In this document: piece by piece, positions 1-64,000 of the stretch | Numbering within the stretch: position 1 is the first letter of the stretch | Layout of the letters: each line of letters starts with the position of its first letter | NCBI GenBank assembly: GCA_045595825.1 | Contig: JAZOBD010000047.1 | Coordinates: forward strand, 1,772-65,771 | Source of the DNA: Acutalibacteraceae bacterium | GTDB taxonomy: Bacteria; Bacillota; Clostridia; Oscillospirales; Acutalibacteraceae | Length of the DNA stretch: 64,000 bases | Reading direction: 5' to 3' | Position numbers and translations under genes: made by a program | Notes under the pieces: generated by a model | Seen by the model: the letters and a program-made list of their open reading frames with translations, nothing else | What the model was told of the DNA's origin: nothing | The model's database searches: none

Positions 1-1
1 T

Positions 2-115
2 ATGACGCAGCTTCCTGACGGCAATATAGGAGTGTTGTTTGAACCTGATTTAGAGTGTCAGAATATCTGGTTTACTAAATTTTCTTTGGATTGGATAAAA
101 AACAAAGAACAGTGA
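2..115 (+). CDS. 3' end of a probable sialidase (exo-alpha-sialidase / BNR-repeat protein), truncated by window edge
   Basis: Manual translation from nt 2 gives MTQLPDGNIGVLFEPDLECQNIWFTKFSLDWIKNKEQ*, matching the typical sialidase C-terminal pattern xxLPDGxIGxLyE...I.F..f.ldW. Confidence 0.6.
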   Translation: MTQLPDGNIGVLFEPDLECQNIWFTKFSLDWIKNKEQ

Positions 116-236
116 TAACAATTAAGGGATACAGACTGAAACGGCACGGTAAAAAAGCAAAAAGAACTGCAATCTTACCGAAAGGTTTGGTTGCAGTCTT
201 TTTATGTAAACATTATATTTATCAAAGGAGAATCGT

Positions 237-1184
237 ATGAAGCACACATTAATTTCTAAAGATAAAAACCAATACGTTGCAAACCTGCATTGCCACACCA
301 CACTCTCTGACGGAAGAAAATCCCCCGAAGAAATCCGTGACGCATATAAAGCGCAGGGATACAGTATTGTTGCATTTTCAGACCACGATAATTATTTTGA
401 TCACAGCGATTTCTGCACGGATGATTTTATTGCTATAAACTCCTTTGAGGCGGACATCAGCGACAATATTGTAAGCAGCAGTCAGTTTCGCAGATGCTAT
501 CATCTTAACGCATTCAATATCAATGGTGACAAAGAGGTTACACTGCCTGCAACACCCGATTACAGAGATATGAAGGCGGTAAACGAATACATACATAAGC
601 TCAGGGATTTGGGGTTCATCGTTGCCTATAACCACCCCTACTGGTCAATGCAATGCCTCGACGATTACCGTTACCTTGAAGGTTGCAGTATTGTTGAAAT
701 ATATAATAACTCTGTTTTTATTGAGGGCGGTGATGACGGACAGGAGCAGGTTTATGATGAAATGCTCCGTAGCGGAAAACGACTGTTTTGTACTATGGCA
801 GACGATAATCATAATGAATTTCCTTTTGGCGATGTGCGTTGCGACAGTTTTGGGGGTAAAACAGTTTTTCTCTGTGATTCGCTCAGCTACGAATCTGTTA
901 TCTCCGCTATGCAGAGCGGGTCGTTTTATTGTACCCGTGAACCTAAAATTTTCGAGCTTACTTTGGAAAACGGCAAGGTTCACATTGAATGTTCACAGGC
1001 GCAACGCATAGCACTTTCAACTGCAGGCAGACGTTCAAAAGCATTGCACGCCCCTGAGGGTGAATACGTAACTCAAGCAGATTTTCAACTGGAGAATGAG
1101 GATACATACTTCCGAATTGAAGTGATAGGACCATCAGGAAAAAAGGCGAACACCAACGCATATTTTGTTGAAGATTATGAATAA
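237..1184 (+). CDS. PHP-domain metallohydrolase (CehA/McbA-like / histidinol-phosphatase-like)
   Basis: NLHCHTTLSDG, FSDHD, YNHPYWS and ADDNH metal motifs; aaggag RBS. Confidence 0.8.
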   Translation: MKHTLISKDKNQYVANLHCHTTLSDGRKSPEEIRDAYKAQGYSIVAFSDHDNYFDHSDFCTDDFIAINSFEADISDNIVSSSQFRRCYHLNAFNINGDKEVTLPATPDYRDMKAVNEYIHKLRDLGFIVAYNHPYWSMQCLDDYRYLEGCSIVEIYNNSVFIEGGDDGQEQVYDEMLRSGKRLFCTMADDNHNEFPFGDVRCDSFGGKTVFLCDSLSYESVISAMQSGSFYCTREPKIFELTLENGKVHIECSQAQRIALSTAGRRSKALHAPEGEYVTQADFQLENEDTYFRIEVIGPSGKKANTNAYFVEDYE

Positions 1185-1460
1185 TTAAAACGAACACCTC
1201 TTGCCAAAAGGCAGGATTACAGCCCTTCTATAATAGATCATTCGTCTGCTAAATGCAGAAAATATTTATGCAAAGTATTTTATCAGGTAAAGCATCAACA
1301 TATGCACGGGGTAAAAAGCATAGAAACCGTACTGCATTTTTTTGTTCGAGCGACCTTTTCTGCCGCCGTAAAGCCAAATGGGATTTTTATCAATGGGCTG
1401 TTGGTCGGGAGCTTGGTTTTTACATTCTCCTTCATTTACATCTCTCTTTTTTACATTGTA

Positions 1461-1754
1461 TCACAGAATACGAAAGGCGACAACTATTTTCAAAAGAAGA
1501 CGAATCAATTTTACACATCTAATTTCAGGAACAGCGACAGCATCAATTCTTTCAAAAAGCTTTGAAAGTGAAATATTTAATGCGGATGAAATTTTCTCAA
1601 TGCTTTCAGGTGTTGCATTCTTTTCGCCACGCTCTATCTGACCAATATATGTCGGATGACAGCCGGAAAGCTCAGCGAGCTTTTCTTGACTGATACCAAG
1701 CTGATTTCTGTAATTACGAATTCTTTGACCTACTGATTTTGCAATATCGCTCAT
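1461..1754 (-). CDS. XRE/Cro-family HTH transcriptional regulator (C-protein-like)
   Basis: MSDIAKSVGQRIRNYRNQLGISQEKLAELSGCHPTYIGQIERGEKN HTH_3 signature; start moved to ATG 1754 on aagga RBS spacing; C-terminus looks atypical. Confidence 0.8.
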   Translation of the reverse strand: MSDIAKSVGQRIRNYRNQLGISQEKLAELSGCHPTYIGQIERGEKNATPESIEKISSALNISLSKLFERIDAVAVPEIRCVKLIRLLLKIVVAFRIL

Positions 1755-2081
1755 ATTTACCACAATCCTTAGTTAACTTTCGCATATAGTCTATGAGTAT
1801 CAAAACAATCATTCCACAGACTATTGATATCATTTGCACTTGGCGATATACTATAGGTATCGTTGCGCTAAAATTTGTGTCTATAGTATTTATTACGAAC
1901 TTTGAGAATCTTTTTAATCTTAAATGACCGCTATGCACATACAATATGTTTATATGGGCTGCGCGTTTGTATTAACGCCCCGCTCGGATGCTCCTTAAGC
2001 GGAGATGCTTTTGATAGCGAGGTCATTAAAATAGCTCGACGAACATTAAAGTCCGTCGGGCGTTTTTATTAGGGAGCGCTT

Positions 2082-2264
2082 ATGAAAGAAAAAACCGTAA
2101 CATTCTTCGGTCACAGAGACACACCAAAAGAAACAGAGTCAACCTTACAGCTGACTCTGATAGACTTGATTGAAAATAAAAATGCAACTATGTTTTACGT
2201 TGGCAATCACGGCAATTTTGATGCTATGGTAGCGTTTGCTCAATGTTCGCGATACGTTGTGTAA
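2082..2264 (+). pseudogene. Truncated SLOG/DUF1273-like protein
   Basis: TFFGHRDTP and FYVGNHGNFD motifs, good gggag RBS, but stops after 60 aa, well short of a full Rossmannoid fold. Confidence 0.55.
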
Positions 2265-2329
2265 GTTCACCAAAAAAATTTATTATGTATCATTAATAAT
2301 CTACCGCCAGAGGTTTACAGATAGGTTAT

Positions 2330-2815
2330 GTGTTGTTGTTCATACCTATCCTTTTATCAAATAGTGATTATGCTCGCTATAAATTTGTAATTTCCTTTAC
2401 ACTCGCTTTTGTATTAACTGTTCTGTTGTTGCTGAACATCCGCATCTGGCGGCCTGTTCAGTTGGGGAATGCAATCCTTATGACAGTCTATGGCTTTGCA
2501 CCCCTGATTCTTTCCGCGGTAATATGCGTTTTTCTTCTTGATGCGTTTCTAAAGGCTGGAATTTGCACAGCTTTAAGTGCAGTAGCGTTTTATTGCGTAA
2601 ATTATGTGCTGACAGTCTTGTTTGGCTCCGCCGAAAATCACTATCAAGTGGATTTCCGCAACTGGGAGCAGTGTCTGAACGGAAATGTTCAATTAATTAT
2701 ATTGTTATCACTCTTGCTTGTAAGTGCCGCTTTTCTCGGCCTTGGTTTTTTAGAATTCGTAAAAGTAAAAACAGATAAATTCCGGTTCGTCAAGTTACTG
2801 CTGATTTGGTTGTAA
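2330..2815 (+). CDS. Multi-pass membrane protein, possibly N-terminally truncated
   Basis: 161 aa with about 5 hydrophobic segments; no clear RBS; in-frame stop at 2297. Confidence 0.5.
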   Translation: MLLFIPILLSNSDYARYKFVISFTLAFVLTVLLLLNIRIWRPVQLGNAILMTVYGFAPLILSAVICVFLLDAFLKAGICTALSAVAFYCVNYVLTVLFGSAENHYQVDFRNWEQCLNGNVQLIILLSLLLVSAAFLGLGFLEFVKVKTDKFRFVKLLLIWL

Positions 2816-2820
2816 CACTA

Positions 2821-2860
2821 AAAAGCGCAACAGTCTTCAACTAAAGACTGTTGCGCTTTT
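2821..2860. terminator. Bidirectional intrinsic terminator
   Basis: Perfect 17-bp inverted repeat aaaagcgcaacagtctt / aagactgttgcgctttt. Confidence 0.85.
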
Positions 2861-2897
2861 TATATTTTATTGATGAATAAAAGATTTTACAAAAATA

Positions 2898-2926
2898 TTG
2901 ACTTTACCGTGCTAATGTGGTAGATT
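2898..2926 (+). promoter_or_regulatory. SigA-type promoter of the amino acid ABC operon
   Basis: TTGACT-17 nt-TAGATT with extended TG. Confidence 0.6.
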
Positions 2927-2990
2927 ATAACTGCATTAAAAAGGGGATTGATGTCCCGAAAAAACAGTTGAAAAAACGGAGGAAAAAACC

Positions 2991-3794
2991 ATGAAGAAAA
3001 AGATTTTAGCTCTTGTTCTCGCTCTTGTTATTGCAGCCCTCACATTCGGCCTTGCCGCTTGTGACAAAGAAGGCGCAGAAAAAGAAACAATCGTTGTCGG
3101 CTACACAATTTATGAGCCCATGAACTATCTTGATGAAAGCGGCAAGCTTGTCGGCTTTGATACCGAGCTTGCAGAGGCTGTTTTTGCTAACCTCGGCTAC
3201 GATGTTATCTTCCAGGAAATCGAGTGGAGCAGCAAGTACACTGACCTTGATTCCGGCACAATTGACTGTGTTTGGAACGGTTTCACAGCCAACACAGCTG
3301 ATGATGACGGCATTCTCCGCTCAGAGAAAGTTGACTTCTCATACAATTACATGGAAAACCGCCAGGTAGTTGTTGTCAAGGCTGACTCAGGCATTGCAAC
3401 CGCTGCTGACCTTAACGGCAAATTCGGCGTTGCTGAAAGCGGCTCCGCAGGCGAAGCTTATGCAAAGGGCTTTGAAGGTACATCTTTCAAGGGCTTCATC
3501 AAGCAGACAGAATGCCTTACAGAAATTGATGCGGGCACAGCTGATTTCGCTGTTGTTGACGCACAGCTTGCAAAGAGCTATGTCGGCAAGGGCGACTATG
3601 CAAACCTTGCAATTGTTGAAGAACTTTCAAGTGATGTTGAATACTACGCAATCGGCTTTAAGAAGGGCAGTGAACTCACAGCTAACGTCAACGCACAGCT
3701 CGAGGCTCTTGCAGCTGACGGCACAATCGCAACTCTTGCTGAAAAATACGGTGTTTCAAACACAGCCATCACAGATTTCTCTGACCAGAAATAA
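2991..3794 (+). CDS. Polar amino acid ABC transporter substrate-binding lipoprotein
   Basis: Lipobox FGLAAC; GYTIYEPMNY, GFDTELA, LDSGTIDCVWNG SBP_bac_3 motifs. Confidence 0.92.
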   Translation: MKKKILALVLALVIAALTFGLAACDKEGAEKETIVVGYTIYEPMNYLDESGKLVGFDTELAEAVFANLGYDVIFQEIEWSSKYTDLDSGTIDCVWNGFTANTADDDGILRSEKVDFSYNYMENRQVVVVKADSGIATAADLNGKFGVAESGSAGEAYAKGFEGTSFKGFIKQTECLTEIDAGTADFAVVDAQLAKSYVGKGDYANLAIVEELSSDVEYYAIGFKKGSELTANVNAQLEALAADGTIATLAEKYGVSNTAITDFSDQK

Positions 3795-3824
3795 TTTTTA
3801 AAGATATTAAATTGGAGCTTTAAT

Positions 3825-4520
3825 ATGTCCTTTTTAGAAGTCACGGCTTTTTTGTTCGACGGCTTTAAAATATCTTTGCTTATCTTTGCGGTGACACTGC
3901 TTTGCGGTGCACCGCTTGGTTTGCCTATAGCCTTTTGTTCGATGAGCCGGTTTAAAACAGTCAAATCAATCTCAAAGGTGATTGTGTGGATTGTCAGAGG
4001 TATTCCTCTGATGCTTCAGATTTTCATTATTTATTACGTGCCCGGTCTGCTTTTCAACTATCAGCTTTTCGGCAAGATTGACCGATTCATGTTCATTGAA
4101 TACGGTATTTCCGATGCAGGCAGAATAACTGCTGTTCTTATTGCTTTCACAATCAATTACGCTTGTTATTTCTCCGAGATTTACAGAGGCGGTATTGAAA
4201 GCATTTCAAAGGGTCAGTATGAGGCGGGTTATGTGCTTGGCCTGACAAAATCGCAGATTTTCAGAAGAATCATTTTAAAGCAGGTTATTCAGCGTATTGT
4301 TCCGCCCATGTCGAATGAGATTATCACACTCATCAAGGATACCGCCCTTGCAAACTGCATTATGGTTTGTGAAATTATCAAGAATGCAAAGGAACTTGCG
4401 GCAACAAAGGCTTTGATCTGGCCTTTGTTCTTCACGGGCGTGTTCTACCTTGTGTTTGTCGGTATTCTGACGATTGTTCTCAACAAGACAGAAAAGAAGC
4501 TGAGCTATTTCGGGAGTTAA
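3825..4520 (+). CDS. Polar amino acid ABC transporter permease
   Basis: IVRGIPLMLQ and EIYRGGIESISKGQYEAG EAA loop; multiple TM segments. Confidence 0.92.
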   Translation: MSFLEVTAFLFDGFKISLLIFAVTLLCGAPLGLPIAFCSMSRFKTVKSISKVIVWIVRGIPLMLQIFIIYYVPGLLFNYQLFGKIDRFMFIEYGISDAGRITAVLIAFTINYACYFSEIYRGGIESISKGQYEAGYVLGLTKSQIFRRIILKQVIQRIVPPMSNEIITLIKDTALANCIMVCEIIKNAKELAATKALIWPLFFTGVFYLVFVGILTIVLNKTEKKLSYFGS

Positions 4521-4523
4521 ATT

Positions 4524-5309
4524 ATGCCTATATTAGAAGTAAGTAACATAAAAAAGAACTTCGGCAAAACCGAGGTTCTTAAAGACATAAGCTTTACACT
4601 CGAAAAGGGTGAAGTTCTTGCCATCATCGGTTCTTCGGGCAGCGGTAAAACAACGCTTCTGCGTTGCCTCAATTTCCTTGAAACCGCCGATAAGGGAAAA
4701 ATTGTTGTCAGCGGTGAAACCGTTTTTGACAGTGAGTCAGGTGTTAAGGAAAGTGCTGCTGAAAGATATGAAAAACAGAAAAAAATCGGTCTTGTTTTTC
4801 AGTCGTTTAACCTTTTTCCGCAGTATAACGTGCTTGAAAACGTAACGCTTGCACCGAAGCTGCACGCGAAAAAGCGACCCGATTATAAGCACAACAAAAA
4901 GCAGATTATTGCCGAAATTGAAAAGAAAGCTCTTGAAATTCTTGCCGATGTCGGTCTTTCCGACAAGGTTGAAAATTATCCCTGCCAGCTTTCCGGCGGT
5001 CAGCAGCAGCGTGTCAGCATTGCACGTGCGCTTGCGCTTAATCCCGAGATTCTTTTCTTTGACGAGCCTACCTCTGCTCTTGACCCCGAGCTTACGGGCG
5101 AGATTCTCAAAGTTATACGTGACCTTGCGGCAACAAAAATGACAATGGTTATTGTAACGCACGAAATGAAATTTGCACGTGACGTTGCTGACAAAATCAT
5201 TTTTATGGATGCAGGTATAATTGAAGAATCAGGCACACCCGAAGAGGTGTTTGACTTCACAAAATCCGAGCGTACAAAGGCTTTCATCGGTAAAATTGAA
5301 AGTAAATAA
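4524..5309 (+). CDS. Polar amino acid ABC transporter ATP-binding protein (GlnQ-like)
   Basis: GSSGSGKT Walker A, LSGGQQQRV signature, FDEPTSALDPE. Confidence 0.95.
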   Translation: MPILEVSNIKKNFGKTEVLKDISFTLEKGEVLAIIGSSGSGKTTLLRCLNFLETADKGKIVVSGETVFDSESGVKESAAERYEKQKKIGLVFQSFNLFPQYNVLENVTLAPKLHAKKRPDYKHNKKQIIAEIEKKALEILADVGLSDKVENYPCQLSGGQQQRVSIARALALNPEILFFDEPTSALDPELTGEILKVIRDLAATKMTMVIVTHEMKFARDVADKIIFMDAGIIEESGTPEEVFDFTKSERTKAFIGKIESK

Positions 5310-5322
5310 ATCAGTGTTATCG

Positions 5323-5344
5323 GCGCAGGAGAAAACTCCTGCGC
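5323..5344 (+). terminator. GC-rich hairpin after the ABC operon (possible weak terminator)
   Basis: gcgcaggag-aaaa-ctcctgcgc followed by a short T run. Confidence 0.5.
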
Positions 5345-5367
5345 TTTGATATTCGGAGAGGTTTTTA

Positions 5368-6210
5368 ATGAAATATCTTATACTCAATGCTGATGATTTC
5401 GGTTACAATCCGCAGCAGACGAAGGCGATAACCGAGCTTTATGAAAAAGGACTGATAACATCAACCTCGCTTATGACGGTCGCCGAAGATGCGTGTAATG
5501 CGGCGGAAATTGCCCGTGAAAAATCCTTCGCTGTCGGTGTGCACCTGACTGTCAACTCGGACAGTGCTTCAAATCCGTGGCAAAGCATAAGCGGTGCAAA
5601 ATCGCTGGGCACCGATGGACTTTACGAGTCGCAAAAAGACCTTGCCATTCACGCAACACGTGCGGATATCAGAAAAGAACTTGAAGCGCAATATGCTTTT
5701 CTTATTGCAAGCGGATGTACCGTTGACCACGCAGACAATCATTGCGGCACGCTTTACGGTATAAACGGAAGACGCTTTTTCATTGATGCATTTGATTTTT
5801 GCGCAAGGCACGGCTTGCCTTACAGATTTCCGAAAACGCCTTATTTTCTTGAACGTCAGCTTGGCAGAAAAATACCTCATGCCGTCGTTTTGCTTCAAAA
5901 AGCAATTGTTGGTTGCGGCGAAAAAAGGGGAGTAAAAATGCCGGATGACATTGTGCCGGACCCGCGCCCGATTGAGCAAATCGGCAGTTATGAAAACCTG
6001 AGAGAATATTACCTTGATGCGGTCAGAAGCTGTATTGAGGGTGTGACGGAAATGTTTTTTCATCCCGCTTACCCTCAGGATGACACTTTTGGCGGTTGGA
6101 CAAAGCGTGTTTATGAGTTTGAACTTCTGAAAAGCGGAGATATACTTGAGTGTGCCGCTGACAACGGTATTAAGGTTGTTTCCTGGTCAATTTTTGAAAA
6201 TATAGTGTAA
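5368..6210 (+). CDS. ChbG/HpnK (YdjC) family carbohydrate deacetylase
   Basis: LILNADDFG, GVHLT, DHADNHC and EMFFHP motifs. Confidence 0.85.
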   Translation: MKYLILNADDFGYNPQQTKAITELYEKGLITSTSLMTVAEDACNAAEIAREKSFAVGVHLTVNSDSASNPWQSISGAKSLGTDGLYESQKDLAIHATRADIRKELEAQYAFLIASGCTVDHADNHCGTLYGINGRRFFIDAFDFCARHGLPYRFPKTPYFLERQLGRKIPHAVVLLQKAIVGCGEKRGVKMPDDIVPDPRPIEQIGSYENLREYYLDAVRSCIEGVTEMFFHPAYPQDDTFGGWTKRVYEFELLKSGDILECAADNGIKVVSWSIFENIV

Positions 6211-6270
6211 AAAAGAAATTTCTGCACAAAATCTACGTGTTTTTTGCGGGAATTTTTTCTTTTTGTAATA

Positions 6271-6299
6271 TTGAATTGTTTTACTGTGCGTAGTATAAT
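6271..6299 (+). promoter_or_regulatory. SigA-type promoter of the S8 peptidase gene
   Basis: TTGAAT-17 nt-TATAAT. Confidence 0.65.
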
Positions 6300-6320
6300 G
6301 ATAATGGAGGAGGTGTAGCA

Positions 6321-8243
6321 GTGGAATTATTCAGAAAAATATCAGCTGTTTTTCTTGCTGTGTCGCTTTTGGCGGCAATGGCAGGCTCTTCCTTTGTCTC
6401 TGCGGCTGTTGACCCCAGATACGGCAACGAAAAATTCGGCACAAAATCCGCTCAGCTTGTCATTGAATATGATGAGTCTGAAAACACCCCTGCTGACAGC
6501 ACCGATTCTCCTTTGCGCCTTATCGGCAAAACCGTAAACTATGGCTTTGATTTGTCTTTGTACGGTGCCTGTGAATATATCAGATGCACAGACAACCGCT
6601 TTTTAATGCAGTTTGACAACATCAGTGCTTTTGAGGCGGCTTACAGTGCGCTTGATTCAGACCCTGATGTTGTATATGTTGACCGCGACTGTTACGTTGA
6701 ATCTTCGGCAATTTCAACCGTTATTGATGATTATCTTTCGTGGGGCACTACGGCAATCGGTGCCGATTTGTACTCACAGCATGTCGGCCGTGAAGCAGGT
6801 GACGGCGACGGCGTTGTTGTGGCTGTTATTGACTCGGGTGTTGCAGACATTGATTTCCTTGACGGCAGAGTTGTCGGCGGTTACGATTTCGTTGACAATG
6901 ATGCGGATGCCTCTGATGACGTCAACGCAAAAAGTCACGGCACACATATGTCAAGCATCATTGTTGACACTGCGCGCGATGTGCCCGTTTATATAATGCC
7001 CGTCAAGGTTATCGGCGAAAGCGACGGCGCGCTTGTTGACGTTATAAACGGAATTTATTACGCCGTTGACAACGGTGCGGATATTCTCAACATCAGCCTC
7101 GGCTACGATCAGGAGGATTGTGAGGCTTTTCACGACGCACTTGCTTATGCCTATTCAAAAGGTGTTACCTGCTGTGTTTCCGCAGGTAATGACGGCATTG
7201 ACTGTTCAGATTATTGCCCTGCTCACATCGAAAGCGCAATAACGGTTTCTGCCATTGATACAATAAATCTTTTCGGTGCCGGCCACTCAAATTTCGGCGC
7301 TTGTATTGATATTGCAATGCCCGGTATCGCCATTGCGGGATACAACGCACAGGGCAAGAGAATTACGGGCAGCGGCACCTCGATGGCGGCGGCTTTTGCT
7401 TCTGCCTCAGCGGCTCTGATAAAGCTTGCAAACCCCGGTTTCACACCCGATGACATCCGTCAGGCTCTCATTGACTGTGCCAAGGATCTGGGTGCTGAGG
7501 GCTTTGATAATTACTATGGCTACGGTCTGCCTCAGCTTTCGGCGTTGATGCCTGCGGTGGAGGGTATATCCCTTGATGTGACTGAGGTTCACCTTTCTGT
7601 CGGCGAAACCTTTACACCCACGGTTACGTTTATTCCTGCCAATGCAGGCAATCAGAACGTTATCTGGATTCCCGGCAAAAACGACGTTGTTCAGGTTGAC
7701 TCCGACGGAACTATCACAGCCGTTTCCGCAGGCGAAATGACAATGCTTGCAAGAACTGTTGAGGGCGGATTTATCGCAAGGTATTACATCACCGTAACGG
7801 GTGAAAATCCCGTTGCGCTTATCATGGATGATGAGTTCATCGATGAGCCGACAACTGAAGAAAAAACAACGGAAACTACAACCGGGCCGAAGCTTATAAA
7901 AGTTGACCCTGCGGCAAAGGCTGTAAGACTCACCCTTTCTCAGACGAAGCTTGCATACGGCGAAACCGCAAAAGTCAAAATCAGCGGTCTGCCTGCCGGC
8001 TATTATGCCAGATGCGTTTCCTCTGACTCAAGCGTTGCAATAATCAACGGCAACGGCCTTGTTGAGGCTGTCGGAATGGGTAAATCCGTTATAAAGGCAA
8101 CGATTGTTGACCCCGACGGATATGTCTGTGTTGATGAAAATGAAGAGCCGATTGTTGCAAAAGCCACTGTCAGATGTACGCTTACTTTCGGTCAGTTCCT
8201 CAAACAAGTTTTAAGTAAATTGTTTAATCTTAAATTCAAATAA
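6321..8243 (+). CDS. Secreted S8 subtilisin-family serine peptidase with two Ig-like (Big_2) domains
   Basis: Signal peptide; catalytic triad motifs VAVIDSG, HGTHM, SGTSMAA; C-terminal Big_2-like segments; GTG start with ggagg RBS. Confidence 0.9.
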   Translation: MELFRKISAVFLAVSLLAAMAGSSFVSAAVDPRYGNEKFGTKSAQLVIEYDESENTPADSTDSPLRLIGKTVNYGFDLSLYGACEYIRCTDNRFLMQFDNISAFEAAYSALDSDPDVVYVDRDCYVESSAISTVIDDYLSWGTTAIGADLYSQHVGREAGDGDGVVVAVIDSGVADIDFLDGRVVGGYDFVDNDADASDDVNAKSHGTHMSSIIVDTARDVPVYIMPVKVIGESDGALVDVINGIYYAVDNGADILNISLGYDQEDCEAFHDALAYAYSKGVTCCVSAGNDGIDCSDYCPAHIESAITVSAIDTINLFGAGHSNFGACIDIAMPGIAIAGYNAQGKRITGSGTSMAAAFASASAALIKLANPGFTPDDIRQALIDCAKDLGAEGFDNYYGYGLPQLSALMPAVEGISLDVTEVHLSVGETFTPTVTFIPANAGNQNVIWIPGKNDVVQVDSDGTITAVSAGEMTMLARTVEGGFIARYYITVTGENPVALIMDDEFIDEPTTEEKTTETTTGPKLIKVDPAAKAVRLTLSQTKLAYGETAKVKISGLPAGYYARCVSSDSSVAIINGNGLVEAVGMGKSVIKATIVDPDGYVCVDENEEPIVAKATVRCTLTFGQFLKQVLSKLFNLKFK

Positions 8244-8272
8244 AAAATGCACCCGTAGAGGGTGCATTTTTT
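8242..8272. terminator. Bidirectional intrinsic terminator
   Basis: aaaaaatgcaccc-gtaga-gggtgcatttttt between convergent genes. Confidence 0.85.
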
Positions 8273-8273
8273 G

Positions 8274-8711
8274 TTACAGATAAGGCTTCATCTTTTCAAC
8301 AAGATCTTCTTCGATTCTGATTATGTCATCAACGATTTTTTTGACATCTGGGTCTGCGTCGGAATATTCATTAAGGTACTTGTTGATGGATTTGATTCCC
8401 ATGCCGCAACCGTCGGTGATAAGGCTTGCTGCCTGCGCCTCATTTGGTTTAACTGTCATCTCGGCGTTGATTTTGATTTTTGACATTCCCTTTGCCATGA
8501 TGTTCGGTTCTTTCCCGTTTGCGTTGATTTTTTTCAGGGCTTCGTCAACGTCTTTTTCAATCGCCTTGTGTTCTGCTCTGTTCGCTGTCAGGATTTTTTT
8601 GAATTTTTCATCTGCAACGTAGGGCATCACGTCGTCAATTGAGGTGACTGCCGTTTTGATTCCCGCACTGCATTCTCTCAGCAGGTGCAGGGTGTCTGCA
8701 CTGTTTTTCAT
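8274..8711 (-). CDS. Conserved ferritin-like (DUF2383-like) four-helix protein
   Basis: All-helical 145 aa with LLRECSAGIK and ITDGCGMGIKS motifs; ggagg RBS before ATG 8711. Confidence 0.6.
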   Translation of the reverse strand: MKNSADTLHLLRECSAGIKTAVTSIDDVMPYVADEKFKKILTANRAEHKAIEKDVDEALKKINANGKEPNIMAKGMSKIKINAEMTVKPNEAQAASLITDGCGMGIKSINKYLNEYSDADPDVKKIVDDIIRIEEDLVEKMKPYL

Positions 8712-8770
8712 AACAATTCCTCCCGTCAATAAAAGTATTGCCGGAAAACTGTTGTTTATAAGTAAAAATT

Positions 8771-8802
8771 AAAGGCGTAACGAATTCTCGCTACGCCTTT
8801 TT
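8771..8802. terminator. Intrinsic terminator downstream of the acyl-CoA synthetase gene
   Basis: aaaggcgta...tacgccttt imperfect stem flanked by A/T tracts. Confidence 0.6.
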
Positions 8803-8805
8803 GCT

Positions 8806-11127
8806 TTATTGCTGACTGTAAGCCTCGTCTTTGAGAACCGTTCTCATAATTTTGCCGCTGATTGTCTTGGGCAGTTTTTTGCGGAACTCAATAATTCTGG
8901 GATATTTGTAAGGTGCGGTGTTTTCTTTGACATATTTCTGAATGTCTTTTTTGAGCTCGTCGGTCGGCTCTGTGCCTTCTGTGAGCACGATAACGGCTTT
9001 TACAACCTGACCTCTGATTTCGTCGGGGGCGGGGATAACGGCACATTCAAGTACATAAGGCAGTTCCATAATAACGTTTTCAATCTCAAACGGGCCAATG
9101 CGGTAGCCTGATGATTTGATAAGGTCATCGACTCTGCCGACATACCAGAAGAATCCGTCCTCGTCACGCCATGCGGTGTCGCCGGTGTGATAAATGTCGT
9201 CGTGCCATACCTCGTCGGTGCGTACACGGTCGTTGTAATAGCTCTTGAAAAGACCGTTGGGTGTGTGATACTTTGTGCCGATAACAATTTCACCGACCTC
9301 GCCGATACGGGCAGGTGTACCGTCAGCGGTGAGAATGTCAACATCAAACAGGGGGCTGGGCTTGCCCATTGAGCCGGGTTTGATGGGTGTGCCGACAAAG
9401 TTGCCGATGACAAGTGTTGTTTCGGTCTGACCGAAGCCTTCCATAAGTCTGAGACCCGTTGCCTTGAGGAATTGCTGGAAAACCTCGGGGTTGAGTGCTT
9501 CACCCGCTACGCAGGCATATTTGATTGAACGCAGGTCATATTTTGAAAGGTCTTCTTTAATGAAGAATCTGAACATTGTGGGGGGCGCACAGAATGTTGT
9601 GATGTTGTACTTTGCAAACATCGGCAGAATTTCATGTGCATCAAAACGGTCAAAGTCATAGGTGAATACGGGAGCTTCGCAAAGCCACTGACCGTAAAGC
9701 TTGCCCCAGAGGGCTTTACCCCAACCTGTGTCGGAAATTGTGAAATGCAATCCGTTGGGGTCAACGTTGTGCCAGTATTTTGCGGTGATGAAATGACCGA
9801 GTGCATATTTGAAATTGTGAGCGGCGATTTTGGGATATCCGGTTGTGCCCGATGTGAAGAACATGAGCATTGTGTCACTGCCGCAGGGACATTCGTCTCC
9901 TTCGGGGCGGGGGAATTCGTCGCCGTGTTTATCAAACTCTGCATCAAAATCGTGCCAGCCGTCACGTTTGCCGCCGACAAGAATAAGGTTGTTGATGCTG
10001 TCGGTTTCTTTTGCTGCTGCTTCAACGTGTGTTGCAACGTCACCGTCGGCGGTGCAGACGATTGCGCTGACGCCTGCTGCCTTGAAGCGGTAGTCAAAGT
10101 CGTGCTTTACAAGCTGATTTGTTGCGGGGATTACAACCGCGCCGATTTTGTGAAGCGCAAGAATTGAGAACCAGAACTGATAATGACGTTTCAGAACAAG
10201 CATAACGCGGTCGCCGCGCTTGATGCCGAGTGAGCGGAAATAGTTTGCCGTCATTGAGGAATAGCGGCTCATATCGCCGAATGTGAAACGTCTTTCCGTT
10301 TTATCGTTTGCAATGTGCAGCATTGCAAGTTTGTCGGGACACTTGCGTGCAAGCTCGTCAACAACGTCGTAAGCAAAGTTGAAGGTTTCGTCGTTGTTGA
10401 ATTCAATGTCGCAAAGAACGCCGTTTTCATCTGTCTTTGTGTGGATGAAATGCTCGTAAACGGGGTCAACAAGGTTTGCGAGGTCTGTGTTTGTGGTTGA
10501 TGCAGTTTCAAGACGCTCTTTGTAATCGTTAAGAGACGTTCCGTCGGGGCTGATGACAATTGCATAAAATTCGCAGTCTTCACCGCCGACGGCGATTTCG
10601 GTGTGAGGAGTTGACGAATCAAAATAGATGCAGTCACCCTCGTTGAGTATTTCGGTTGCGTCACCGATAATCATTTTCATTGTGCCGCGGATTATAATGT
10701 TGATTTCCTGACCCTCGTGCGTTACCATCTTGTAAGGGGGATTAAGACCCTCAACGGTGTAAGGAATGACAACCCTGAAGGGCTCGGCAATCTTGTTTTT
10801 AAAATAAGGTGCAAGACGGTTGTACTCAAAGCCGTGACGGCGCACGATGGGGTTGCTTTCGCCCTTGCGTGTGATTGAGTATTCGGTAAGGCTGGGGGTA
10901 AGACCCTCCATGATTTCGGTCATTTCAACGCCGCAGACGTTGGCGATTTTGTAGATAAAAGTAAAGCTGAAATCGGTTTTACCTGCCTCAAAATTTACAT
11001 ATTCTTCGGTGGATATACCGATTCTTGTCGCCATTTCTTCAGCCGTCAGACCCATGTCTTCACGGATTGCGGTAATTCGGCCGGCTACCTCCTTGATTTT
11101 TGTTTCAATCATGAACTGGTTTTCCAT
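8806..11127 (-). CDS. Fusion of XRE-HTH/cupin regulator domain with a medium-chain acyl-CoA synthetase (AMP-binding)
   Basis: N-terminal HTH plus cupin (HEGQE, YFDSSTPH); FTSGTTGYPK, SDTGWGKALWGKLYGQW, GFGQTET, IKSSGYRIGPFEIE and PKTISGKIMR; start ATG 11127 after aaggagg. Confidence 0.88.
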   Translation of the reverse strand: MENQFMIETKIKEVAGRITAIREDMGLTAEEMATRIGISTEEYVNFEAGKTDFSFTFIYKIANVCGVEMTEIMEGLTPSLTEYSITRKGESNPIVRRHGFEYNRLAPYFKNKIAEPFRVVIPYTVEGLNPPYKMVTHEGQEINIIIRGTMKMIIGDATEILNEGDCIYFDSSTPHTEIAVGGEDCEFYAIVISPDGTSLNDYKERLETASTTNTDLANLVDPVYEHFIHTKTDENGVLCDIEFNNDETFNFAYDVVDELARKCPDKLAMLHIANDKTERRFTFGDMSRYSSMTANYFRSLGIKRGDRVMLVLKRHYQFWFSILALHKIGAVVIPATNQLVKHDFDYRFKAAGVSAIVCTADGDVATHVEAAAKETDSINNLILVGGKRDGWHDFDAEFDKHGDEFPRPEGDECPCGSDTMLMFFTSGTTGYPKIAAHNFKYALGHFITAKYWHNVDPNGLHFTISDTGWGKALWGKLYGQWLCEAPVFTYDFDRFDAHEILPMFAKYNITTFCAPPTMFRFFIKEDLSKYDLRSIKYACVAGEALNPEVFQQFLKATGLRLMEGFGQTETTLVIGNFVGTPIKPGSMGKPSPLFDVDILTADGTPARIGEVGEIVIGTKYHTPNGLFKSYYNDRVRTDEVWHDDIYHTGDTAWRDEDGFFWYVGRVDDLIKSSGYRIGPFEIENVIMELPYVLECAVIPAPDEIRGQVVKAVIVLTEGTEPTDELKKDIQKYVKENTAPYKYPRIIEFRKKLPKTISGKIMRTVLKDEAYSQQ

Positions 11128-11162
11128 TAAAATCGGTTCCTCCTTCTTTAAAAATTTGTAAA

Positions 11163-11425
11163 AAAATAACCGTCCCAAAGCTTTTGACTTTGAGACGGGT
11201 TAAATCAAAAATACCCGCGGTACCACTCAAATTGCATCAATGATGCCACTCACAGGCTCAAACAAGCCCACAACCTTAACGCGGTCAGACGGGGGTAACT
11301 AATTGTAAGATACTTTCATAACCCCGGCTCGGAAGTGATAGCTGATGGAACGCTTCATTACCGACTTTCAGCAAAATGTCGGCTCTCTGTGAAATCGGCA
11401 GCTCCGGCTTTCTTCGTCACAGCCT
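11163..11425 (-). promoter_or_regulatory. T-box riboswitch leader, specifier ATC (Ile)
   Basis: Minus strand: AGAGAG and GCTGAAA stem I boxes, specifier cagct-ATC-a-cttc (11339-11337), T-box aatttgagTGGTACCgcgg (11233-11214), terminator ccgtctcaaag/ctttgggacgg plus T tract. Confidence 0.85.
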
Positions 11426-11445
11426 TTGCTTTTGTTCAATTGTAT

Positions 11446-11474
11446 AGGATAAACTATTTTTTTTGCTTTGTCAA
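11446..11474 (-). promoter_or_regulatory. SigA-type promoter of the T-box leader
   Basis: TTGACA-17 nt-TATCCT on the minus strand just upstream of stem I. Confidence 0.65.
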
Positions 11475-11610
11475 CACAAATTTTAATTTTTTTTGCGGCA
11501 AACATCTTGTGGTAATAAATGTTTAACAATCAGGTAACATTTTGTTGTTTACATTAAGCGGAAGAATGTTATAAAATTATTAAACCGAATCTTTTATGAA
11601 AGGAAAGAAA

Positions 11611-13161
11611 ATGAAAATGAAAAAATCCCGCAAAATCCTCGCTCTCCTGCTTTCGCTGATTATGCTTGTCGGTGCGATAAGCGTGTCTGCAAGTGCGGCG
11701 GAAGAAACTCCTCCCGCCAATGTTTTTACCGAAACGGAGCCAAACAACACTCCCGAAGCAGCTGACGAAATAGAACTGCTTACCGAAGTGTCAGGCAATC
11801 TGAATGCCGGTAATGCTGATTGGATTGACGTTGACTGGTATAAAGTCAGCGTTGAGCAGTCCGGCGTTTTGTCGGTTGAGTTTACTCACCCCGTTTTTGA
11901 ATCGCTGCTCAGTTATTATACCGTTGATGTTATCGGTGTTGACGGCGGAAATGAATTTCTGCTTTCAAGTACAATATCTCTTGGGACGGACGGAAAAATC
12001 ACTACCGTCGGCAGTCTTGTTGCTTCGGGTACATATTATGTACGTGTGACGGGCGGAGATGTTGTCAGCGAAGACGGTTATACGCTGACGGTTACGCTCG
12101 GTCAGTCACGTGACGGTGAAACCGAGCCCAACAATACTTTTGCAGAGGCTGATATAATAAGTACGGATTCAGGTGCGGCTTACTTCGGTTCAATCGGCGC
12201 CGCAGACGATATTGATTTGTACGCTTTCAATCTTGCCGCAAAGGGTTATGTTGATATTTCGGTTTCGGACGATTCCGCTGCTGCGGGCAACGCCGAATAT
12301 ACAGTAAGCGTTATGAAATTCGGTTCAGGTGAAGCTGTTGCGCCCGAGACGGTTGCCGTTTTTGTCACCGATTCAGCCAAACCGGGAACAACCTTCCCCA
12401 GGCTCGGTCTTGAAGCAGGCACTTATTTTGTGAAAGTTGAAATCAGCGGCAATTTTGTTGGAAACTCTGCTTACGCTTTAAGCGTGAAAGCTTCTGCTTA
12501 TGCTTTTTATGAAACAGAAGTGAATGACAACTGGCAAACAGCTGACGTTTTCGATGCAACCGTAAACACGGGTGACTCGTACACAGGCACTTTCACAAAT
12601 AATATTTATGCAAATCTGAGCGGCAAAAACGATGCTGACTGGTTTGCCGTTTCACACAATTCTTCGGGAGTAAGCTCCGTTGATGTCATTGTCAGGGTTG
12701 ATGCAGGTGCAAATGCAGACAACTGGAAAGTAGAGCTATATAATTCGGGGCTGCTTTCTCAGCCTGCGGATACTTACGACATTTCGTCTTATGCCGTACC
12801 TTTTGAGAAAAACGTCAAAGGCGGCAGTGCCTTATTCAACACAGACACGGATATAGTGTGCAAGGTTGATACTGCTTCTTATTCGGGCGACAAGCTTGTT
12901 GTCAGGGTTTACTGTGACGGAGAAGAGGTTGATACATCAATGTATACGGTAATCTGTGTTGTCAGTGTCGATAACACCCCTGAAAAGAGCTGGTTTGAAA
13001 ACCTTCGAGATTATTTCAAGGGACTTTCTCAGATTGAATGGCCGTTCCTTTCCGAGCTTATCGGCAAAGTTTTCGAAGATTTCACCTTTGATACGGTGCT
13101 CGGTCTTATCGGTAATGTCGGTTCACAACTTATTAAGTTCCTTTTTAATTTCCTCGGCTGA
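11611..13161 (+). CDS. Secreted protein with three PPC-like (ETEPNN) beta-sandwich repeats and an amphipathic C-terminal tail
   Basis: Signal peptide ending ASA-A; repeats FTETEPNNT, GETEPNNT, YETEVNDN each followed by D.D.(Y/F); no catalytic motif seen. Confidence 0.7.
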   Translation: MKMKKSRKILALLLSLIMLVGAISVSASAAEETPPANVFTETEPNNTPEAADEIELLTEVSGNLNAGNADWIDVDWYKVSVEQSGVLSVEFTHPVFESLLSYYTVDVIGVDGGNEFLLSSTISLGTDGKITTVGSLVASGTYYVRVTGGDVVSEDGYTLTVTLGQSRDGETEPNNTFAEADIISTDSGAAYFGSIGAADDIDLYAFNLAAKGYVDISVSDDSAAAGNAEYTVSVMKFGSGEAVAPETVAVFVTDSAKPGTTFPRLGLEAGTYFVKVEISGNFVGNSAYALSVKASAYAFYETEVNDNWQTADVFDATVNTGDSYTGTFTNNIYANLSGKNDADWFAVSHNSSGVSSVDVIVRVDAGANADNWKVELYNSGLLSQPADTYDISSYAVPFEKNVKGGSALFNTDTDIVCKVDTASYSGDKLVVRVYCDGEEVDTSMYTVICVVSVDNTPEKSWFENLRDYFKGLSQIEWPFLSELIGKVFEDFTFDTVLGLIGNVGSQLIKFLFNFLG

Positions 13162-13173
13162 TAATTAATCAGT

Positions 13174-13213
13174 GCCGCAAGACCTTGTTTTGCTCGGTTT
13201 TGCGGCTTTTTTT
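13174..13213 (+). terminator. Intrinsic terminator
   Basis: gccgcaagacc...ggttttgcggc followed by T7. Confidence 0.7.
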
Positions 13214-13301
13214 GCCGTAATAAGCCTTGACTTGAAAACATAATAATGATAATATGTAATTTATAATAAAATCTAAAAAATTCAAGGAGAAGAAAGATTT
13301 T

Positions 13302-14486
13302 ATGAGTATTGAATTTTGTTCAAATTGCAGTGCCTTGCTTGATGAAAACAACCCCGTTTGTCCCAAGTGCGGCACAAAAAACGTTCTTAAAGATTCAAAG
13401 ACGGCAACATCGGCCGACGTGCTGAATAACTCACCTTTTAATTTTGTTGCAAATGCGGCAAAAGCAGACACTGCCGCAGCGCCTGCTGCCCCTGCAACTC
13501 CCGTTGCTCCTGCGGCGCCTGCCAAGCCTGCGGCACCCGTTGCCCCTTCTCAGCCGAGTGCTTCCGTAGCGCCCGCCAAGCCTGCAAGTGCATCGTCTTC
13601 CGCTTTCTTTGCTTTTTCCGCGCCTGCAAGAAAGCAGGAGCCTGCGCAGAATAGCGGTGCTTCTGTCCCTGCACCCGTAAAACCGCAGACACAGGCACAG
13701 CCAGTCAGGCAACCTGCTCCTGCTGCGTCGGTTAAACCGGTTGCGCCCGTCAATGCTGCTCAGCCGAGTGCCCCTGTTGCACCCGTTAAGCCTGCCGCAC
13801 CCGCGGTGCAGCCTGCCGAAACATCTGCACCCAAGGCAGAAGTAAAGACCGAAAAGCCTGCAAAGGTTAAAAAGCCGAAAAAGGAAAAAATCAAGAAAGA
13901 AAAGACGGAGAAATCCTTTGATATAGGTGCATTTTTCAAAAAGAATATCAAACTCATAGCGATTGTCGGCGGCGTCGCCGTTGCGGTTGCTGTTGCCGTG
14001 ATGATTATTATGAGCGTCGTAAGCAACGCAGGTTATAAGGGTGTCATTAATGACCATTTTTCCGCTTATGCCGATTGCGACGGCAAAAAGATGGTTGATT
14101 CAATGGCGGATTTCTACGTTGAAGACCGCCTTGCTCAGAATAACTGGAGTGAAAAGGACTATGCCGATTACTATGAAAACGGCACACTTAAAGATGTTCA
14201 GCTCCGTGTTGCCGATGTGTTTGGCGGAAAAGCAAAAATAAAATATGAAATCATTGAGGAGAAAGAGGTAACCGAGTACAGGTTCGATAATCTCAATGAG
14301 GATTTCATTGCTTTGTATGACCTTGGTAAAAACGATCTTGATGAAGCCGTCACCGTAACCGTCAAGATAACCGTCGAGGGCGAACTTCGCACCGTTGAGC
14401 GCCGCTACGATATCACTCTTGTCAATGTCAACGGCGATTGGGGTGTCTGGCAGAGCGACTTGAATCAGCTTGCATGGATTGCCTGA
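13302..14486 (+). CDS. Zinc-ribbon, Pro/Ala-rich single-pass membrane protein
   Basis: CSNC...CPKC ribbon, long PAAP-rich linker, Lys-rich patch, one TM helix, extracellular alpha/beta domain. Confidence 0.75.
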   Translation: MSIEFCSNCSALLDENNPVCPKCGTKNVLKDSKTATSADVLNNSPFNFVANAAKADTAAAPAAPATPVAPAAPAKPAAPVAPSQPSASVAPAKPASASSSAFFAFSAPARKQEPAQNSGASVPAPVKPQTQAQPVRQPAPAASVKPVAPVNAAQPSAPVAPVKPAAPAVQPAETSAPKAEVKTEKPAKVKKPKKEKIKKEKTEKSFDIGAFFKKNIKLIAIVGGVAVAVAVAVMIIMSVVSNAGYKGVINDHFSAYADCDGKKMVDSMADFYVEDRLAQNNWSEKDYADYYENGTLKDVQLRVADVFGGKAKIKYEIIEEKEVTEYRFDNLNEDFIALYDLGKNDLDEAVTVTVKITVEGELRTVERRYDITLVNVNGDWGVWQSDLNQLAWIA

Positions 14487-14533
14487 TTATACAGATTACT
14501 TGCGTTGACCACAAATAATTTTGAAGGTTGTTG

Positions 14534-16087
14534 ATGATAATGTTCAAGAAAATTATTGCGTTTTTGCTTGCTGTTTGTCTTGTCTTTTCGGCACTTTTCT
14601 GTGCAGGTGCGGTTGAACCTGAGCAAGAGAAATTTTTCCGCGTAATGGTGCCTGGTGTCAACACGCGTGACATTTTGTATATGCCCGGCACCGATGATGC
14701 TGTCGGTGTTTTTCCGCCCTCCACAGATGCAATCCTGTCTGTTGTCGAGGGTGCTCTTCCCGTACTCGGCAAGTTCGCTTGTACGAGAGATTGGGATGCT
14801 TTTGCCGTTGAAGTTTCGGGGCTTGTAATGCAGTTGTTTGACAAGTTTGCCTGCGATGAAAACGGCAATTCAAAAGAAAATGTCGGCATTGACTGGGAAT
14901 ATCCCGAAGAGGAAATAATACTTGAATCTGACAACGCAACCTTCTACTATGACTGGCGTCTTGACCCTCTTTACGTTGCAGAGCAACTGAGCGATTACAT
15001 TGATTACATTCTTGAAGTCAGGGGAGAAGAGAAAGTTGTTGTTGAGTGCCACAGTATGGGCGGCGTCATAACGCTTTCGTACTTTGCCAATGAGGGCGAA
15101 AAAGCCTATGACAAGGTACATTCCGTTCTGTTTGATTCCACTGCAATTTTCGGCACATCCGTTGCAGGCGAACCGATGAACGGAAAAATCGCCGTTAACG
15201 GAACATCCCTTGCAAATTTTCTTTATGATTCCGTTCTCGGTATGGATGCCGAGGCGCTTCTTCACAGCATTTTTGATGTGATTAACGAGGCAGGCATTTT
15301 TGACGGAGTCGGTGTTGTCGCAAACAATATAGTCGATAAAATTATTGCAACCGTTTATGAAGAATGTGCGATTGATATTTTTGCATCCGTTCCCGGCATC
15401 TGGGCGCTTACTCCCGCTGAAAATTTTGAGGCTGCCAAAAAGCTTTGCTTTGAAGGGGAAAGGGGAGAGAAATACGCAGGTCTTATTGAAAAAATCGACA
15501 ATTACGACCTGAAAGTCCGCCGTCAGGCAGTGACTCTTCTTAAAGAAATTGACAGCCGTATGAATATCGGTGTTTTCTCACGCTACAATTATCAGATTAC
15601 TCCGGTTATCGAAACCTGGAACGTGCAGAGCGACATGGTTATCGACACAAAGTTTACCTCCTTCGGCGCAACCTGTGCACCGCTCGGAGAAACTCTCGGT
15701 GAGGGCTACGCACAGAAAAACACGGACTGCGGTCATAACCATCTGTCAATTGACGGCGTGATTGACGCTTCCACCTGTCTTTTCCCTGAATATACCTGGT
15801 TTATCAAAGATATTCAGCATTCGTTCGGTATGCGTGAAATGGAAGAATTGCGTGACCTGATTTTTAATTCGGAAAAGCAGGTAACCGTTCACGATTATGA
15901 AGAATTTCCGCAGTTTATGAGCTATGATCCCGCCGAAGAAACCTTCTCACCGCTCGGTGTACCTCAGGTTGAAACCAAAAGTCCGTTCATGGCGTGGATT
16001 TCAGGCACAAAAGCATCGGTTTTTGTGAATGTTTATTATCAGTTCTTTAAGCTTATCGCCGATTCCGTTGTTTCGGTGTTTAAGTGA
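14534..16087 (+). CDS. Secreted alpha/beta hydrolase (LCAT/lipase-like)
   Basis: Signal peptide; MVPG oxyanion region, YYDWRL and nucleophile elbow CHSMGG. Confidence 0.7.
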   Translation: MIMFKKIIAFLLAVCLVFSALFCAGAVEPEQEKFFRVMVPGVNTRDILYMPGTDDAVGVFPPSTDAILSVVEGALPVLGKFACTRDWDAFAVEVSGLVMQLFDKFACDENGNSKENVGIDWEYPEEEIILESDNATFYYDWRLDPLYVAEQLSDYIDYILEVRGEEKVVVECHSMGGVITLSYFANEGEKAYDKVHSVLFDSTAIFGTSVAGEPMNGKIAVNGTSLANFLYDSVLGMDAEALLHSIFDVINEAGIFDGVGVVANNIVDKIIATVYEECAIDIFASVPGIWALTPAENFEAAKKLCFEGERGEKYAGLIEKIDNYDLKVRRQAVTLLKEIDSRMNIGVFSRYNYQITPVIETWNVQSDMVIDTKFTSFGATCAPLGETLGEGYAQKNTDCGHNHLSIDGVIDASTCLFPEYTWFIKDIQHSFGMREMEELRDLIFNSEKQVTVHDYEEFPQFMSYDPAEETFSPLGVPQVETKSPFMAWISGTKASVFVNVYYQFFKLIADSVVSVFK

Positions 16088-16116
16088 TTTTATTAGTTTG
16101 AAATGAAGGTTTAACA

Positions 16117-16650
16117 ATGAGCAATATCTGGCACGACATCAGCCCGCGCAGAATTTCCTGCGACGATTTCATCGCCGTTATCGAAATCTCAAAGGGCAGC
16201 AAAAGAAAGTATGAACTTGACAAGGAAACGGGCATGCTTATACTTGACCGTATCCTTTACACTTCCACGCATTATCCTGCAAATTACGGGTTTATTCCGC
16301 GCACCTACGGCGATGACGAAGACCCGCTTGACGTTGTTGTCATTTGCAGTGAAGAGCTTGCGCCTCTTACCCTTGTGCGTTGCTATCCCATCGGCGCAAT
16401 CACAATGAAAGACGGAGGCAAGTTTGACGAAAAAATCATCTGTATTCCGTTCAATGACCCCAACTACAATACCTACGGTGATATTACTGACCTTCCTGCC
16501 CATCTGTTTGATGAAATGAAGCACTTTTTCTCTGTCTACAAAACTCTTGAAGGCAAGGAAACAGTGGTTGATGAGGTGCGCGACCGTCAGGAGGCAACCC
16601 GCATCATTGCACAGGGTATTGACAACTATATTCAGAAATTTTGCCGATAA
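16117..16650 (+). CDS. ppa: Family I inorganic pyrophosphatase
   Basis: YPANYGFIPRTYGDDEDPLDV and DEKI signatures. Confidence 0.93.
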   Translation: MSNIWHDISPRRISCDDFIAVIEISKGSKRKYELDKETGMLILDRILYTSTHYPANYGFIPRTYGDDEDPLDVVVICSEELAPLTLVRCYPIGAITMKDGGKFDEKIICIPFNDPNYNTYGDITDLPAHLFDEMKHFFSVYKTLEGKETVVDEVRDRQEATRIIAQGIDNYIQKFCR

Positions 16651-16654
16651 CGAA

Positions 16655-16685
16655 ACAAAAAGCAGACGCTCAGTCTGCTTTTTGT
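16655..16685 (+). terminator. Intrinsic terminator after ppa
   Basis: acaaaaagcagac-gctca-gtctgctttttgt. Confidence 0.85.
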
Positions 16686-16831
16686 CGTTTGTTGTAGAAT
16701 ATTACCAAAAGTTACCCCGTAATGCAGTTACATTTTTAAACAGCGGCAAGCTCTTGTTTGCTTGACTTGTTAAATAATTATATGATATACTATATGCAGT
16801 ATTTTTATTGCTGCTTAAGGAGGTATGTCTT

Positions 16832-17326
16832 GTGAAAAAAATCGGAATTGTAATGGGCAGCGACAGCGATTTGCCTGTCGTTGAAAAAGCATTCAATACG
16901 CTTGACGAATTCGGTGTACCTTACGAGGTGCATGTTTTCTCTGCGCACAGAACACCTGAGCAGGCAAGGGAATTTTCTGCAACTGCGCGCGCAAACGGAT
17001 TCGGCGCAATTATTGCCGCCGCCGGCAAAGCTGCACACCTTGCAGGTGCCATTGCCGCAAACACCACTCTGCCTGTTATCGGCATCCCTGTAAAATCATC
17101 AACACTTGACGGCATTGATGCGCTTTTGTCAACCGTTCAGATGCCTGCGGGTATTCCCGTTGCCACGGTTGCTATTGACGGCGCTGTCAATGCCGCTTTG
17201 CTTTGTATACAGATTCTTGCCGTTGAGGACAGCGACCTTGCACAAAAGCTTGACGCATCCCGTGCGGCAGCCGCACAGAAAGTTCTTGTAAAAAACGCTG
17301 AAATTTCAGCAAGATTCAATAAATAA
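16832..17326 (+). CDS. purE: N5-CAIR mutase / AIR carboxylase catalytic subunit
   Basis: [23 protein letters not shown] and STVQMP; GTG start after aaggagg. Confidence 0.95.
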
Positions 17327-17342
17327 TCGGGAGGAACAAAAA

Positions 17343-18026
17343 ATGAACAAGCTCGTTTACAAAGGAAAAACAAAGGATGTCTTCGCACTCGAAAACGGCA
17401 ACTATCTTCTTAAATTCAAAGATGACGTTACAGGTGCAAACGGTGTTTTTGACCCCGGCGCAAATACAGTCGGTCTGAGCATTGATGGCGTAGGTAACCT
17501 CAATCTCAGAATGTCAATCTATTTCTTTGAAAAGCTCAAGGAAGCAGGCATCAAAACACATTACGTAAGTGCAAACCTTGATGACACAACAATGGAAGTT
17601 CTTCCTGCAAAGGTATTCGGTAAGGGTCTTGAGGTTATTTGCAGACATAAGGCTGTCGGCAGCTTCATCCGTCGCTACGGCGATTATATCGAAGAAGGCG
17701 CTGACCTTCCCGCTTACGTTGAAATGACTTTCAAAGATGACGACAGAGGCGATCCCCTCGTAACAAAAGAAGGACTTATCGCTCTTAATGTTATGACTGA
17801 CGAGCAGTATGAATCTGTCAAGGCTATGACCCAGGAAATCACACAGATCGTTGCTGACGAGCTTCTTAAAAAGGGTCTTGTCCTTTATGACATCAAGTTT
17901 GAATTCGGTTACAGCGGCGACGAAGTTATTCTCATTGACGAAATCGCTTCCGGCAACATGAGAGCTTACAAAGACGGCAAGTATATCGAGCCTCTTGAGC
18001 TTTCCGAAATTTTCTTCGCTGAATAA
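17343..18026 (+). CDS. purC: SAICAR synthetase
   Basis: [22 protein letters not shown] and DIKFEFG...DEI. Confidence 0.9.
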
Positions 18027-18058
18027 TCATAAACCTGAATCAATCCGGAGGCATGTAT

Positions 18059-19507
18059 ATGTGTGACCTTAACAACAAGCTCCACGAAGAGTGCGGTGTG
18101 TTCGGCATTTTTGTTCCCACACGTCAGGACGTTGCGCACTCTGCTTATTACGGACTTTATGCTCTTCAACACAGGGGACAGGAGAGCTGCGGCATTGTTG
18201 TAAACGATGACGGCGTTTTCCACTCCTTCAAAGATATCGGCCTTGTCAATGATGCAATCACAACCGAAACAATGGAAGAGCTCGGCCCCGGTAACATGGC
18301 AATCGGCCACGTGCGTTACGGTGCGCTTGGCACAGACCCGCGCCTGAGTGCTCAGCCCGTCGTTGTTGAGCACATCAAGGGCAGAATGGCGCTTGCCAAC
18401 AACAGTGCACTTATCAACTACTACGAGCTTCGTGAAGAGCTTGAGCTTGAAGGCTCGATTTTCCACACCACAAGCGATGCGGAAATTTTTACCTACATCA
18501 TTACCAAAGAGCGTCTTACCGCACCCTCAATCGAAGAGGCTGTCAACAGGGCAATGTGCAAAATCAAGGGTGCATATTCATTTGTTGTCATGTCACCGTC
18601 AAAGCTTATTGCCGCAAGGGATGAGCGCGGCTTCAAGCCCCTTTGCTACGGTGTGCTCGATGACGGCGGATACGTTGTCGCTTCCGAAAGCTGTGCGCTT
18701 GATTCAATCGGCGCAACACTTGTGCGTGAGCTTGACCCCGGTGAAATCCTTGTTTTCACAAAGGACGGCGTCAAGAGCATACGCGACCACTGCGACAAGG
18801 CTCCTTCGTCTTTTTGCATTTTTGAATATCTTTATTTTGCACGTCCCGACTCGATAATTGACGGTCTTTCCGTCCACAGCGCAAGACTCCGTGCAGGTGC
18901 ATTCCTTGCGCTCGAACATCCCGTTCAGGCAGATGTCGTAATCGGTGTTCCCGACTCCGGTCTTGATGCCGCAATCGGTTATTCAAGACAGTCAGGCATT
19001 CCTTACGGTCTGGGCTTCATCAAAAACAAATACATCGGCAGAACATTCATTGCGCCCGGTCAGGCTTCTCGTGAAGACAAGGTAAAGATTAAACTTAACC
19101 CCATCAGCGAAACAGTCAAGGGCAAGCGAGTTGTTCTTGTTGATGACTCAATCGTCAGAGGCACAACCTGTGCAAGAATTGTCAAGCTTCTGCGTGATGC
19201 GGGTGCAACCGAGGTTCATATGCGTTCCTCAGCTCCTGCGTTCAAATATGTCTGCCATTACGGCACCGACATCGAATCCGAAAAGGTACTTATCGCAAGA
19301 CAGCATACGCTTGAGGAAATCAAAGAAATCCTCGGCGTAGATTCCATCGGTTTCCTGAGCGTTGAAAACGCACCCAAAATCGCCAACGGCTGTGCACGCA
19401 ATTATTGCCTTGCCTGCTTTAACGGCGAATATCCGACCGAAATCCCCTGCAAAAAACAACAAAGAAAATATGAAAAAAAGATTTCTGAAAGTGAGGCTGC
19501 AATATGA
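18059..19507 (+). CDS. purF: Amidophosphoribosyltransferase (Fe-S type)
   Basis: Propeptide then CGVFG, QHRGQES, VLVDDSIVRGTT and four Fe-S Cys; atypical glutamine site (see findings). Confidence 0.92.
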   Translation: MCDLNNKLHEECGVFGIFVPTRQDVAHSAYYGLYALQHRGQESCGIVVNDDGVFHSFKDIGLVNDAITTETMEELGPGNMAIGHVRYGALGTDPRLSAQPVVVEHIKGRMALANNSALINYYELREELELEGSIFHTTSDAEIFTYIITKERLTAPSIEEAVNRAMCKIKGAYSFVVMSPSKLIAARDERGFKPLCYGVLDDGGYVVASESCALDSIGATLVRELDPGEILVFTKDGVKSIRDHCDKAPSSFCIFEYLYFARPDSIIDGLSVHSARLRAGAFLALEHPVQADVVIGVPDSGLDAAIGYSRQSGIPYGLGFIKNKYIGRTFIAPGQASREDKVKIKLNPISETVKGKRVVLVDDSIVRGTTCARIVKLLRDAGATEVHMRSSAPAFKYVCHYGTDIESEKVLIARQHTLEEIKEILGVDSIGFLSVENAPKIANGCARNYCLACFNGEYPTEIPCKKQQRKYEKKISESEAAI

Positions 19508-20538
19508 ACAGTTTCAGTGAAAGCTACAAAGCCGCGGGCGTAGATATTACTGCGGGTTACAAAGCCGTTGAGCTTATGAAAAAACACATTGCCAGAACAC
19601 TTACCGCGGGCGCAATGTCCGACATCGGCGGTTTTGGCGGCCTTTTTGAACTTGATCTGACGGGTATTTCAAAGCCCGTTCTTGTCAGCGGTACTGACGG
19701 CGTCGGCACAAAGTTAAAGCTTGCGTTTATTATGGACAAGCACGACACAGTCGGCATTGACTGCGTTGCAATGTGTGTCAATGACATCATCTGCTGCGGC
19801 GCAAAGCCTCTTTTCTTCCTTGATTACATTGCCTGCGGCAAAAACGTTCCCGAAAGAATTGCTGACATCGTTGCCGGTGTTGCAGAGGGTTGCGTCCAGG
19901 CAGGTGCCGCTCTTATCGGCGGTGAAACCGCTGAAATGCCCGGCTTCTATCCCGTTGATGAATATGACCTTGCAGGCTTCTCTGTCGGTGTTGTCGACCG
20001 TGATAAGGTTGTTGACAACAAAAAAATCAAGGTCGGTGACGCTATTGTCGCACTTCCTTCCAGCGGCGTACATTCAAACGGCTTTTCTCTTGTGAGAAAA
20101 GTTTTTGACGTTGAAAACAAAGACATCAAAACTCCCGTTGCAGAGCTTGGCGGCAAATCAATCGGCGAGGCACTTCTTGCTCCCACCGTTATTTATGTCA
20201 AGCCCATGCTCAACCTCTTTGATAACGTAACAGTCAAGGCTGTTTCACACATCACAGGCGGCGGTTTCTATGAAAATATTCCCAGAAGCATTCCCGCAGG
20301 CTTTGCCGCAAAAATCGAAAAAGCGGCAGTCAGAACTCTGCCCATCTTTGATATGATTGCAAAAGCAGGCGACGTCTGTGAGCGCGATATGTTCAATACA
20401 TTTAATATGGGTGTCGGCATGAGCTGTGTTGTCAGTGCCGAAGAGGCTGATAAGGCTGTTGCCACACTTAAAGCAAACGGTATTGATGCTTATATCATGG
20501 GCGAAGTTGTCAGCGGCGAGGGTGTTGAGTTATGCTAA
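19504..20538 (+). CDS. purM: AIR synthetase (phosphoribosylformylglycinamidine cyclo-ligase)
   Basis: YKAAGVDI, GTDGVGTK, GGETAEMPG and SGVHSNGFS. Confidence 0.96.
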   Translation: MNSFSESYKAAGVDITAGYKAVELMKKHIARTLTAGAMSDIGGFGGLFELDLTGISKPVLVSGTDGVGTKLKLAFIMDKHDTVGIDCVAMCVNDIICCGAKPLFFLDYIACGKNVPERIADIVAGVAEGCVQAGAALIGGETAEMPGFYPVDEYDLAGFSVGVVDRDKVVDNKKIKVGDAIVALPSSGVHSNGFSLVRKVFDVENKDIKTPVAELGGKSIGEALLAPTVIYVKPMLNLFDNVTVKAVSHITGGGFYENIPRSIPAGFAAKIEKAAVRTLPIFDMIAKAGDVCERDMFNTFNMGVGMSCVVSAEEADKAVATLKANGIDAYIMGEVVSGEGVELC

Positions 20539-21140
20539 AAGCAAAAATCGCCGTCCTTGTTTCGGGCGGCGGCACCAATTTGCAGGCGCTCATTGATGCG
20601 CAGAGCAGCGGTATAATCAAAAGCGGTGAAATCGCAGTTGTCATTTCCAACAATGCTGATGCCTATGCACTCACCCGTGCAAAAAATGCGGGTATTGCAA
20701 CGGCAACCGTCATCAAAAAGGAATGTGCATCGCAGGCTGAGTTTGAAAGCAGAATAATTGACATTCTCAATGAAAATGAGATTGATCTTATTGTGCTTGC
20801 AGGCTTTATGTGTATTCTCAGCGCAGATTTCACACGCCGCTACGATGAAAGAATTGTCAACGTACATCCGTCACTTATTCCGTCTTTTTGCGGCAAGGGC
20901 TTTTACGGCCTGCGCGTGCACGAGGCGGCACTTGAATACGGTGTCAGGGTGACGGGTGCAACCGTTCATTTTGTAAATGAAATTCCCGACGGCGGCAGAA
21001 TCATTCTGCAAAAGGCTGTCGCAATCCGTAAGGGTGACACACCGAAAACTCTTCAGAAAAGAGTTATGCAGCAGGCAGAGTGGAAGATTCTTCCCAAAGC
21101 CGTTGAACTTGTTTCAAAAGATATTATTGCAGGAAAATAA
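20532..21140 (+). CDS. purN: GAR transformylase
   Basis: VSGGGTNLQA, VNVHPSLIP and TGATVHFV. Confidence 0.95.
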   Translation: MLKAKIAVLVSGGGTNLQALIDAQSSGIIKSGEIAVVISNNADAYALTRAKNAGIATATVIKKECASQAEFESRIIDILNENEIDLIVLAGFMCILSADFTRRYDERIVNVHPSLIPSFCGKGFYGLRVHEAALEYGVRVTGATVHFVNEIPDGGRIILQKAVAIRKGDTPKTLQKRVMQQAEWKILPKAVELVSKDIIAGK

Positions 21141-21160
21141 GAAAGGTAAGGTAAGCAAAA

Positions 21161-21886
21161 ATGAGCATTTACGAGTGCGCCGATATCGGCAAGATTCTCA
21201 GCGAGAATACATATCCCGGCAGAGGAATCATTGTGGGCAAATCTGCTGACGGAACAAAGGCGGTTTCTGCATATTTCATTATGGGCAGAAGCGAAAACAG
21301 CCGTAACCGTGTTTTTGAAGAAAAAAAAGATGAAATCAAAATCCTTCCCTTTGACGCATCAAAGGTTGAGGATCCCTCTCTCATTATTTACTACCCCGTG
21401 CGCAAGTTTGAAGACACCCTTGTTGTAACAAACGGTGACCAGACAGATACGGTTTATGATTTCATTAAAGAGGGCAAAACCTTTGAGCAGGCGCTTGAAA
21501 CACGTTGTTTTGAGCCCGATGCCCCCAACTTCACACCTAGAATCAGCGCACAGCTTACCGAAAAAGACGGTGCTTTCACTTACAAAATGAGCATCCTCAA
21601 AAGCAACGATGCCGTTGGCAGTGATTGCAACCGTTACACCTTTACTTATGCTCCCGTTAACGGTGTCGGCCACTTTATCCACACCTATAACCACGACGGT
21701 AACCCCATCCCCACTTTCACAGGTGAGCCTGAAAGAATCGAAATTGTTGATGATATTAACGAGCTTGCCGAAAAAATTTGGGCAAATCTTAATCCTGACA
21801 ATAAAATTTCTCTTTATGTCCGCTATTTCGACCTTGCGACCGGCGCTTGTGAAACCAGACTTTACAACAAGCATTTAGGAAATTAA
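21161..21886 (+). CDS. IMP cyclohydrolase-like protein (PurO-like Ntn fold)
   Basis: YPGRGI, YFIMGRSENSRNR, TNGDQTD and FEPDAPNFTPRIS; located in the pur operon. Confidence 0.8.
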   Translation: MSIYECADIGKILSENTYPGRGIIVGKSADGTKAVSAYFIMGRSENSRNRVFEEKKDEIKILPFDASKVEDPSLIIYYPVRKFEDTLVVTNGDQTDTVYDFIKEGKTFEQALETRCFEPDAPNFTPRISAQLTEKDGAFTYKMSILKSNDAVGSDCNRYTFTYAPVNGVGHFIHTYNHDGNPIPTFTGEPERIEIVDDINELAEKIWANLNPDNKISLYVRYFDLATGACETRLYNKHLGN

Positions 21887-21900
21887 CGGAGGATTTTAAA

Positions 21901-23085
21901 ATGAAAGAATTTGAACTCAAATACGGTTGTAACCCCAACCAGAAACCCGCCAAAATTTATATGCACGACGGCACAGAGCTCCCCATTGAGATTTTGTCCG
22001 GCCGTCCCGGTTACATTAATTTCCTTGATGCTTTCAATTCCTGGCAGCTTGTCAAGGAAATCAAAGCGGCACTCAATATGCCTGCCGCAACATCATTCAA
22101 ACACGTCAGCCCCACATCTGCGGCTGTCGGCACACCCCTGAGCGATACACTCAAAAAAGCCTGCTTTGTTGATGATATCGAAGGTCTTGACGATTCTCCG
22201 CTTGCCTGCGCTTATGCAAGAGCAAGAGGCACGGACAGAATGTCCTCATACGGCGACTGGATTGCCCTGAGCGATGTTTGTGACGTTACAACCGCCAACA
22301 TCATCAAACGCGAGGTTTCCGACGGCATCATTGCCCCCGGATATGAGCCCGAAGCACTTGAAATTCTCAAAACAAAGAGAAAGGGTACATACAATATCAT
22401 TAAAATCGATCCCGATTTTATTCCCGACCCTCAGGAAATCAAGCAGGTTTTCGGCATTACCTTTGAGCAGGGCAGAAACAATTTCAAAATTGATAACTCC
22501 TTGCTTGAAAATCTTGTAACAGAAAATAAAGGGCTTCCCGACAGCGCAAAGCGTGACCTCATTATTGCGCTCATCACTCTTAAATATACACAGTCCAATT
22601 CCGTTTGCTACGCCGTTGACGGTCAGGCAATCGGTGTCGGCGCAGGTCAGCAGTCAAGAATTCACTGCACACGTCTTGCCGGCAATAAGGCTGACATCTG
22701 GCACTTAAGACAGCATCCGAAAGTGCTTAATCTTCAGTTTGTTCCCACAATCGGCAGAGCAGACAGAGACAACACGATTGATACATATATTTCCGATGAA
22801 TTTGAAGATGTTCTCGGCGATGACGTATGGCAGAATTTCTTCGCAGTCAGACCCGAACCCTTCACCAAGGAAGAGCAGAAGGCATGGCTTGCACAGATTA
22901 ACGGTGTTGCCCTCGGCAGTGACGCATTCTTCCCCTTCGGCGACAACATTGAGCGTGCACGCAAGAGCGGTGTTACCTACGTTGCACAGCCCGGCGGCTC
23001 TGTCAGAGATGACCACGTCATTATGACCTGCAATAAATATAAAATGGCAATGGCATTCACCGGAATGCGCCTTTTCCATCACTGA
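21901..23085 (+). CDS. purH: AICAR formyltransferase (PurH C-terminal domain only)
   Basis: LKYGCNPNQ, SFKHVSP, KYTQSNS and SDAFFPF; lacks the N-terminal MGS/IMPCH domain. Confidence 0.88.
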   Translation: MKEFELKYGCNPNQKPAKIYMHDGTELPIEILSGRPGYINFLDAFNSWQLVKEIKAALNMPAATSFKHVSPTSAAVGTPLSDTLKKACFVDDIEGLDDSPLACAYARARGTDRMSSYGDWIALSDVCDVTTANIIKREVSDGIIAPGYEPEALEILKTKRKGTYNIIKIDPDFIPDPQEIKQVFGITFEQGRNNFKIDNSLLENLVTENKGLPDSAKRDLIIALITLKYTQSNSVCYAVDGQAIGVGAGQQSRIHCTRLAGNKADIWHLRQHPKVLNLQFVPTIGRADRDNTIDTYISDEFEDVLGDDVWQNFFAVRPEPFTKEEQKAWLAQINGVALGSDAFFPFGDNIERARKSGVTYVAQPGGSVRDDHVIMTCNKYKMAMAFTGMRLFHH

Positions 23086-23103
23086 TAAACGGAGGATTGT
23101 TCT

Positions 23104-24363
23104 ATGAAAGTCGTAGTCATCGGTGGCGGCGGCAGAGAGCATGCGATTATCAAAAAGCTTAAAGAAAGTCCGCAGATTACCGAAATTTTTGCATTGCCCG
23201 GCAACGGCGGCATTGCCGCTGACGCCACTTGTGTTGCCATTGGTGCAACAGATATCGGCGCAATTGTTGATTTTATAAAGAATAATGACATCGGGTTTGC
23301 CGTTGTTGCACCCGACGACCCGCTTGTACTCGGCGCAGTCGACGAAATCGAAAAACTCGGCGTTCCCTGTTTCGGCCCGAACAAAGCGGCTGCAATCATT
23401 GAGGGAAGCAAGGTTTTTTCAAAGAATCTGATGAAAAAATACGGCATCCCCACCGCACAGTACGAAGTCTTTTCTGATATGGATGCGGCACTTGCTTACC
23501 TTGAAACCGCACCCATTCCCACAGTTATCAAGGCTGACGGTCTTGCTCTCGGCAAAGGTGTTATCATCGCCGCAACCCGTCAGGAAGCTTTTGATGCTGT
23601 TCACTCCATGATGGAAGATAAGGTTTTCGGCGAAAGCGGCAGCAATGTTGTTATTGAAGAATTCCTTACAGGCCCCGAGGTTTCCGTTTTGTCATTTACC
23701 GACGGTAAAACCGTTGTTCCCATGGTTTCTTCAATGGACCACAAACGTGCGCTTGACAATGACGAAGGTCTCAATACCGGCGGTATGGGTACAGTTGCCC
23801 CCAACCCTTATTACACCCCTGAGATTGCAAAGAGATGTATGGAAGAAATCTTCCTTCCGACCGTCAACGCAATGAATTCCGAGGGCAGAAGCTTCAAGGG
23901 TTGCCTTTATTTCGGCCTTATGATTACTGCCGACGGCCCCAAGGTTATCGAATATAACTGCCGTTTCGGTGACCCCGAAACACAGGTTGTTCTGCCTTTG
24001 CTTAAAACAGATTTGTTTGAAATCATGAAGGCTGTTTCTGCCGGCACACTCGGCGAAATGAACGTTGAATTCAGCAACGATAACGCCTGCTGTGTAATTA
24101 TGGCAAGCAACGGTTATCCTCAAAAATATCAGTCGGGCTTTGAAATCACTGTTTCACCCGATTTCGATAAAGAGCTGTTTGTCGCGGGCGCAAAGCTCGT
24201 TGACGGCAAGCTTCTCACAAGCGGCGGCAGAGTTCTCGGTGTTACGGCGGTTGAGCCTACACTTGAACAGGCCGTAAAATCCGCCTATGAGGGCGTGGAA
24301 AAGGTATCCTTTGAAAACGCTTATTGCCGTAAGGATATCGGTAAACGCGCTTTAATGGCATAA
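23104..24363 (+). CDS. purD: GAR synthetase
   Basis: GGGGREHA, PGNGG, KADGLALGKGV, NTGGMG and EYNCRFGDPE. Confidence 0.96.
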   Translation: MKVVVIGGGGREHAIIKKLKESPQITEIFALPGNGGIAADATCVAIGATDIGAIVDFIKNNDIGFAVVAPDDPLVLGAVDEIEKLGVPCFGPNKAAAIIEGSKVFSKNLMKKYGIPTAQYEVFSDMDAALAYLETAPIPTVIKADGLALGKGVIIAATRQEAFDAVHSMMEDKVFGESGSNVVIEEFLTGPEVSVLSFTDGKTVVPMVSSMDHKRALDNDEGLNTGGMGTVAPNPYYTPEIAKRCMEEIFLPTVNAMNSEGRSFKGCLYFGLMITADGPKVIEYNCRFGDPETQVVLPLLKTDLFEIMKAVSAGTLGEMNVEFSNDNACCVIMASNGYPQKYQSGFEITVSPDFDKELFVAGAKLVDGKLLTSGGRVLGVTAVEPTLEQAVKSAYEGVEKVSFENAYCRKDIGKRALMA

Positions 24364-24376
24364 GGAGGAAAAGCTA

Positions 24377-27300
24377 ATGGTATACAGAGTTTATGTCGAA
24401 AAAAAGCAGGGCCTCGCCAATGAGGCAAACTCGCTTTGCAATGATATAAAAACATTGCTTCAGATTGAAAAGCTTGAGTCGCTTCGTCTGCTCAACAGAT
24501 ACGATGTTGAAAACATTGACAGCGAGCTTTTTGATTACAGTGTTTCAACCGTTTTTTCAGAGCCTCAGCTTGACAATGTTGCATATTCGCTCGGCGACAC
24601 CTCCGACTGCACGGTGTTTGCCGTTGAATATCTTCCCGGTCAGTTTGACCAGAGAGCTGACTCTGCGGCACAGTGCATCCAGATTATCTCACAGGAGGAA
24701 CGTCCTCTTGTAAGAACTGCAAGAATTTATATGCTTTACGGCGACCTCACTGCTGAGGATGTTGCCGCAATCAAAAAGTACGTTATCAACCCCGTTGAAA
24801 GCCGTGAGGCAACACTTGACGAATTCAAGACTCTTGTAACAGAGTATGAAATTCCCGAAAGTGTTGAAACCCTTGACGGATTTATTTCACTTGATGCCGA
24901 CGGTCTTGCGGCGTTTGTTAAAAAATACGGTCTTGCAATGGATTGCGATGACATTGCTTTTTGTCAGAGCTATTTCAAGAAAGAGGGCAGGGAGCCGACA
25001 ATTACCGAAATCAGAATGATTGACACATACTGGTCGGACCATTGCCGTCATACCACTTTCCTTACAACAATTGACAGCGTTAAGTTTGAAGATGAGCTTC
25101 TCGAAAAGACTTATAACGATTATCTTGCCGCACGCAAGGCGATCAACCGCACAAAGCCTGTTAATCTTATGGATGTTGCAACTGTCTGCACCAGATATCT
25201 TAAAGCAAACGGCAAGCTTCCGAGAATTGACGAGTCAGAAGAAATCAACGCCTGCACAGTTAAAATCAAGGTTAACGTTGAAGGTGAAGAGCAGGATTGG
25301 CTGCTTCTCTTCAAGAACGAAACACATAACCATCCCACCGAAATTGAGCCCTGCGGCGGTGCCGCCACCTGCATCGGCGGTGCCATCCGTGACCCGCTTT
25401 CGGGCAGAGCTTATGTTTACGGTGCAATGCGTGTAACGGGTGCGGCAAATCCGCTTGTTCCCGTTAAAGATACAATCAAGGGCAAGCTGCCCCAGCGCAA
25501 GATTGTCACAACCGCCGCCGCAGGTTACAGCTCCTACGGCAATCAGATCGGTCTTGCTACGGGTCAGGTTGATGAACTTTATCACGACGGCTATGCTGCA
25601 AAGCGTATGGAAATCGGCGCTGTTGTCGGTGCCGCTCCTGCTGAAAACGTAAGACGTGAATGTCCCGTTGACGGTGATATCGTTATTCTTCTCGGCGGAC
25701 GCACGGGCCGCGACGGTTGCGGCGGTGCTACCGGCTCATCAAAGTCCCACACACTTGATTCTCTCGAATCCTGCGGCGCAGAGGTACAGAAGGGTAATGC
25801 TCCCGAGGAAAGAAAGCTTCAGCGCCTTTTCAGAAATAAAGAAGCATCACGCCTTATCAAGCGTTGTAACGACTTCGGTGCAGGCGGTGTTTCCGTTGCC
25901 ATCGGCGAGCTTGCAGACGGTCTTGAAATTGACCTCAATGCAGTTCCCAAGAAGTACGAAGGACTTGACGGCACAGAGCTTGCAATCAGTGAATCTCAGG
26001 AGAGAATGGCTGTTGTTGTTGCGGCAAACGATGTTGAGTGCTTCAAAAAGCTTGCAGATTCCGAAAATCTTGAAGCAACGGTTGTTGCCGAGGTTAAGGC
26101 AGAGCCCAGACTCCGCATGAAGTGGAACGGCAAGTACATTGTTGACCTTTCCAGAGAATTCCTTAACTCGAACGGTGCTGAAAAGCACATTGATATCACT
26201 CCCGCAGCTCCCGAATGTTATAAAAAGACTGTCGGCACAGACTTTGAAAAAGAGCTTGTTGCCCTTGCAGATGACCTCAACGTCTGCTCAAAGCGCGGCC
26301 TTTCAGAGCGTTTTGACTCAACAATCGGTGCAGGCACGGTTATGATGCCCTTCGGCGGCAAAAATCAGCTGACCCCCTCTCAGGCAATGGTAAACAAGGT
26401 TTCGGTTGAGAAGAAGCACACAGATACCTGCTCGCTTATGGCGTGGGGCTACAACCCCTTCATCGCCGAAAAGAGCCCCTATCACAGCGCATATCTTGCT
26501 GTTGTTGAATCCGTATCAAAGCTTATCGCTACGGGCGCAGATTTCACAGACGTTTATCTTACCTTCCAGGAATACTTTGAAAAGCCAATGCGTGACGGCA
26601 AGCGTTGGGGTAAACCCCTCGCCGCACTTCTCGGTGCATTCAAAGCACAGATGGATTTTGAAATTGCATCAATCGGCGGTAAGGACTCAATGAGCGGTAC
26701 GTTCGAAGACATTGATGTTCCTCCCACACTTGTTTCTTTTGCAGTTACAACCGATGATGTAAAGAACATTGTCACTCCCGAATTCAAAGCAGCCGGCAAT
26801 AAGGTTGTTCTTCTTAAACCCGAATATGACAGCAACCATCTTCCTGTTGCCGAATCCGTTAAGGCAAACTTTGCAACTGTCAGCAAGCTTGTCCGTGAGG
26901 GTAAGGTGCTTTCTGCATATACTCCCGGTTACGGCGGCATTGCCGAGGCAATAATGAAGATGTGCTTCGGTAACGACATCGGCTTTGATTTTGCCGACGG
27001 TTTCTCAATGGATGAAATTTTCGGCTATTCATACGGTTCATTCATTCTTGAACTTGCCGATAATACAGATGTCGGTGTTGTTCTCGGTGCCACAACGGGC
27101 GAAAAGGCAATCAAATTCGGCGGCACAGCCGTTTGCCTTGATAAATTGCTTGACACTTACGAAAATAAGCTTGAACCCATTTTCAGCTGCAACATTGAGC
27201 AGTCCCACGGCGAAATTCCTGCGTTTGAGTTTAAAGCAAACGAGTGGAGCTCACCCGTCATCAAGACCGCTCAGCCCAAGGTGCTTATTCCCGTATTCCC

Positions 27301-28069
27301 CGGTACAAACTGTGAGTTTGATACCGCAAAAGCACTTGAAACAGCAGGCGCAAAGGCTGAAATCATTGTTATCAATAACCTTACCCCCGCAGGTATTGCA
27401 AACAGTGTTGATTACTTTGTAAAACAGATTTCCGAGTCACAGGTTATCTTTATCCCCGGCGGCTTCTCCGGCGGTGACGAGCCCGACGGCTCAGGTAAAT
27501 TCATTACCGCATTCTTCCGCAACGGCACGGTCAAAGAAGCTGTCAATGAGCTTCTTAAAAACCGCGACGGCCTGATGTGCGGCATCTGCAACGGCTTCCA
27601 GGCAATCATCAAGCTCGGTCTTGTTCCTTATGGTGAGATTATTGACACCGATGAAAACTGCCCGACGCTGACCTTCAACACAATCGGACGCCACCAGTCA
27701 CGTATTGTACGCACACGCATCGCTTCCAACAAATCGCCCTGGCTTATGAATACACAGGTCGGCGATATTTATTCAGTGCCCATTTCTCACGGCGAAGGTA
27801 AATTCCTTGCAAGTGAAGATCTTATCAGAAAGCTTGCCGAAAACGGTCAGATTGCGACACAGTATGTTGACCTTGAGGGCAAACCTTCCTCTGATATTCA
27901 TTTCAATCCCAACGACTCCGCTTTTGCGGTTGAAGGCATCACTTCACCCGACGGCAGAGTTTTCGGCAAAATGGGTCACTCGGAAAGAATCGGCAACGGT
28001 CTTTATAAGAACGTTGAGGGTAACTATAATATCGGCTTGTTTGATTCAGCCGTTAAATACTTCAGATAA
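24377..28069 (+). CDS. purL: FGAM synthase, single-chain large type
   Basis: DTYWSDHCRH, KNETHNHP, DFGAGG; glutaminase motifs PGGFSGGD, GICNGFQ and MGHSER. Confidence 0.95.
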   Translation: MVYRVYVEKKQGLANEANSLCNDIKTLLQIEKLESLRLLNRYDVENIDSELFDYSVSTVFSEPQLDNVAYSLGDTSDCTVFAVEYLPGQFDQRADSAAQCIQIISQEERPLVRTARIYMLYGDLTAEDVAAIKKYVINPVESREATLDEFKTLVTEYEIPESVETLDGFISLDADGLAAFVKKYGLAMDCDDIAFCQSYFKKEGREPTITEIRMIDTYWSDHCRHTTFLTTIDSVKFEDELLEKTYNDYLAARKAINRTKPVNLMDVATVCTRYLKANGKLPRIDESEEINACTVKIKVNVEGEEQDWLLLFKNETHNHPTEIEPCGGAATCIGGAIRDPLSGRAYVYGAMRVTGAANPLVPVKDTIKGKLPQRKIVTTAAAGYSSYGNQIGLATGQVDELYHDGYAAKRMEIGAVVGAAPAENVRRECPVDGDIVILLGGRTGRDGCGGATGSSKSHTLDSLESCGAEVQKGNAPEERKLQRLFRNKEASRLIKRCNDFGAGGVSVAIGELADGLEIDLNAVPKKYEGLDGTELAISESQERMAVVVAANDVECFKKLADSENLEATVVAEVKAEPRLRMKWNGKYIVDLSREFLNSNGAEKHIDITPAAPECYKKTVGTDFEKELVALADDLNVCSKRGLSERFDSTIGAGTVMMPFGGKNQLTPSQAMVNKVSVEKKHTDTCSLMAWGYNPFIAEKSPYHSAYLAVVESVSKLIATGADFTDVYLTFQEYFEKPMRDGKRWGKPLAALLGAFKAQMDFEIASIGGKDSMSGTFEDIDVPPTLVSFAVTTDDVKNIVTPEFKAAGNKVVLLKPEYDSNHLPVAESVKANFATVSKLVREGKVLSAYTPGYGGIAEAIMKMCFGNDIGFDFADGFSMDEIFGYSYGSFILELADNTDVGVVLGATTGEKAIKFGGTAVCLDKLLDTYENKLEPIFSCNIEQSHGEIPAFEFKANEWSSPVIKTAQPKVLIPVFPGTNCEFDTAKALETAGAKAEIIVINNLTPAGIANSVDYFVKQISESQVIFIPGGFSGGDEPDGSGKFITAFFRNGTVKEAVNELLKNRDGLMCGICNGFQAIIKLGLVPYGEIIDTDENCPTLTFNTIGRHQSRIVRTRIASNKSPWLMNTQVGDIYSVPISHGEGKFLASEDLIRKLAENGQIATQYVDLEGKPSSDIHFNPNDSAFAVEGITSPDGRVFGKMGHSERIGNGLYKNVEGNYNIGLFDSAVKYFR

Positions 28070-28081
28070 GGAGAGTGTAAA

Positions 28082-29587
28082 ATGGCTTACTATTTTTCAG
28101 AACCGTCAAGAACATTCAGTGAATATCTTCTTGTGCCCGGTTATACATCAGAGCAGTGCATTCCTGCAAACGTAACCCTTAAAACACCGCTTGTAAAGTA
28201 CAGAAAGGGTCAGGAAGAGTCTGCGATCAATCTTAATATCCCCATGGTTTCCGCCATCATGCAGTCTGTTTCCAACGACACAATGGCAATTGCCCTTGCA
28301 CGTGAGGGCGGCATGTCCTTCATCTACGGCTCACAGACTATTGAAGACGAGGCAAAAATGGTTGCCAAGGTAAAGAATTACAAGGCAGGCTTTGTTGTCA
28401 GTGACTCCAACCTTAAACCCGACAGCACACTTGAAGATGTTCTCAATCTTCTCAACGAAAAGGGTCACAACACAATGCCTGTAACCGAAAACGGTCAGCC
28501 CAACGGCAAGCTTCTCGGTATTGTCACGGGCCGTGACTACCGTGTCAGCCGTATGCCTCTTGACCTCAAGGTTACTGAGTTTATGACTCCTCTTGACAAG
28601 CTTATCACAGCACCCGATACAACTCCTCTTAAAGATGCTAACGATATTATCTGGGAAAACAAGCTCAATTCTCTTCCCATTGTTGACAAAGACGGCAACC
28701 TTGTTTATATGGTTTTCCGTAAGGATTACTCACAGCACAAGGAAAATCCGCAGGAGCTTTTGGATGACAACAAGCGTTATATGGTCGGTGCAGGTATCAA
28801 TACCCTCGACTATGAAAGACGTGTTCCCGCCCTTGTTGAGGCAGGCGCAGACGTGCTTTGCATCGACTCGTCAGAGGGGTATACTGTCTGGCAGAAGAAA
28901 ACGCTTGACTTTATCCGTGAAAGATACGGCGACAGCGTAAAGGTCGGCGCAGGTAACGTTGTTGACCGTGACGGCTTTATGTTCCTTGCTGAGGCAGGTG
29001 CAGACTTTATCAAGGTCGGCATCGGCGGCGGCTCAATCTGCATCACCCGTGAGCAGAAGGGCATCGGCAGAGGTCAGGCAACCGCTCTTATTGAGGTTGC
29101 AGCCGCAAGAGACGAATACTTTGAAAAGACAGGCATTTACATTCCCATCTGCTCCGACGGCGGCATTGTTCATGACTATCACATGACACTTGCTCTTGCA
29201 ATGGGTGCTGACTTTATGATGCTCGGCAGATACTTTGCACGCTTTGATGAGAGCCCCACAAACAAGCTCAACATCAACGGCACTTATGTTAAAGAATACT
29301 GGGGTGAAGGCTCCAACCGTGCCCGTAACTGGCAACGTTATGACCTCGGCGGCAAGACAAAGCTTTCATTTGAAGAAGGTGTTGACTCTTATGTCGTTTA
29401 CGCAGGTCCCCTCAGAGATAATGTGGAAAAGAGCCTCTACAAGGTCAAATCAACAATGTGCAACTGCGGCGTGCTTACAATTCCCGAGTTGCAGAAAAAC
29501 GCAAAAATCACCCTTGTTTCCGCAACAAGTATTGTTGAGGGTGGCTACCACGACGTTATGCTCAAAACAACTGCAAATCCCGGTTAA
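28082..29587 (+). CDS. guaB: IMP dehydrogenase with CBS pair
   Basis: [19 protein letters not shown] (catalytic Cys), SDGGI and YWGEGS. Confidence 0.95.
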
Positions 29588-29591
29588 AATG

Positions 29592-29626
29592 AATGTGCTT
29601 CGGCTTTCGCCGAAGCACATTTTTTA
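29592..29626 (+). terminator. Terminator of the pur-guaB operon
   Basis: aatgtgcttcggc-tttc-gccgaagcacatt plus T tract. Confidence 0.85.
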
Positions 29627-29646
29627 TAATATTATAGAGATGTACC

Positions 29647-29683
29647 AAAAAAATCCCGCCTTCCGTGTTACGGAAAGCGGGAT
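29647..29683 (-). terminator. Terminator of the SLH phosphoesterase gene
   Basis: atcccgc...gcgggat imperfect stem with an A tract on the plus strand. Confidence 0.6.
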
Positions 29684-29698
29684 GAATTATTTTGCGGA

Positions 29699-32101
29699 TC
29701 AGCCTGCGTAGGGGCTCCATTCTTCGTAAATTTTGCCGTTGTAGGTGATTGTACCTGCAGTGTGTGAGGTTGTTGCTTCATAAAGTGAAACGTAGCCTGC
29801 AAAGTGCTCGTCAACGTCAGCAAAGTAATTTACGTTACCTTCCATACCGGATGTGACGTAAACCTTCTTGACAGAGCGGTTGAGAACGGCATTCATTGCG
29901 GTTACAAACTGAATTCTTGAAACGGTCAGGTCGGGGCAGAAGGTGCCGTCTGAGAAGCCGTGAATCCAGTTGTAATTGAGCGCAGTGTAGATAGACTCTG
30001 CATAATCACTTGCCGTAACGTCTGAATATTTTGAAGCGATGCTGTTGGTGTAGCAGATGCCTGTGAAGTTGGTGATAATCTTGCAAAGCTCGCCTCTGGT
30101 TACGCCGGTGTTGGGTCTGAAATATGTTGCACCGTCAGCGGCATAGGGTGTGCCGTCAAAAATTCCGGCGCCGTAAAGAGTCTTGACTGCGGTGATTTCT
30201 TCGGGTGAATAGTAAGTTGCGCCAAGGTCAGTGTAGGGGATTTCCGTGTTGGCATAGGCTGACTTTGTTGTGTCATCAAGCAGGTTGTAGACGGAAAGTG
30301 CAAGGTCAAGACGGCTTAAATTGTCGTTGGGCTTGAGGTATTCGCCGTTGATGACGTTAAGATATGCAACGTGGTCTGTTTTGAGTGAATATGCGGTGTT
30401 TGCCGTTGATGCAACAACCGTAATTGCGCAGGCTGCGCTGACGTAGCCTGTTGCTGAGGATTTGACCTTTGCCGTGATTGTGCAGGAGCCTGCACCGACG
30501 GGGGTGACAACGCCGTTTGAAACGGTTGCAACATTCCGGTTGTCCGATTCCCAGATAACGCTCTTATCATAAGTGCTTGTCGGGGTGACCGTTGCTTCAA
30601 GCACAAGATTTCGTCCGACTGTGAGTTTTGCTTCGTTGGTATTAAGCTCAATTCCGTTTGCATAAACCGTTGAAACATTTACAGTACAAGTGTCTGAAAC
30701 ACCGCTTGCGGCGGTTGCCGTGATTGTACACTCACCTTCGCCGACACCCGTTACGTAACCGCTTGAAGATACGGTTGCAACAGATTTATCGCTGGAAGTC
30801 CAGGTTACGCTTGTGTTTGTTACACCTGTGGGGGTGAAGATTGTTGAAAGGAGAGAGCCGCTGCCGGTGTTGATGTTGAGGTTATCCTGAACAATGTTGA
30901 TTGCTGTTGCAGGGACGTCAACAAATGAAAGGTTGTGGGTATATTCTGCAATATCCGTGTTGACGGTAAGTGAGGTTGAACTTGAATGCTGGGTGTACTG
31001 TGTGCCGAGGGGGCCGAAGTTTTTGCAGTCAAGAACAACTCTGTCCTCATAAACGTAAATAATGAGTGACTGATAAAGAACGGTTTCGTCAACAAAGCCG
31101 ATAACACTGCTTGACAGTGAACCGCTGTAATAACCCATTGAGCCCATGAATGCGGAAATAAAGCCGGGGTTTGCGGTTGCGGTTGTTGTTGCGTTGCCTG
31201 ACGAGTCAAGATAATACTGTGTTACACGCTGTGCAACCTCTGTTTTGTAGCAGGCGTTGTCCATCTGATGGTCGTGGCCGTAAACGTAAATGAGGTTGGG
31301 GTATTTTGCAAGCTTGCTTTTGAGCAGTGCATCTTCATTTGTAAGACCGTAGTTTGAACGCAATCCCTTTGAGTCGTTGAAGGGAATATGAGCAAGGAAA
31401 ATTACAAGTGCGTTGGGGTCACTGTCGTAAATTTCATCAACCTTGTCTGCGCACCAGTTCATAACCTCTGTGTTATATGTATAGTTGGTGTTGGTGTCAT
31501 AAAGGTGAGAACCTGCGTTCATAACAACGAAATGAATGGGCGTACCGTTGGAGCAGTACTGCTGATAGTGGTAAGCCAGAAGTACGTTGGAAAGGGCACT
31601 TGAAGAAGCAACTGCACCGTAATAAGCATCATCGGGTGTTCCCATGCCCTCGGTTTCGCTGAGCATCATATTGGTGTAATAATCGCCCGAGTTGTAACCG
31701 CTGCCTGCACTTTTACAAAGGTCGTATTCGTGGTTACCTGCAACGTAAAGAACGTTGTACTTGTTGGCAGGGTCACTGAATGCGTTGGGAAGCTTGGCTT
31801 TCAGTTCGTCACGGATGGCTTCCCAGGATTCCTGACTGTAATTGCTTGAGTAGTTACTCGCAATATCGCCGCCGACAAGAACCATATCAAGGTCTTCCGT
31901 AGCACCAAGCTTGTTGATTGTGTCCACAACGTTTGTTCTGAGGTTTGATGTGTTTGTGGCACAGTGAATGTCGGAAATGCAGCCGATTGTGTAAATCGGT
32001 TCGTCAGCCGCAGAAACAACAGGGGCACCGATTGCCAGACAGCAGGCAAGCAGTGTGAACACCATCATTAAAGAAACGGCAGATTTAAAAATCTTTTTCA
32101 T
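29699..32101 (-). CDS. S-layer-anchored calcineurin-like metallophosphoesterase with two Big_2 domains and SLH repeats
   Basis: Signal peptide; SDIH, GGD, GNHE and GHDH motifs; VTWTSSDKSVATV Ig repeats; FRPNTGVTRGE and FCPDLTVSRIQ SLH-like motifs. Confidence 0.85.
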   Translation of the reverse strand: MKKIFKSAVSLMMVFTLLACCLAIGAPVVSAADEPIYTIGCISDIHCATNTSNLRTNVVDTINKLGATEDLDMVLVGGDIASNYSSNYSQESWEAIRDELKAKLPNAFSDPANKYNVLYVAGNHEYDLCKSAGSGYNSGDYYTNMMLSETEGMGTPDDAYYGAVASSSALSNVLLAYHYQQYCSNGTPIHFVVMNAGSHLYDTNTNYTYNTEVMNWCADKVDEIYDSDPNALVIFLAHIPFNDSKGLRSNYGLTNEDALLKSKLAKYPNLIYVYGHDHQMDNACYKTEVAQRVTQYYLDSSGNATTTATANPGFISAFMGSMGYYSGSLSSSVIGFVDETVLYQSLIIYVYEDRVVLDCKNFGPLGTQYTQHSSSTSLTVNTDIAEYTHNLSFVDVPATAINIVQDNLNINTGSGSLLSTIFTPTGVTNTSVTWTSSDKSVATVSSSGYVTGVGEGECTITATAASGVSDTCTVNVSTVYANGIELNTNEAKLTVGRNLVLEATVTPTSTYDKSVIWESDNRNVATVSNGVVTPVGAGSCTITAKVKSSATGYVSAACAITVVASTANTAYSLKTDHVAYLNVINGEYLKPNDNLSRLDLALSVYNLLDDTTKSAYANTEIPYTDLGATYYSPEEITAVKTLYGAGIFDGTPYAADGATYFRPNTGVTRGELCKIITNFTGICYTNSIASKYSDVTASDYAESIYTALNYNWIHGFSDGTFCPDLTVSRIQFVTAMNAVLNRSVKKVYVTSGMEGNVNYFADVDEHFAGYVSLYEATTSHTAGTITYNGKIYEEWSPYAG

Positions 32102-32316
32102 ACAGCAATTCTCCTTTCAAAAAACGCTGTTGTGCATATTATACATAGAAATTATATAACTATTTATATTAAAGTCAAGCATAAATAAAATAAAAAGTAT
32201 TTATTTTCTATTTACTTTACAAATAATATATGTTAATATAAATTGAGATTATTTTATCCTGAGTAATTGGTCATCTTGACCTTTGAGTTTTTACGTGTTT
32301 AAGGAGGTAATAAATC

Positions 32317-35300
32317 ATGAAAAAACTCACAAAAATTTTAGCCGTGCTGCTCAGCGTAGCTGTTGCTGTGTGCTCACTTCCGTTCGGCGCTTTTGCTGCG
32401 GATTACTCACAGACAGTTAGCAACGAGGGCAGATACGGTATGAAGGACTCTCTCGGTTATGCACTTACCGAGATGGTTGACGGCCACATCCTTGAAGAAA
32501 CCGTTGTCACCACAACCGAAACGGTTAAGGATTTGCCCGGCGTTTCTATGTTTGAAAGAAAAACGGGCTCACTTGTGGACGGCAAGAATTACGTTATCGT
32601 TACAACTACCGATGTACGTTCACTCTCCGCTGACGGCAACGGCTCCGCATCGCCCGTCGGCTATGCTGTCGGTGTCACCGGCACAAGCACAAAGGTAACA
32701 ACCGCAAGCGTTACCGATGAGTGGACAGACAATGTAATAGTGACTGATGATTTTACTTATGTCTGGAAATGGAATGCTGCCACAAGGACGTTCACAAACG
32801 TCGCAGACAGCAGTCTTTATCTCGGTATGGACGGCAGCGTTATGTCAACAGCCGCACAGACTGCTTGGACTGTGACCGAAACCGCAAATGCCGTTAACGG
32901 TCTTAATGCCTACACTTTCTACGGCAATAACGGCAGCGGCGATTACTATATGCGCTACCAGTACCATTCATCTTCCGGCGGCGAGGTTGTCCGTGTTTCG
33001 GGTACTGCTGCAAACTTCTTTGTTTTTGAAGAGGTACAGTATCCCTCCGGCTCTGAGAAGGCTTATTTCAGAACCGATGACGCTTTCGTCAACGGCGAAG
33101 AATATATGCTTGTTACCACCACGGCAAGTTCAGCAGGCGGTTCAACTGTAACCGGCTATCAGCGAATGACAGGCGATGCTCTTGTAAACGGCACGTCATA
33201 CATTATCGCTACAACAAATACAAGTGCCCGTGCGATGATTCTCAACGGCACAGGTATTGCAAGGTCCGGTGACTATATAAATTCAGGCTCTGCTTCTACA
33301 CTTTCCCTTGATGTTATTGATGACACAATGCTGTGGACTTATAATAACGGTTCTTTTCAAAATGTAAGCAATCCGGCTCGTTATCTTACAAACAGCGGCA
33401 ACAATGCTCTTACTACCGGCACTTCGGCAACAACCTGGACTGTCAGCCCTAACGGTGAAAATTACAGAATTTACCGTACTGTCAGTAACCAAGCCCGTTA
33501 CATTCAGTATGCCAGCAATACTTTTTCGCTGACCACAACCAGCACAAATCTTCACATTTATGAACCGATTGTTGAAACAACTGTCGGCGGCGAAGTTGAA
33601 AGCTCAACCGGTTATGCTCTCAACATCAGCGGTTCAACCGTTGGCGTAACATCCTCTGCCGTAACTCAGGGCTGGGGCAATGATGTTATTGTCTCCTCCG
33701 ATTCAGCTTCTGCATGGGTTTACAACAACGGCGTTTTCACCAACGTTTCAGACCCCTCCAAGACCCTTACTGTCGGTGGCGCATCCACATGGAACGGCAC
33801 TGCAACAAAAAATGCGGTAAACGGTTCTGTTACCGGTTATACACTTGCTTCCGGCTCAAGCTATCTTGATTATGAAGACGGCTCTGTCACTACCTCCTCA
33901 GAGCCCTACTATTTCATGGCTTATCAGGAAAAGTCTTATCCCGTTGCGGGCGGTACGGAAACGATAGTTGCAGAAACTGAAAACTTTGACATTGAAAGCG
34001 GCGAAAACTACGCAATTCTCGGCTTTGCAAACACAGCCCCCAATGCGCAGACCGCACATGGTGCCCTTACCAACAATATGGAAGAGGCAATTAACGGTGT
34101 TCAGTATTACTTCGGTTATACAGGCAGCGGCAGTAACGTTTCAACGGATGCTTTTGCCTGGGATATCAGAATTACCGAAGGTGCAAGAAACGGTATTACC
34201 GCATACAGCTTCTACGATAATGACGAAGAATACAACGTCCGTTATCAGTATAACAACGGCAGTGTCGTTGTACGCATTTCAGGTACACAGTGTTATTTCT
34301 TCGTGTTTGAAGAGACAGTTGAAAACGGCACTACGGTATTCAAGAGAATCGATACCGAGCTTACACCCGGTAAAAAATACATAATCGTTACCACCAACAA
34401 CGCAACAAGCTCTGACAGCACAGGTGTTACCGGCAGCGGTAACGCAATCTGTATCAATAACGGTGCAGTTTCCTACACCTCATCAAACGTAACGACAAAC
34501 TATGCCGACACAATCACAACCTGGGATGATTCTTATGTATTCCTTTATACCCCGGAAGGCTATTTTGCAAGCATGGACGGCGTTACCTATGACACCGCAC
34601 TTGCTGCTGACACAACTCCCACGTTTGACTCAGGCATCAGTCGTCTTGTTGACGGTGACCAGCCTGTTGACGATTTCACCTTCACAAAGGTTGATGACGG
34701 TTGGTATGTTTCTTACACAGAAAACGGCACAACCTATTACCTCAACATTTCATCAACTCAGGCAAGCTTTTCGACAACTCCTCAGGTGCTTGCAATCGAC
34801 ACCGCGGCAACTGCATCGACAGATGTTCCCTGCATCAGAATTTCAGATGCTTCAAAAACCAATTATCTCGCATATAACGGCACAACCTACGGCGTTTCAA
34901 CAAGCGCAACATCCGCAGAAACCGCACTTTATCCTTACGCCGAGGCACAGTTCCCCGTTGGCGAGGAATATTATGTTGAAATCGTTTACAACGGCGCTAT
35001 CATCAGCCAGACACTCCGCTGGATTGCTAATGTAACCGCCGCCGACACACGTCAGTTCGAATACGCAACCAACATTGATACAACTGACGCAAACACTTCG
35101 GTTATCTGGTCGATTGACGAACAGTATGACGTTGACGGTAACCTTATTACGGAAGCTGAAAAATCAATCGCAAGCATTAACGACAGTGGTTTTGCTTCTT
35201 TCACCGGTAACGAAGGTACAATCATTGTGAAGGTTTCCGTTGAATCTGCAATTGACTCAACCGGTGAAATCAGCTACGTTGCAACAGACTATATCAAGAT

Positions 35301-38300
35301 TATTGTTTCTGCCGGCGACATTCCTCCGCTGACAGATACATCTGACCACACAAACTTCCCCGAATATCCCAATGAAGGTTCCGTTTCAATTGATAAGTTC
35401 ATCAGCGAAAGCAACAATTTCTTCAGTGACGGTCTTCTTCAGCTTGATCTTGAAGTAACGGGCGTTCCCAAGAATGCGGGCGTTGACGTTGTTGTCGTTG
35501 TTGACTTCTCATCAAGTATGCTTAAAAACTACGTTTCCGGTGACGGAAGCACGGACCTTTCAACCAATAACCGTCTTATTTCCGCCGTCAACTCAACAAA
35601 CCTTTTCATTGATCAGGTTCTTGCGGCAAACGAAGACGGCTCCGCTTCCAACAACCGTGTTGCGGTTGTCCGTTTCTCACCCAACGGTGTTGCTGACCCC
35701 GCACTTAGCACAAACGGCAGCTACGGCTCAACGTCAGATTATGAAGACGGTTATGTTACACCGATGACCTCTGCCGCTGTCAACTGGAACAATATGGAAC
35801 ACGTCATTTCCGGCTTCGTCGGTGCTGACGAAAAGGCATCTCTCAAATCAAAGGTTTCCGCACTTCTGACCGAGGGTCAGGCCAGCGGTACAAACTATGA
35901 CGCAGGTCTCTGGTATGCAAAGCAACTCCTTGAAGAAGCTTACACCCCTGAACGCCAGCAGTTTGTTGTTTTCCTCAGTGACGGTAAACCCACACAGTAT
36001 AACAACAGAAGCTGGGAAAGTTCCAACAACAGCGCAAGCCAGGGTACAAGCGAGATCAACCTTTTGTTCTACCGTGAAATCGGTGCGTATAAGTTTGCAA
36101 CCAAGGGTCTTACCGCACTCAACGATCCAAGCGAGGTTGTCGGTTACGTTGAAGCGACGGGTGATTCTTCAGAAAAGTACTATGCCGATTACGGTGCAGG
36201 CCCCAGACCTCACGACCTTTCAGAGGCAATCAAAACAATGGGCGCAACCCTTTACACCATTGCATTCGACGTTCTTGAAACGTCTTCCGGTCTTGATGAC
36301 AACTACTATTTCACAGCCGCTCAGGCTATGGAAATTCTCAAGAAAATGGCATCTGTTGACGAAGCGGGTAATCCTCTTTCCTACAACGTTGCTTCAACCA
36401 ACGAGCTTGTCGGACTTCTTGGTGACATCGCCGGTGCAATCAAGCAGGCGGGTACAAGAGCTTATGTTGAAGATATCATCGGTTCAAACTTTGAGCTTCA
36501 GTATAAACCCGTACAGCTTCGTAACACAAACGAATACTTTACCCCTGAAATCACAATAACCAACTATCCGCTCAACGCTGACGGCACCCGTGATAAAGCG
36601 AATGCAACCATTATTGAATCTGTCAGATTTGAATATGATTCAGGCTCGGATACCTATTCCGCTTATTCATCAATTCTCGGTGATGACGTCAATATCCTCA
36701 GCTACACCGACGGTGTTGAGGCTGACGGTGTGATTACGGCAAGCAAGTTCACCTATAACTTTGCAACCCGGAAATTCAACTGGAACATCGGTGATATTAC
36801 ATCCGATCTGATTGTCCTTTCATACGATATTTATCTTACAGGCTCAGTGGAAGGCGAGGTTGAATCAGGTACATACGACACCAACCAATCAGCAATTCTT
36901 TATTATTACAATTACCTTGATAACCTTTGCTCGCTCACATTCCCCGTGCCTCAGGCTGTATGGGGTCAGGCAAAGATAAGCTACCAGTTCTACCTCGTAA
37001 ACGAGCAGGGTAAACCCGTTAACACAAAGGGTCAGGTAGTTCCTTTTGCCAACAGAGTTATTGTTGTTCCCGAGCAGGTTTACGCCACGGTCCTTCTCAA
37101 TGAACAGACGGTTACTCTGGACGCTATCTTCCTTGCTGCGGGCGACGTTCTTCCCGACGGATACACAATTTACACAAAGAACAATATTGATCCCGGCTAT
37201 GCTCTTTACACAGACTCTGCCGATATGGGCGGCGACGTTCTCTGGAGCAAATCCGAAACAATCGGTGACGCCGTTGTCGAATACAGAGGCGGTTCAAAGG
37301 GTATTGCACAGATGGGTACGTTCAACGACCTTGCTGTTGCGTTCCCGGTTCTGTTCAGCATCTCCGCATACCCCGACATTGTTGTTGCCGACTACGGTCT
37401 GCCCATCAACATCAATGTCATTGCAAACGACCTTGGCGTTGACAATGCAATTTACGGCCTCGGCACACAGGAAGCTGTTCTTCCCTCAGGTTCAACAACA
37501 TTCACAACTTCTCCCTATACGTCTGATGAAATCACACTCACAACACTGCGCAACGGTAATACGGTAACGTCAGGCAAGGCGGAACTTTACACACCGTCAA
37601 ACTCCAACACCAAGATGGTAAGATATACAATGGCAACTGATCTTGACCACGTTGAAACCTTCTGGTACGGCGCAGGTAATGCTGTTGAATCGAAATATGT
37701 CACAAGCTATGTCAAGGTTATTCCCGCAACCACCGTTTATTATGAGGATAACTTCGCATACGGCGACAGTTCGTGGATTGAATATGTCGGTGACTGGACT
37801 GCAACGGGCACACAGTCGCCCACACAAAACGGCACGCAGGATACCGACAGACCCGGTGCAGACAACAGATACGACGACGCAAATAATAACTACAACTACG
37901 ACAGCTCCTACACGGATTACAACACTTACAGCTACGGCTCTGCACACTTTGCAACCGAAACCGAAGAAAACGGCAGCAATCATTATGTTCAGTTCTGCTT
38001 CTCGGGCACGGGCTTTGATGTCATCAGCCGTACCAATAACGACACGGGTTATGTGATTGTTTGGGTGTATGACACCAACGGCACAGACTCGACCGCAGAC
38101 GATAAACTTGCATCCAAGCAGGTTATCGACACCTACTATTCATCCGGTGATCTTTATCAGATTCCCGTCATCAACTGCTACGACCTGCCTTATGCACGCT
38201 ACCGTGTAAAGATTGGTGTCGTTCACAGTGAGATTCTTGCCGACACGGATGAGGGTAACTACACCTTCTACATTGATGCTGTCAAGGTTTACAATCCCGT

Positions 38301-39360
38301 TGATCCCTTCGGCGATGATAAAGAGGTTGCTACCGACGCTTACATTGCCGACAACGAGGCATTTACAACAACGCTTGAAATGCGTGATATCCTTATTTCG
38401 CAGGATAACACAGTCCAGTCGGGCACTGACGGCGGCGTTGTTTACATCGACGGCAGCACAACGCAGGAGATCGGTGAGCACACAAATCAGCTTGACAGAC
38501 TCATCGGCAGCGATGACGATTCAAAGCTTGCTCTGCTCAACGCTCTTACCTTTGCAAACGCAGGTCCCAACAATGAGGTTTATGTCGGCCCCGGTCAGAC
38601 AATTGCATTTAAGATTGCGGGTAACAACCTCAACAAGATAACGTCTGTTCAGCTCGGTGCAAAGGCTCCTGAGGGCGCTGCGGCAAATATGGTTGTTTCT
38701 TACATTGCCGTTTCGGGCGAAACAAGAAACACCTACACCCAGACTCTTGCCGTTAACAGAGAGATTGCAACTGCAACCGATATGTATTACAACATCACAC
38801 CTGCTGTTTCAATCGACCGTGACAGCGACAGTTCAGCAACCAAGACAAAGACAATCGTCATCACCAACACAGGCGACGGAATTCTTGCTTTGTCAAACCT
38901 CAAAATTGCAACCGCATCTGCTCTCGGCACATCAACATCCAACTCCGAAACAGACGAAGAGTTTGTAATTGAAGCTGTTCTCAATGCGGCTTCCATGGGA
39001 CTTAACAATTACGGCGAGGCACTTGTTGCTTCTTATCTGCTTACCGTTTCAGATGAAAATGCAACTGCGGGCAGTGTGTTCACTTATACTGTCGGCAATG
39101 AGCCCAATGCCGAAAAACCCGAAAAGCCCGAAAATCCCGATAAGCCCGACAACACGGATAAACCTGGCGCAACCGATAAACCCGTCGATTCAGATGACTC
39201 AGAAACTCCCGAGCCTCCTCAGGAGCCTGAAAAAGCTCCTGAAAACGCACACAACGGTATTCTTAACAAGATTATTGATGCAATTATCGGCGTGTTCAGT
39301 TACATCTGGAATTTCATCAAGCCTTTGGTAACGGGTGCGTTCCAAAAGTTTTCGCTTTGA
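32317..39360 (+). CDS. Very large secreted vWA-domain adhesin-like protein (2347 aa)
   Basis: Signal peptide; repeated GxxYxIvtt modules; vWA MIDAS DFSSS...SGTNY...FLSDG; Pro/Glu/Lys linker; amphipathic tail without LPXTG. Confidence 0.8.
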   Translation: MKKLTKILAVLLSVAVAVCSLPFGAFAADYSQTVSNEGRYGMKDSLGYALTEMVDGHILEETVVTTTETVKDLPGVSMFERKTGSLVDGKNYVIVTTTDVRSLSADGNGSASPVGYAVGVTGTSTKVTTASVTDEWTDNVIVTDDFTYVWKWNAATRTFTNVADSSLYLGMDGSVMSTAAQTAWTVTETANAVNGLNAYTFYGNNGSGDYYMRYQYHSSSGGEVVRVSGTAANFFVFEEVQYPSGSEKAYFRTDDAFVNGEEYMLVTTTASSAGGSTVTGYQRMTGDALVNGTSYIIATTNTSARAMILNGTGIARSGDYINSGSASTLSLDVIDDTMLWTYNNGSFQNVSNPARYLTNSGNNALTTGTSATTWTVSPNGENYRIYRTVSNQARYIQYASNTFSLTTTSTNLHIYEPIVETTVGGEVESSTGYALNISGSTVGVTSSAVTQGWGNDVIVSSDSASAWVYNNGVFTNVSDPSKTLTVGGASTWNGTATKNAVNGSVTGYTLASGSSYLDYEDGSVTTSSEPYYFMAYQEKSYPVAGGTETIVAETENFDIESGENYAILGFANTAPNAQTAHGALTNNMEEAINGVQYYFGYTGSGSNVSTDAFAWDIRITEGARNGITAYSFYDNDEEYNVRYQYNNGSVVVRISGTQCYFFVFEETVENGTTVFKRIDTELTPGKKYIIVTTNNATSSDSTGVTGSGNAICINNGAVSYTSSNVTTNYADTITTWDDSYVFLYTPEGYFASMDGVTYDTALAADTTPTFDSGISRLVDGDQPVDDFTFTKVDDGWYVSYTENGTTYYLNISSTQASFSTTPQVLAIDTAATASTDVPCIRISDASKTNYLAYNGTTYGVSTSATSAETALYPYAEAQFPVGEEYYVEIVYNGAIISQTLRWIANVTAADTRQFEYATNIDTTDANTSVIWSIDEQYDVDGNLITEAEKSIASINDSGFASFTGNEGTIIVKVSVESAIDSTGEISYVATDYIKIIVSAGDIPPLTDTSDHTNFPEYPNEGSVSIDKFISESNNFFSDGLLQLDLEVTGVPKNAGVDVVVVVDFSSSMLKNYVSGDGSTDLSTNNRLISAVNSTNLFIDQVLAANEDGSASNNRVAVVRFSPNGVADPALSTNGSYGSTSDYEDGYVTPMTSAAVNWNNMEHVISGFVGADEKASLKSKVSALLTEGQASGTNYDAGLWYAKQLLEEAYTPERQQFVVFLSDGKPTQYNNRSWESSNNSASQGTSEINLLFYREIGAYKFATKGLTALNDPSEVVGYVEATGDSSEKYYADYGAGPRPHDLSEAIKTMGATLYTIAFDVLETSSGLDDNYYFTAAQAMEILKKMASVDEAGNPLSYNVASTNELVGLLGDIAGAIKQAGTRAYVEDIIGSNFELQYKPVQLRNTNEYFTPEITITNYPLNADGTRDKANATIIESVRFEYDSGSDTYSAYSSILGDDVNILSYTDGVEADGVITASKFTYNFATRKFNWNIGDITSDLIVLSYDIYLTGSVEGEVESGTYDTNQSAILYYYNYLDNLCSLTFPVPQAVWGQAKISYQFYLVNEQGKPVNTKGQVVPFANRVIVVPEQVYATVLLNEQTVTLDAIFLAAGDVLPDGYTIYTKNNIDPGYALYTDSADMGGDVLWSKSETIGDAVVEYRGGSKGIAQMGTFNDLAVAFPVLFSISAYPDIVVADYGLPININVIANDLGVDNAIYGLGTQEAVLPSGSTTFTTSPYTSDEITLTTLRNGNTVTSGKAELYTPSNSNTKMVRYTMATDLDHVETFWYGAGNAVESKYVTSYVKVIPATTVYYEDNFAYGDSSWIEYVGDWTATGTQSPTQNGTQDTDRPGADNRYDDANNNYNYDSSYTDYNTYSYGSAHFATETEENGSNHYVQFCFSGTGFDVISRTNNDTGYVIVWVYDTNGTDSTADDKLASKQVIDTYYSSGDLYQIPVINCYDLPYARYRVKIGVVHSEILADTDEGNYTFYIDAVKVYNPVDPFGDDKEVATDAYIADNEAFTTTLEMRDILISQDNTVQSGTDGGVVYIDGSTTQEIGEHTNQLDRLIGSDDDSKLALLNALTFANAGPNNEVYVGPGQTIAFKIAGNNLNKITSVQLGAKAPEGAAANMVVSYIAVSGETRNTYTQTLAVNREIATATDMYYNITPAVSIDRDSDSSATKTKTIVITNTGDGILALSNLKIATASALGTSTSNSETDEEFVIEAVLNAASMGLNNYGEALVASYLLTVSDENATAGSVFTYTVGNEPNAEKPEKPENPDKPDNTDKPGATDKPVDSDDSETPEPPQEPEKAPENAHNGILNKIIDAIIGVFSYIWNFIKPLVTGAFQKFSL

Positions 39361-39391
39361 TGAAACCGACAATAAATCAGAGGTGAGTAAA

Positions 39392-39628
39392 ATGAAAAAA
39401 GCTTATAAAAAGCCTGAAATGTATATTGAAAACTTCCGCCTGTCGGTTAATATTGCAGGATGCTCGAAGGCGGCGGGATTAAGCGAATACGAGTGCGGCG
39501 TTGACCTCGGCTGGGGTGAATCCCTTTTCCTTGAGGGTAACCTTGCCTGCACGGTGTTTGACTGGGATCCCAACAATAAGGTCTGCTACAACCAGCCTTT
39601 CGCAAGCGGAGTTTTGTTCGGCTCATAA
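39392..39628 (+). CDS. Putative RiPP precursor peptide (78 aa, 4 Cys, C-terminal Ser)
   Basis: gaggtg RBS; MKKAYKKPEMYIENF leader with YxxP; sits at the head of a radical SAM/kinase/nucleotidyltransferase/peptidase cassette. Confidence 0.7.
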   Translation: MKKAYKKPEMYIENFRLSVNIAGCSKAAGLSEYECGVDLGWGESLFLEGNLACTVFDWDPNNKVCYNQPFASGVLFGS

Positions 39629-39636
39629 TTAAACAG

Positions 39637-39666
39637 AAAAGCCATGCCACGTGGCATGGCTTTTTT
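39637..39666 (+). terminator. Perfect palindromic hairpin between precursor and maturase genes
   Basis: aaaagccatgccac/gtggcatggctttt 28-bp palindrome followed by a T run. Confidence 0.75.
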
Positions 39667-39684
39667 CGCTGAGGAGAAATTAAT

Positions 39685-40383
39685 TTGAAACTTTTTATAA
39701 AAGTTATTTCCTGCGTGCTTGCAGCGTTGCTGTTCGTTTTGCCGCTGTGTTCATGTGACGGCAAGGGTGATGACACCTCCACGCAAAGCACACACAACCG
39801 ACCGCTGATGAATGAGTTTCCCTGGACGTTTGCCAACGAGGGGATAGAGGTTGTTGACATCGGCCAATACAGAGGAGCTTTTCTTGAGGACGGAAGCGAT
39901 ACTCTTATCAACAACGTTCTTATGATTATTGTTCACAATCCCACCGATAAACCGTTGCAATATGCCGAAATCACTCTTTTTGCGGGCGATGACCTTGCTT
40001 ATTTCGATGTTTCGACTTTGCCTGCGGGTGAAAGTGCGGTTGTTCTTGAGCGTAATATGTTGCCCTATGAAGAGGATTACAGATATTTGCTCAAAAACAT
40101 GCAGACCGCTTATTTCACCGACGGTGTTTGTACACTGCAAGAAGACGTTTTTGAAATAACGGGCGACAACAGTCAGCTTTCGGTTAAGAACATAAGCGAA
40201 AAAGACGTAGACGGCACCGTGAAAATTTATTACAAAACTTTCAAAGACGGCTATTATTACGGCGGAATCACTTACAACGTTTCAATTGATTCACTTGCAA
40301 GCGGTCAGACAAAAACCGTGCCTGCGGGTCACTTTATAAAGGATTATTCACAGCTTATGTTTGTGACATATTTAAATGAATGA
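39685..40383 (+). CDS. Lipoprotein of unknown function in the RiPP-like cassette
   Basis: TTG start after gaggag; lipobox PLCSC; beta-rich body; stop overlaps next start. Confidence 0.75.
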   Translation: MKLFIKVISCVLAALLFVLPLCSCDGKGDDTSTQSTHNRPLMNEFPWTFANEGIEVVDIGQYRGAFLEDGSDTLINNVLMIIVHNPTDKPLQYAEITLFAGDDLAYFDVSTLPAGESAVVLERNMLPYEEDYRYLLKNMQTAYFTDGVCTLQEDVFEITGDNSQLSVKNISEKDVDGTVKIYYKTFKDGYYYGGITYNVSIDSLASGQTKTVPAGHFIKDYSQLMFVTYLNE

Positions 40384-41257
40384 TATGACTGTCAGATACT
40401 ATGAAATCGGCGGATTGATAATTGAAATTTCAGCCGATTTTGATTATGAAGAAAGCGGATATTCACGCTTTTTTCTTACAAACAAAAGAAGAATGCCTGA
40501 TGCACGCTATATCTTCAAAAGTGGCGAAATGCCTGCGTTGCCCGAAAAAGAGGTGATGCGTGAAGATAAATTCCGTGTCTGTCAGTCCGAGGAAAAAACT
40601 TTTACGGTTTTTTCACGCCACGAAAGCGGCGACCCCGAGGATATGGCGGATTATGCGTGCCTGAGTTATGATAATGCCGCTGACGGCATTTTTACCGCTG
40701 AGGTCACTGTTTTACCTGCGGGTGAAGGCTATTTCAGCGGAAGCTACCTTGTTTTTAACGTGCTTGCCGTTGAGCATCTTTTTCTGAGAAACGGAATAAT
40801 GCTTCTTCATTCGTCGTTTCTTCGCTTAAAAGACGGTACTGCGCTTTTGTTTACGGGCAGGTCAGGAATCGGCAAGTCCACTCAGGCGGAGCTCTGGGAA
40901 AAATACGAGGGTGCCGAGCTGATTAACGGCGACAATGCTCTGCTTTATAAGCGTGACGGTGTGTGGTATGCCTCGGGTCTGCCGTTTGCAGGCACTTCCG
41001 GTGTTTGCAAAAATGCGGAATGTCCCGTAAAAGCTGTTGTCGGCATTGAGTGGAGTGACACCAGCACAGCTTCACGGCTTTCGGGCGCATCTGCGCTGAA
41101 AACGCTGTATTCGGGCGTTTTTCAGTGCGTGTGGCACCGTGAAGATATGACGTCTGCCTTTGACCTCGCACTTGATTATGTGCAGAATATGCCCGTTGTT
41201 TTACTCAGCTGCACACCCGATAAATCCGCCGTTGAGGCGTTAAAGGAAATAATATGA
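40376..41257 (+). CDS. HPr-kinase-like P-loop protein (RiPP-associated kinase-like)
   Basis: LLHSS, GRSGIGKST and INGDN pattern resembling the His-Lys-Asp motif of lasso-peptide kinases. Confidence 0.72.
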   Translation: MNDMTVRYYEIGGLIIEISADFDYEESGYSRFFLTNKRRMPDARYIFKSGEMPALPEKEVMREDKFRVCQSEEKTFTVFSRHESGDPEDMADYACLSYDNAADGIFTAEVTVLPAGEGYFSGSYLVFNVLAVEHLFLRNGIMLLHSSFLRLKDGTALLFTGRSGIGKSTQAELWEKYEGAELINGDNALLYKRDGVWYASGLPFAGTSGVCKNAECPVKAVVGIEWSDTSTASRLSGASALKTLYSGVFQCVWHREDMTSAFDLALDYVQNMPVVLLSCTPDKSAVEALKEII

Positions 41258-42372
41258 AAAATATGTCGAATGAGGCCGCACTCGCAACTTTTCTGCACGC
41301 AAAAGCCGCAAGGCAGGGTATACCCGTGTCGGGAAACTTCGAGCTTACGCGCCGCTGTAACTTCAACTGCAAAATGTGCTATGTGCACTCTGCCGAAACT
41401 TGTTGCTTTGATGAGGAGCTGACGGGCAGGCAGTGGCTTGACATTGCTGAGGGTGCAAAGCAGTCAGGTACCGTCTTTTTGCTGTTGACCGGCGGTGAGC
41501 CTCTTGTCAGAAACGATTTTGAAGAAATCTGGGTTAACCTCAAAAAAATGGGTTTTGCCCTTTCACTCAATACAAATGCATCGCTTATTACCCCCGAAAT
41601 CCTTGAACTTTTCAGGCGCTATCCGCCAATGAGGGTCAACGTTTCGCTTTACGGTGCGAGTGACGAAACCTATCAGTCACTTTGCGGTAACAAGGCTTTT
41701 TCAAAGGTTGTCGGCAATATATCGGCACTGAAAGAGCTTGATATTCAAGTGAAACTCAGCGCGAGTGTAACTGAGCAGAATTACGGTGATCTGCCCGAGA
41801 TTTTCAGAATTTCGCGCGAATTCGGTTGCTATGTGCAGACAAGCGCCTATATGTTTCCGCCCGTGCGCCGTGATATCAGCTTTGTCGGCGCAGGGGACAG
41901 GGTGAGTCCCGAAACGGCGGCACTTTATTCAGTGGGCTGTGACAGCCTGAGATATGAACGTGACGAGTATCTTAACCGCGCACGTGCTACGTTAAAGGGA
42001 ATCTCAATTCCCGACCCGGAAGATGAGTGCAGAGCTCCGGGTGCGGCACCGATTGACTGCCGCGCGGGCAAATGCACCTTCTGGATTAATTTTGACGGCA
42101 CAATGACACCTTGCGGAATGATGTTTGAGCCCACCGCTGACGTTGTGAAAAACGGTTTTGCTTCGGCGTGGGAAAGCATCAAAGAGCAAACGGCTCTTTT
42201 GCATCAGCCTGCCGAGTGTGTCAGCTGTAATCTTAAAAACATCTGCTCTGTCTGTGCAGCAAAATCACTTGCCGAAACGGGAAGTTGTGACAAAAAGCCT
42301 GAGTACCTTTGCCGTATGACAAAGGAAATCATAAAGCTTACCGAAAAGGAGCTTGAGAAAACGGATGAATAA
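41254..42372 (+). CDS. Radical SAM protein with SPASM domain
   Basis: CNFNCKMC (CxxxCxxC), TGGEP; CRAG...GTMTPC and CVSC...CSVC...C auxiliary cluster ligands. Confidence 0.92.
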   Translation: MKNMSNEAALATFLHAKAARQGIPVSGNFELTRRCNFNCKMCYVHSAETCCFDEELTGRQWLDIAEGAKQSGTVFLLLTGGEPLVRNDFEEIWVNLKKMGFALSLNTNASLITPEILELFRRYPPMRVNVSLYGASDETYQSLCGNKAFSKVVGNISALKELDIQVKLSASVTEQNYGDLPEIFRISREFGCYVQTSAYMFPPVRRDISFVGAGDRVSPETAALYSVGCDSLRYERDEYLNRARATLKGISIPDPEDECRAPGAAPIDCRAGKCTFWINFDGTMTPCGMMFEPTADVVKNGFASAWESIKEQTALLHQPAECVSCNLKNICSVCAAKSLAETGSCDKKPEYLCRMTKEIIKLTEKELEKTDE

Positions 42373-43576
42373 AGCGCAGGAACAGCTTCTGGAGTTGCTC
42401 AAAGCATATTTCAACTCACAGACGCCGCTCATATCCGAAAGCGAGGATATAAGCGGTGCGTTGCGCCTTGCCGAAATGCACAAACTTCTGCCGATTGCGC
42501 GTCACGCCGCAAATTCGTTGCCGCAGATTAGCTCTTTGGAAGGTGCGTCTGCAAATTTATTGCGCCAGATGTCGCTTAACGATGTTATCTACCAGACAAA
42601 GAAAACAGCGGCATTAAAAGAAATACTTGCCGATTTTGAAAAAGCAGGTATAACCGCCCTTGTTGTCAAGGGTGCGGCGGTTGCCGTTTGTTATAACAAT
42701 CCCGATTACAGAGTTTCTTCGGATGAGGATATTTTTATCCGCCGTGAGGATTTACATCGCTGTGCCGATATTCTGCAAAATTCGGGCTTCACAGATATTG
42801 ACGGTATAAAAACGAATAAAGATGTATATTTATTCAAAAACGATGAAAAAATTATTCATCTTGAATTGCACGTTTCACTGCTTCCGTCTGGCACCAAAAA
42901 CTATAAACATCTCAACGAATTGTTTGCCGCCGCTTTCAATGACAGTTACACCATTGATTTTGATGGTACCAGAATAAAAACTCTGCCGGCGACAGAGCAT
43001 CTGATTTTTCTTGTTGCCCACGCTTTCAAGCATTTTGTTCACTCGGGCTTTGGTATCCGTCAGCTTTGCGATGTTCTTGTTTTTACCCGTAAAAACAGTG
43101 AAAGTATTGATTTTGCGCAGGTTGACGCTTGTTTCTCAGCTTTGCGTGCGGATAAATTCTTTGGCGCACTGCTTAAAATCGGCAGTGAATATCTCGGGTT
43201 TTCCGATTTGGATTCTTTGAAAGTGAAAGCTCCCGACGGCGACTGCAATGACCTTCTGTGTGATGTATTTGAAGCGGGAATTTTCGGAAAAAGTAATGAA
43301 AACAGAATGAAAAGTGCTGCTGCAACCGATGCCGCCGCACGTGCGGGCAGGGGAAAAAATACGCTTTCTTTGTTCTTCCCACCGCTTGAAATAATGCGGG
43401 AAAGATATGCTGTTTTGCATAAATATTCTTTTTTGCTACCTCTTTACTGGCTTGTCAGGGCGGTTGAGTATTTGTTTGGAATGAGAAAATCAGACAGTGC
43501 AACATCTCCGTTTGCAAGCGCCGATATTGCCGCAAAACGTCTTGAATTACTGCGACATTATGATATAATTGATTAG
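42365..43576 (+). CDS. Nucleotidyltransferase family protein (NTP_transf_5-like)
   Basis: VVKG...Y...RVSSDEDI, ELH and HAFKHF...GIRQLCD motifs. Confidence 0.82.
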   Translation: MNKAQEQLLELLKAYFNSQTPLISESEDISGALRLAEMHKLLPIARHAANSLPQISSLEGASANLLRQMSLNDVIYQTKKTAALKEILADFEKAGITALVVKGAAVAVCYNNPDYRVSSDEDIFIRREDLHRCADILQNSGFTDIDGIKTNKDVYLFKNDEKIIHLELHVSLLPSGTKNYKHLNELFAAAFNDSYTIDFDGTRIKTLPATEHLIFLVAHAFKHFVHSGFGIRQLCDVLVFTRKNSESIDFAQVDACFSALRADKFFGALLKIGSEYLGFSDLDSLKVKAPDGDCNDLLCDVFEAGIFGKSNENRMKSAAATDAAARAGRGKNTLSLFFPPLEIMRERYAVLHKYSFLLPLYWLVRAVEYLFGMRKSDSATSPFASADIAAKRLELLRHYDIID

Positions 43577-44057
43577 GGTGAGAGCTTTGAAAGACTTTGA
43601 AAAATCCCGAAGCAGGGTTGTTGACCCTGAGGTTTTTCTGACCGCCTTTGAGAAATACGCAGGGCTGTCACAACCGATGCCGCTTGTTGTTACGGGGTCA
43701 AGTATGTCTCCGTTTCTCTGCGCAGGGCGTGACAGGGTGTTTTTGTCAAAGCCTGTCAGTGCACCCGTTAAGGGTGATATTGTTCTTTACCGCCGACTTA
43801 ACGGCGAAATCTGGCTTCACCGTGTTTATGATGTAAAAGATGGCGTTTATTCTTTGGTCGGCGACCGACAGATACAGATTGAAAGCGGAATTCCGCACGA
43901 AAATCTGCTTGCTGTTGTAACGGCTGTTGAGCGAAAAGGAAAAATGCTGACCCCTGAAAGTGCACTGTGGCGCTTTTTTGCAAATAAGTGGCTTGAATTG
44001 ATTCCCAAACGGCCTTTAATTTTAAAAATTTTTCGCAAACTGAAAGGAGAACTCTGA
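43569..44057 (+). CDS. S24/S26-family peptidase (signal-peptidase-like, Ser-His type)
   Basis: TGSSMSPFL, GDIVLYRR and LHRV; start uncertain (TTG 43569 or GTG 43578). Confidence 0.8.
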   Translation: MIRVRALKDFEKSRSRVVDPEVFLTAFEKYAGLSQPMPLVVTGSSMSPFLCAGRDRVFLSKPVSAPVKGDIVLYRRLNGEIWLHRVYDVKDGVYSLVGDRQIQIESGIPHENLLAVVTAVERKGKMLTPESALWRFFANKWLELIPKRPLILKIFRKLKGEL

Positions 44058-44812
44058 TGGTTAATGTAATTTCTCACCGCGGCGCAAACACTTTTGCACC
44101 GCAGAACACTTTGCCCGCCTTTCAAAAATCCTTTTCAATCTCCGTTGATGGTATTGAAACCGATATTCACGTGACAAAAGACGGTGTTCCCGTTGTTTGC
44201 CACAACTACACAATTGATGAAACCTCAACGGGCGTCGGCGAAATCTGTGACCTTACCCTCGAAGAGCTTCGCAGTTACGATTTCGGCTCATATTTTGACA
44301 AGGAATTTGAGGGCACAAAAATCCCCACGCTTGACGAGTTGCTCGACCTTTGCGCCACTGCAAACCTTACCGTGCTTAACATTGAGCTTAAATCGCCCCG
44401 CAACAAAGATTCAGACATTGTCAAAAAGACCATTGATGCAGTCAAGGCGCACGGTTTGTTTGACGTGCTTCTTATTTCAAGCTTTGATTCAGAACTTCTC
44501 ATTGAGGCCAAACAGATTGACCCTGCCTGCAAAACTGCTTATCTTTATGCACCCACAATGCTTAAGTCAATTCACAAATGGTTCAATGCTGTAAAGTTTG
44601 CCAAGAAAATCAACTGCGATGCTTTGCATCCTCATTACAGCTTTGTTACAAAGCACTACGTTAAAGCTAGCCACAAGGCCGGAATTCGGGTTAATCCCTG
44701 GACCGTCAATTCTCCCGAGGTTATGTTGCAAATGATTTCTTGCGGCGTTGACGGCCTCATAACCGACCGTCCCGACATTGCAAACTCCCTTCTTGGCAAA
44801 AAGACAAAATAA
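44057..44812 (+). CDS. Glycerophosphodiester phosphodiesterase
   Basis: SHRGA...PQNT, ETDIHVTKDG...CH, NIELK and GLITDRP. Confidence 0.9.
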   Translation: MVNVISHRGANTFAPQNTLPAFQKSFSISVDGIETDIHVTKDGVPVVCHNYTIDETSTGVGEICDLTLEELRSYDFGSYFDKEFEGTKIPTLDELLDLCATANLTVLNIELKSPRNKDSDIVKKTIDAVKAHGLFDVLLISSFDSELLIEAKQIDPACKTAYLYAPTMLKSIHKWFNAVKFAKKINCDALHPHYSFVTKHYVKASHKAGIRVNPWTVNSPEVMLQMISCGVDGLITDRPDIANSLLGKKTK

Positions 44813-44828
44813 AACTGCAATGAATATG

Positions 44829-44865
44829 AAAAATCCCGTAATACACAGCGTATTACGGGATTTTT
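44829..44865. terminator. Bidirectional intrinsic terminator
   Basis: aaaaatcccgtaatac-acagc-gtattacgggattttt. Confidence 0.85.
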
Positions 44866-44883
44866 AATCCTTACGGAAACGTT

Positions 44884-46500
44884 TTATTTTTTGACTGATT
44901 TTACAAGTTCGTTGTAAGCAGTCCAGATTGTTGAACCTGTTGTTTTGCCTGCGGAAACGATTTCTTCATTTTCTGTAAAATATGAGTGCCAGCTGTTGTC
45001 GGTAAGAATGTAACCGATCTGGTCGTTTGAAAGGCCGAATACAAGCAGCTTTCTTCCGTTGCTCATTGATTCAAATGTGTCATATTCCCAGTTTGCGCCG
45101 TCCCATGAGGTTTCTGCTGTTTCGGCACCGCCCCAGGCGATTTCGGGTGCAAGCTCACCGGGGATAAGGGAAATTGCAAGCTCGTCACCGAATTCGGCAT
45201 AGCCGACCTCTGAGAGGATGCGATAGTTTGCAAGACCTGACTTATAAACCTTGTTTGAAAGCAGGCCGCCCTTTGCTGCAAGAACAAGGATGCTGTTGTC
45301 AACGTCAACAAGAACTTCTTTGTGTGCAATGCTGAGCTTTGCACCTACGGGGATTTCGTTATTGATTGAGCAGGTCAGCTCACCGAGTCTTTTGCCGAGA
45401 GCCATAATGTGAGCATAGTCATTGTTTGTTTTTTCAACGTCAGCAGGGTCGGGGGTGATGCTGTCGCCCTGAACGGAAATTGCAAGCTCTGCGCCCTGAA
45501 TCATAATGAAATCTGCGTTTGCATTTTCATTGATGTATTTTTCCATATAGTAGGGGTAGTCGCCCGTGACGTCTGTCGGACCTGCGCCGTAGCCGACACA
45601 GTGAAGACCGAGGTTAACAAGCCAGATTTCTCTCTTGGCGGTGTCAGCGGGAACAAAGCGAAGACGGTTGATGTTGGGGTCAAAAACTTCGGGTTCACGC
45701 TTTTCTCTGATATATTCGCTGATGTCAACGGTGCCGTAGTAAAGGTCGCCCTCTGTCATTTTGCTAACAGCGTCAATCATTGTGTTAACAACCTGAGTGT
45801 AAAGGTTTTCCATAAATTCGGGGTTTTTACCGCCGTTAAGCTTAACACCGAAAAGATTTTTAACAGATGATGTGAAAAGGGCGGAGATGATGTCGCCGTT
45901 CATGCCGAAGGTGTCAATGCAGCTGTGCTGGTGAAGAGTGAAAACGTTGATGCTTTCAACGTCAAGATTGTTATCCTTGGCGTATTTCATAAATCTTTCA
46001 CGGATGATTCTTACGTCGGAGTTTGCAAGACCGTAAGCGTCAAGTGAAGCAAAAATAACGATGTCTTCTTTTTTGCCTGTTGTTGACATTGCAACTGTTC
46101 TTACTCTCTGGTCGTCGGCGATGCTTGTGGCAAGCTTCTTTGTTACGGAAAGACTGCCGCCGACATAGTGCTCGTCAATAAGCTCTTTGCCTGTCTGCAA
46201 AGAAGCGCTTGAATAACCGACGTTCCAGGTGGCGTCTGCATCTGTTGCTGCTTTGAATTGGTTTGCATCCATGCCTTCAAGGAATGTTTCTTCGGTTTCG
46301 TAGTTTCTTTCCCATTCCCAGCCCGGATCAAAAATAAGCATTGCAATGCCGCCGACAAGAACATCTACAACCTTGTCAAGGAAACGGTTAAGAGAGTTTT
46401 CGATTTTTTCTCCCGTTGTGTAATCGGCGCTTGCGGGAATTGCAAAAGCAGAAAACACCATTACAAGAACAAGAGAAAGAGCGGTGATTTTTTTAAGCAT
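44884..46500 (-). CDS. Secreted neutral/alkaline ceramidase-superfamily-like protein
   Basis: Signal peptide; ASLDAYGL, LHQHSCIDTFG, GLHC, GDYPYY and PGEL motifs resemble that fold. Confidence 0.55.
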   Translation of the reverse strand: MLKKITALSLVLVMVFSAFAIPASADYTTGEKIENSLNRFLDKVVDVLVGGIAMLIFDPGWEWERNYETEETFLEGMDANQFKAATDADATWNVGYSSASLQTGKELIDEHYVGGSLSVTKKLATSIADDQRVRTVAMSTTGKKEDIVIFASLDAYGLANSDVRIIRERFMKYAKDNNLDVESINVFTLHQHSCIDTFGMNGDIISALFTSSVKNLFGVKLNGGKNPEFMENLYTQVVNTMIDAVSKMTEGDLYYGTVDISEYIREKREPEVFDPNINRLRFVPADTAKREIWLVNLGLHCVGYGAGPTDVTGDYPYYMEKYINENANADFIMIQGAELAISVQGDSITPDPADVEKTNNDYAHIMALGKRLGELTCSINNEIPVGAKLSIAHKEVLVDVDNSILVLAAKGGLLSNKVYKSGLANYRILSEVGYAEFGDELAISLIPGELAPEIAWGGAETAETSWDGANWEYDTFESMSNGRKLLVFGLSNDQIGYILTDNSWHSYFTENEEIVSAGKTTGSTIWTAYNELVKSVKK

Positions 46501-46527
46501 TGTTATTTCTCCTTTTCTAAATTTATG

Positions 46528-47592
46528 TTATGTATCAAGCTTCATATCGCCCGATTTGATAATATTGAGCTTTCTCATTCCTTCCGAAATGACAAGCGAA
46601 ATTACCGCCGGTGCGATAAAGTGCATAACAACAATTTCAATCAGAACTATTTTCGGGTCAACGCCGTTTGCGGTCATTGAGTTGAACGTCATAAACTGGC
46701 CGACAAGTCCTGCCGTGCCCATACCTGAGCCGGATGCCGTGCAGGTCATACCGAGAAGTTTTGTGGAAATCGGGCCGAGAATTGCACTTGTGATAATCGG
46801 CGGAATCCATATGAGGGGATGTTTTACAATGTTTGGCATCTGTAACATTGACGTGCCTACACCCTGGGCAATCAGACCTCCCACCTTGTTTTCACGGTAG
46901 CTTGAAACGGCAAAACCTATCATTTGCGCACTGCAACCGATGACGGCGGCACCTGCGGCAATTCCGTCAAGACCGAGGATGAGACCGATTGCGGCAGAGC
47001 TGATGGGCAAAGTAAGACAAATACCCATAACAACAGAAACGACGATACCCATAAGAATCGGCTGACACTGTGTGCCCCAGTTGATGACATCGCCGAGAGC
47101 CTTCATAATGCGGCTGATTGTCGGGCCGAGGAACAGACCGACAGCCGAACCCGTAAGAATTGAAACGGCAGGGGTGAGAATGATGTCAAGCTTTGTTTTA
47201 CCGCTGAGAAGTCTGCCGATTTCAATTGCCGTGAATGCGGCAATGAAAGCACCGAGCGGCTCACCGGGACCTGCGTAGAGAACACCGCCGCTGAGCAGAG
47301 TACCGGCGCTTATCTGACTTGAAAAAGCACCGACCATACCTGCAACTGCGGCTGAAACGGTGACAAGCGGAGCGGCTTTGTACTTGCTTGCAACACCTAC
47401 GCCGATGCCTGCGCCCGTTATTGATTTGGCAACGGCGGCAACAGTGGTGAGATATGCACCGTAGGGGGAGGGGATGAACGAAGCAATCTGGTCTAAAATC
47501 GTGCCGATAATCAGTGTCGAAAAAAGACCGAGAGCCATACCCGAAAGGCCGTCAATAAAAATGTGATTAAGAATTTTTTTGAGCTGTCTCAC
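46528..47592 (-). CDS. Stand-alone PTS EIIC-like membrane protein (PTS_EIIC_2)
   Basis: DGLSGMALGLFSTLIIG, GEPLGA, LPISSAA, GTSMLQ and SGMGTAG; GTG start. Confidence 0.85.
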   Translation of the reverse strand: MRQLKKILNHIFIDGLSGMALGLFSTLIIGTILDQIASFIPSPYGAYLTTVAAVAKSITGAGIGVGVASKYKAAPLVTVSAAVAGMVGAFSSQISAGTLLSGGVLYAGPGEPLGAFIAAFTAIEIGRLLSGKTKLDIILTPAVSILTGSAVGLFLGPTISRIMKALGDVINWGTQCQPILMGIVVSVVMGICLTLPISSAAIGLILGLDGIAAGAAVIGCSAQMIGFAVSSYRENKVGGLIAQGVGTSMLQMPNIVKHPLIWIPPIITSAILGPISTKLLGMTCTASGSGMGTAGLVGQFMTFNSMTANGVDPKIVLIEIVVMHFIAPAVISLVISEGMRKLNIIKSGDMKLDT

Positions 47593-47613
47593 ATTAATCC
47601 TTCTTTGCAAATT

Positions 47614-48225
47614 TTATTTCAAAAGTTCTTTAACGGCATTGCAGTAGTGCTCGGCAATGAATTTTGCGCCCTCTGCTGTGGGATGAACGCCGTCTGCTGC
47701 CCAGTAGGTGGGCTCTTTTTTGATGCTTGCTGCGGCAAAAAGGCCGTCAAGAGGAATATATACGTCCGCAAATTCGCGTGCAAGGCGTCTTACGATATCA
47801 AGTTTCGGGTCAAGATCGACGCGGAAAAATTCTTTATCGGGAACAGAAAGTAAGAACTGTTCGAGCATTATGATTTTTGCGTTTGTGTTTTCTTTGATAG
47901 CTGTAAGAACCGTGCGGTAATTGTTTTCAAATGTTTCGTTGTCAATCCAGTTTTGTTCTTCGGCGCGGTGCCAGGTGTCGTTGACACCGATAAGAATCGA
48001 AACAATGTCGGGCTGAATGTCAACAAAATCATCCTGCAAACGCTCAACAAGGTTTTCGGTGCGATCGCCGCTGATGCCAAGATTTACAAACTCAAAATCA
48101 ACACCGGGATAGTTTTCTTCAATAAGATATGAAGCGTAAAACGGATAGCCCTGACCCATGTCGTGATAATCTGCACGGTCACGTCCCGCATCGGTGATGC
48201 TGTCGCCCTGGAAAAGAATTTTCAT
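47614..48225 (-). CDS. SGNH/GDSL hydrolase
   Basis: FQGDSITD, GISG, GVND and DGVHP. Confidence 0.9.
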   Translation of the reverse strand: MKILFQGDSITDAGRDRADYHDMGQGYPFYASYLIEENYPGVDFEFVNLGISGDRTENLVERLQDDFVDIQPDIVSILIGVNDTWHRAEEQNWIDNETFENNYRTVLTAIKENTNAKIIMLEQFLLSVPDKEFFRVDLDPKLDIVRRLAREFADVYIPLDGLFAAASIKKEPTYWAADGVHPTAEGAKFIAEHYCNAVKELLK

Positions 48226-48241
48226 AACAAAACCTCCGTTA

Positions 48242-49354
48242 TTAAAACTTGTCAATAATCTTTCTTAGTTCGTCAATGATTTGTATCTGCTGCGGGCACT
48301 TGCTTTCGCACGCACCGCATTTTCTGCAAAGACCTGCGTTGTATTCAATATCGGGGAAAAGCTCTTTAACCTTGCGTCTGCCGCCTGTTGTGATGTTGTT
48401 GTATGCAGCAAAAACGTCGGGAATTTTTACACCTGCGGGGCAGGGAATGCAGTATTCGCAGTGGGTACAGGGTACAACGGTGAGTGTGTCAAACACCTCT
48501 TTTGCCGCGGTGTATTTGGCAAGGTCTGCTTCGGTGAGTGAGTTTTCTTTGCTTGCACTTGCGTAAGCAATGTTTTCATCAACCATCTGTAAGTTACCCA
48601 TGCCGCTGAGAACAAGCGAAACCTCGGGTCTGTTCCACAGAAAATCAAGCGCATTCTGAACGGGAGTTTTGCCCTCGGGAAGTTTTTCGGCAACAAGGTC
48701 AACGGGGGTTGCCAGCTTTCCGCCGAGCAGGGGCTCCATAATGATAACGCCAAGACCTTTTGCAGCGGCATATTCAAGACCCTCTGTGCCTGCCTGGTAG
48801 TCAACGTCTATGTAGTTATACTGAATCTGGCAGAATTCACAGCCGTCGAATTCGTCAACAATTGTTTTGAAAACTTCAAGGTCGTCGTGGAAAGAAAAGC
48901 CGATATGTCTTACTTTGCCCTCAGCCTTTGCTGTGTGCATTTTTTCGATGATTCCGTGTTCTTTTACCTTTTCCCATTTTTCTCTGTCGAGGGCGTGCAG
49001 AAGGTAAAAGTCAATATAGTCAGTCTGAAGCTTTGAAAGCTGTTCGTTTAAGAAGCGGTCAAAATCCTCGGGGCAATTCACATTCCACATCGGCAGTTTT
49101 GTTGCAAGGTAAACTTTATCACGGTAGCCGTCGAGCAAAGCCTTGCCGACAAGCACCTCGCTCATATGGTTGTGGTAGCCGTAGGCGGTGTCAAAATAAT
49201 TGATGCCGCTGTCAATTGCGTGGCGCAGCATTGCAATTGCCTGATTTTCATCAATGGCAGCAGCGTCGTCGGGATTTATAAGAGGCAGGCGCATTGTTCC
49301 GAAACCGAGTGCCGAAACTTTGCAACCCGTGTTTCCGATATTTCTGTATTGCAT
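48242..49354 (-). CDS. Aldo/keto reductase with C-terminal 4Fe-4S dicluster
   Basis: GFGTMRLP, YFDTAYGY, ATKLP; CTHCEYC.PCP and CRKCGACESKCP. Confidence 0.9.
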   Translation of the reverse strand: MQYRNIGNTGCKVSALGFGTMRLPLINPDDAAAIDENQAIAMLRHAIDSGINYFDTAYGYHNHMSEVLVGKALLDGYRDKVYLATKLPMWNVNCPEDFDRFLNEQLSKLQTDYIDFYLLHALDREKWEKVKEHGIIEKMHTAKAEGKVRHIGFSFHDDLEVFKTIVDEFDGCEFCQIQYNYIDVDYQAGTEGLEYAAAKGLGVIIMEPLLGGKLATPVDLVAEKLPEGKTPVQNALDFLWNRPEVSLVLSGMGNLQMVDENIAYASASKENSLTEADLAKYTAAKEVFDTLTVVPCTHCEYCIPCPAGVKIPDVFAAYNNITTGGRRKVKELFPDIEYNAGLCRKCGACESKCPQQIQIIDELRKIIDKF

Positions 49355-49472
49355 AATAACCTCCTGAAATATATTCATTATATTCTAACATATCTATACA
49401 ACATATGCAAGATTTTTGCAAACAAAAAAATGAGCCGTGCCTAAGCACAGCTCATCCGGTTTGCGGGAAAGA

Positions 49473-49688
49473 TTAAAGCTCTTTAACGATTTCGCAAAGG
49501 GCAGCCATCTCTTCCTGGCTGAGAGTTACACCCTTACCCATTTTTTCGTGTTCGGGAGCCCACTCGCGGATATCATACTTGGGGTCTCTGCCGTTCCAGC
49601 TGATAAGGTTGAGTTCTTTTGTCCAGCCCTTGGGGTTTTCGGAGAGGACACCGACCTGTTTGACTATCTCATAAGTAAATTCAGGCAT
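49473..49688 (-). CDS. YdbC/PC4-family ssDNA-binding protein
   Basis: GWTKELNLISWNGRDPKYDIREWAPEHEKMGKG. Confidence 0.88.
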   Translation of the reverse strand: MPEFTYEIVKQVGVLSENPKGWTKELNLISWNGRDPKYDIREWAPEHEKMGKGVTLSQEEMAALCEIVKEL

Positions 49689-49787
49689 GATATGTACTCC
49701 TTTCGTAATTATATCAATGCCATTATAATCCACTTATTTTTAAAAGTAAATACTTTTTTACAAATTTTTTAATAGATTTTAATAGAA

Positions 49788-50201
49788 TTAAGCATTTTTA
49801 TATAGTTTTGTCAGCATAATTGAGTGTATGATTTCGTCTGTCATCAGCTCAAAGAATAATTCTTTTACGAACATTTCACTGCTTGATATGTAAATGTCAC
49901 GGTATTTTTCAATCGCCTTTGTCTTTTTGTCAATCGCATCGCCCAGCGCCTGACAGATGCTTGTGAATATAACGTCCGACACGGGCGGCATCTTCGGCTC
50001 GCAGCGGAAAAGGCGGCAGAAAAGCTCGCGCATCAGAATAAAATGTTTTATTTCGTTATCTCTGATTTTTTCAACTGCATCCGCTGAATCTTGACTCAGA
50101 TTTTCTGTCAGCAGTTGCTGAAAGTATTCGACGTCATTCTGTTTTTCAATCAGTATTTGTGTCATCAGGTTTCGTGTGAGTCGGTTGCGGTTTTTATCCA
50201 T
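49788..50201 (-). CDS. Ferritin-like/rubrerythrin-like protein, possibly sporulation-related
   Basis: Paired E..H motifs (DEIKH, DEIIH); helical; ggaggtg RBS. Confidence 0.55.
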   Translation of the reverse strand: MDKNRNRLTRNLMTQILIEKQNDVEYFQQLLTENLSQDSADAVEKIRDNEIKHFILMRELFCRLFRCEPKMPPVSDVIFTSICQALGDAIDKKTKAIEKYRDIYISSSEMFVKELFFELMTDEIIHSIMLTKLYKNA

Positions 50202-50223
50202 TGTGTAAAACACCTCCGCTAAT

Positions 50224-50286
50224 ATAATATGAGCCCCGACGGCATTGTTTACACTGTCATAAACGGGACAGGGTGTGAATATAAAT
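50224..50286. promoter_or_regulatory. Candidate divergent mother-cell (SigE/SigK-like) promoters
   Basis: Plus: tcataaa-14 nt-aatataaat; minus: catattat -10-like element. Confidence 0.35.
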
Positions 50287-50317
50287 AGGCTGAAGAATTT
50301 TTAAGGGGAGAAAAACT

Positions 50318-51853
50318 ATGAATTTCAATATGCAAAGCAAAAAAACGGGTTGTGCGGTGAAGGCACTTGAAACGGCGGCGCAGTATGCGGTTGACTTTGA
50401 AATAACACTGCCTGATTACTGTCCCGAAATCCAGCGTGTTTTAAAGTGCATTGTTGAGCCGAATGTCATCTCAACTCAGGTTTCCGACAGCAGCGTTACT
50501 GTCGGCATCACATCTGTTGCCCGTGTGATTTTTGTCGGCGATAACGGCAGGCTCTGCTGCTATGAGCACACTGTAAACGGCGACAAACGCGTTGACACAA
50601 ACGGTGTGTCGGTTGCCGCCGAAAGCACCCGTGTTTCGGCCGTTACTGATTACGTGAACTGCCGTGCGGTAAGTCCCCGCAGGGTTGACGTGCACGCAAT
50701 GATCAATGTCGGAGTCACCTCAACAAAGCTTGTTAACGACGAATTACTCTGCTCTGCCGACGGTGCAGGTGTTCAGGTCAATACACGCGAGCGTGAGATT
50801 TTCAGTTGCACCGGCTGCACGGAAAAGACTTTTCCTCTCAGTGAGGTTGCCGAAATCAAAGACAGCCTGCCGGCAGTTTTTCAGATTCTCGGTTGTAACG
50901 CCGTTGCGGTAATCGCTGACAAAAAAGTCATCAGCAACAAATTACTTATAAAGGGCGATCTGAAAGTGAAAATTCATTATATCGGCGAAGACAGCAGTGC
51001 GCCCGACTGCTTTGACCACACAATGCCGATAAGTCAGATTATTGAGCTTGACGGCGTTTCTGAGGATTGCATATGCGCACTCGGTGCCGACGTCATTTCC
51101 GTGATTGCAACACCGAAAGCGGATACCTCGGGAAAAATGCGCCTTGTCGATATCAACGCAAGGGTGAACGTCGCTGTGACTGCGGGAATATCAATGCCGC
51201 TGACCCTCATAGGCGATGCGTATTCGACTGAATATGAAATCACCGCAGACCGCAGCAATGCAGAGCTTTTCGGACTTGTTGATACACTTGATGAAACGTT
51301 CACCGCAAAAACAACGCTTGAATCGCCCGACGGCGAGGTTAAAAGTGTTGTTGCCGTGTGGTGCAACTCTCCGTCGGCAACGCCTGCCGCAACCGCAGAG
51401 GGTATTCTTTTCTCGGGCACATACAAGGCAAACGTTCTTTATAAAAATGCCTCCGATGAATACGCAATGATTTCGGTACCCGTGAATTTTGAACATAAAA
51501 TGCGGCTTGCGGATGCTCCGACAGTTGTCAGGTCGAATGTCACACTCTGTGTGCTTGAAAGTGCGTGCGCCGTCACCGCTGACGGCAAGCTTGACCTGCG
51601 CACCGAAATTTCCGCAAGGGGACTTGTGCTTTCCGCCGCCAACGAAAACTATGTAAGCAATATTGTTGTTGACTCGGACTGTCCCAAGAAAAACGATACT
51701 GCCGCACTGACGGTTTATTTCTGTGACAGCGGTGAAAAGGTCTGGAATATCGCCAAACGCTACAACACAACGCCCGAAGCGATTATGAAAGAAAACTCAC
51801 TTGACGGCGGCACGGTCAGTGAAAAAAGAATGTTAATGATTCCTTGCGTGTAA
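50318..51853 (+). CDS. SPOCS (DUF3794) repeat plus LysM spore coat morphogenetic protein (SipL-like)
   Basis: LPDYCPEI...ILK start of SPOCS repeats; C-terminal LysM GEKVWNIAKRYNTT...N.L. Confidence 0.85.
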   Translation: MNFNMQSKKTGCAVKALETAAQYAVDFEITLPDYCPEIQRVLKCIVEPNVISTQVSDSSVTVGITSVARVIFVGDNGRLCCYEHTVNGDKRVDTNGVSVAAESTRVSAVTDYVNCRAVSPRRVDVHAMINVGVTSTKLVNDELLCSADGAGVQVNTREREIFSCTGCTEKTFPLSEVAEIKDSLPAVFQILGCNAVAVIADKKVISNKLLIKGDLKVKIHYIGEDSSAPDCFDHTMPISQIIELDGVSEDCICALGADVISVIATPKADTSGKMRLVDINARVNVAVTAGISMPLTLIGDAYSTEYEITADRSNAELFGLVDTLDETFTAKTTLESPDGEVKSVVAVWCNSPSATPAATAEGILFSGTYKANVLYKNASDEYAMISVPVNFEHKMRLADAPTVVRSNVTLCVLESACAVTADGKLDLRTEISARGLVLSAANENYVSNIVVDSDCPKKNDTAALTVYFCDSGEKVWNIAKRYNTTPEAIMKENSLDGGTVSEKRMLMIPCV

Positions 51854-51934
51854 TAATTTTATTTTGCTCTTGCATTTATCAGCATTGGTGTTGTAAAATA
51901 ATAAGGCAGTTTTTTATTGAAAAGGATTTTTATT

Positions 51935-52852
51935 ATGATTTACGACGTGATTATTATCGGCGGCGGTCCTGCGGGCTATTCGGCGGCGCTTTATTGCGGC
52001 AGGGCTCAGCTTAATACACTGCTGATTGAAAAATTAATGCCCGGCGGCCAGATGGGCACAACCGAGCAGATTGACAATTATCCCGGCTTTAACGAGGGCA
52101 TCGGCGGTGTCGAGCTTGCAATGAATATGCAGGCAGGTGCCGAGCGCTTCGGTGCAAAAACCGAATATGCCGAGGTTACGGGAGTAGAGCTTTCGGGGGA
52201 TATTAAAAAGGTTAAGACCGATTCTGATGTTTTTGAGTGCCGTGCGGTTATTCTTGCAACGGGTGCTTATCCCAGAAAACTCGGCCTTGATAATGAGGAT
52301 TCACTGCGCGGCAGGGGAGTTTCTTACTGTGCAACCTGCGACGCAATGTTCTTTAAAGACAAAACAGTTGCAGTTGTCGGCGGCGGCGACACAGCGGCAG
52401 CAGATGCCCTTGTGCTTTCAAAGGTCTGCAAAAAGGTTTATCTCATTCATCGCCGTGACACTCTGCGTGCAAACAAGTCTTACTCTGCACCGCTTGAAAA
52501 ATGCGGCAACGTCGAGTTTGTCTGGAATTCAAACGTAACCGCACTTTCGGGCAAAACCAGGCTTGAATCGATTGATGTTACGGACAATGACGGCAAAACA
52601 ACAACACTTGACTGTGACGGCGTTTTTGTTGCCATCGGTTATCTGCCCGATACAAAGCTTGTTTACGGCCACGTAAAGCTTGATGCTCAGGGCTATGTTG
52701 ATGCAGGCGAAGACACAAAAACAAGTGAGACAGGCGTTTTTGCCGCAGGCGATTTGCGTGCAAAGCCCTTGCGTCAGGTTGTAACGGCGGCGTGCGACGG
52801 TGCCGTTGCGGCGACAATGGCTCTTGATTACCTTATGACAAAAGAAAACTGA
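51935..52852 (+). CDS. trxB: Thioredoxin-disulfide reductase
   Basis: GGGPAG, CATCD, GGGDTA and FAAGD. Confidence 0.95.
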   Translation: MIYDVIIIGGGPAGYSAALYCGRAQLNTLLIEKLMPGGQMGTTEQIDNYPGFNEGIGGVELAMNMQAGAERFGAKTEYAEVTGVELSGDIKKVKTDSDVFECRAVILATGAYPRKLGLDNEDSLRGRGVSYCATCDAMFFKDKTVAVVGGGDTAAADALVLSKVCKKVYLIHRRDTLRANKSYSAPLEKCGNVEFVWNSNVTALSGKTRLESIDVTDNDGKTTTLDCDGVFVAIGYLPDTKLVYGHVKLDAQGYVDAGEDTKTSETGVFAAGDLRAKPLRQVVTAACDGAVAATMALDYLMTKEN

Positions 52853-52864
52853 TTAAAAAATGAA

Positions 52865-52900
52865 ACGGACGGTCTGATGTCAGACCGTCCGTCGTTTTTA
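52865..52900. terminator. Bidirectional intrinsic terminator
   Basis: acggacggtctga-tg-tcagaccgtccgt. Confidence 0.85.
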
Positions 52901-54247
52901 TTATTCCGCTTTGATTTTTTTGAGTGCTGTTTTCAAGAAATATGCCGACAGAATCAGCGACATTGTTTCTGCAATCGGGAATGCAAGCCAGATGTAGTTT
53001 ACGTTGCCGAGCCTTGACAGGAGGAATGCGGCGGGAATGAGTACGACAAGCTGTCTGCCGATTGAAACAAAAAGGCTGTACATACTCTTGCCGAGTGCCT
53101 GACACACGGAGCCCGCAACAATGCAGAAGCCTGCGAAAAGGTAGCTTAAACTGATTGTGCGCAGGGCGACTCTGCCGATTTCTTTCATTTCCGCCGATGC
53201 ATTGAAAATAGAAAGCAGTCGGTCGGGGAAAATCTGGAAAACAAGCAGTGCGATAAGCATAATTGACACTGCGTAAATAATGCTGAGTTTGAGTGTTTTA
53301 TGAATACGGTCAAACTTACGTGCGCCGTAGTTGTAAGCAATAATCGGTACCATGCCGTTGTTAAGACCGAAAACAGGCATAAATGCGAAGCTCTGAAGCT
53401 TGAAGTAAACGCCGAAAACGGCAACGGCTGTTGAGGTGTAGGCAATGAGCAGAAGATTCATGCAATATGTCATTACCGAGCCGATGGCGGCAAGCAGAAT
53501 TGACGGCGTACCGATATACATGATTCTGCCGAAAATTGAAATGTGCGTTTTGAAGAAATAGCTGATTTTGATTTTCAGCTCTTTATTGAGCGTGAAATGC
53601 AGAATGATTGCGGTGATGCCTGCAACAGTCTGACCGATGACCGTTGCAACCGCCGCACCCTCAACACCCATTGCAGGTGCGCCGTATTTGCCGAAAATAA
53701 AAACGGGGTCAAGAATTATGTTTGTGATTGCACCGACACTCTGTGCAATCATTGAAAGCTTTGTTTTGCCGGTTGAAAGAAGCATTCTTTCAAATGAAAT
53801 CTGTGTGAAAACACCGAAAGACAAGCAGCAACAGATTTTAAGATAGTCGGAACCCATTTCAACAATTTCGGGCACATCTGTTTGCGAATTCATAAATGCA
53901 GTTGTGCCGAAAAGACCGAGCACAAAGAAGAGAACGGCGGCAATGTAGCTGAGCATAAGACCGTGTGCGGCGGTCTGACCTGCTTTTTTGCCGTCTTTTT
54001 CGCCCAGAGCCTTTGAGATGAGAGCATTCATACCTACGCCTATGCCGACACCTGCGGCAATCAGAAGATTCTGTACGGGGAAGGCGAGTGAAACGGCAGT
54101 GAGTGCGTTTTCGCTGAGCTTTGCAACGTAATAGCTGTCAACAACGTTGTAAAAAGCCTGAACCAGCATTGAAACTATCATCGGCACAGACATGTTTATG
54201 AGCAATTTGTTTACGGGCATAACGCCCATTTTGTTTTCCTGATTCAA
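52901..54247 (-). CDS. MATE family efflux transporter
   Basis: YNVVDS, LAFP, NIILDP.FI, GVEGAAVAT and two-fold TM repeat; TTG start by RBS spacing. Confidence 0.92.
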   Translation of the reverse strand: MNQENKMGVMPVNKLLINMSVPMIVSMLVQAFYNVVDSYYVAKLSENALTAVSLAFPVQNLLIAAGVGIGVGMNALISKALGEKDGKKAGQTAAHGLMLSYIAAVLFFVLGLFGTTAFMNSQTDVPEIVEMGSDYLKICCCLSFGVFTQISFERMLLSTGKTKLSMIAQSVGAITNIILDPVFIFGKYGAPAMGVEGAAVATVIGQTVAGITAIILHFTLNKELKIKISYFFKTHISIFGRIMYIGTPSILLAAIGSVMTYCMNLLLIAYTSTAVAVFGVYFKLQSFAFMPVFGLNNGMVPIIAYNYGARKFDRIHKTLKLSIIYAVSIMLIALLVFQIFPDRLLSIFNASAEMKEIGRVALRTISLSYLFAGFCIVAGSVCQALGKSMYSLFVSIGRQLVVLIPAAFLLSRLGNVNYIWLAFPIAETMSLILSAYFLKTALKKIKAE

Positions 54248-54372
54248 AAGAAAAACCTCCAAAATATATTACCTTAAAATGATAATATTTTTTGAAGGCT
54301 TCTGTCAATATGATTTTATAATGATATTTGTGTCGTATTTTTTATGTTTTTGTGCTTTTTGCTTGATGTGGT

Positions 54373-56070
54373 TTATCCGCTGACTTTACCGCCCCATTCG
54401 ACAACGGTGAAGCCGCTTCTTGTGTGGGGCATAAGTTCCTGCTCTTTTACCTCAACCGGAGCTTCAAGAGGGGTATAAACCATAAATATTCTTATAATCG
54501 TGTCAGGTGTCGGCTCAATGTCAAGCTTTGCTTTTTCCGTGTATTCTTCCTCTGCAAAGGTGATTAAATTGTAATTGTTCTTTGCCAGCACGGGTACCCA
54601 GAATTCCATAAAATCCGCTCTCTCTTTTGCATTTAATCCCATGTGAGTCAGCTTTTCTTCAAGGAATTCTTTTGTGTCGATTCCCTTAACGCAGAAGCCC
54701 TCGTTCGGGTCGGTCTTTACATCAAGCTCCGCTTCCCAGAAAAGATATTCATAAATTGTAAGGTCGCTGTTGACAATTGTGCCGTCAGGAAATGCCGTGA
54801 CATGCCAACCGTCATTGTATAAAGGCTCGCTTACGGTGAGCTTTCCGTCAAGGTTGAGCTTTACGCTGACATTTGTTTTTTCTTCGGGATAAAGATAAAT
54901 TACCGGTTTGTAGGCGACCATCGGATCGGGTTCAAAATTGCTTTGAGCAACTGAATAAGCGGTTACGGTCTGCTTGTTGTCGCCTGTGTTTTTTATTGAC
55001 TCGGATTTATATTTGACATCAACAAAATCGCCGACTTTGAAGTTTTCCGACAGGTCAAAAATAATTGTGTATTCAAGAGGGGAGGGCCAAGGGTGAGTGC
55101 CCTTGAAATAGCCGTTGCCGATTTCCGTAATTTCAACCGTCAGCATATCGCTGTCTGCAAAGTTACTGCTTTGCAGCGGCTCAGAGCAGATAACGGCATC
55201 ATCAACATTCATTACTGCCGTTTCATAATCACCCGCGGGGATTGTCACGATAATTGTCCACATTGCAATGTCGCAGGTGCCGACCTCGGGCACGATTCTT
55301 GCAACATCAACATTGATTTCTTTTCCGTTTAACCACACGCTTTCAATGTAATGGCTGTTACTGCCGCTCGGCTCGTAAAGATTGACAAAAACAAGGGCGT
55401 TTTTCTTGAAAAAGCTTTCGTCACAGTGCGAAACATAATCTTTCACACCCTTTCCGCCGTCGGCGGCTTTGAGCGAAAATCCGCAGATGTGGTCGTCAAA
55501 ATGTGCGTTAAGCTCCGCAGCGCTCTGAACAATCTGACAGCTGTTTTCCCATATTCCGTCACAGTCTTCAATGGCAACGCGCACCGTGTCAGAAGAAAAT
55601 TTGAGTGTTTTTATCGGTGAATTTGTTGTTGACACGGTACTTGTGGTGTTTGTGGTGCTTGAGATATTTTCCTTTTCCGTGTTGCGTGCACGGTAAAGGG
55701 TGAATGTGCCGTCAGTTCCTTTTACCGCAACGCATTCGCTCTGATTCTTTACGGAATAAATCTCTGTGCCGACGGGCAGAAAGCTTGCGCTGAAATCCTG
55801 TGATACATAGTTTTCGTATTCGCTTTCTTTCATTTCGGACGGCACTTGCACGGCTACCGTGCCGAGCAGGTCACCGATTAAATCTTCACTGATGTCGGCA
55901 TCTTCGACGTTGTTGTTGTACTCGTAGCTCACACCGTCAACCTTTACAAAATCAACCCATTCAACCATCATAATTGAGTCGGTAAACGGCAGGTCGATGC
56001 CTTTGCTGCAACCTGAAAAGGCACACAGTGCAAAAACAAGGGCAAGCGCGGCACATAATAATCTTTTCAT
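54373..56070 (-). CDS. Multi-domain lipoprotein with PrcB-like and C-terminal KPVIYLYP domains
   Basis: Lipobox AFSGC; YEPSGSNSH...GTCDIAMW segment; YKPVIYLYP...YLFWE...VVEWGG. Confidence 0.7.
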   Translation of the reverse strand: MKRLLCAALALVFALCAFSGCSKGIDLPFTDSIMMVEWVDFVKVDGVSYEYNNNVEDADISEDLIGDLLGTVAVQVPSEMKESEYENYVSQDFSASFLPVGTEIYSVKNQSECVAVKGTDGTFTLYRARNTEKENISSTTNTTSTVSTTNSPIKTLKFSSDTVRVAIEDCDGIWENSCQIVQSAAELNAHFDDHICGFSLKAADGGKGVKDYVSHCDESFFKKNALVFVNLYEPSGSNSHYIESVWLNGKEINVDVARIVPEVGTCDIAMWTIIVTIPAGDYETAVMNVDDAVICSEPLQSSNFADSDMLTVEITEIGNGYFKGTHPWPSPLEYTIIFDLSENFKVGDFVDVKYKSESIKNTGDNKQTVTAYSVAQSNFEPDPMVAYKPVIYLYPEEKTNVSVKLNLDGKLTVSEPLYNDGWHVTAFPDGTIVNSDLTIYEYLFWEAELDVKTDPNEGFCVKGIDTKEFLEEKLTHMGLNAKERADFMEFWVPVLAKNNYNLITFAEEEYTEKAKLDIEPTPDTIIRIFMVYTPLEAPVEVKEQELMPHTRSGFTVVEWGGKVSG

Positions 56071-56072
56071 TT

Positions 56073-57320
56073 TTATCCCTCCATGGTTGTAACAACACCG
56101 ATGAATATCGGCAGACGGTTTTCTGTGTCAATAATTGCACATACAAAGGGTCGGTTGAGAATTACCTCTTTCGCGACAACCTCTGCGGATTTTTCGTCGA
56201 CACCGACAAGGGTGATTGCGCCTGCCTTGGTGCCGTGCTCGTCAACGCAGATGTAGGTTTTGTGAATAACGGTGCTTATAAAGCAATCGTTTTTCGCCAT
56301 TTTTGAAAAATCAGCACTTTCTGCATCGAATGCGCTGACCATGCCCATTTCCTTTAATGTGTCAGTCAGCTCAATGTCAAAGTCAAACTCAAATTTTGGC
56401 ATTGCCGTGTAAACAGTTTCGTTGCTGCCGTTATCAAGAATATTAATCAACTTTTCTCCGCTGAGGTTTTCAACAAAATCGTAAATACTCACATCCTCAT
56501 CGGGCAAAAGTGCGGCAAAGGCGTAGTCACCGCCCTTGTAGTATTTCATGAAGCCCTTTGCGCCGTCGCAGCTTAAATAAACCTGCTCGTCTGAATGAAG
56601 AAAATCAACGTTCTGTCTTCTGCTTTTTACGTCTGTGAATACGTGGTTAAAAACATCGCTCTTTTCATAAGTTTTTTCCCATTCGCCGTCAAAAGCAAGA
56701 CAGTTTATGAGGTAAATTATTGTGTTGGGGTTTATTGAGTCGATTATTTTGTCAATCATTCCGTCGGTGCCGTTGTCAACCCATTTGTTGATTCTTTTTA
56801 CCGTCGAGTCATCAAACGGCTCTTTGTAAGCCGCCGCACCGTAGTAATCGGCATTGGTCTGCAAAAAATCAGGATTTACCTTTGCAAAATCCTGCCTGAA
56901 CCAGATTGAATTTGCAATTGAAAATTTTACCTTTTCACTGCTCGGCAGAGAATTCTGATAAGTGTAAAGATATTCGTTCAGTGCATTGATTTCAACACCG
57001 CCCAGGGCGTTTTCCATTTCGGCAAGTGTCTGAGTGTTGGCACCGTTTGCGGTCATTGCAAGCGCAAGCATTACGGAAAGGGGAGAAACCAGTGTGCACT
57101 TTTCCCGGGAAACGCTTTCTTTTAAAAGATTTGCGGTAAAGGTGCAGTAGGCTGTTCTGAATAAGTTGTCGGGTGCTTTTTCTTTTACGCTTTGCGCAGT
57201 TATGTTTTCCATCAGGTCAGCTGCCTGCGCTTTCGGCAAAACGGCGGTGCAGGCGGATAAATTAAAGATAAGGGATAAAACAAGGATTAAACAGACAACA
57301 GAAAGTAAAAGCCTCTTCAT
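56073..57320 (-). CDS. Serpin-family lipoprotein
   Basis: Lipobox NLSAC; SPLSV, INKWV, NCLAFDGEW, MPKF, VDEHGTKAGAIT hinge and NRPF. Confidence 0.92.
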   Translation of the reverse strand: MKRLLLSVVCLILVLSLIFNLSACTAVLPKAQAADLMENITAQSVKEKAPDNLFRTAYCTFTANLLKESVSREKCTLVSPLSVMLALAMTANGANTQTLAEMENALGGVEINALNEYLYTYQNSLPSSEKVKFSIANSIWFRQDFAKVNPDFLQTNADYYGAAAYKEPFDDSTVKRINKWVDNGTDGMIDKIIDSINPNTIIYLINCLAFDGEWEKTYEKSDVFNHVFTDVKSRRQNVDFLHSDEQVYLSCDGAKGFMKYYKGGDYAFAALLPDEDVSIYDFVENLSGEKLINILDNGSNETVYTAMPKFEFDFDIELTDTLKEMGMVSAFDAESADFSKMAKNDCFISTVIHKTYICVDEHGTKAGAITLVGVDEKSAEVVAKEVILNRPFVCAIIDTENRLPIFIGVVTTMEG

Positions 57321-57332
57321 TTTGTTCACTCC

Positions 57333-58016
57333 TTAAACCAGTATTAAATTTTTGATTGTTTCGTTGTTTTCGGGGCCGATGCCGTACCATTCGTTGCCGA
57401 AACACACGGCACCGTCAGTCCAGTAATAAACGTTGCCGGTCTTTGTGACGGTGATGATGTAATAATCGTCGGGTGCCTGAAAATCGAGCATAATTTTCTC
57501 CTCGGGATCAAGTGCCGACATCAGCTTTTCATAATCGGTGTAAATTTCTTTTATGAAATCGGGGTCGCCGTTTCGCGTTACAGTTGCAACTGATTTTGCC
57601 GTGCTTTCGGAAACTGCGCTTGTCTGTGCCCTGAAGGTGGTTGCGGGTGTATTGACGGTTGTTGCGGGGCTTGAATCGTAAGAATCACTGCCTGCCGCCG
57701 CAAAGCCGTCAATGTCTTTAAGATGTTCGTAGTCATTCAGCGCACTGTTGTTGTATGCAAAGTCCTCATCCTGTGCACCGATTGCTGTTGAAGCATCCGT
57801 TGCGGTTTGCTGAATTTCGATTGATTCATTTTCGGGGGCGGCCATGTCAGCTGATTTCATGCCGAAAAAGCCCGACGAAAATGCGGATATGCCGACAACA
57901 ATTACCGCGCACAGCGGCACAAGCGTTGCGAAAGCGGTGATTTGCTTTTTGCGCTGTTTTGCGGCATTGTCACGCTTTTTGTAAATGCTTTCAAGATATT
58001 CATCTCTGCTTTTCAT
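57333..58016 (-). CDS. Probable anti-sigma factor (single TM)
   Basis: Short basic N-terminus, one TM helix, low-complexity extracellular part; overlaps the ECF sigma stop. Confidence 0.65.
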   Translation of the reverse strand: MKSRDEYLESIYKKRDNAAKQRKKQITAFATLVPLCAVIVVGISAFSSGFFGMKSADMAAPENESIEIQQTATDASTAIGAQDEDFAYNNSALNDYEHLKDIDGFAAAGSDSYDSSPATTVNTPATTFRAQTSAVSESTAKSVATVTRNGDPDFIKEIYTDYEKLMSALDPEEKIMLDFQAPDDYYIITVTKTGNVYYWTDGAVCFGNEWYGIGPENNETIKNLILV

Positions 58017-58557
58017 CTGCATATCCCTCCTTTTCCATTGCGATTTTTAAGGCTTGCTTTGCGCGGTAAGCAAGGTTTTCAATTTGTTTTTTGCTTTTTT
58101 TCATTACTTTTGCGGTGTCTTCGTTTGACATTTCTTCAAAATAGATAAGGTGTAAAACGGTTTTATAATCGTCGTTAAGGGTGTCAAGACAGCGGTGCAT
58201 TGCACGCAGCTTTTCCTGCTTTAAAAACTGTTCTTCGGTGCTTTGCGTGCCCGAAAGATTTTCAATTGTGCCGTAGTCTGTTTCGGGATGCCGTGCAAGT
58301 CGGCGCAAAGAATCAAGCGCTTTGTGGCGCGCGACGGCAAACAGGTATGTTTTGAAAGAGGCTTTGAAATTGTAGCGGTGCCTGTGCATAAGCACCTCAA
58401 CAAAAACATCCTCTGAAATATCCTCGGCAAGCGAGAGATTTTTAACATATCTGTTGATGAAAAATATTAAATTGTCGGCATAGAGGTCAACAATTTCCTC
58501 AAACGCCTTCCGGTCACCGTCAAGAAAACGGCGGTAAAGCAGGGTACCCTTATCCAT
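58000..58557 (-). CDS. ECF-type RNA polymerase sigma factor
   Basis: AEDISEDVF, FKTYLFAVARHKALD and YFEEMS.EDTA region 2/4 motifs. Confidence 0.92.
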   Translation of the reverse strand: MDKGTLLYRRFLDGDRKAFEEIVDLYADNLIFFINRYVKNLSLAEDISEDVFVEVLMHRHRYNFKASFKTYLFAVARHKALDSLRRLARHPETDYGTIENLSGTQSTEEQFLKQEKLRAMHRCLDTLNDDYKTVLHLIYFEEMSNEDTAKVMKKSKKQIENLAYRAKQALKIAMEKEGYADEKQR

Positions 58558-58588
58558 AAAAAAGCCTCCGCGTCAAGCTTTCATCTGT

Positions 58589-58616
58589 TAGTCGTATCAA
58601 CAGTAAAAAACACTCA
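58589..58616 (-). promoter_or_regulatory. Candidate autoregulatory ECF promoter
   Basis: Minus strand tgagtg-T tract-cgacta, about 30 nt upstream of the sigma ATG. Confidence 0.4.
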
Positions 58617-58660
58617 CCAAAAAATAAATATTTTCAATTAAATTTTAAACCCTGCCTCAA

Positions 58661-58694
58661 AAAAAGTCAACGGAGCCTCCGCAGAGACTCCGTT
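58661..58694 (-). terminator. Terminator downstream of mazF
   Basis: aacggagtctc-tgcg-gaggctccgtt then T7 on the minus strand. Confidence 0.7.
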
Positions 58695-58704
58695 ATAATG
58701 TAAG

Positions 58705-59058
58705 TTATACAAGTGCCGTAATACCCAAGCTGACCGAAAGCGCACGGTCAACACGTGTCATATCCGTGTCGTTGAGGTATCCCATTTTTTCTTTCAGCCG
58801 TTTTTTATCAAGCGTTCTTACCTGTTCAAGCAGTACAATGGAATCTTTGGCAAGACCGCAACCGTCTGCATTTACGCGGATGTGCGTGGGCATACTTGTT
58901 TTGTATTTCTGGCTTGTGATTGCAGCGGCAATCACGGTCGGGCTGAATTTGTTGCCGACGTCGTTTTGCACAATCAGCACGGGCCTTGTGCCGCCTTGCT
59001 CTGAGCCGACCACGGGGCTCAGGTCGGCGTAATAAATTTCTCCCCGTCTGACATTCAT
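58705..59058 (-). CDS. mazF: MazF/PemK (EndoA) endoribonuclease toxin
   Basis: [33 protein letters not shown]...AAITS...[10 protein letters not shown]. Confidence 0.93.
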
Positions 59059-59182
59059 TTTATCACTCCCCGTGAATTTGTTTGCAAAAATATTTTTGAC
59101 AGTAAAAAGCAAAATAAACATACCTTTTTAAAAATCGGGGAGGAATTTTTAAAAGGCTTACAATGAATTATATTCAGCTTTT

Positions 59183-59217
59183 AAAAAAATGAAACGGAAG
59201 CACGCAGCTTCCGTTTC
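59183..59217 (-). terminator. Terminator separating acpS-nnr-lipoprotein from mazF
   Basis: gaaacggaagc-tgcgt-gcttccgtttc then T7 on the minus strand. Confidence 0.8.
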
Positions 59218-59221
59218 GCAG

Positions 59222-59731
59222 TTATGTAAAATTACTGAATGTTACTTCAAGACCGAGGCTTTCAACCGAAAGATTCTGCCATGCACCCGTGTCGGCTTTC
59301 TGCGTCAGCACAAATGCACCTGAGTCGGTGTTGCCCGTGTAAGTCCACACGCCGTCAGCACAGGTCGGTGTTAAGTTTGCCGTTGGCAGAGTGTCAAGAA
59401 TATCGGCAACAACACTGCAAAATGCGGTTTGCGGATAACGGCCGACGTCTGTTTCAAATCTCAGGTCGTTGTATGTGACGGTACAAAGACCGCCTTCAAA
59501 GCTGAGCATCATCGGTGCGAGAGCATCGGGTGTAAGCATGTCGAATATATAGCTTGCAAACGAATTCTGTCGCATGGTTGCCGTCATTTCGTTGCCGTTG
59601 TAGCTGACGGCAAGGTCAGCCGTGAAAGTGTCGGGGATTTTCGGCGGTGTGTTGCCGTTACTTTGAAATTCCTGCTTGCCGCAGCTGCAAAACAGCAGAA
59701 GGGCAATTAAAAGCACGGGAATTTTCTTCAA
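59222..59731 (-). CDS. Lipoprotein of unknown function (LolA-like position in the acpS-nnr locus)
   Basis: Lipobox LFCSC; beta-rich; position matches the usual Clostridial acpS-nnr-lipoprotein-alr order. Confidence 0.65.
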   Translation of the reverse strand: MKKIPVLLIALLLFCSCGKQEFQSNGNTPPKIPDTFTADLAVSYNGNEMTATMRQNSFASYIFDMLTPDALAPMMLSFEGGLCTVTYNDLRFETDVGRYPQTAFCSVVADILDTLPTANLTPTCADGVWTYTGNTDSGAFVLTQKADTGAWQNLSVESLGLEVTFSNFT

Positions 59732-59751
59732 TCAATCACCTGCAATCAGTT

Positions 59752-61287
59752 TCAGAAATTTGAAAGAAGCGCAGGTAATTCCGTGGCGAGGTCAGACGGC
59801 AGAATTCCTCTCGGCGAAAGCTTTTGTGCCGCCGCGTCGGCAACTTTTCCGTGCAGATAAACGGCAACCCTTGCGGCATTTACGGGTGAAACGCCCTGAG
59901 CGAGCAATGAAAGCATCATTCCTGCAAGCAGGTCGCCGCTTCCGCCCTTTGCAAGCGCGGTATTGCCCGTGACGTTGATATAAACGGGATGCTCGTCATC
60001 CGTATTGCAGACAACCGTATTTGCGCCTTTGAGCACAAGTGTTACGTCGTGTTTTTGCGAAAAATCTTTTGCAATGCCGATTGAGTCAGCAAGGATTTCT
60101 GCAATCTCTTTGCCGCAAAGTCTGCTCATTTCACCGGGGTGCGGTGTCAGAATTACGGGAGCTTTTGCTTCTTTCAATACATCTATATTTTTCGCAACAA
60201 GATTTATTCCGTCTGCATCAATAATTATCGGCTTTTCGCAATTTTTTATAATTTCATATACGATTTCGGCTGTGTCTGCGTTGACTCCGAGACCGCAACC
60301 GATGAGCACTGCGCTTGCTTTTTTTGTGCTTTCAAGCAGTGAGGGCAGTGCCGCAACGGCGAAAGTGCCCTGAGTATTTGAGGGCAGGGGAAGCATCAGC
60401 GGTTCTGTGAGTTTCGGTGCAATTGCCGGGTATGCAGCGTCGGGAAATGCGGCGGTTACAAGACCGGAACCCATTCTGAGTGCGCCGTTTGCCGCAAGCA
60501 CGGCGGCGCCCTGCATGTTTTTACTGCCGCATATACTCAGTGCATGACCGAAAGTGCCTTTATTTGAAACGGCAGGCCTCACGGGCAGAATTGCGGAAAT
60601 ATCACTGTCGTCATAGGTGACCAATGCATCTTTGCCGAGGCTTTCAAAATCGTTTTCGGTAATGCCGATGTCGGCGATTATCACTCTGCCGCAGGCGGAG
60701 TTTACGGGCTTTGAAATGTGAAGCTTTTTCAGTGCGGAAACGGCGATTGTTGTGTCCGCTTTTATATATGCTCCCGTTATTTGCGGCTCATCGCAATTGA
60801 TGCCCGAGGGTACGTCAATACTGATTGTTTCGCCGCTTGCCGCATTGATTTTTTCGCAAAGCTCAGCCAATCCGCCGTCAATTGCGCCGCTGAAACCGGT
60901 GCCGAAAATGCAGTCAACAATAATGTCGGCACTGTTGAGAATATCGGAATCAATATCCCTTTCAATAACGGTGATTTTCTTTGTGTCAAGCTGAGAAAAC
61001 ATATAAATCGCATCCTCTGCCTTCGGTGTGCCGAGAGCAAGTAAAACCGTCACTTTGCAGCCCGATTCACAGAGTTTGCGTGCAATTACAAATCCGTCAC
61101 CGCCGTTTTTTCCCTTGCCGCAAACGACAAGTACATTTTTGAGCTGGGTGCGGATACCGTATTCATCAATAATGATTTCAGCGCAAGCCGTGCCTGCATT
61201 TTCCATAAGCTGTGTGAATGAAATTCCGCGCTCAACCGCAGAGGCTTCTGCGGCAAACATCTGCTTTGATGTCAGAATATAATTCAT
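59752..61287 (-). CDS. nnr: Bifunctional NAD(P)HX epimerase/dehydratase (YjeF)
   Basis: LMENAG, GKGKNGGDG, DCIFGTG, NKGTFG, DADG, TPHPGEM and GGSGDLLAG. Confidence 0.93.
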   Translation of the reverse strand: MNYILTSKQMFAAEASAVERGISFTQLMENAGTACAEIIIDEYGIRTQLKNVLVVCGKGKNGGDGFVIARKLCESGCKVTVLLALGTPKAEDAIYMFSQLDTKKITVIERDIDSDILNSADIIVDCIFGTGFSGAIDGGLAELCEKINAASGETISIDVPSGINCDEPQITGAYIKADTTIAVSALKKLHISKPVNSACGRVIIADIGITENDFESLGKDALVTYDDSDISAILPVRPAVSNKGTFGHALSICGSKNMQGAAVLAANGALRMGSGLVTAAFPDAAYPAIAPKLTEPLMLPLPSNTQGTFAVAALPSLLESTKKASAVLIGCGLGVNADTAEIVYEIIKNCEKPIIIDADGINLVAKNIDVLKEAKAPVILTPHPGEMSRLCGKEIAEILADSIGIAKDFSQKHDVTLVLKGANTVVCNTDDEHPVYINVTGNTALAKGGSGDLLAGMMLSLLAQGVSPVNAARVAVYLHGKVADAAAQKLSPRGILPSDLATELPALLSNF

Positions 61288-61658
61288 CTTTTTTCCCTCT
61301 TGAATGCAATTACTGCCGCCGTGGCGGTTGTGTCGGTGTGCGTAAGACTGACGTCAAAATCAAGACCGTTTTCTTCGGAAATTTCCTTTGCCGAGCCCGA
61401 AAGTACAAGGTAAGGCTTGCCCTTTTCGTCGTTGAGCACCTGAATGTCTTTTAACGAAATGCCCGAAAGGCCCGTGCCGATTGCTTTCGAAAATGCTTCT
61501 TTTGCGGCAAAGCGTGCGGCAACGCTCTGGGCAGGTATGTCTTTTTCTTCAATCAAACGTTGCTCTTCTTCGCCCAGAATATATCCGAGAAAACGGGGAT
61601 TCTGCATTGATTTTTTTATTCTTGCAATCTCAACGCTGTCAATTCCGATTTTAAACAT
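61284..61658 (-). CDS. acpS: Holo-ACP synthase
   Basis: GIDSVEI, ARFAAKEAFSKA, GKP and VSLTH. Confidence 0.93.
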   Translation of the reverse strand: MFKIGIDSVEIARIKKSMQNPRFLGYILGEEEQRLIEEKDIPAQSVAARFAAKEAFSKAIGTGLSGISLKDIQVLNDEKGKPYLVLSGSAKEISEENGLDFDVSLTHTDTTATAAVIAFKREKR

Positions 61659-61757
61659 TTTTCATTCCTCCAGTGGTGTCTGCTGAAATTATAGCATCTG
61701 CCCGTGCACTTGTCCACCGATAAATTGTTTAAATATTAAAAAAATCCGTATTTACAC

Positions 61758-61786
61758 TTGAAAAAATAAAAAGGATGTGATAAACT
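61758..61786 (+). promoter_or_regulatory. SigA-type promoter of the pheST leader
   Basis: TTGAAA-17 nt-TAAACT with extended TG. Confidence 0.6.
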
Positions 61787-61799
61787 ACTTGCAATGTTA

Positions 61800-62066
61800 A
61801 ACGCGTTGACCAAGAGAGTAAGCAGATTCTTGGCGCACCCCAGAGAGGATATGCGTGGCTGAAACATATCCGTGCGTTGGTTTGCCGAAGTTCACTTGTT
61901 AGCGGTGCGGCTGAAGCTTTTTGTTGTAGGTCGCAACGGTTTGCAACCGTTACCGTGCAAAAAACGCCATCGTGCGTTTGTGAGTGTCTGCCCTTGCGGC
62001 AGGAATATGGGTGGTACCGCGGAGTCGTCTTCGTCCCAATCAGGAACGAAGACGTTTATTTTTTTA
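61800..62066 (+). promoter_or_regulatory. T-box riboswitch, specifier TTC (Phe)
   Basis: AGAGAG/GCTGAAA boxes, gaag-TTC-a-cttg at 61891-61893, aatatgggTGGTACCgcgg at 62004-62022, terminator cgtcttcgt/acgaagacg plus T tract. Confidence 0.93.
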
Positions 62067-62083
62067 TTCGGAGGTAGTTTGAA

Positions 62084-63148
62084 ATGCAAGAAAAAACCGC
62101 AAATCTCAAAAAACAGTTTGAGGAAAAAATCGCAGCTGCCGCTTCAACCGCTGAGGTTGAGCAGTTAAGAATTGAATTTATCGGTAAAAAAGGTTACGTT
62201 GCCGATCTTATGGGTCAGCTTCGCACAATCCCCAACGAAAGCAAAAAAGAAGCAGGTCAGCTTATCAATGAAGTAAAACAGTTTATTGAGGGTGCACTTG
62301 CCGCAAAGCTCAGCGAGCTTGCAAAGCTTGAAGAAGAGCGCCTTATCAACAGCACAGAGGCTTATGACGAGTCTTTCCCGAGCAACGTTGACTGTGGCTC
62401 ATATCACCCCATCACACTTGTTCAGCGTGAGGTTGAAAGCATTTTTGAAACAATGGGATTTGCCATTGAGGATTATTACGAGGTAACCGACGATTACAAT
62501 TGTTTCGAGGCTCTTAACATTCCCAAAAACCACCCTGCAAGAGATATGCAGGATACTTATTATCTGAGCACGGGTCAGCTTCTCAAAACTCACACATCCG
62601 CCGCACAGAACACAATTCTGCGCAAGTACGCCGCCGACCTTGAAAAGGGTCTGCCGCTTCGTGCGGTTTTCCCCAGCCGTTGTTTCAGAAATGAAAAAAT
62701 CGATGCCTGCCACGAAAACACCTTCTTCCAGATGGAAGGTATGATGGTTGATAAGAATATTTCGATTTCAAACCTCATTTACTTTATGAAAACAATGCTT
62801 TCCGAGGTTTTCCAGCGTGACGTCACCGTACGTCTGCGCCCCGGCTTCTTCCCCTTTGTTGAACCCGGCTTTGAGCTTGACATTCAGTGCCTTATCTGCC
62901 ACGGTGAGGGTTGCCCCTCCTGCAAAAACTCAGGCTGGCTTGAGCTTTGCCCCTGCGGTATGATTCACCCCAATGTGCTGACGGCGGGCGGCGTTGACCC
63001 CGAAAAGTATACAGGTTTCGCTTTCGGTCTGGGCCTGACAAGACTTGCAATGATGAGATACGGCATCAAGGATATCCGTGTTTTCAATTCCTGCAATCTT
63101 AAATCACTTTCACAGTTCAACAACAGAACCTTTACGGTTAATGAATAA
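62084..63148 (+). CDS. pheS: Phenylalanyl-tRNA synthetase alpha subunit
   Basis: HPIT, HPARDMQDT, KTHTS, FPFVEP and FAFGLGLTR. Confidence 0.96.
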   Translation: MQEKTANLKKQFEEKIAAAASTAEVEQLRIEFIGKKGYVADLMGQLRTIPNESKKEAGQLINEVKQFIEGALAAKLSELAKLEEERLINSTEAYDESFPSNVDCGSYHPITLVQREVESIFETMGFAIEDYYEVTDDYNCFEALNIPKNHPARDMQDTYYLSTGQLLKTHTSAAQNTILRKYAADLEKGLPLRAVFPSRCFRNEKIDACHENTFFQMEGMMVDKNISISNLIYFMKTMLSEVFQRDVTVRLRPGFFPFVEPGFELDIQCLICHGEGCPSCKNSGWLELCPCGMIHPNVLTAGGVDPEKYTGFAFGLGLTRLAMMRYGIKDIRVFNSCNLKSLSQFNNRTFTVNE

Positions 63149-63166
63149 GGGCGGGAGGTAAAAGAA

Positions 63167-64000
63167 ATGTTTGTATCAATTAACTGGATTAAAGAATACG
63201 TAAACCTCGACGGCTTTGATATTGACAAGCTTATCGGCAGTTTCACTCTTGCCACAGCTGAGGTTGAGGAAATTATTCACAAGGGCGACGACGTTCAGAA
63301 CGTTGTTGTCGGTGAGATTGTTTCAATTGAAAATCACCCTGACTCCAAGAAACTTCATCTTCTCAAGGTTGACGGCGGCGACAGACTTTATGACGTTGTC
63401 TGCGGTGCACCCAACGTTGCAATGAATATGAAGGTTGCTTTTGTCAAGGCAGGCGGCAGAGTACCCGCAGGCGAAATCACAAAGGCAAAAATTGCAGGCT
63501 ATGAATCCGAGGGTATGTGCTGTTCTGCATTTGAACTCGGTCTGAGCGATGATAAATCCGGCCTTATGCAGATTCGTGCCGATATTCCCAACGGCACCGA
63601 TCTTAAAGAAGTTTACCCGATTGATGACGTTATTTTTGAGGTTGACAACAAGTCCCTTACAAACCGCCCCGACCTGTGGGGTCACTACGGTATTGCCCGT
63701 GAATTTGCGGCACTTGCAGGCAGAGAGTTAAAGCCCCTCAACCTTGCCGACCTTGATTATGACGGCGATTACAAAGTTCCTGTAACCATTGAGCGCGAGG
63801 ATATGGCTTTCAGATATTCTTGCCTTAAAATGGATAATATCGGTGTTAATGTCAGCAATGAAGTTATGTCAACCCGTCTTTATTACTGCGGTATGCGTCC
63901 CATTAACCTGCTTGCCGACGTAACCAACTACATTATGCTTGAGGTCGGCCAGCCCACTCACGCATTTGACGCTACAAAAATCACCGATATTGTTGTAAAG
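63167..64000 (+). CDS. pheT: Phenylalanyl-tRNA synthetase beta subunit, 5' part (runs off the window)
   Basis: Manual translation MFVSINWIKEYV...HPDSKKL...VCGAPNV...SEGMCCS...TNRPDLWGHYGIARE; ggaggt RBS. Confidence 0.95.
   Translation, partial: MFVSINWIKEYVNLDGFDIDKLIGSFTLATAEVEEIIHKGDDVQNVVVGEIVSIENHPDSKKLHLLKVDGGDRLYDVVCGAPNVAMNMKVAFVKAGGRVPAGEITKAKIAGYESEGMCCSAFELGLSDDKSGLMQIRADIPNGTDLKEVYPIDDVIFEVDNKSLTNRPDLWGHYGIAREFAALAGRELKPLNLADLDYDGDYKVPVTIEREDMAFRYSCLKMDNIGVNVSNEVMSTRLYYCGMRPINLLADVTNYIMLEVGQPTHAFDATKITDIVVK

Follow-up and report, generated by a model that had tools for sequence, protein, structure and literature searches.

The E. coli protein PBP5/DacA is held by a C-terminal amphipathic helix that lies in the plane of the membrane. 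The tails described here resemble this anchor: they belong to proteins with a signal peptide, form a helix of ~18–20 residues at the extreme C-terminus, and lack a transmembrane (TM) segment or basic tail; an aromatic ending is also seen, HHWFG in DacA and LFGxWF in the vWA family. They differ in that the PBP anchor is limited to one enzyme family, whereas the tails are portable and are found, in each genome, on dozens of enzymes and adhesins with no relation to one another. They also fall into many subfamilies, multi-helix and Cys/His-flanked versions included, and occur in a monoderm host, where the cargo must cross the wall. As the in-plane anchor of PBP5 is a precedent, the tails would be a new use and not a new principle.

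In-plane membrane (IPM) anchors are described for monotopic proteins (Sapay et al. 2006, AmphipaSeeK, PMC1564421), and pestivirus Erns has a C-terminal amphipathic anchor (PMC3937272). The likeness lies in a flat helix in one leaflet, by which a soluble ectodomain is reversibly retained, but these cases concern individual proteins, none of them described as a genome-wide modular display device of gut Firmicutes. Sortase/LPXTG signals, SLH domains, dockerins, and TM segments with a basic tail are, like the tails, placed behind a linker at the very C-terminus, apparently serve the same purpose, and replace the tail in homologues. In contrast to them, the tails have none of those motifs or folds, no spanning segment and no basic cluster, and the attachment would be non-covalent and lipid-based.

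Four exported proteins and their C-terminal tails

The initial annotation had claimed that four unrelated secreted proteins of the window (the whole stretch of DNA analysed, 64,000 nucleotides) share an amphipathic C-terminal helix. All four tails are indeed found at the extreme C-termini of reading frames with clear N-terminal signal peptides (Table 1), and heuristic inspection shows n-, h- and c-regions with an AxA-like site in each. The cargo domains of the S8, hydrolase and vWA proteins are matched in Pfam/NCBIfam, the PPC and vWA matches being below cut-off. As the annotation had stated, LPXTG, SLH, dockerin and TM+basic signals are absent from the four tails (Pfam, NCBIfam and sequence inspection).

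Table 1. Features of the window discussed in the text.
Feature	Coordinates	Strand	Evidence
Exported S8 subtilase, signal peptide, two Big_2 domains, 640 aa	6321..8243	+	Peptidase_S8 1.3e-39; Big_2 2.8e-13
S8 tail TFGQFLKQVLSKLFNLKFK, cationic amphipathic helix (+4)	8184..8240	+	muH 0.61, shuffle p 0.047
Exported protein, PPC-like beta repeats, 521 aa	11596..13161	+	PPC sub-threshold; AF2 body beta-rich
PPC tail module, ~56 aa, three amphipathic helices SWFENLRDYFKGL / PFLSELIGKVFEDF / TVLGLIGNVGSQLIKFLFNFLG	12988..13158	+	shuffles, AF2
Exported lipase-like alpha/beta hydrolase, 519 aa	14528..16087	+	match to Bacillus lipase A and related lipases around the nucleophile elbow
Hydrolase tail VFVNVYYQFFKLIADSVVSVFK, amphipathic helix after ~20-aa flexible linker	16019..16084	+	muH 0.62, p 0.007
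Metallophosphatase, Big_2 and SLH, contrast case	29699..32101	-	SLH 1e-12
Giant exported vWA adhesin-like protein, 2347 aa	32317..39360	+	VWA_2 and VWA, each just under Pfam cut-off
Pro/Glu/Asp/Lys-rich linker NEPNAEKPEKPENPDKPDNTDKPGATDKPVDSDDSETPEPPQEPEKAPENAHN, 53 aa	39097..39255	+	sequence
vWA tail GILNKIIDAIIGVFSYIWNFIKPLVTGAFQKFSL, aromatic amphipathic helix and short end piece	39256..39357	+	muH 0.67, p 0.012

The hydrophobic moment, computed at 100 degrees, of every tail exceeds that of 5000 shuffles of its own residues (p 0.047, 0.028, 0.007 and 0.012; combined 0/5000), confirming the helical amphipathicity. The values range within 0.58–0.67, compared with 0.64 for the E. coli DacA anchor. 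What did not stand is a common sequence motif: the tails form one physico-chemical class, and tail HMMs do not link them. A Lys or Asp is present within the helix in 3 of the 4 named tails, which makes membrane spanning incompatible for those. In respect to the Wimley-White interfacial energy, which excludes the gain from helix folding, the best 18-mers reach -2.1 (S8), -2.3 (hydrolase), -3.6 (PPC) and -4.9 kcal/mol (vWA) vs -5.5 kcal/mol for DacA, so that the first two tails fall clearly short of DacA in lipophilicity. The tails carry little net positive charge (on average +0.4, from -4 to +5), and that of the PPC protein is acidic; this makes a poor fit to an anionic bacterial membrane.

The S8 tail is predicted from its sequence to be unable to span the membrane. 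In a syntenic orthologue (79% identical) from an Acutalibacteraceae-labelled MAG, the tail TFGQLLRQIFSGLFNIRLK keeps a moment of 0.62 despite conservative substitutions. The C-terminal slot of other S8 relatives is filled by TM+basic, SLH, dockerin, CWB or T9SS.

In the AF2 models of the hydrolase and the PPC protein, the helix sits behind a low-confidence linker. The core of the hydrolase is modeled with pLDDT >90, residues 485–489 and 492–495 fall below 50, and the helix (494–516) is at ~70–76. Among its homologues the amphipathic tail is kept in 125 of 139, with moments peaking at 100 degrees, and the other 14 end just ahead of it. The tail slot holds TM+KKK in one homologue (P0109) and IPDTG+TM+RKKRK in one of the 12 paralogues of the genome (C67:13808-15445).

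The tail of the PPC protein, first taken for one helix, proved to be a ~56-residue module of three helices (residues 461–472, 478–487 and 493–515 in the AF2 model, where the mean pLDDT past residue 460 is ~42–51 per 10-residue block), each with a shuffle p of 0.005–0.028. The module has a conserved I[DE]W turn and a single Lys in the last helix, and is also present in P0243, P0245, P0248, P0250 and an own paralogue (G000:C43:36035-37573). Dockerin, TM, T9SS or SLH are found in the C-terminal slot of PPC relatives.

The last 599 residues of the vWA protein, used as a query, gave 1304 representative relatives. At least 52 of 150 have an amphipathic tail, immediately preceded by analogous PET-rich linkers, and others show LPXTG/TM, with SLH and dockerin judged by eye. 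The ending LFGxWF recurs in the tails of this family. The 53-residue linker of the vWA protein is a candidate wall-spanning segment. In general, in the homologue families of all four proteins the position taken by the tail is in other members filled by TM+basic, SLH, dockerin or T9SS (for the hydrolase and the vWA protein also by LPXTG), or left empty.

Other routes of attachment in the genome were compared. The metallophosphatase at 29699-32101 is the only SLH protein of the genome (PF00395 matches in that frame alone), which excludes this route for the four proteins. As had been claimed, it is distinct from them: it has no amphipathic tail, with a best moment of 0.32–0.40 and an interfacial energy of +1.2 kcal/mol. 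Two sortases with approximately three LPXTG-like substrates are present; the four proteins have no LPXTG-like motif with TM and basic cluster and were rejected as substrates. Exosortase/archaeosortase signals (PEP-CTERM etc.) were likewise rejected, given the absence of the motif, of any NCBIfam CTERM match and of PF09721 in the genome. No dockerin (PF00404) is found on the proteins tested; dockerins are seen in distant homologues. The T9SS C-terminal domain (TIGR04183 / PF18962) gives on the PPC protein only a sub-threshold internal match (17.2 against 23 bits, residues 131–155), and this reading needs a diderm host. Omp85 was not found in the genome, hence the cytoplasmic membrane is taken as the only membrane. 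Homology to low-molecular-weight PBPs was also rejected, the cargo being S8, PPC, alpha/beta hydrolase and vWA, with no peptidase S11 domain carrying SxxK / SxN / KTG.

Tails in the genome and in related lineages

With gene and signal-peptide calls made by crude home-made heuristics, the strict detector accepts 27 of 235 exported vs 18 of 962 cytoplasmic proteins (11% vs 2%; OR 6.8, p 1e-9), and 43 of 4480 internal windows of exported proteins (~1%). The enrichment over controls is 6–13-fold, and the expectation that the tails are enriched among secreted proteins is borne out. An interfacial energy of -4 kcal/mol or lower is reached by 11.1% of exported vs 1.2% of cytoplasmic proteins. The tails are restricted by lineage: 29 of 265 in the own genome and 6 of 55 (11%) in a same-genus genome, vs 1 of 104 in three pooled outgroup genomes sampled at ~400 kb each (Fisher p 6e-4 and 0.007), the sole outgroup match being a PBP5-type carboxypeptidase. 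DD-carboxypeptidases (SxxK / SxN / KTG) serve as a positive control and are recovered in own, same-family and same-order genomes; the own enzyme (G000:C51:3799-4998) also has an amphipathic tail. None of 42 lipoproteins has a tail, vs 34 of 232 other signal-peptide proteins (p 0.004), i.e. about one in seven (about 15%) of the exported proteins that are not lipoproteins, the four named ones included. The cargo is mutually unrelated (S8, C1, GH92, lipase-like, LRR, CHAP, phosphatases).

The ~30–50 tails per genome are highly diverse, no single profile unites them, and HMMs built from tails stay narrow on iteration, with no motif common to the subfamilies. A Cys/His-flanked variant and multi-helix versions are present. 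For subfamily A, the most conserved 20-column window overlapping the tail (mean pairwise identity 0.83 vs 0.58 overall) is level with the top-ranked window of the S8 protein; in subfamily B such a window ranks first (0.87 vs 0.52 overall). This conservation equals that of catalytic-site windows, and lipid binding alone usually demands less. The subfamily A tail SGFFQKLISFFKNLFG, of the pattern FFxK[IL]Ixx[FYI][FI]Kx[LM]F, is a near position-by-position match to the DacA segment. Several other tails of the genome comprise 20–25 nearly uncharged residues with H of at least 1.0, e.g. GILQTLIDVFMMFINLILALLGTV and FFDFIASLFASFFQIIIQLLAALTA. None of the tails tested is covered by a Pfam or NCBIfam model, so they go unlabelled in annotation based on domains, and nothing describing this tail class was found in the literature or in family models.

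Anchor reading and alternative explanations

The reading of the tails as anchors is supported, for a class that holds several unrelated sequence subfamilies. Probably they hold proteins to the membrane non-covalently, as in-plane anchors of the PBP5 type, and have multiplied greatly in the Acutalibacteraceae-labelled lineage; lipid binding, an in-plane rather than spanning orientation and retention on the cell are what we infer. The cargo would be exported by Sec and freed of its signal peptide, after which the C-terminal helix (three in the PPC protein) would partition into the outer leaflet of the cytoplasmic membrane, with Phe, Trp, Leu and Ile facing the lipid and Lys, Asn, Gln and Ser at the level of the head groups. 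A flexible linker, often rich in Pro, Glu and Thr, would allow the cargo to extend into the wall or across it. Within each genome of the lineage the same device would have spread to dozens of unrelated exported proteins, and it is their commonest candidate anchor.

The conservation of some subfamilies bears on several other readings. Beyond passive lipid anchoring, the tails may mark their cargo for an as yet undescribed system of surface display in Acutalibacteraceae and related gut Clostridia, in which specific membrane partners or enzymes would recognise the conserved subfamilies (GFFQKLISFFKNLFG, WWQWIIRILLLGFLWY, LFGxWF and the Cys/His-clamped helix) and then sort, cluster or release adhesins and enzymes; we consider this unlikely. 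A sorting signal, which the initial annotation had also considered, would be read by a dedicated enzyme or transporter with cleavage and/or covalent attachment to wall or lipid, as for sortase, exosortase or rhombosortase. The highly conserved tail windows of A and B, the recurrent LFGxWF at vWA-family ends and the Cys/His-flanked variant agree with it. Still it is quite unlikely, as neither a cross-subfamily or common cleavage motif nor the tripartite architecture with TM and basic cluster is seen, HMM iteration is narrow, no exosortase is found and the two sortases have substrates of their own. A conserved enzyme gene is seen neither within the window, where the neighbors belong to a pur operon, nor where tail genes cluster in the same-genus genome, and close orthologues change their sequence while keeping the moment. 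Docking helices that bind a surface receptor or scaffold, or one another, in a cohesin-dockerin-like manner with no lipid involved would likewise account for the high conservation in some subfamilies, for the dockerins in the same slot among relatives, and for tails that are neutral or acidic. Against this decidedly unlikely option stand the ~30–50 diverse tails that no profile unites, the Phe/Trp-rich faces and the DacA pattern match, which favor lipid; a candidate receptor was not found, and the exclusion from lipoproteins is what a membrane anchor predicts.

That the more hydrophobic tails are short, true TM stop-transfer anchors (type I, with no basic tail), and the class therefore mixed, is suggested by the nearly uncharged tails and by the single Lys of the last PPC helix. 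We consider it improbable in view of the Lys or Asp inside the helix of three named tails, the moment peak at 100 degrees and the lack of a positive-inside tail. It is very improbable that the tails have no common function and are ordinary terminal helices packed on their own domains, with the enrichment as a compositional by-product. Amphipathic C-terminal helices are common in globular proteins, and the 18 cytoplasmic proteins that also pass the detector speak for this explanation, but the enrichment, the lineage restriction and the lipoprotein exclusivity speak against it, as do the disordered or PET-rich linkers that precede the tails and the homologues that lose the tails cleanly or swap them for known anchors.

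Significance for gut Clostridia

Acutalibacteraceae and related Clostridia abound in the gut and rumen, most of them uncultured, and the question addressed here is how their adhesins, proteases, lipases and glycosidases stay on the cell. Should the tails act as anchors, about 15% of the exported proteins other than lipoproteins in such genomes, giant adhesins included, would be cell-bound and not free, which would change the reading of secretomes, of attachment to host and fibre, and of cross-feeding. The conserved subfamilies would then merit family models of their own, and the tails would offer a very small, portable genetic tag for surface display in Firmicutes. The solution known from PBP5, long regarded as peculiar to one enzyme family, could thus turn into a general anchoring strategy.

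Amphipathic C-termini of four secreted proteins

The peptides quoted in the initial annotation are the extreme C-termini of four ORFs, each with a classical N-terminal signal peptide (see table). Pfam and NCBIfam searches of the four proteins gave no match of any kind in the tails, CTERM models included, and neither LPXTG, SLH or dockerin nor a transmembrane (TM) segment with a basic end was found, in agreement with the first reading. The helical hydrophobic moment (muH) of each tail was compared with 5000 shuffles of the same residues. The moments range between 0.58 and 0.67 (0.64 for the anchor of E. coli PBP5, DacA, read from the K-12 genome), and each exceeds those of its own shuffles (p = 0.047 for the S8 protease, 0.028 for the last PPC helix, 0.007 for the hydrolase and 0.012 for the vWA protein). 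For all four tails combined, none of the 5000 shuffles reaches the observed moment.

The tail genes of the window are interspersed with genes of other kinds: one for an acyl-CoA synthetase, one for a zinc-ribbon protein, and then the pyrophosphatase gene and the pur operon. The last two are housekeeping genes that keep the tail genes apart, so the four do not form one operon. The last 25 residues of the zinc-ribbon protein are 100% identical in a syntenic relative (82% across the whole protein). The neighboring metallophosphatase is the one SLH protein of the genome. The idea that this enzyme and a metallophosphatase with a tail are paralogues that exchanged their anchors was rejected because their similarity is not significant.

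Positions of the tailed proteins, their neighbors and related loci (G000, genome of the window's bacterium; G532, genome of the same genus; C-numbers, contigs)
Feature	Location	Strand	Remarks
S8 subtilase	window 6321-8243		signal peptide; domain confirmed by Pfam/NCBIfam
PPC-repeat protein	window 11596-13161		signal peptide; PPC match just under curated cut-off
Zinc-ribbon protein, 394 aa	window 13302-14486	+	N-terminal zinc ribbon, no other domain; flanked by two tail genes
Lipase-like alpha/beta hydrolase	window 14528-16087		signal peptide; domain confirmed by Pfam/NCBIfam
Inorganic pyrophosphatase, then complete purine biosynthesis operon, 501-aa ORF	window 16117-29587	+	purE, purC, purF, purM, purN, IMP cyclohydrolase, purH-like, purD, 1230-aa FGAM-synthase-sized ORF
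Metallophosphatase with SLH	window 29699-32101	minus	
vWA protein, 2347 aa	window 32317-39360		signal peptide; vWA match just under curated cut-off
DD-carboxypeptidase	G000:C51:3799-4998		SVTKIM / SAND / KTGTT; end KKLNFGTVFVRMLRSLDENL, classical PBP5-type amphipathic tail
~65-aa module, small beta domain + GFFxK[IL]IxFFKxLF helix	G000:C46:47251-49236, C46:56773-60393; G532:C5:54731-91587, G532:C24:24425-44765		

Occurrence in the genome and in related lineages

The assembly (2.19 Mb, 67 contigs, 1813 genes from a crude caller) was searched after a home-made heuristic for signal peptides and TM segments had sorted the proteins into exported and cytoplasmic ones. If the final 20 residues are required to be hydrophobic and to include at least 3 aromatics, a loose criterion, 48 of 235 exported and 40 of 962 cytoplasmic proteins are selected (OR 5.9, p = 3e-14). 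The strict detector, which requires among the last 30 residues a 14-residue window of muH ≥ 0.5 and H ≥ 0.6, with at least 2 aromatics and its end no more than 12 residues from the C-terminus, selects 27/235 and 18/962, respectively (OR 6.8, p = 1e-9); a lack of such enrichment among secreted proteins was one of the two outcomes named beforehand as refuting the proposal. Windows from the interior of these exported proteins give 43/4480. A Wimley-White interfacial energy of -4 kcal/mol or lower is reached by 11.1% of exported vs 1.2% of cytoplasmic proteins. The proteins with tails are the longer ones, with a median of 537 aa against 354 aa, and their cargo is unrelated, comprising BspA-type LRR, Listeria-Bacteroides repeats, Big_2, CHAP, metallophosphatases, GH92, a pectate-lyase-like protein, papain C1 with lectin and several alpha/beta hydrolases. 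None of the Pfam matches on the tailed proteins of the genome overlaps a tail. Under a strict lipobox rule (a looser one gave false cases of lipoproteins with tails), tails are found in 0/42 lipoproteins vs 34/232 other signal-peptide proteins (p = 0.004). As the genome otherwise holds two sortases with about three LPXTG-like substrates, about four TM segments with basic tails and a single SLH protein, the amphipathic tail is by far its commonest candidate anchor.

For the comparison genomes, about 400 kb of each was processed with the same ORF caller and detector. Tails are present in 29/265 exported proteins of the own genome, 6/55 in the same-genus G532, 2/24 in another genus of the family (G110), 1/38 in the order (G107), 0/36 in the class (G066) and 0/30 in the phylum (G037). 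Against the pooled last three (1/104; a genome of 73% G+C with 4 proteins called secreted, G007, was left out), the difference has p = 6e-4 for the own genome and 0.007 for G532, which upholds the suggested lineage specificity. The single outgroup match, one of the G110 matches and one of the own matches are DD-carboxypeptidases with SxxK / SxN / KTG motifs, the former two being orthologues of the own one (see table); the detector thus picks up the PBP5-type anchor of the textbooks everywhere, and an expansion in the own lineage only. In the flanks of hydrolase loci in 80 relatives, tails occur on 5/48 exported vs 3/139 cytoplasmic proteins. The homologous loci, and a relative in which the order S8 protease, acyl-CoA synthetase, PPC protein, zinc-ribbon protein, hydrolase and pyrophosphatase is kept, are mostly gut and rumen MAGs labelled 'Acutalibacteraceae bacterium', 'Oscillospiraceae' or 'Clostridia'.

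Families of tails and their replacements

The four endings had been proposed to carry one shared signal. They agree in their amphipathic class and not in their sequence: neither a profile built on 10 tails nor five rounds of iteration started from one S8 tail group (subfamily A) reached beyond close relatives. The four thus do not belong to a single sequence family, and one HMM for all of them was rejected.

Among hydrolase homologues (33-48% identity) the amphipathic tail is kept in 125/139. Its sequence is free to vary, while the moment has a sharp maximum at 100 degrees; taken one by one, 57% of the tails are significant. In a pair of close orthologues the body is 95% and the tail 68% identical, with the same moment. 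Fourteen homologues end 12-20 residues past the conserved YPQF motif, just short of the tail start, and one (P0109) carries a TM segment with KKK in place of the tail. The 2.2-Mb genome encodes 12 paralogues, including that of the window, at least 7 of them with tails. They differ chiefly at the C-terminal ending, which is an amphipathic tail, a sortase signal (IPDTG, TM segment and RKKRK in C67:13808-15445) or none. All 60 of the further genomes that were sampled from the class lack the lipase-like family. The PPC tail is a three-helix module of about 56 residues, conserved in four homologues (P0243, P0245, P0248, P0250) and one own paralogue; other relatives end in dockerin, TM with basic residues, T9SS or SLH.

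The S8 relatives sort into subfamilies A (...SGFFQKLISFFKNLFGINRTVIQ) and B (...YAWWQWIIRILLLGFLWY); more distant S8 proteins have TM with basic residues, SLH, dockerin, CWB or T9SS modules at the tail position. With 20 first-look candidates scored per genome, the Ig-plus-helix module of subfamily A is patchy (at least 15 of 301 genomes of the family); among 201 genomes of the order, the matches listed reach convincing scores in the own genome only. The same-genus genome has at least 20 matches, many in clusters of giant surface-protein genes. The beta-plus-helix module with these counts (see table) terminates BspA-LRR and other giant proteins, and in the same-genus genome eight tail-bearing genes lie within about 40 kb. 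A subfamily-A-like helix, GFFFKIVLFFSKLFGQN, is also encoded by a 62-aa ORF that lies some 1.1 kb short of the end of contig C36 (G000:C36:41198-41386); as the crude caller lists this ORF separately, right after ORF 39942-41204, it may represent part of a gene. The subfamily A tail, searched by sequence against the PDB, returned nothing meaningful.

At least 52 of 150 representative vWA relatives (last 599 residues) end in a Pro/Glu/Thr-rich linker and an amphipathic helix, which often closes with LFGxWF; about eight have LPXTG or TM-basic ends and, by eye, about five each SLH-like or dockerin-like ones. In the window protein, a 53-residue PEDK-rich linker immediately precedes the tail. In two exported proteins encoded elsewhere in the genome (G000:C20:1753-3753 and G000:C46:52507-55851), and in the S8 relative P0149, the terminal amphipathic helix has a Cys/His cluster on either side (C.H.CHQDGF.GFLWKI..FF.KLFG.NPVCECGK.H[WY]); this ending could be a form of the tail that metal or disulphides stabilise.

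Probable membrane anchoring and its alternatives

The best-supported reading is that the tails are probably non-covalent, in-plane membrane anchors like that of PBP5. Their aromatic face would be sunk in the outer leaflet, the linker would enter or cross the wall, and the cargo would be displayed on the cell yet releasable. The comparison is made concrete by a pattern that subfamily A and DacA have in common (FFxK[IL]Ixx[FYI][FI]Kx[LM]F) and by the aromatic WF(G) endings. In the AlphaFold2 prediction of the hydrolase, made from an alignment, the core has pLDDT >90, the linker <50 (485-489, 492-495) and the terminal helix (494-516) about 70-76; the PPC protein is predicted as a beta-rich body with three terminal helices (block-mean pLDDT about 42-51). 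Both models fit a tethered helix outside the fold. The weak points of the anchor reading are the charge, slightly positive for the tails and acidic for the PPC module, and the interfacial energy, which makes two of the four less lipophilic than the DacA tail.

An outer-membrane or exosortase route was rejected, since searches of the genome found no Omp85 and no exosortase; from the lack of Omp85, the cytoplasmic membrane is the sole membrane. The tails might instead be recognised by a specific partner or be acted on in a processing step, both of which the strong conservation of some subfamilies would allow: in the S8 proteins the 20-residue windows over the tail rank with the best conserved ones of the whole protein (mean pairwise identity 0.83 for A and 0.87 for B vs 0.58 and 0.52 overall). 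The co-occurring enzyme envisaged at the outset did not emerge, as no such gene stands beside the tail genes of the window, which the pur operon adjoins instead, and none is common to the clusters of tail genes in the same-genus genome. We consider the partner and the processing step each unlikely, and a true spanning of the membrane by the most hydrophobic tails slightly less likely still.

Literature searches, including those by motif strings, gave no description of these tails; the relevant work found concerns PBP5 and in-plane anchors in general (PMC1564421, PMC2909392). The anchoring principle is known, and what appears to be new is its proposed use as a portable, massively expanded ending for surface display in gut Clostridia.

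What the first reader, a model, noticed from the sequence alone, without database searches (positions are those of the whole stretch)
8806..11425. Isoleucine T-box controlling an acyl-CoA synthetase: likely 2-methylbutyrate salvage into Ile
Seen: a complete T-box whose specifier reads ATC (Ile) precedes an acyl-CoA synthetase, not a tRNA synthetase, ilv gene or transporter. Known: the DTGWGKA.WGK.YGQW motif resembles the Methanosarcina acetivorans medium-chain acyl-CoA synthetase, which prefers 2-methylbutyrate, and gut/rumen anaerobes make Ile by reductive carboxylation of 2-methylbutyryl-CoA. Inference: Ile starvation induces branched-chain fatty acid activation, making this the entry enzyme of that route. 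Earlier T-box surveys may have noted similar cases and should be checked.
Basis: partly seen in the sequence, partly recalled or inferred. Interest (0 to 1): 0.72.

Follow-up and report, generated by a model that had tools for sequence, protein, structure and literature searches.

The report
Isoleucine T-box controls branched-acid CoA ligase
A tRNA-sensing RNA switch that reads isoleucine shortage sits in front of an enzyme that most likely activates the gut fermentation acid 2-methylbutyrate, and related genomes link the same enzyme family to the remaining steps for making isoleucine, valine and leucine from such acids.

Summary
A complete T-box leader lies at 11188..11429 (-). It scores 91.1 bits in Rfam (E 1.4e-20), just under the gathering score of 93. 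Its specifier is AUC (Ile) at 11339..11337.

The leader precedes a single gene, 8806..11127 (-), 773 aa.

The synthetase part is 53% identical to Methanosarcina MacsMa (PDB 3ETC), which prefers 2-methylbutyrate. All six MacsMa acyl-pocket residues are kept.

Comparative data support the interpretation:
- The fusion is widespread in gut and rumen Oscillospiraceae and Ruminococcus.
- Of 87 gene copies from species genomes plus the window, 61 carry an AUC (Ile) T-box, 6 GUA (Val) and 1 CUG (Leu).
- The Val and Leu copies head operons encoding a 2-ketoisovalerate:ferredoxin oxidoreductase (VOR), often with the transaminase IlvE.
- An independent metagenome set repeats the pattern: 62 of 63 called Val-type copies read Val, and 33 of 33 Ile-type copies read Ile.

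No paper describing this link was found. Substrate, metabolic fate and regulation remain untested, and the window itself holds no VOR or ilvE.

The parts
11446..11474 (-). Promoter-like site: TTGACA, 17 nt spacer, TATCCT, upstream of the leader
   Evidence: Consensus scan, 10 of 12 matches. A consensus match only; the transcription start is not mapped.
11188..11429 (-). T-box leader (Stem I, Stem II, IIA/B with F-box, Stem III, antiterminator)
   Evidence: Rfam RF00230, 91.1 bits, E 1.4e-20, model 1-219. Homologous leaders stand upstream of most orthologues.
11326..11424 (-). Stem I. K-turn (GGCUGUGACGAAG ... CUUCCGAGCC), AG bulge at 11383..11390, distal loop at 11365..11376, and a reduced specifier loop
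   Evidence: The helices above and below the specifier covary across 67 leaders. The Rfam-conserved AGUA and GAA letters are not matched.
11337..11339 (-). Specifier codon AUC (Ile), followed by A at 11336
   Evidence: Infernal alignment. The TBDB rule takes the specifier as positions 2-4 from the 3' end of the specifier bulge (PMC7778990). 61 of 68 called orthologous leaders read AUC.
11214..11233 (-). T-box sequence AAUUUGAGUGGUACCGCGGG. The UGGU at 11222..11225 would pair with a tRNA 3' end ACCA (discriminator A73)
   Evidence: UGGUACCGCG is invariant in 69 homologous leaders.
11160..11198 (-). Intrinsic terminator (12-bp stem, 5-nt loop, U-run). Its 5' arm is also the 3' arm of the antiterminator
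   Evidence: Terminator scan and MFE/centroid fold. The overlap with the antiterminator arm CCCGUCUCAA is read directly from the sequence.
11139..11144 (-). Ribosome-binding site AGGAGG, 11 nt before the ATG
   Evidence: Read directly from the sequence.
8806..11127 (-). Coding sequence, 773 aa: HTH-cupin-acyl-CoA synthetase fusion
   Evidence: ORF and translation. Pfam HTH_3, Cupin_2, AMP-binding and AMP-binding_C. 95% identical to the 773-aa protein P0001.
10912..11070 (-). XRE-type helix-turn-helix (aa 20-72)
   Evidence: Pfam PF01381, E 3e-10 (numbering corrected by -3). AF2 model is helical with pLDDT 84-95 in this region.
10558..10722 (-). Cupin beta-barrel (aa 136-190)
   Evidence: Pfam PF07883, E 2.6e-11. 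AF2 strands with pLDDT 82-92. Foldseek top hits are HTH+cupin proteins: HppE and 1Y9Q.
8851..10356 (-). AMP-forming acyl-CoA synthetase (AMP-binding aa 258-631, C-terminal domain aa 681-759)
   Evidence: Pfam. 3ETC at 639 bits and 52.7% identity. Core motifs SGTTGYPK (426), GFGQTET (564), YHTGD (646) and PKTISGKI (753) are intact. Pocket residues W452, W469, K471, W474, C513 and G566 equal MacsMa W237, W254, K256, W259, C298 and G351.
8771..8800 (-). Terminator after the gene, which makes the unit monocistronic
   Evidence: 13-bp stem and T-run. Neighbouring genes are not conserved among 81 loci.

Best explanation
This is a one-gene unit under transcription attenuation by an isoleucine-specific T-box.

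Proposed switch (inferred from the known T-box mechanism):
- When tRNA-Ile (anticodon GAU) is largely uncharged, its anticodon pairs with the AUC specifier in Stem I.
- Its free ACCA end pairs with UGGU in the T-box bulge.
- This stabilises the antiterminator over the terminator at 11170..11198, and the gene is transcribed.

Proposed enzyme function (inferred from homology): the product is an AMP-forming short or medium branched-chain acyl-CoA synthetase of the MacsMa type. It most likely converts exogenous 2-methylbutyrate to 2-methylbutyryl-CoA.

Proposed pathway (inferred from operon partners of paralogues in related genomes):
- A 2-ketoisovalerate-type ferredoxin oxidoreductase (VOR), encoded elsewhere in this genome, would reductively carboxylate the thioester to 2-keto-3-methylvalerate.
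- IlvE would transaminate that to isoleucine.

Shown here: the T-box anatomy and its codon; the domain architecture; conservation of the acyl pocket; the family-wide link between Ile, Val or Leu specifiers and this enzyme family; and operon linkage of the Val and Leu copies to VOR and IlvE.

Inferred: the substrate, the direction of carbon flow, and induction by Ile limitation.

The N-terminal HTH-cupin module probably adds ligand-dependent control. Its role is unknown.
For: T-box and codon. The frame is confirmed by covariation and by controls (UUC before pheS; CUC before leuA-like genes).

Enzyme:
- The best PDB relative is MacsMa, 3ETC, whose preferred substrate is 2-methylbutyrate (PMC10455477).
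- The best NCBIfam family is MbcS, which activates 2-methylbutyrate and isobutyrate (PMC10026030).
- All six MacsMa pocket residues and the catalytic motifs are conserved.

Family-wide link. Of 87 copies (80 GTDB loci plus the window), 61 read AUC, 6 GUA, 1 CUG, 14 have no T-box and 5 lie at contig ends.

Operons. Loci L050, L052, L066, L067, L075 and L080 share this order: T-box(Ile)-ACS, then T-box(Val)-ACS, P-loop NTPase, ferredoxin, VorB, beta, gamma. L050 and L052 add IlvE and LeuA. L079 has T-box(Leu)-ACS-VOR-IlvE-LeuA. VorB (533 bits against cut-off 399) and IlvE (499 against 307) pass NCBIfam thresholds.

Replication in 80 metagenome loci:
- Val-type copies: 57 GUA, 5 GUC, 1 AUC.
- Ile-type copies: 33 of 33 called are AUC.
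- 38 of 52 Val-type copies with at least 3.5 kb of downstream sequence are followed by vorB.

Pocket-adjacent differences. Val/Leu-linked copies differ from Ile-linked ones next to pocket residues: G255A in 5 of 6 and T353S in 6 of 6 (MacsMa numbering).

Physiology. Making Ile, Val and Leu from 2-methylbutyrate, isobutyrate and isovalerate is established in rumen anaerobes (PMC7356843; PMC10658910).
Against: - No VOR, ilvE or leuA lies within the 64-kb window, and the rest of the genome is unseen.
- The Ile-type gene is monocistronic and its neighbours are not conserved, so its pathway link rests on paralogues.
- In L066 the Ile- and Val-controlled copies have 99.6% identical synthetase domains. 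The pocket alone therefore may not set specificity, or that assembly is collapsed.
- 14 orthologues, mainly Ruminococcus, have no T-box.
- The Rfam score is 2 bits below gathering, and the usual specifier-loop S-turn letters are absent.
- The one metatranscriptome with any signal was uninformative.
- No tRNA-Ile gene is in the window.
Confidence: 0.66

Rival explanations
1. Lipid-primer salvage, as for MbcS. The enzyme makes 2-methylbutyryl-CoA mainly to prime anteiso branched-chain fatty acid synthesis. The Ile T-box would induce it because Ile, the normal source of that primer, is scarce.
For: The best NCBIfam hit is MbcS, whose shown role is branched-chain fatty acid priming from exogenous acids (PMC10026030). 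From my own knowledge of Allison's work, ruminococci incorporate branched acids into both lipids and amino acids. The Ile-type gene stands alone, without VOR.
Against: The MbcS score of 428 bits is far below the 850-bit equivalog cut-off. Val/Leu-type paralogues are co-operonic with VOR and the transaminase IlvE, and not with fab genes. A separate valine-specific switch fits amino-acid supply better than lipid priming. The two fates could coexist.
Confidence: 0.12
2. Propionate route. The enzyme activates propionate. Propionyl-CoA is reductively carboxylated to 2-oxobutyrate, which enters the normal IlvBN/C/D pathway to Ile.
For: From my own knowledge, reductive carboxylation of propionate to 2-oxobutyrate is a known Ile route in anaerobes. 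MacsMa adenylates propionate (PMC10455477).
Against: MacsMa does not complete thioester formation with many of its non-preferred substrates, whereas it does with 2-methylbutyrate. The pocket is identical to MacsMa. The parallel Val and Leu paralogues have no analogous straight-chain precursor.
Confidence: 0.07
3. The protein is primarily a transcription factor. The synthetase domain would serve as a ligand sensor, and the T-box would only tune regulator dosage.
For: HTH_3 and Cupin_2 are present. One source names a homologue 'transcriptional regulator, XRE family with cupin sensor'. The N-terminal domain tracks the specifier type more cleanly than the enzyme domain does.
Against: All adenylation and thioester motifs and the pocket are conserved at enzyme-like levels. 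In the structural relative HppE, the HTH-like domain is, from my own knowledge, not known to bind DNA (for the fold match). The operon context is enzymatic.
Confidence: 0.05

Closest known systems
T-box leader (Rfam RF00230), for example the Ile-specific T-boxes of ileS and ilv-leu operons in Firmicutes
   Same: Same overall architecture and the same terminator/antiterminator logic. AUC is the specifier in 99% of Ile T-boxes (PMC7778990). UGGU matches discriminator A73.
   Different: The target gene is an acyl-CoA synthetase fusion rather than a tRNA synthetase, biosynthetic operon or transporter; an earlier survey does not mention such a target (PMC2494555). The specifier sits in a very small loop (0-2 nt on the 5' side; codon plus 1-2 nt on the 3' side) that lacks the conserved AGUA/GAA letters. 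Scores fall at 73-99 bits, around the 93-bit threshold.
MacsMa, medium-chain acyl-CoA synthetase of Methanosarcina acetivorans (PDB 3ETC)
   Same: 52.7% identity over the whole enzyme. The six acyl-pocket residues are identical, as is Gly at the position of the Acs Trp416. The preferred substrate of MacsMa is 2-methylbutyrate.
   Different: MacsMa is archaeal, has no HTH-cupin extension and no T-box. Its physiological role is not established.
MbcS, methylbutyryl-CoA synthetase of Staphylococcus aureus (NCBIfam NF047394)
   Same: It is the best-scoring curated family. It activates 2-methylbutyrate and isobutyrate selectively.
   Different: The score of 428 bits is below the 850-bit cut-off, so the window protein is not an equivalog. 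MbcS feeds fatty-acid priming and has no N-terminal module. No T-box on MbcS came up in the papers read here.
XRE-HTH plus cupin two-domain proteins (PuuR-type regulators; V. cholerae 1Y9Q; HppE)
   Same: Same domain order and fold (Pfam; Foldseek E about 1e-10; a weak PuuR hit).
   Different: Here the module is fused to an enzyme. There is no sequence-level PDB match. The classic cupin metal-binding His pattern looks incomplete when read directly from the sequence. DNA or ligand binding is untested.
[quoted passage not shown]
   Same: The enzyme set found in the paralogue operons (CoA ligase, VOR with ferredoxin, IlvE) matches the biochemically described route (PMC7356843).
   Different: The classical work did not assign genes. 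I found no report of tRNA-sensing control of the entry step.

Membership tests
T-box leader RF00230 | Score at or above the Rfam gathering threshold | tested here: not met
   91.1 bits against 93, though E is 1.4e-20 and the whole model is covered. Orthologous leaders score 73-99 bits.
T-box leader RF00230 | Stem I with K-turn, AG bulge and distal loop (platform for the tRNA elbow) | tested here: met
   UGA...GA K-turn, AGAGA, and GCUGAAAG loop, all aligned to the model.
T-box leader RF00230 | Specifier codon at the 3' end of the specifier loop, followed by one unpaired base | tested here: met
   AUC-A immediately 5' of the CUUC helix strand. The helix covaries.
T-box leader RF00230 | S-turn (conserved AGUA and GAA) in the specifier loop | tested here: not met
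   The window has AAAGC and CAGCU at these model positions. Across 67 leaders a covarying helix abuts the codon instead.
T-box leader RF00230 | Conserved T-box sequence with a UGGN bulge, and mutually exclusive antiterminator and terminator | tested here: met
   AAUUUGAGUGGUACCGCGGG. The terminator at 11170..11198 shares CCCGUCUCAA with the antiterminator, and a U-run follows.
T-box leader RF00230 | A cognate tRNA with matching anticodon and discriminator in the same genome; tRNA-dependent antitermination | not testable with these tools
   There is no tRNA gene in the window. This needs the genome and an in vitro assay.
MacsMa-type branched short/medium-chain acyl-CoA synthetase (ANL superfamily) | AMP-binding and C-terminal domains with intact core motifs | tested here: met
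   Pfam. Motifs SGTTGYPK, GFGQTET, YHTGD and PKTISGKI are present.
MacsMa-type branched short/medium-chain acyl-CoA synthetase (ANL superfamily) | Alternate acyl pocket: W237, W254, K256, W259, C298, G351 | tested here: met
   All six are identical (W452, W469, K471, W474, C513, G566). The residue list is from my memory of Meng et al. 2010. Trp259 is confirmed in PMC10455477.
MacsMa-type branched short/medium-chain acyl-CoA synthetase (ANL superfamily) | Preference for 2-methylbutyrate in the full two-step reaction | not testable with these tools
   This needs an enzyme assay.
MbcS (NCBIfam NF047394, equivalog) | Score at or above the curated cut-off of 850 bits | tested here: not met
   427.8 bits. 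The window protein is a relative, not an equivalog.
XRE-cupin transcription regulators | HTH_3 followed by Cupin_2 | tested here: met
   Pfam. AF2 model plus Foldseek hits to 1Y9Q and HppE.
XRE-cupin transcription regulators | Sequence-specific DNA binding modulated by a ligand | not testable with these tools
   No operator was identified. HppE shows that this fold need not bind DNA.
Branched-acid to branched-chain amino-acid pathway (CoA ligase, VOR, IlvE) | VOR and a branched-chain aminotransferase encoded with, or in the same genome as, the ligase | tested here: inconclusive
   Both are absent from the 64-kb window. They are present in operons with Val/Leu-type paralogues in 7 GTDB loci and many metagenome loci.

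The most novel reading that the evidence does not exclude
The HTH-cupin-synthetase fusion may be a bifunctional enzyme and sensor with two layers of amino-acid-specific control.

- Layer 1: the T-box reads tRNA charging.
- Layer 2: the N-terminal cupin module reads a small molecule, either the cognate amino acid, its keto acid or the branched acid. It would then gate the enzyme allosterically or bind DNA through the HTH, in the manner of BirA or PutA.

The supporting hint is that the N-terminal module, not the catalytic domain, is the part that cleanly separates Ile-type from Val/Leu-type copies:
- The N-terminal modules are about 45% identical between types within one genome, against 54-62% within a type across genomes.
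- Val/Leu-type N-termini are monophyletic.
- The catalytic domains cluster by genome and are 99.6% identical in L066.

The family would also define a T-box subclass whose specifier sits in a minimal loop without the S-turn.
Probability: 0.25. Interest if true: 0.78.

Novelty: new variant of a known kind. Interest (0 to 1): 0.66.

Why it matters
Cellulolytic ruminococci and many gut Clostridia need branched-chain volatile fatty acids. The route from these acids to isoleucine, valine and leucine has been known biochemically since the 1960s.

In the literature I could search, however, the entry enzyme and its regulation in these bacteria are not assigned to genes. Public records name this protein 'AMP-binding protein', 'acetyl-CoA synthetase' or 'XRE regulator'.

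The specifier codons act as built-in labels. They assign amino-acid specificity to hundreds of copies of one enzyme family, and they point to a complete, testable pathway of ligase, VOR and IlvE.

If confirmed, this would:
- give markers for branched-acid dependence in rumen and gut metagenomes, relevant to isoacid feed supplements and to cross-feeding;
- extend the list of T-box targets to a salvage enzyme;
- offer a natural set of Ile and Val enzyme pairs for studying substrate selection.

Cultured carriers exist for experiments: R. champanellensis, R. flavefaciens and Neglectibacter timonensis.

Tried and rejected
- The whole-window Rfam scan at gathering threshold missed this T-box. The permissive scan was needed.
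- Conserved gene neighbours of the Ile-type gene: none. The largest neighbour cluster occurs in 8 of 81 loci.
- VOR, ilvE and leuA in the window: none by tblastn. tRNA genes in the window: none.
- Expression data: only one metatranscriptome shares 7% of words. The laid contigs are mostly 90-95% relatives, so they show little beyond transcription of the family in gut communities.
- MFE folding of the whole leader is not better than shuffles (z -0.71). That is expected for a bistable leader and was not used as evidence.
- Sequence search of the N-terminal module against PDB found no hit. Only fold comparison worked.
- Rfam scan of four loci whose gene lacks a T-box found no known RNA family.
- My automatic specifier caller failed on truncated or atypical leaders. 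These were read by eye or from Infernal alignments.
- Literature: no paper linking a T-box to an acyl-CoA synthetase. Vitreschak et al. 2008 and Robinson & Allison 1969 are not held, so prior mention there cannot be excluded.
- Catabolic reading (VOR and IlvE degrading valine): rejected. Induction by uncharged tRNA and an AMP-forming ligase both point to synthesis.
Full report
WHAT IS THERE

On the minus strand the window carries a self-contained unit, in this order:
- a promoter-like site, TTGACA-17-TATCCT, at 11474..11446;
- a leader of about 300 nt;
- a Shine-Dalgarno sequence, AGGAGG, at 11144..11139;
- an ORF from the ATG at 11127 to the stop at 8806..8808 (773 aa);
- a strong terminator at 8800..8771.

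My first protein queries began 9 nt too far upstream, at 11136. Residue numbers printed are therefore 3 too high. Corrected numbers are used below.

THE T-BOX

The default Rfam scan found only one T-box in the window, at 61797..62041. A permissive scan of 11050..11650 found RF00230 at 11188..11429 (-). It covers the whole model at 91.1 bits, E 1.4e-20, two bits below the curated threshold.

The named elements can be read off the alignment and the sequence:
- K-turn (GGCUGUGACGAAG ... CUUCCGAGCC)
- AG bulge and distal loop
- Stem II
- F-box
- Stem III
- the T-box sequence AAUUUGAGUGGUACCGCGGG
- a 12-bp terminator with a U-run, whose 5' arm is the 3' arm of the antiterminator

THE SPECIFIER

Infernal places AUC-A (11339..11336) on the model's codon-plus-purine columns, directly before the CUUC strand that pairs with GAAG. 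That is the position TBDB uses to call specifiers, and AUC accounts for 99% of Ile T-boxes (PMC7778990).

Three independent checks fix the frame:
1. In homologous leaders the helix below the codon covaries: GAAG/CUUC, GAGG/CCUC, GGAG/CUCC, GAAA/UUUC, GAAAA/UUUUC.
2. The helix above the codon also covaries: GGUC/GACU, GGCA/UGCU, GGAC/GUCC, GGAA/UUCC.
3. The same reading rule gives UUC for the window's other T-box, which precedes pheS. It gives CUC for T-boxes in front of leuA-like genes in related loci.

UGGU in the bulge fits a discriminator A73.

One peculiarity stands out. In this leader family the specifier sits in a minimal loop: 0-2 nt on the 5' side, and the codon plus 1-2 nt on the 3' side. 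The AGUA and GAA letters that Rfam's consensus shows as conserved are missing. This probably explains why the scores hover around the threshold (73-99 bits).

THE PROTEIN

Pfam finds four domains:
- HTH_3, aa 20-72
- Cupin_2, aa 136-190
- AMP-binding, aa 258-631
- AMP-binding_C, aa 681-759

The synthetase part:
- Its best solved relative is 3ETC, the Methanosarcina acetivorans medium-chain acyl-CoA synthetase (639 bits; 52.7% identity over 528 columns).
- MacsMa prefers 2-methylbutyrate and completes the two-step reaction with it (PMC10455477).
- The six residues reported to form its acyl pocket are all identical in the window protein. The residue list is from my memory of Meng et al. 2010; Trp259 is confirmed.
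- The core catalytic motifs are intact.
- The best curated family is S. aureus MbcS, which activates 2-methylbutyrate and isobutyrate (PMC10026030). The score of 428 bits is well below the 850-bit equivalog cut-off.

The N-terminal 245 residues:
- They have no sequence match in PDB.
- An AlphaFold2 model (pLDDT 75, with both domains confident and the linker not) matches two-domain HTH+cupin proteins: HppE and the Vibrio regulator 1Y9Q.

THE FAMILY AND ITS LEADERS

The fusion is common in Oscillospiraceae, Ruminococcus and Acutalibacteraceae from gut and rumen. All 120 best database hits share the four-domain architecture. At least 595 stretches in species-representative genomes encode a relative.

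I examined 87 gene copies: 80 loci plus the window. By the specifier of the T-box directly upstream they split as follows:

| Upstream T-box | Copies |
|---|---|
| AUC (Ile) | 61 |
| GUA (Val) | 6 |
| CUG (Leu) | 1 |
| No T-box | 14 |
| At a contig end | 5 |

Carriers include cultured species: Ruminococcus flavefaciens SAb67, Neglectibacter timonensis SN17, and R. champanellensis. R. champanellensis falls in the 90% cluster of P0021, whose locus has an AUC T-box at 91.6 bits.

THE PATHWAY LINK

Neighbours of the Ile-type gene are not conserved, and the window has no VOR, ilvE or leuA.

Six loci carry tandem copies in this order:
T-box(Ile)-ACS, then T-box(Val)-ACS, a P-loop NTPase, a 2x[4Fe-4S] ferredoxin, VorB, a TPP-binding beta subunit, and a gamma subunit. 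L050 and L052 add IlvE and a LeuA-like gene.

L079 has T-box(Leu)-ACS followed by the same VOR genes, IlvE and LeuA. VorB and IlvE pass NCBIfam's curated cut-offs.

I then scanned metagenome contigs with an alignment of the seven Val/Leu-type proteins, as an independent test. After correcting four calls by eye, the results were:

| Copy type (by N-terminal domain) | Specifier calls |
|---|---|
| Val-type | 57 GUA, 5 GUC, 1 AUC |
| Ile-type | 33 AUC of 33 called |

In addition, 38 of 52 Val-type copies with enough downstream sequence were followed by vorB. Many of these contigs are near-identical strains, so the counts are not independent events. The pattern nevertheless spans proteins of 66-81% identity.

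Taken together: an AMP-forming ligase, an oxidoreductase able to carboxylate acyl-CoA, and a branched-chain transaminase, all induced by uncharged tRNA. This is what the reductive carboxylation route from isobutyrate, 2-methylbutyrate and isovalerate to Val, Ile and Leu requires. That route is documented physiologically (PMC7356843; PMC10658910).

WHAT SEPARATES ILE-TYPE FROM VAL-TYPE COPIES

Within the catalytic domain, Val/Leu-linked copies differ from Ile-linked ones at positions flanking pocket residues. In MacsMa numbering these are G255A (5 of 6), T353S (6 of 6) and N239C (5 of 6).

The catalytic domains, however, cluster by genome rather than by type. In L066 the two are 99.6% identical. 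This indicates either gene conversion or a collapsed assembly.

The N-terminal modules behave differently:
- They are only about 45% identical between types within one genome.
- Within a type, across genomes, they are 54-62% identical.
- Val/Leu-type N-termini form one clade.
- In the metagenome set, N-terminal type predicted the specifier almost perfectly.

So the HTH-cupin module may carry type-specific function. That is the basis of the more novel reading: a second, ligand-sensing layer of control.

RIVALS

- Lipid-primer role, as for MbcS. This is possible and may coexist with amino-acid synthesis. It does not explain the operon partners.
- Propionate to 2-oxobutyrate. This fits Ile alone and not the Val and Leu paralogues.
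- Pure regulator. This is unlikely given enzyme-grade conservation of the catalytic domain.
- Catabolism. This contradicts both the T-box logic and the use of an AMP-forming ligase.

NOVELTY

The T-box mechanism, MacsMa-type ligases and the physiological pathway are each known. What appears to be new:
- their combination;
- the fusion architecture;
- the use of specifier codons to assign Ile, Val or Leu roles across the family;
- the minimal specifier loop.

Searches of the held literature found nothing on this. The main 2008 T-box survey by Vitreschak et al. is not held, and TBDB entries were not inspected, so a prior passing mention cannot be excluded.

VERDICT

It is a new variant of a known kind, of solid interest for rumen and gut physiology and for T-box biology.

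Noticed in passing
window 61797..62041 (+) and 62084..63148 (+): A second, canonical T-box (110.8 bits) with specifier UUC (Phe), directly upstream of pheS (tRNA-synt_2d plus Phe_tRNA-synt_N). I used it as a positive control for the codon-reading rule.
   Followed up: yes
window 11326..11424 (-); leaders in L001-L080: In this leader family the specifier sits in a minimal internal loop: 0-2 nt on the 5' side, codon plus 1-2 nt on the 3' side. Covarying helices flank it on both sides. The AGUA/GAA (S-turn) letters conserved in the Rfam consensus are absent. It may be a structural subclass of T-box.
   Followed up: partly
L011, L013, L014, L016, L017, L019, L023, L027, L028, L031, L034, L042 (upstream of the gene at about 6001): A Ruminococcus clade of the same fusion gene has no T-box and no Rfam match. 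Instead it has a near-consensus promoter (TTGACA ... TGnTATAAT) and a 60-235 nt leader. The 5' end of that leader (GUAAGC) can pair with GCUUGC/GCUUAC between the RBS and the start codon, with a compensatory variant in L013 (CAAGU/ACUUG). This may be a different regulatory leader that sequesters the start region.
   Followed up: partly
L066 3398..5647 and 6001..8295: The tandem Ile- and Val-controlled copies are 99.6% identical in the synthetase domain but only 46.7% in the HTH-cupin module. This is either recent gene conversion limited to the catalytic part or an assembly collapse.
   Followed up: partly
L050 6049..6732, with homologues in L052, L066, L067, L075, L079, L080 and many of L084-L163: A conserved P-loop NTPase of about 225 aa always lies between the Val-type synthetase and the VOR ferredoxin subunit. 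It has only weak CbiA/ParA/NUBPL-like Pfam hits and no NCBIfam family. It may be a maturation or Fe-S delivery factor for VOR.
   Followed up: no
L051 630..846, L057 1440..1682, L069 1106..1343, L073 1439..1684, L070 242..511: LeuA-like genes (HMGL-like plus LeuA_dimer) near the synthetase loci carry their own T-boxes with a CUC (Leu) specifier. The L070 leader resembles the synthetase leaders closely (159 bits to their HMM).
   Followed up: partly
L101 about 4140..4467: This is the one exception to the type rule: a Val-type N-terminal copy sits behind a leader that reads AUC. It may be a deletion or recombination that fused the Ile leader to the Val copy, or a chimeric contig.
   Followed up: no
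L111, L114, L120, L131, L151 (Val-type copies): In some tandem loci the second copy follows the first after a short spacer with no T-box of its own. Both copies would then be under the upstream leader.
   Followed up: no
window 16117..23085 (+): An inorganic pyrophosphatase is followed by a purine biosynthesis cluster: AIR carboxylase, SAICAR synthetase, amidophosphoribosyltransferase, AIR synthase, GAR formyltransferase, an IMP cyclohydrolase-like protein, and AICARFT. These are unrelated to the finding.
   Followed up: partly
window 11596..13161 (+), 8274..8729 (-), 6321..8243 (+), 32317..39360 (+): The flanking genes are a 521-aa protein with what looks like an N-terminal signal sequence and no Pfam family (divergent from the T-box promoter), a 151-aa ORF with no family, and an S8 subtilase with Big_2 domains. 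A 2347-aa ORF further along was not examined.
   Followed up: no
L067 4788..4976 (-): A 6S RNA (RF00013, 55.5 bits) lies about 700 nt upstream of the Ile T-box in this locus.
   Followed up: no

What the first reader, a model, noticed from the sequence alone, without database searches (positions are those of the whole stretch)
39392..44057. Candidate new RiPP class: radical SAM/SPASM + HPr-like kinase + nucleotidyltransferase + S26-like peptidase, with no lasso cyclase
Seen: a 78-aa Cys-rich peptide followed by five translationally coupled genes with overlapping stops and starts. Known: the kinase/nucleotidyltransferase pair is a tailoring set of paeninodin- and pseudomycoidin-type lasso clusters, and SPASM enzymes install thioether or C-C crosslinks in peptides. 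No asparagine-synthetase-like cyclase, transglutaminase-like B protein, C39 transporter or ABC exporter is present. Inference: a hybrid pathway making a crosslinked, phosphorylated and possibly nucleotidylated or glycosylated peptide, with leader removal by the S24/S26 peptidase. I know of no characterised product for this gene combination.
Basis: partly seen in the sequence, partly recalled or inferred. Interest (0 to 1): 0.87.

Follow-up and report, generated by a model that had tools for sequence, protein, structure and literature searches.

The report
Gut-clostridial radical-SAM, kinase peptide-maturation operon
The genes are real and belong to a very large, unnamed family of peptide-modifying operons in gut Clostridia that almost always sit behind a giant cell-surface protein gene; its chemistry combines a radical SAM enzyme with the kinase/transferase/peptidase set of the phosphorylated peptides described in 2026, and no product is known.

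Summary
A 78-aa peptide (39392-39628) is followed by a stem-loop and five overlapping genes: a membrane-anchored protein, an HprK-superfamily P-loop protein, a radical SAM/SPASM enzyme, a PF14907 nucleotidyltransferase and a SipW-type S26 peptidase. A sixth gene (GDPD) is also coupled.

In 95 distinct related loci the order is giant surface protein, peptide, anchored protein, kinase-like protein, rSAM, PqqD-type RRE. Relatives occur in 584 species genomes, and the peptide family has 989 clusters, all unnamed.

The peptide has a YxxP leader motif, four invariant Cys and an almost invariant C-terminal Ser. The nucleotidyltransferase and peptidase are accessory (about 10% of loci). The window alone lacks the RRE, and four metagenomes confirm that junction.

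A cyclase-free kinase/transferase/S26-peptidase pathway is no longer unknown: it is the LPP family (Popov et al., Nat Commun 2026). That family has no rSAM enzyme.

Verdict: a real new rSAM-containing variant of phosphorylated RiPPs, tied to giant surface proteins. All chemistry is inferred.

The parts
32317..39360 (+). Giant secreted surface protein (2347 aa). It has a Sec signal peptide, a weak VWA domain and a hydrophobic C-terminal tail. It is the first gene of the conserved operon.
   Evidence: ORF. VWA_2 1.6e-5. A giant ORF of 900 aa or more ends within about 20-30 nt of the peptide gene in 83 of 88 loci. Residues ~1690-2200 are homologous in all 52 other giants, and residues 1013-2200 in a subset. 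C-terminal tails are compared.
39392..39628 (+). Precursor peptide, 78 aa: MKKAYKKPEMY... The YxxP leader motif is Y5-P8. The four invariant Cys are at 24, 35, 53 and 65, followed by CY(H)xP. Ser78 is the C-terminal residue.
   Evidence: RBS GGTGAG. Y5, P8, C24, C53 and S78 are invariant in 59 sequences. Of 104 unique peptides, 101 end in Ser, 94 have 4 Cys and 101 have YxxP. The family has 989 clusters, all unnamed. The AF2 model is disordered, pLDDT 49.5.
39637..39666 (+). Stem-loop (13 bp) followed by a T-run, between the peptide and the enzyme genes. Terminator/attenuator-like.
   Evidence: Window dG is -21.4 kcal/mol. An uninterrupted stem of 7 bp or more (mostly 11-15 bp) follows the peptide stop in 78 of 86 distinct loci, with a T4+ run in 51.
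39685..40383 (+). Membrane-anchored extracytoplasmic protein (232 aa). It has a signal peptide with a lipobox-like LCSC and is otherwise of unknown family.
   Evidence: Present in 86 of 95 loci. No Pfam or NCBIfam family; only weak FxLYD and Lamin-tail (Ig-like) hints. Invariant EDG and GGITY motifs. No PDB relative.
40376..41257 (+). HprK/PEPCK-superfamily P-loop protein (293 aa), ScmC-like. Putative peptide Ser kinase.
   Evidence: GRSGIGKST. H145, G166-K-S-T-Q170, N184 and D186 are invariant in 28 sequences. All 28 hit HprK_rel_A (best 5e-6), 24 hit ScmC (3e-8) and 23 hit HprK_rel_B. The profile against PDB gives PEPCK 0.019 and HprK 0.065. Precomputed Pfam PF27840 ScmC is found on relatives. 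Present in 91 of 95 loci.
41254..42372 (+). Radical SAM/SPASM enzyme (372 aa), with CNFNCKMC and eight conserved C-terminal Cys.
   Evidence: PF04055 5e-24. C35/C39/C42 and C259, 269, 287, 322, 325, 331, 334, 353 are invariant. SPASM 0.037. Best PDB match is SkfB, 2e-16. No curated NCBIfam cut-off is reached.
42365..43576 (+). PF14907 nucleotidyltransferase (403 aa from ATG 42365; TTG 42353 is the alternative start), PsmN/LppN-type. Accessory gene.
   Evidence: NTP_transf_5 4e-44. The SSDEDI metal-binding motif is conserved. Present in 9 of 95 loci, immediately after PqqD in four of them.
43569..44057 (+). Soluble SipW-type (S26B) serine peptidase (162 aa), homologous to the LPP leader peptidase LppS. 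Accessory gene.
   Evidence: BLASTP against LppS gives E 1e-10, with S45, H84 and E105 aligned to LppS S29, H68 and D93. 36-41% identical to SSN cluster 4/9 proteins of PMC13381572. Invariant G-x-SM-PFL, HR and GD-Q. No transmembrane segment. Present in 8 of 95 loci.
44057..44812 (+). Glycerophosphodiester phosphodiesterase (251 aa). It is translationally coupled (TGATG) and is the last gene before the terminator. Whether it belongs to the pathway is unproven.
   Evidence: GDPD 6e-46. Junction. Found beside no other locus.
44829..44865 (.). Bidirectional terminator-like hairpin (17 bp) that closes the operon.

Best explanation
The window holds a divergent member of a large, unnamed family of RiPP-type peptide-maturation operons of gut Clostridia (mostly Oscillospirales).

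What the sequence shows directly:
- The conserved unit is a giant surface protein gene, an ~80-aa peptide gene, a strong stem-loop, a membrane-anchored extracytoplasmic protein, an HprK-superfamily P-loop protein, one radical SAM/SPASM enzyme and a stand-alone lasso-B1-type RRE (PqqD).
- The peptide has a YxxP motif near its N-terminus, four invariant Cys and a C-terminal Ser.

Inferred mechanism:
1. The RRE binds the YxxP leader and presents the disordered peptide to the enzymes.
2. The rSAM/SPASM enzyme acts on the Cys-bearing core, most likely making Cys-derived thioether crosslinks.
3. The kinase-like protein phosphorylates a Ser. The invariant C-terminal Ser78 is the best guess, as in paeninodin and pseudomycoidin. 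The LPP-like alternative is Ser18, just after the F-E-x motif.
4. In about 10% of loci, including this one, LPP-type accessory enzymes follow. A PsmN/LppN-type nucleotidyltransferase would decorate the phosphate. A soluble SipW-type peptidase would remove the leader, possibly after I/F-E-N, by analogy with F-E-T in LppA.

Because the peptide is co-transcribed with the giant surface protein and followed by a terminator-like hairpin, I propose that the product acts at the cell surface together with that protein and the anchored protein, rather than as a free antibiotic.

The window copy has lost the RRE. Its enzyme genes look intact and under purifying selection. The RRE is therefore either supplied in trans or dispensable in this lineage.
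For: Conservation of the operon:
- Of 95 distinct loci with adequate flanks, 91 have the ScmC-like protein, 91 PqqD, 88 the peptide, 86 the anchored protein and 83 an adjacent giant ORF.
- Peptide-seeded look-ups return the same operon.

Peptide:
- Invariant residues are listed. The peptide is predicted disordered.

RRE:
- The RRE profile's best PDB hit is the lasso B1 protein TbiB1 (6.6e-10), followed by 9x8z, TfuB1 and 9x90.
- All 15 RREs tested hit the lasso PqqD NCBIfams. hhalign against LppB gives 95.7%.
- The YxKP motif aligns in register with the YARP motif of LppA.

Kinase-like protein:
- It belongs to the HprK superfamily.
- Kinases of this kind phosphorylate the C-terminal Ser of pseudomycoidin and paeninodin (PMC6993621) and Ser3 of the LPP core (PMC13381572).

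rSAM enzyme:
- The full set of cluster Cys is conserved.

Accessory genes:
- The peptidase is homologous to LppS, with catalytic Ser and His aligned.
- The nucleotidyltransferase is PF14907 with its acidic motif.
- The accessory genes recur beside the cassette, sometimes with an MsbA-like exporter.

Transcription signal:
- A stem-loop follows the peptide gene in 78 of 86 loci.

The window copy is real and looks maintained:
- Contigs from four independent metagenomes are colinear across the rSAM/nucleotidyltransferase junction.
- Among the listed strain SNPs in the four enzyme genes, 17 are synonymous and 5 non-synonymous.
Against: - No chemistry has been observed. The crosslink type, the phosphorylation site, the cleavage site and the role of the nucleotidyltransferase are all analogies.
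- LppN showed no activity in the only LPP study.
- The rSAM enzyme reaches no curated maturase family, so thioether formation is only the prior for Cys-rich SPASM substrates.
- The window lacks the RRE, which LppS needs for cleavage in the LPP system.
- Most loci have no exporter or protease in cis, so how the peptide would reach the surface is unexplained.
- The link to the giant protein rests on synteny alone.
- The kinase-like protein has a single Asp (NGD) where HprK and PsmK have DD.
- No RNA data could be obtained.
Confidence: 0.6

Rival explanations
1. Ordinary secreted antimicrobial RiPP. The peptide is a bacteriocin precursor, the anchored lipoprotein is a LanI-like immunity protein, and the giant surface protein is only a conserved neighbour.
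For: The precursor, terminator-like hairpin and enzymes layout is typical of bacteriocin operons. The anchored protein is conserved (86 of 95 loci). An MsbA-like exporter plus an S26 peptidase lie beside some loci. The core sequence between the Cys residues is variable.
Against: The giant gene ends about 20-30 nt before the peptide in 83 of 88 loci, across giants that share only 25-34% identity. Most loci have no exporter or protease in cis. The family sits in core chromosomal contexts or next to capsule genes, as the LPPs do.
Confidence: 0.2
2. The window copy is a decaying or inactive cluster. Loss of the RRE gene has uncoupled the enzymes from the peptide, and the nucleotidyltransferase, peptidase and GDPD genes are a secondary insertion.
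For: It is the only one of 168 annotated loci with rSAM followed directly by the nucleotidyltransferase and no PqqD. No RRE exists in the 64 kb. LppS needs its RRE. GDPD is found at no other locus.
Against: All reading frames are intact, with every catalytic and cluster residue present. Translational coupling is preserved. The same arrangement occurs in four metagenomes. Listed SNPs in the enzyme genes are mostly synonymous, 17 to 5.
Confidence: 0.12
3. The rSAM/SPASM enzyme matures the giant protein itself, as anaerobic sulfatase-maturing enzymes do. The small peptide would then be only a kinase substrate or a regulator.
For: Tight linkage to the giant gene. SPASM enzymes include protein-modifying members (established knowledge of the anSME family). 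In L172 one ORF fuses a giant N-terminus to the peptide core.
Against: A dedicated lasso-type RRE and a YxxP leader peptide with invariant Cys point to the peptide as the substrate. The giants share no recognised family or motif.
Confidence: 0.05

Closest known systems
Linear polyphosphorylated peptides (LPP), Paenibacillus alginolyticus lppAKBSDN (Popov et al., Nat Commun 2026, PMC13381572)
   Same: Both have an HprK-like kinase, a PF14907 NTP transferase and a soluble SipW-type leader peptidase, and neither has a lasso cyclase. The window peptidase is homologous to LppS, with catalytic Ser and His aligned. Both leaders carry YxxP. The relatives' stand-alone RRE is homologous to LppB. Relatives sometimes have an MsbA-like exporter and often lie next to capsule genes.
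   Different: The core here includes a radical SAM/SPASM enzyme, an anchored extracytoplasmic protein and a giant surface protein, none of which LPP clusters have. The peptide has four invariant Cys and a C-terminal Ser. The rest of the leader differs. The peptidase and RRE are closer to that paper's unstudied SSN clusters 4 and 9 (Clostridia, precursors 'ND') than to LppS and LppB. The peptidase and transferase are accessory here. The window has no RRE and no exporter.
Paeninodin/pseudomycoidin-type phosphorylated lasso peptides (PadeK/PsmK kinase, PsmN transferase; PMC6993621)
   Same: Both have a B1-type RRE with a YxxP leader, an HprK-family kinase and a C-terminal Ser on the precursor. 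An optional PF14907 enzyme adds hexose to the phosphate.
   Different: There is no Asn-synthetase-like cyclase and no B2 cysteine peptidase here. The peptide is about 80 aa with Cys, and a radical SAM enzyme is present.
Sactipeptide and ranthipeptide maturation (AlbA, SkfB, PapB, CteB-type rSAM/SPASM enzymes)
   Same: An rSAM enzyme with CxxxCxxC and a SPASM-type Cys set, a Cys-bearing ribosomal peptide, and RRE-guided recognition. SkfB is the best solved relative (2e-16).
   Different: The rSAM enzyme reaches no curated maturase family. The RRE is a separate lasso-type protein rather than an N-terminal fusion. An obligatory kinase-like partner is present. The crosslink type is unknown.
SynChlorMet (SCM) cassette, ScmC/ScmD/ScmE/ScmF (NCBIfam TIGR04248-04251; defined by genomics only and uncharacterised, as I recall)
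   Same: An ScmC-like P-loop protein, a PqqD relative and a PqqE-like rSAM/SPASM enzyme occur in one cassette. Precomputed Pfam labels the relatives' kinase-like protein PF27840 ScmC.
   Different: There is one rSAM enzyme rather than two. All matches fall far below the equivalog cut-offs. The phyla differ. A precursor is evident here.
Quinohemoprotein amine dehydrogenase maturation (QhpC small subunit crosslinked by the rSAM/SPASM enzyme QhpD). Analogy from my own knowledge only.
   Same: An ~80-aa Cys-containing peptide with a leader, encoded beside a large protein and an rSAM/SPASM enzyme. This is a precedent for a 'RiPP' that is a subunit of a larger protein.
   Different: No sequence relationship was tested or seen. 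There is no cofactor or redox context, and the partner here is a surface glycosidase- or adhesin-like giant.

Membership tests
LPP (linear polyphosphorylated peptides) | SipW-type (archaeal-type SpI) soluble leader peptidase | tested here: met
   The window protein against LppS: 25% identity over 118 aa, E 1e-10. S45 aligns with S29, H84 with H68 and E105 with D93. It is 36-41% identical to SSN cluster 4/9 members.
LPP (linear polyphosphorylated peptides) | Discrete RRE (LppB-type) encoded with the peptidase | tested here: not met
   No PqqD/RRE in the 64-kb window by tblastn or by hmmsearch --max. Contigs from four metagenomes confirm the junction. Relatives have one in 91 of 95 loci, and hhalign against LppB gives 95.7%.
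LPP (linear polyphosphorylated peptides) | HprK-like kinase | tested here: inconclusive
   The window protein alone gives only E 0.13-0.19. At family level, 28 of 28 hit HprK_rel_A, and the P-loop, His and Asp are invariant. Orthology to LppK was not tested because no LppK sequence was on hand.
LPP (linear polyphosphorylated peptides) | PF14907 NTP transferase | tested here: met
   NTP_transf_5 4e-44, with the SSDEDI motif.
LPP (linear polyphosphorylated peptides) | MsbA-like exporter | tested here: not met
   None in the operon or its flanks. One is present next to the S26 peptidase in L001-L003 and L176; in L030 and L084 the neighbouring large ORF is only presumed to be one.
LPP (linear polyphosphorylated peptides) | Leader motif YxxPxVLxHQxIxFETxxS | tested here: inconclusive
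   YxxP is present in 101 of 104 peptides and aligns in register with LppA. The remainder differs: F-E-x comes 5 residues earlier. The hhalign match is not significant.
LPP (linear polyphosphorylated peptides) | Linear product: phosphorylation is the primary modification, with no crosslinking enzyme | tested here: not met
   A radical SAM/SPASM enzyme is a core gene (in every locus, by construction of the search) and there are four invariant Cys. The LPP paper mentions no radical SAM enzyme.
Lasso peptides (paeninodin type) | Asn-synthetase-like macrolactam synthetase (C protein) | tested here: not met
   No such domain appears in any operon or flanking protein by Pfam or NCBIfam, nor among the genes called in related loci.
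Lasso peptides (paeninodin type) | Transglutaminase-like B2 leader peptidase | tested here: not met
   The same scans found none.
Lasso peptides (paeninodin type) | B1-type RRE recognising a YxxP leader | tested here: inconclusive
   Relatives' RRE: TbiB1 6.6e-10, and 15 of 15 hit the lasso PqqD families, all below cut-off. The YxxP leader is present. The RRE gene is absent from the window.
Sactipeptides/ranthipeptides | rSAM enzyme with CxxxCxxC plus a SPASM auxiliary-cluster Cys set | tested here: met
   C35/39/42 and eight invariant C-terminal Cys. PF04055 5e-24. SPASM is weak: 0.037 in the window, with 14 of 16 relatives matching.
Sactipeptides/ranthipeptides | Membership of a curated maturase family (AlbA, SkfB, StsB, PapB and others) | tested here: not met
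   All NCBIfam scores (50-104 bits) are far below the cut-offs (300-850 bits).
Sactipeptides/ranthipeptides | Cys S-to-carbon thioether crosslinks in the product | not testable with these tools
   This needs mass spectrometry or NMR of the product. Only the four invariant Cys are seen here.
SynChlorMet cassette | ScmC equivalog | tested here: not met
   Best E 3.4e-8 among 24 of 28 relatives, and 11 bits for the window protein against a 125-bit cut-off. Precomputed Pfam PF27840 hits are mostly 'weak'.
SynChlorMet cassette | Two rSAM/SPASM proteins (ScmE and ScmF) plus ScmD | tested here: not met
   There is a single rSAM gene per locus. ScmE/ScmF hits score 66-72 bits against a 400-bit cut-off. 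ScmD is hit weakly by 9 of 15 RREs.

The most novel reading that the evidence does not exclude
The matured peptide is not a free natural product. It is a dedicated, crosslinked and phosphorylated small partner of the giant surface protein, with which it is co-transcribed. It could act as an adaptor or anchor, working with the membrane-anchored protein to tie giant glycosidase- or adhesin-like exoproteins to the envelope or capsule of gut Oscillospirales. If so, RiPP machinery (RRE, rSAM enzyme, HprK-like kinase) would be serving cell-surface architecture, in hundreds of gut species.
Probability: 0.25. Interest if true: 0.85.

Novelty: new variant of a known kind. Interest (0 to 1): 0.72.

Why it matters
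If the inference holds, this is a very widespread peptide-maturation system of the mammalian gut microbiota that nobody has named. Relatives were found in 584 species-representative genomes, with about 1,000 peptide clusters and more than 3,400 rSAM clusters.

It joins two chemistries not yet seen together:
- rSAM/SPASM modification of a Cys-bearing peptide;
- HprK-type serine phosphorylation guided by a lasso-type RRE.

It would also extend the LPP family, first described in 2026, into Clostridia. That study listed the Clostridial peptidase/RRE pairs with precursors 'not determined'. The peptide family found here is a candidate precursor for such pairs, though no Dehalobacter, Anaerocolumna or Ruminococcus locus was examined.

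The near-invariable linkage to giant surface glycosidase- or adhesin-like proteins raises a testable question: what are phosphorylated RiPPs for? The LPP authors left their function open and suspected a role in capsule or biofilm biology.

Tried and rejected
- **Peptide alone as a protein query.** It found only itself. An alignment of locus peptides was needed.
- **AF2 of the kinase-like protein without an alignment.** The model was useless (pLDDT 34.7), so no fold search was run. Locus-derived homologues could not be submitted.
- **AF2 of the peptide with an MSA.** It gave a disordered model. That argues against an autonomously folded mini-protein, but nothing more.
- **Search for closer relatives of the window's cluster.** The metagenome scan and the species-genome scan found none above 52% rSAM identity. 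Whether RRE loss is a lineage trait could therefore not be tested.
- **Contigs carrying the identical peptide.** They are too short to help. The exact GDPD product is not on record.
- **RNA evidence.** No RNA run holds the window or L018.
- **Literature.** 'ScmC/SynChlorMet' returned only noise. 'PF14907' returned one unrelated paper. No paper combines HprK, radical SAM and precursor peptide.
- **A hidden RRE.** I looked for one fused to the window's proteins or in another frame. The best hit was E 0.043, in an unrelated 151-aa protein.
- **Leader as a lipoprotein signal peptide.** I considered this because of the ...IAGC motif. I rejected it because the leader has no hydrophobic h-region.
- **Giant and anchored proteins.** Pfam, NCBIfam and PDB searches found no family beyond weak VWA, GH20 (in relatives) and Ig-like hints.

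Full report
**1. What is in the window**

The + strand between 32317 and 44865 reads as one operon:
- a 2347-aa secreted protein (32317-39360);
- 31 nt later, a 78-aa ORF (39392-39628) with a good ribosome-binding site;
- a 13-bp stem-loop with a T-run (39637-39666);
- six overlapping genes: a 232-aa signal-anchored protein, a 293-aa P-loop protein, a 372-aa radical SAM protein, a ~403-aa PF14907 nucleotidyltransferase, a 162-aa S26-like peptidase and a 251-aa glycerophosphodiester phosphodiesterase (GDPD);
- a strong terminator-like hairpin (44829-44865).

The domain evidence is as follows.
- Radical_SAM scores 5e-24 and NTP_transf_5 scores 4e-44.
- The rSAM protein has CNFNCKMC plus eight C-terminal Cys that are invariant in 16 homologues. 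Pfam SPASM is only weak.
- The kinase call cannot be made from the window protein alone (Hpr_kinase_C E 0.19). In an alignment of 28 relatives the P-loop GKSTQ, H145, N184 and D186 are invariant. Every member hits NCBIfam HprK_rel_A, and most hit ScmC and HprK_rel_B. The profile's best solved relatives are PEPCK and HPr kinase.

**2. The conserved system is larger and different**

The rSAM protein has more than 3,400 clusters of homologues at E ≤ 1e-20. The top 120 are 44-52% identical over nearly the full length, apart from the window's own copy. A scan of one genome per species found 584 relatives, mostly Oscillospiraceae and other gut Clostridia. A metagenome scan added 330.

I annotated 172 fetched loci plus the window with iterated profile searches. 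Of these, 95 are distinct loci with adequate flanks:

| Feature | Loci (of 95) |
|---|---|
| ScmC-like/kinase-like protein | 91 |
| Stand-alone PqqD | 91 |
| Peptide | 88 |
| Anchored protein | 86 |
| Giant ORF (≥900 aa) ending just upstream of the peptide | 83 |
| Nucleotidyltransferase | 9 |
| S26-like peptidase | 8 |

The giants share a homologous C-terminal 400-1200 aa. Their N-termini vary: GH20 in many and VWA-like in the window. Their ends also vary: a Trp-rich amphipathic tail, a transmembrane helix or SLH.

Look-ups seeded from three peptide homologues returned the same operon.

A long stem-loop follows the peptide stop codon in 78 of 86 distinct loci, with a T-run in 51. This suggests that the giant protein and the peptide form the abundant transcript and that the enzymes are read through.

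**3. The peptide**

Among 104 unique peptides, 101 carry YxxP near the N-terminus, 94 have exactly four Cys and 101 end in Ser. Y5, P8, C24, C53 and S78 are invariant. E13, F15, L17, C35, F46, C65, Y66 and F76 are nearly so.

A profile search finds 989 clusters, none named and none with a Pfam domain. AlphaFold with a 62-sequence alignment predicts disorder (pLDDT 49.5). That fits an enzyme substrate rather than a folded mini-protein.

**4. The recognition element**

The family's PqqD is of the lasso-B1 type.
- Against solved structures the profile hits TbiB1 (6.6e-10), 9x8z 'PqqD family protein', TfuB1 and 9x90 'lasso peptide biosynthesis PqqD family chaperone'.
- All 15 members tested hit the two lasso PqqD NCBIfams, below cut-off.
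- These RREs recognise [Y/W]xxP leaders (PMC13381572), which the peptides have.

The window alone lacks this gene.
- tblastn and an unfiltered profile search of all ORFs found nothing.
- Contigs from four independent gut metagenomes run colinearly across the rSAM/nucleotidyltransferase junction, so this is not a misassembly.
- Listed strain SNPs in the four enzyme genes are 17 synonymous to 5 non-synonymous. This argues for maintained function, although the sample is small and the SNP list was incomplete.

**5. Relation to the literature**

Popov et al. (Nat Commun 2026, PMC13381572) described 'linear polyphosphorylated peptides' (LPPs).
- The clusters are often embedded in capsule loci.
- They encode an archaeal-type signal-peptidase-like leader peptidase (LppS), a discrete RRE (LppB), an HprK-like kinase (LppK), an NTP transferase (LppN) and an MsbA-like exporter, with no cyclase.
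- LppK polyphosphorylates Ser3 of the core. LppS (catalytic S29/H68/D93) needs LppB to cleave after F-E-T. LppN showed no activity.

Using LppS from their Supplementary Data 1, the window peptidase aligns over 118 residues (E 1e-10), with S45, H84 and E105 on the catalytic positions.

The window peptidase and its relatives are closer (up to 42% identity) to that paper's SSN clusters 4 (Dehalobacter, Anaerocolumna) and 9 (Ruminococcus). Those entries list an RRE but give precursors as 'ND'. The RREs of those clusters match my RRE profile at 1e-25 to 1e-28, against 4e-11 for LppB. The paper and its supplements never mention radical SAM enzymes.

Zyubko et al. (PMC6993621) showed that PsmK phosphorylates the C-terminal Ser of pseudomycoidin and that the PF14907 enzyme PsmN is needed to add hexose to the phosphate.

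No paper in the searchable library combines HprK, radical SAM and precursor peptide.

**6. Most likely mechanism**

Shown by sequence: the gene set, its conservation, the motifs and the homologies above.

Inferred:
- RRE-guided presentation of a YxxP leader.
- rSAM/SPASM action on the four-Cys core. Thioether crosslinks are the prior, but the enzyme fits no curated maturase family.
- Serine phosphorylation by the HprK-like protein, most likely at the invariant C-terminal Ser.
- In a minority of loci, decoration of the phosphate, leader removal by the LppS-like peptidase and export. The exporter lies beside the peptidase in L001-L003 and L176, and probably in L030 and L084.

The near-universal giant surface protein, the conserved anchored extracytoplasmic protein and the frequent capsule-gene neighbours point to a cell-surface role rather than a free antibiotic. 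This rests on synteny alone.

GDPD is unique to the window. It may be a passenger gene.

**7. Rivals**

- A conventional bacteriocin with a lipoprotein immunity factor (0.2).
- A decaying cluster after RRE loss (0.12).
- An rSAM enzyme that targets the giant protein itself (0.05).

Each is set out with its own test in the Rival explanations section.

**8. Verdict**

The system fails the LPP membership tests on the RRE (in the window), the exporter and, above all, linearity. It fails the lasso tests on the cyclase and B2 peptidase. It matches no curated sactipeptide or ranthipeptide maturase family and does not meet the SCM cassette definition.

It works like a phosphorylated RiPP pathway with an added rSAM step, so I class it as a new variant of a known kind. 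It is undescribed as far as I could search, very widespread in gut Clostridia, and has an unexplained tie to giant surface proteins.

Noticed in passing
window 32317-39360, and the giant ORFs of L001-L176: The giant proteins upstream of the peptide share a homologous C-terminal module but have different N-termini (GH20 in many, VWA-like here). Most end in a short Trp/Phe-rich amphipathic tail (...LFGRWF, ...NLFKW). Others end in a transmembrane helix or an SLH domain. The tail looks like an undescribed C-terminal anchoring or sorting signal.
   Followed up: partly
window 39637-39666, and the equivalent position in 78 of 86 loci: A GC-rich 11-15-bp stem-loop sits directly after the peptide stop codon. 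Its sequence is similar between distant loci (GCCCTGCCC...GGGCAGGGC). It suggests a conserved terminator or attenuator separating the giant-plus-peptide message from the enzyme genes.
   Followed up: partly
window 44057-44812: A glycerophosphodiester phosphodiesterase gene is translationally coupled (TGATG) to the S26 peptidase and precedes the operon terminator. No other locus has it. It could process a phosphodiester-linked decoration or be a passenger gene.
   Followed up: partly
L172 4265-6415: A 716-aa ORF fuses the N-terminal GH20 part of a giant protein in frame to the peptide core, without the leader. Compared with the near-identical locus L164, about 3.7 kb is missing or replaced. This is either a natural deletion variant or a metagenome misassembly.
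   Followed up: partly
window 29699-32101 (- strand): A secreted 800-aa Metallophos + Big_2 + SLH protein lies divergently next to the giant gene. Metallophos phosphatases are among the domains that co-occur with LPP clusters in Supplementary Data 2 of PMC13381572, so an extracellular phosphoesterase next to a phospho-peptide operon may not be a coincidence.
   Followed up: no
window 39452-39466 (peptide residues 21-25, IAGC): The leader/core junction reads N-I-A-(x)-G-C in most peptides, which resembles a lipobox, but the leader has no hydrophobic segment. The motif may instead mark the protease or rSAM recognition site.
   Followed up: no
L001, L030, L056, L062, L070, L074, L083, L176 downstream flanks: Many related loci border capsule or exopolysaccharide genes (LytR-CpsA-Psr, Wzz, tyrosine-kinase-like ATPases, Polysacc_synt_2, glycosyltransferases). 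This is the same neighbourhood reported for LPP and paeninodin clusters. The window itself has no such genes nearby.
   Followed up: partly
window 16808-29587: A complete-looking purine biosynthesis operon (purE, purC, purF, purM, purN, then a gene not identified, purH and purD, a 1230-aa FGAM synthase, IMP dehydrogenase) lies upstream. Base composition is even across the window (GC 0.44-0.50 across the operon and its flanks). The cassette therefore sits in core chromosome, not in an obvious island.
   Followed up: no
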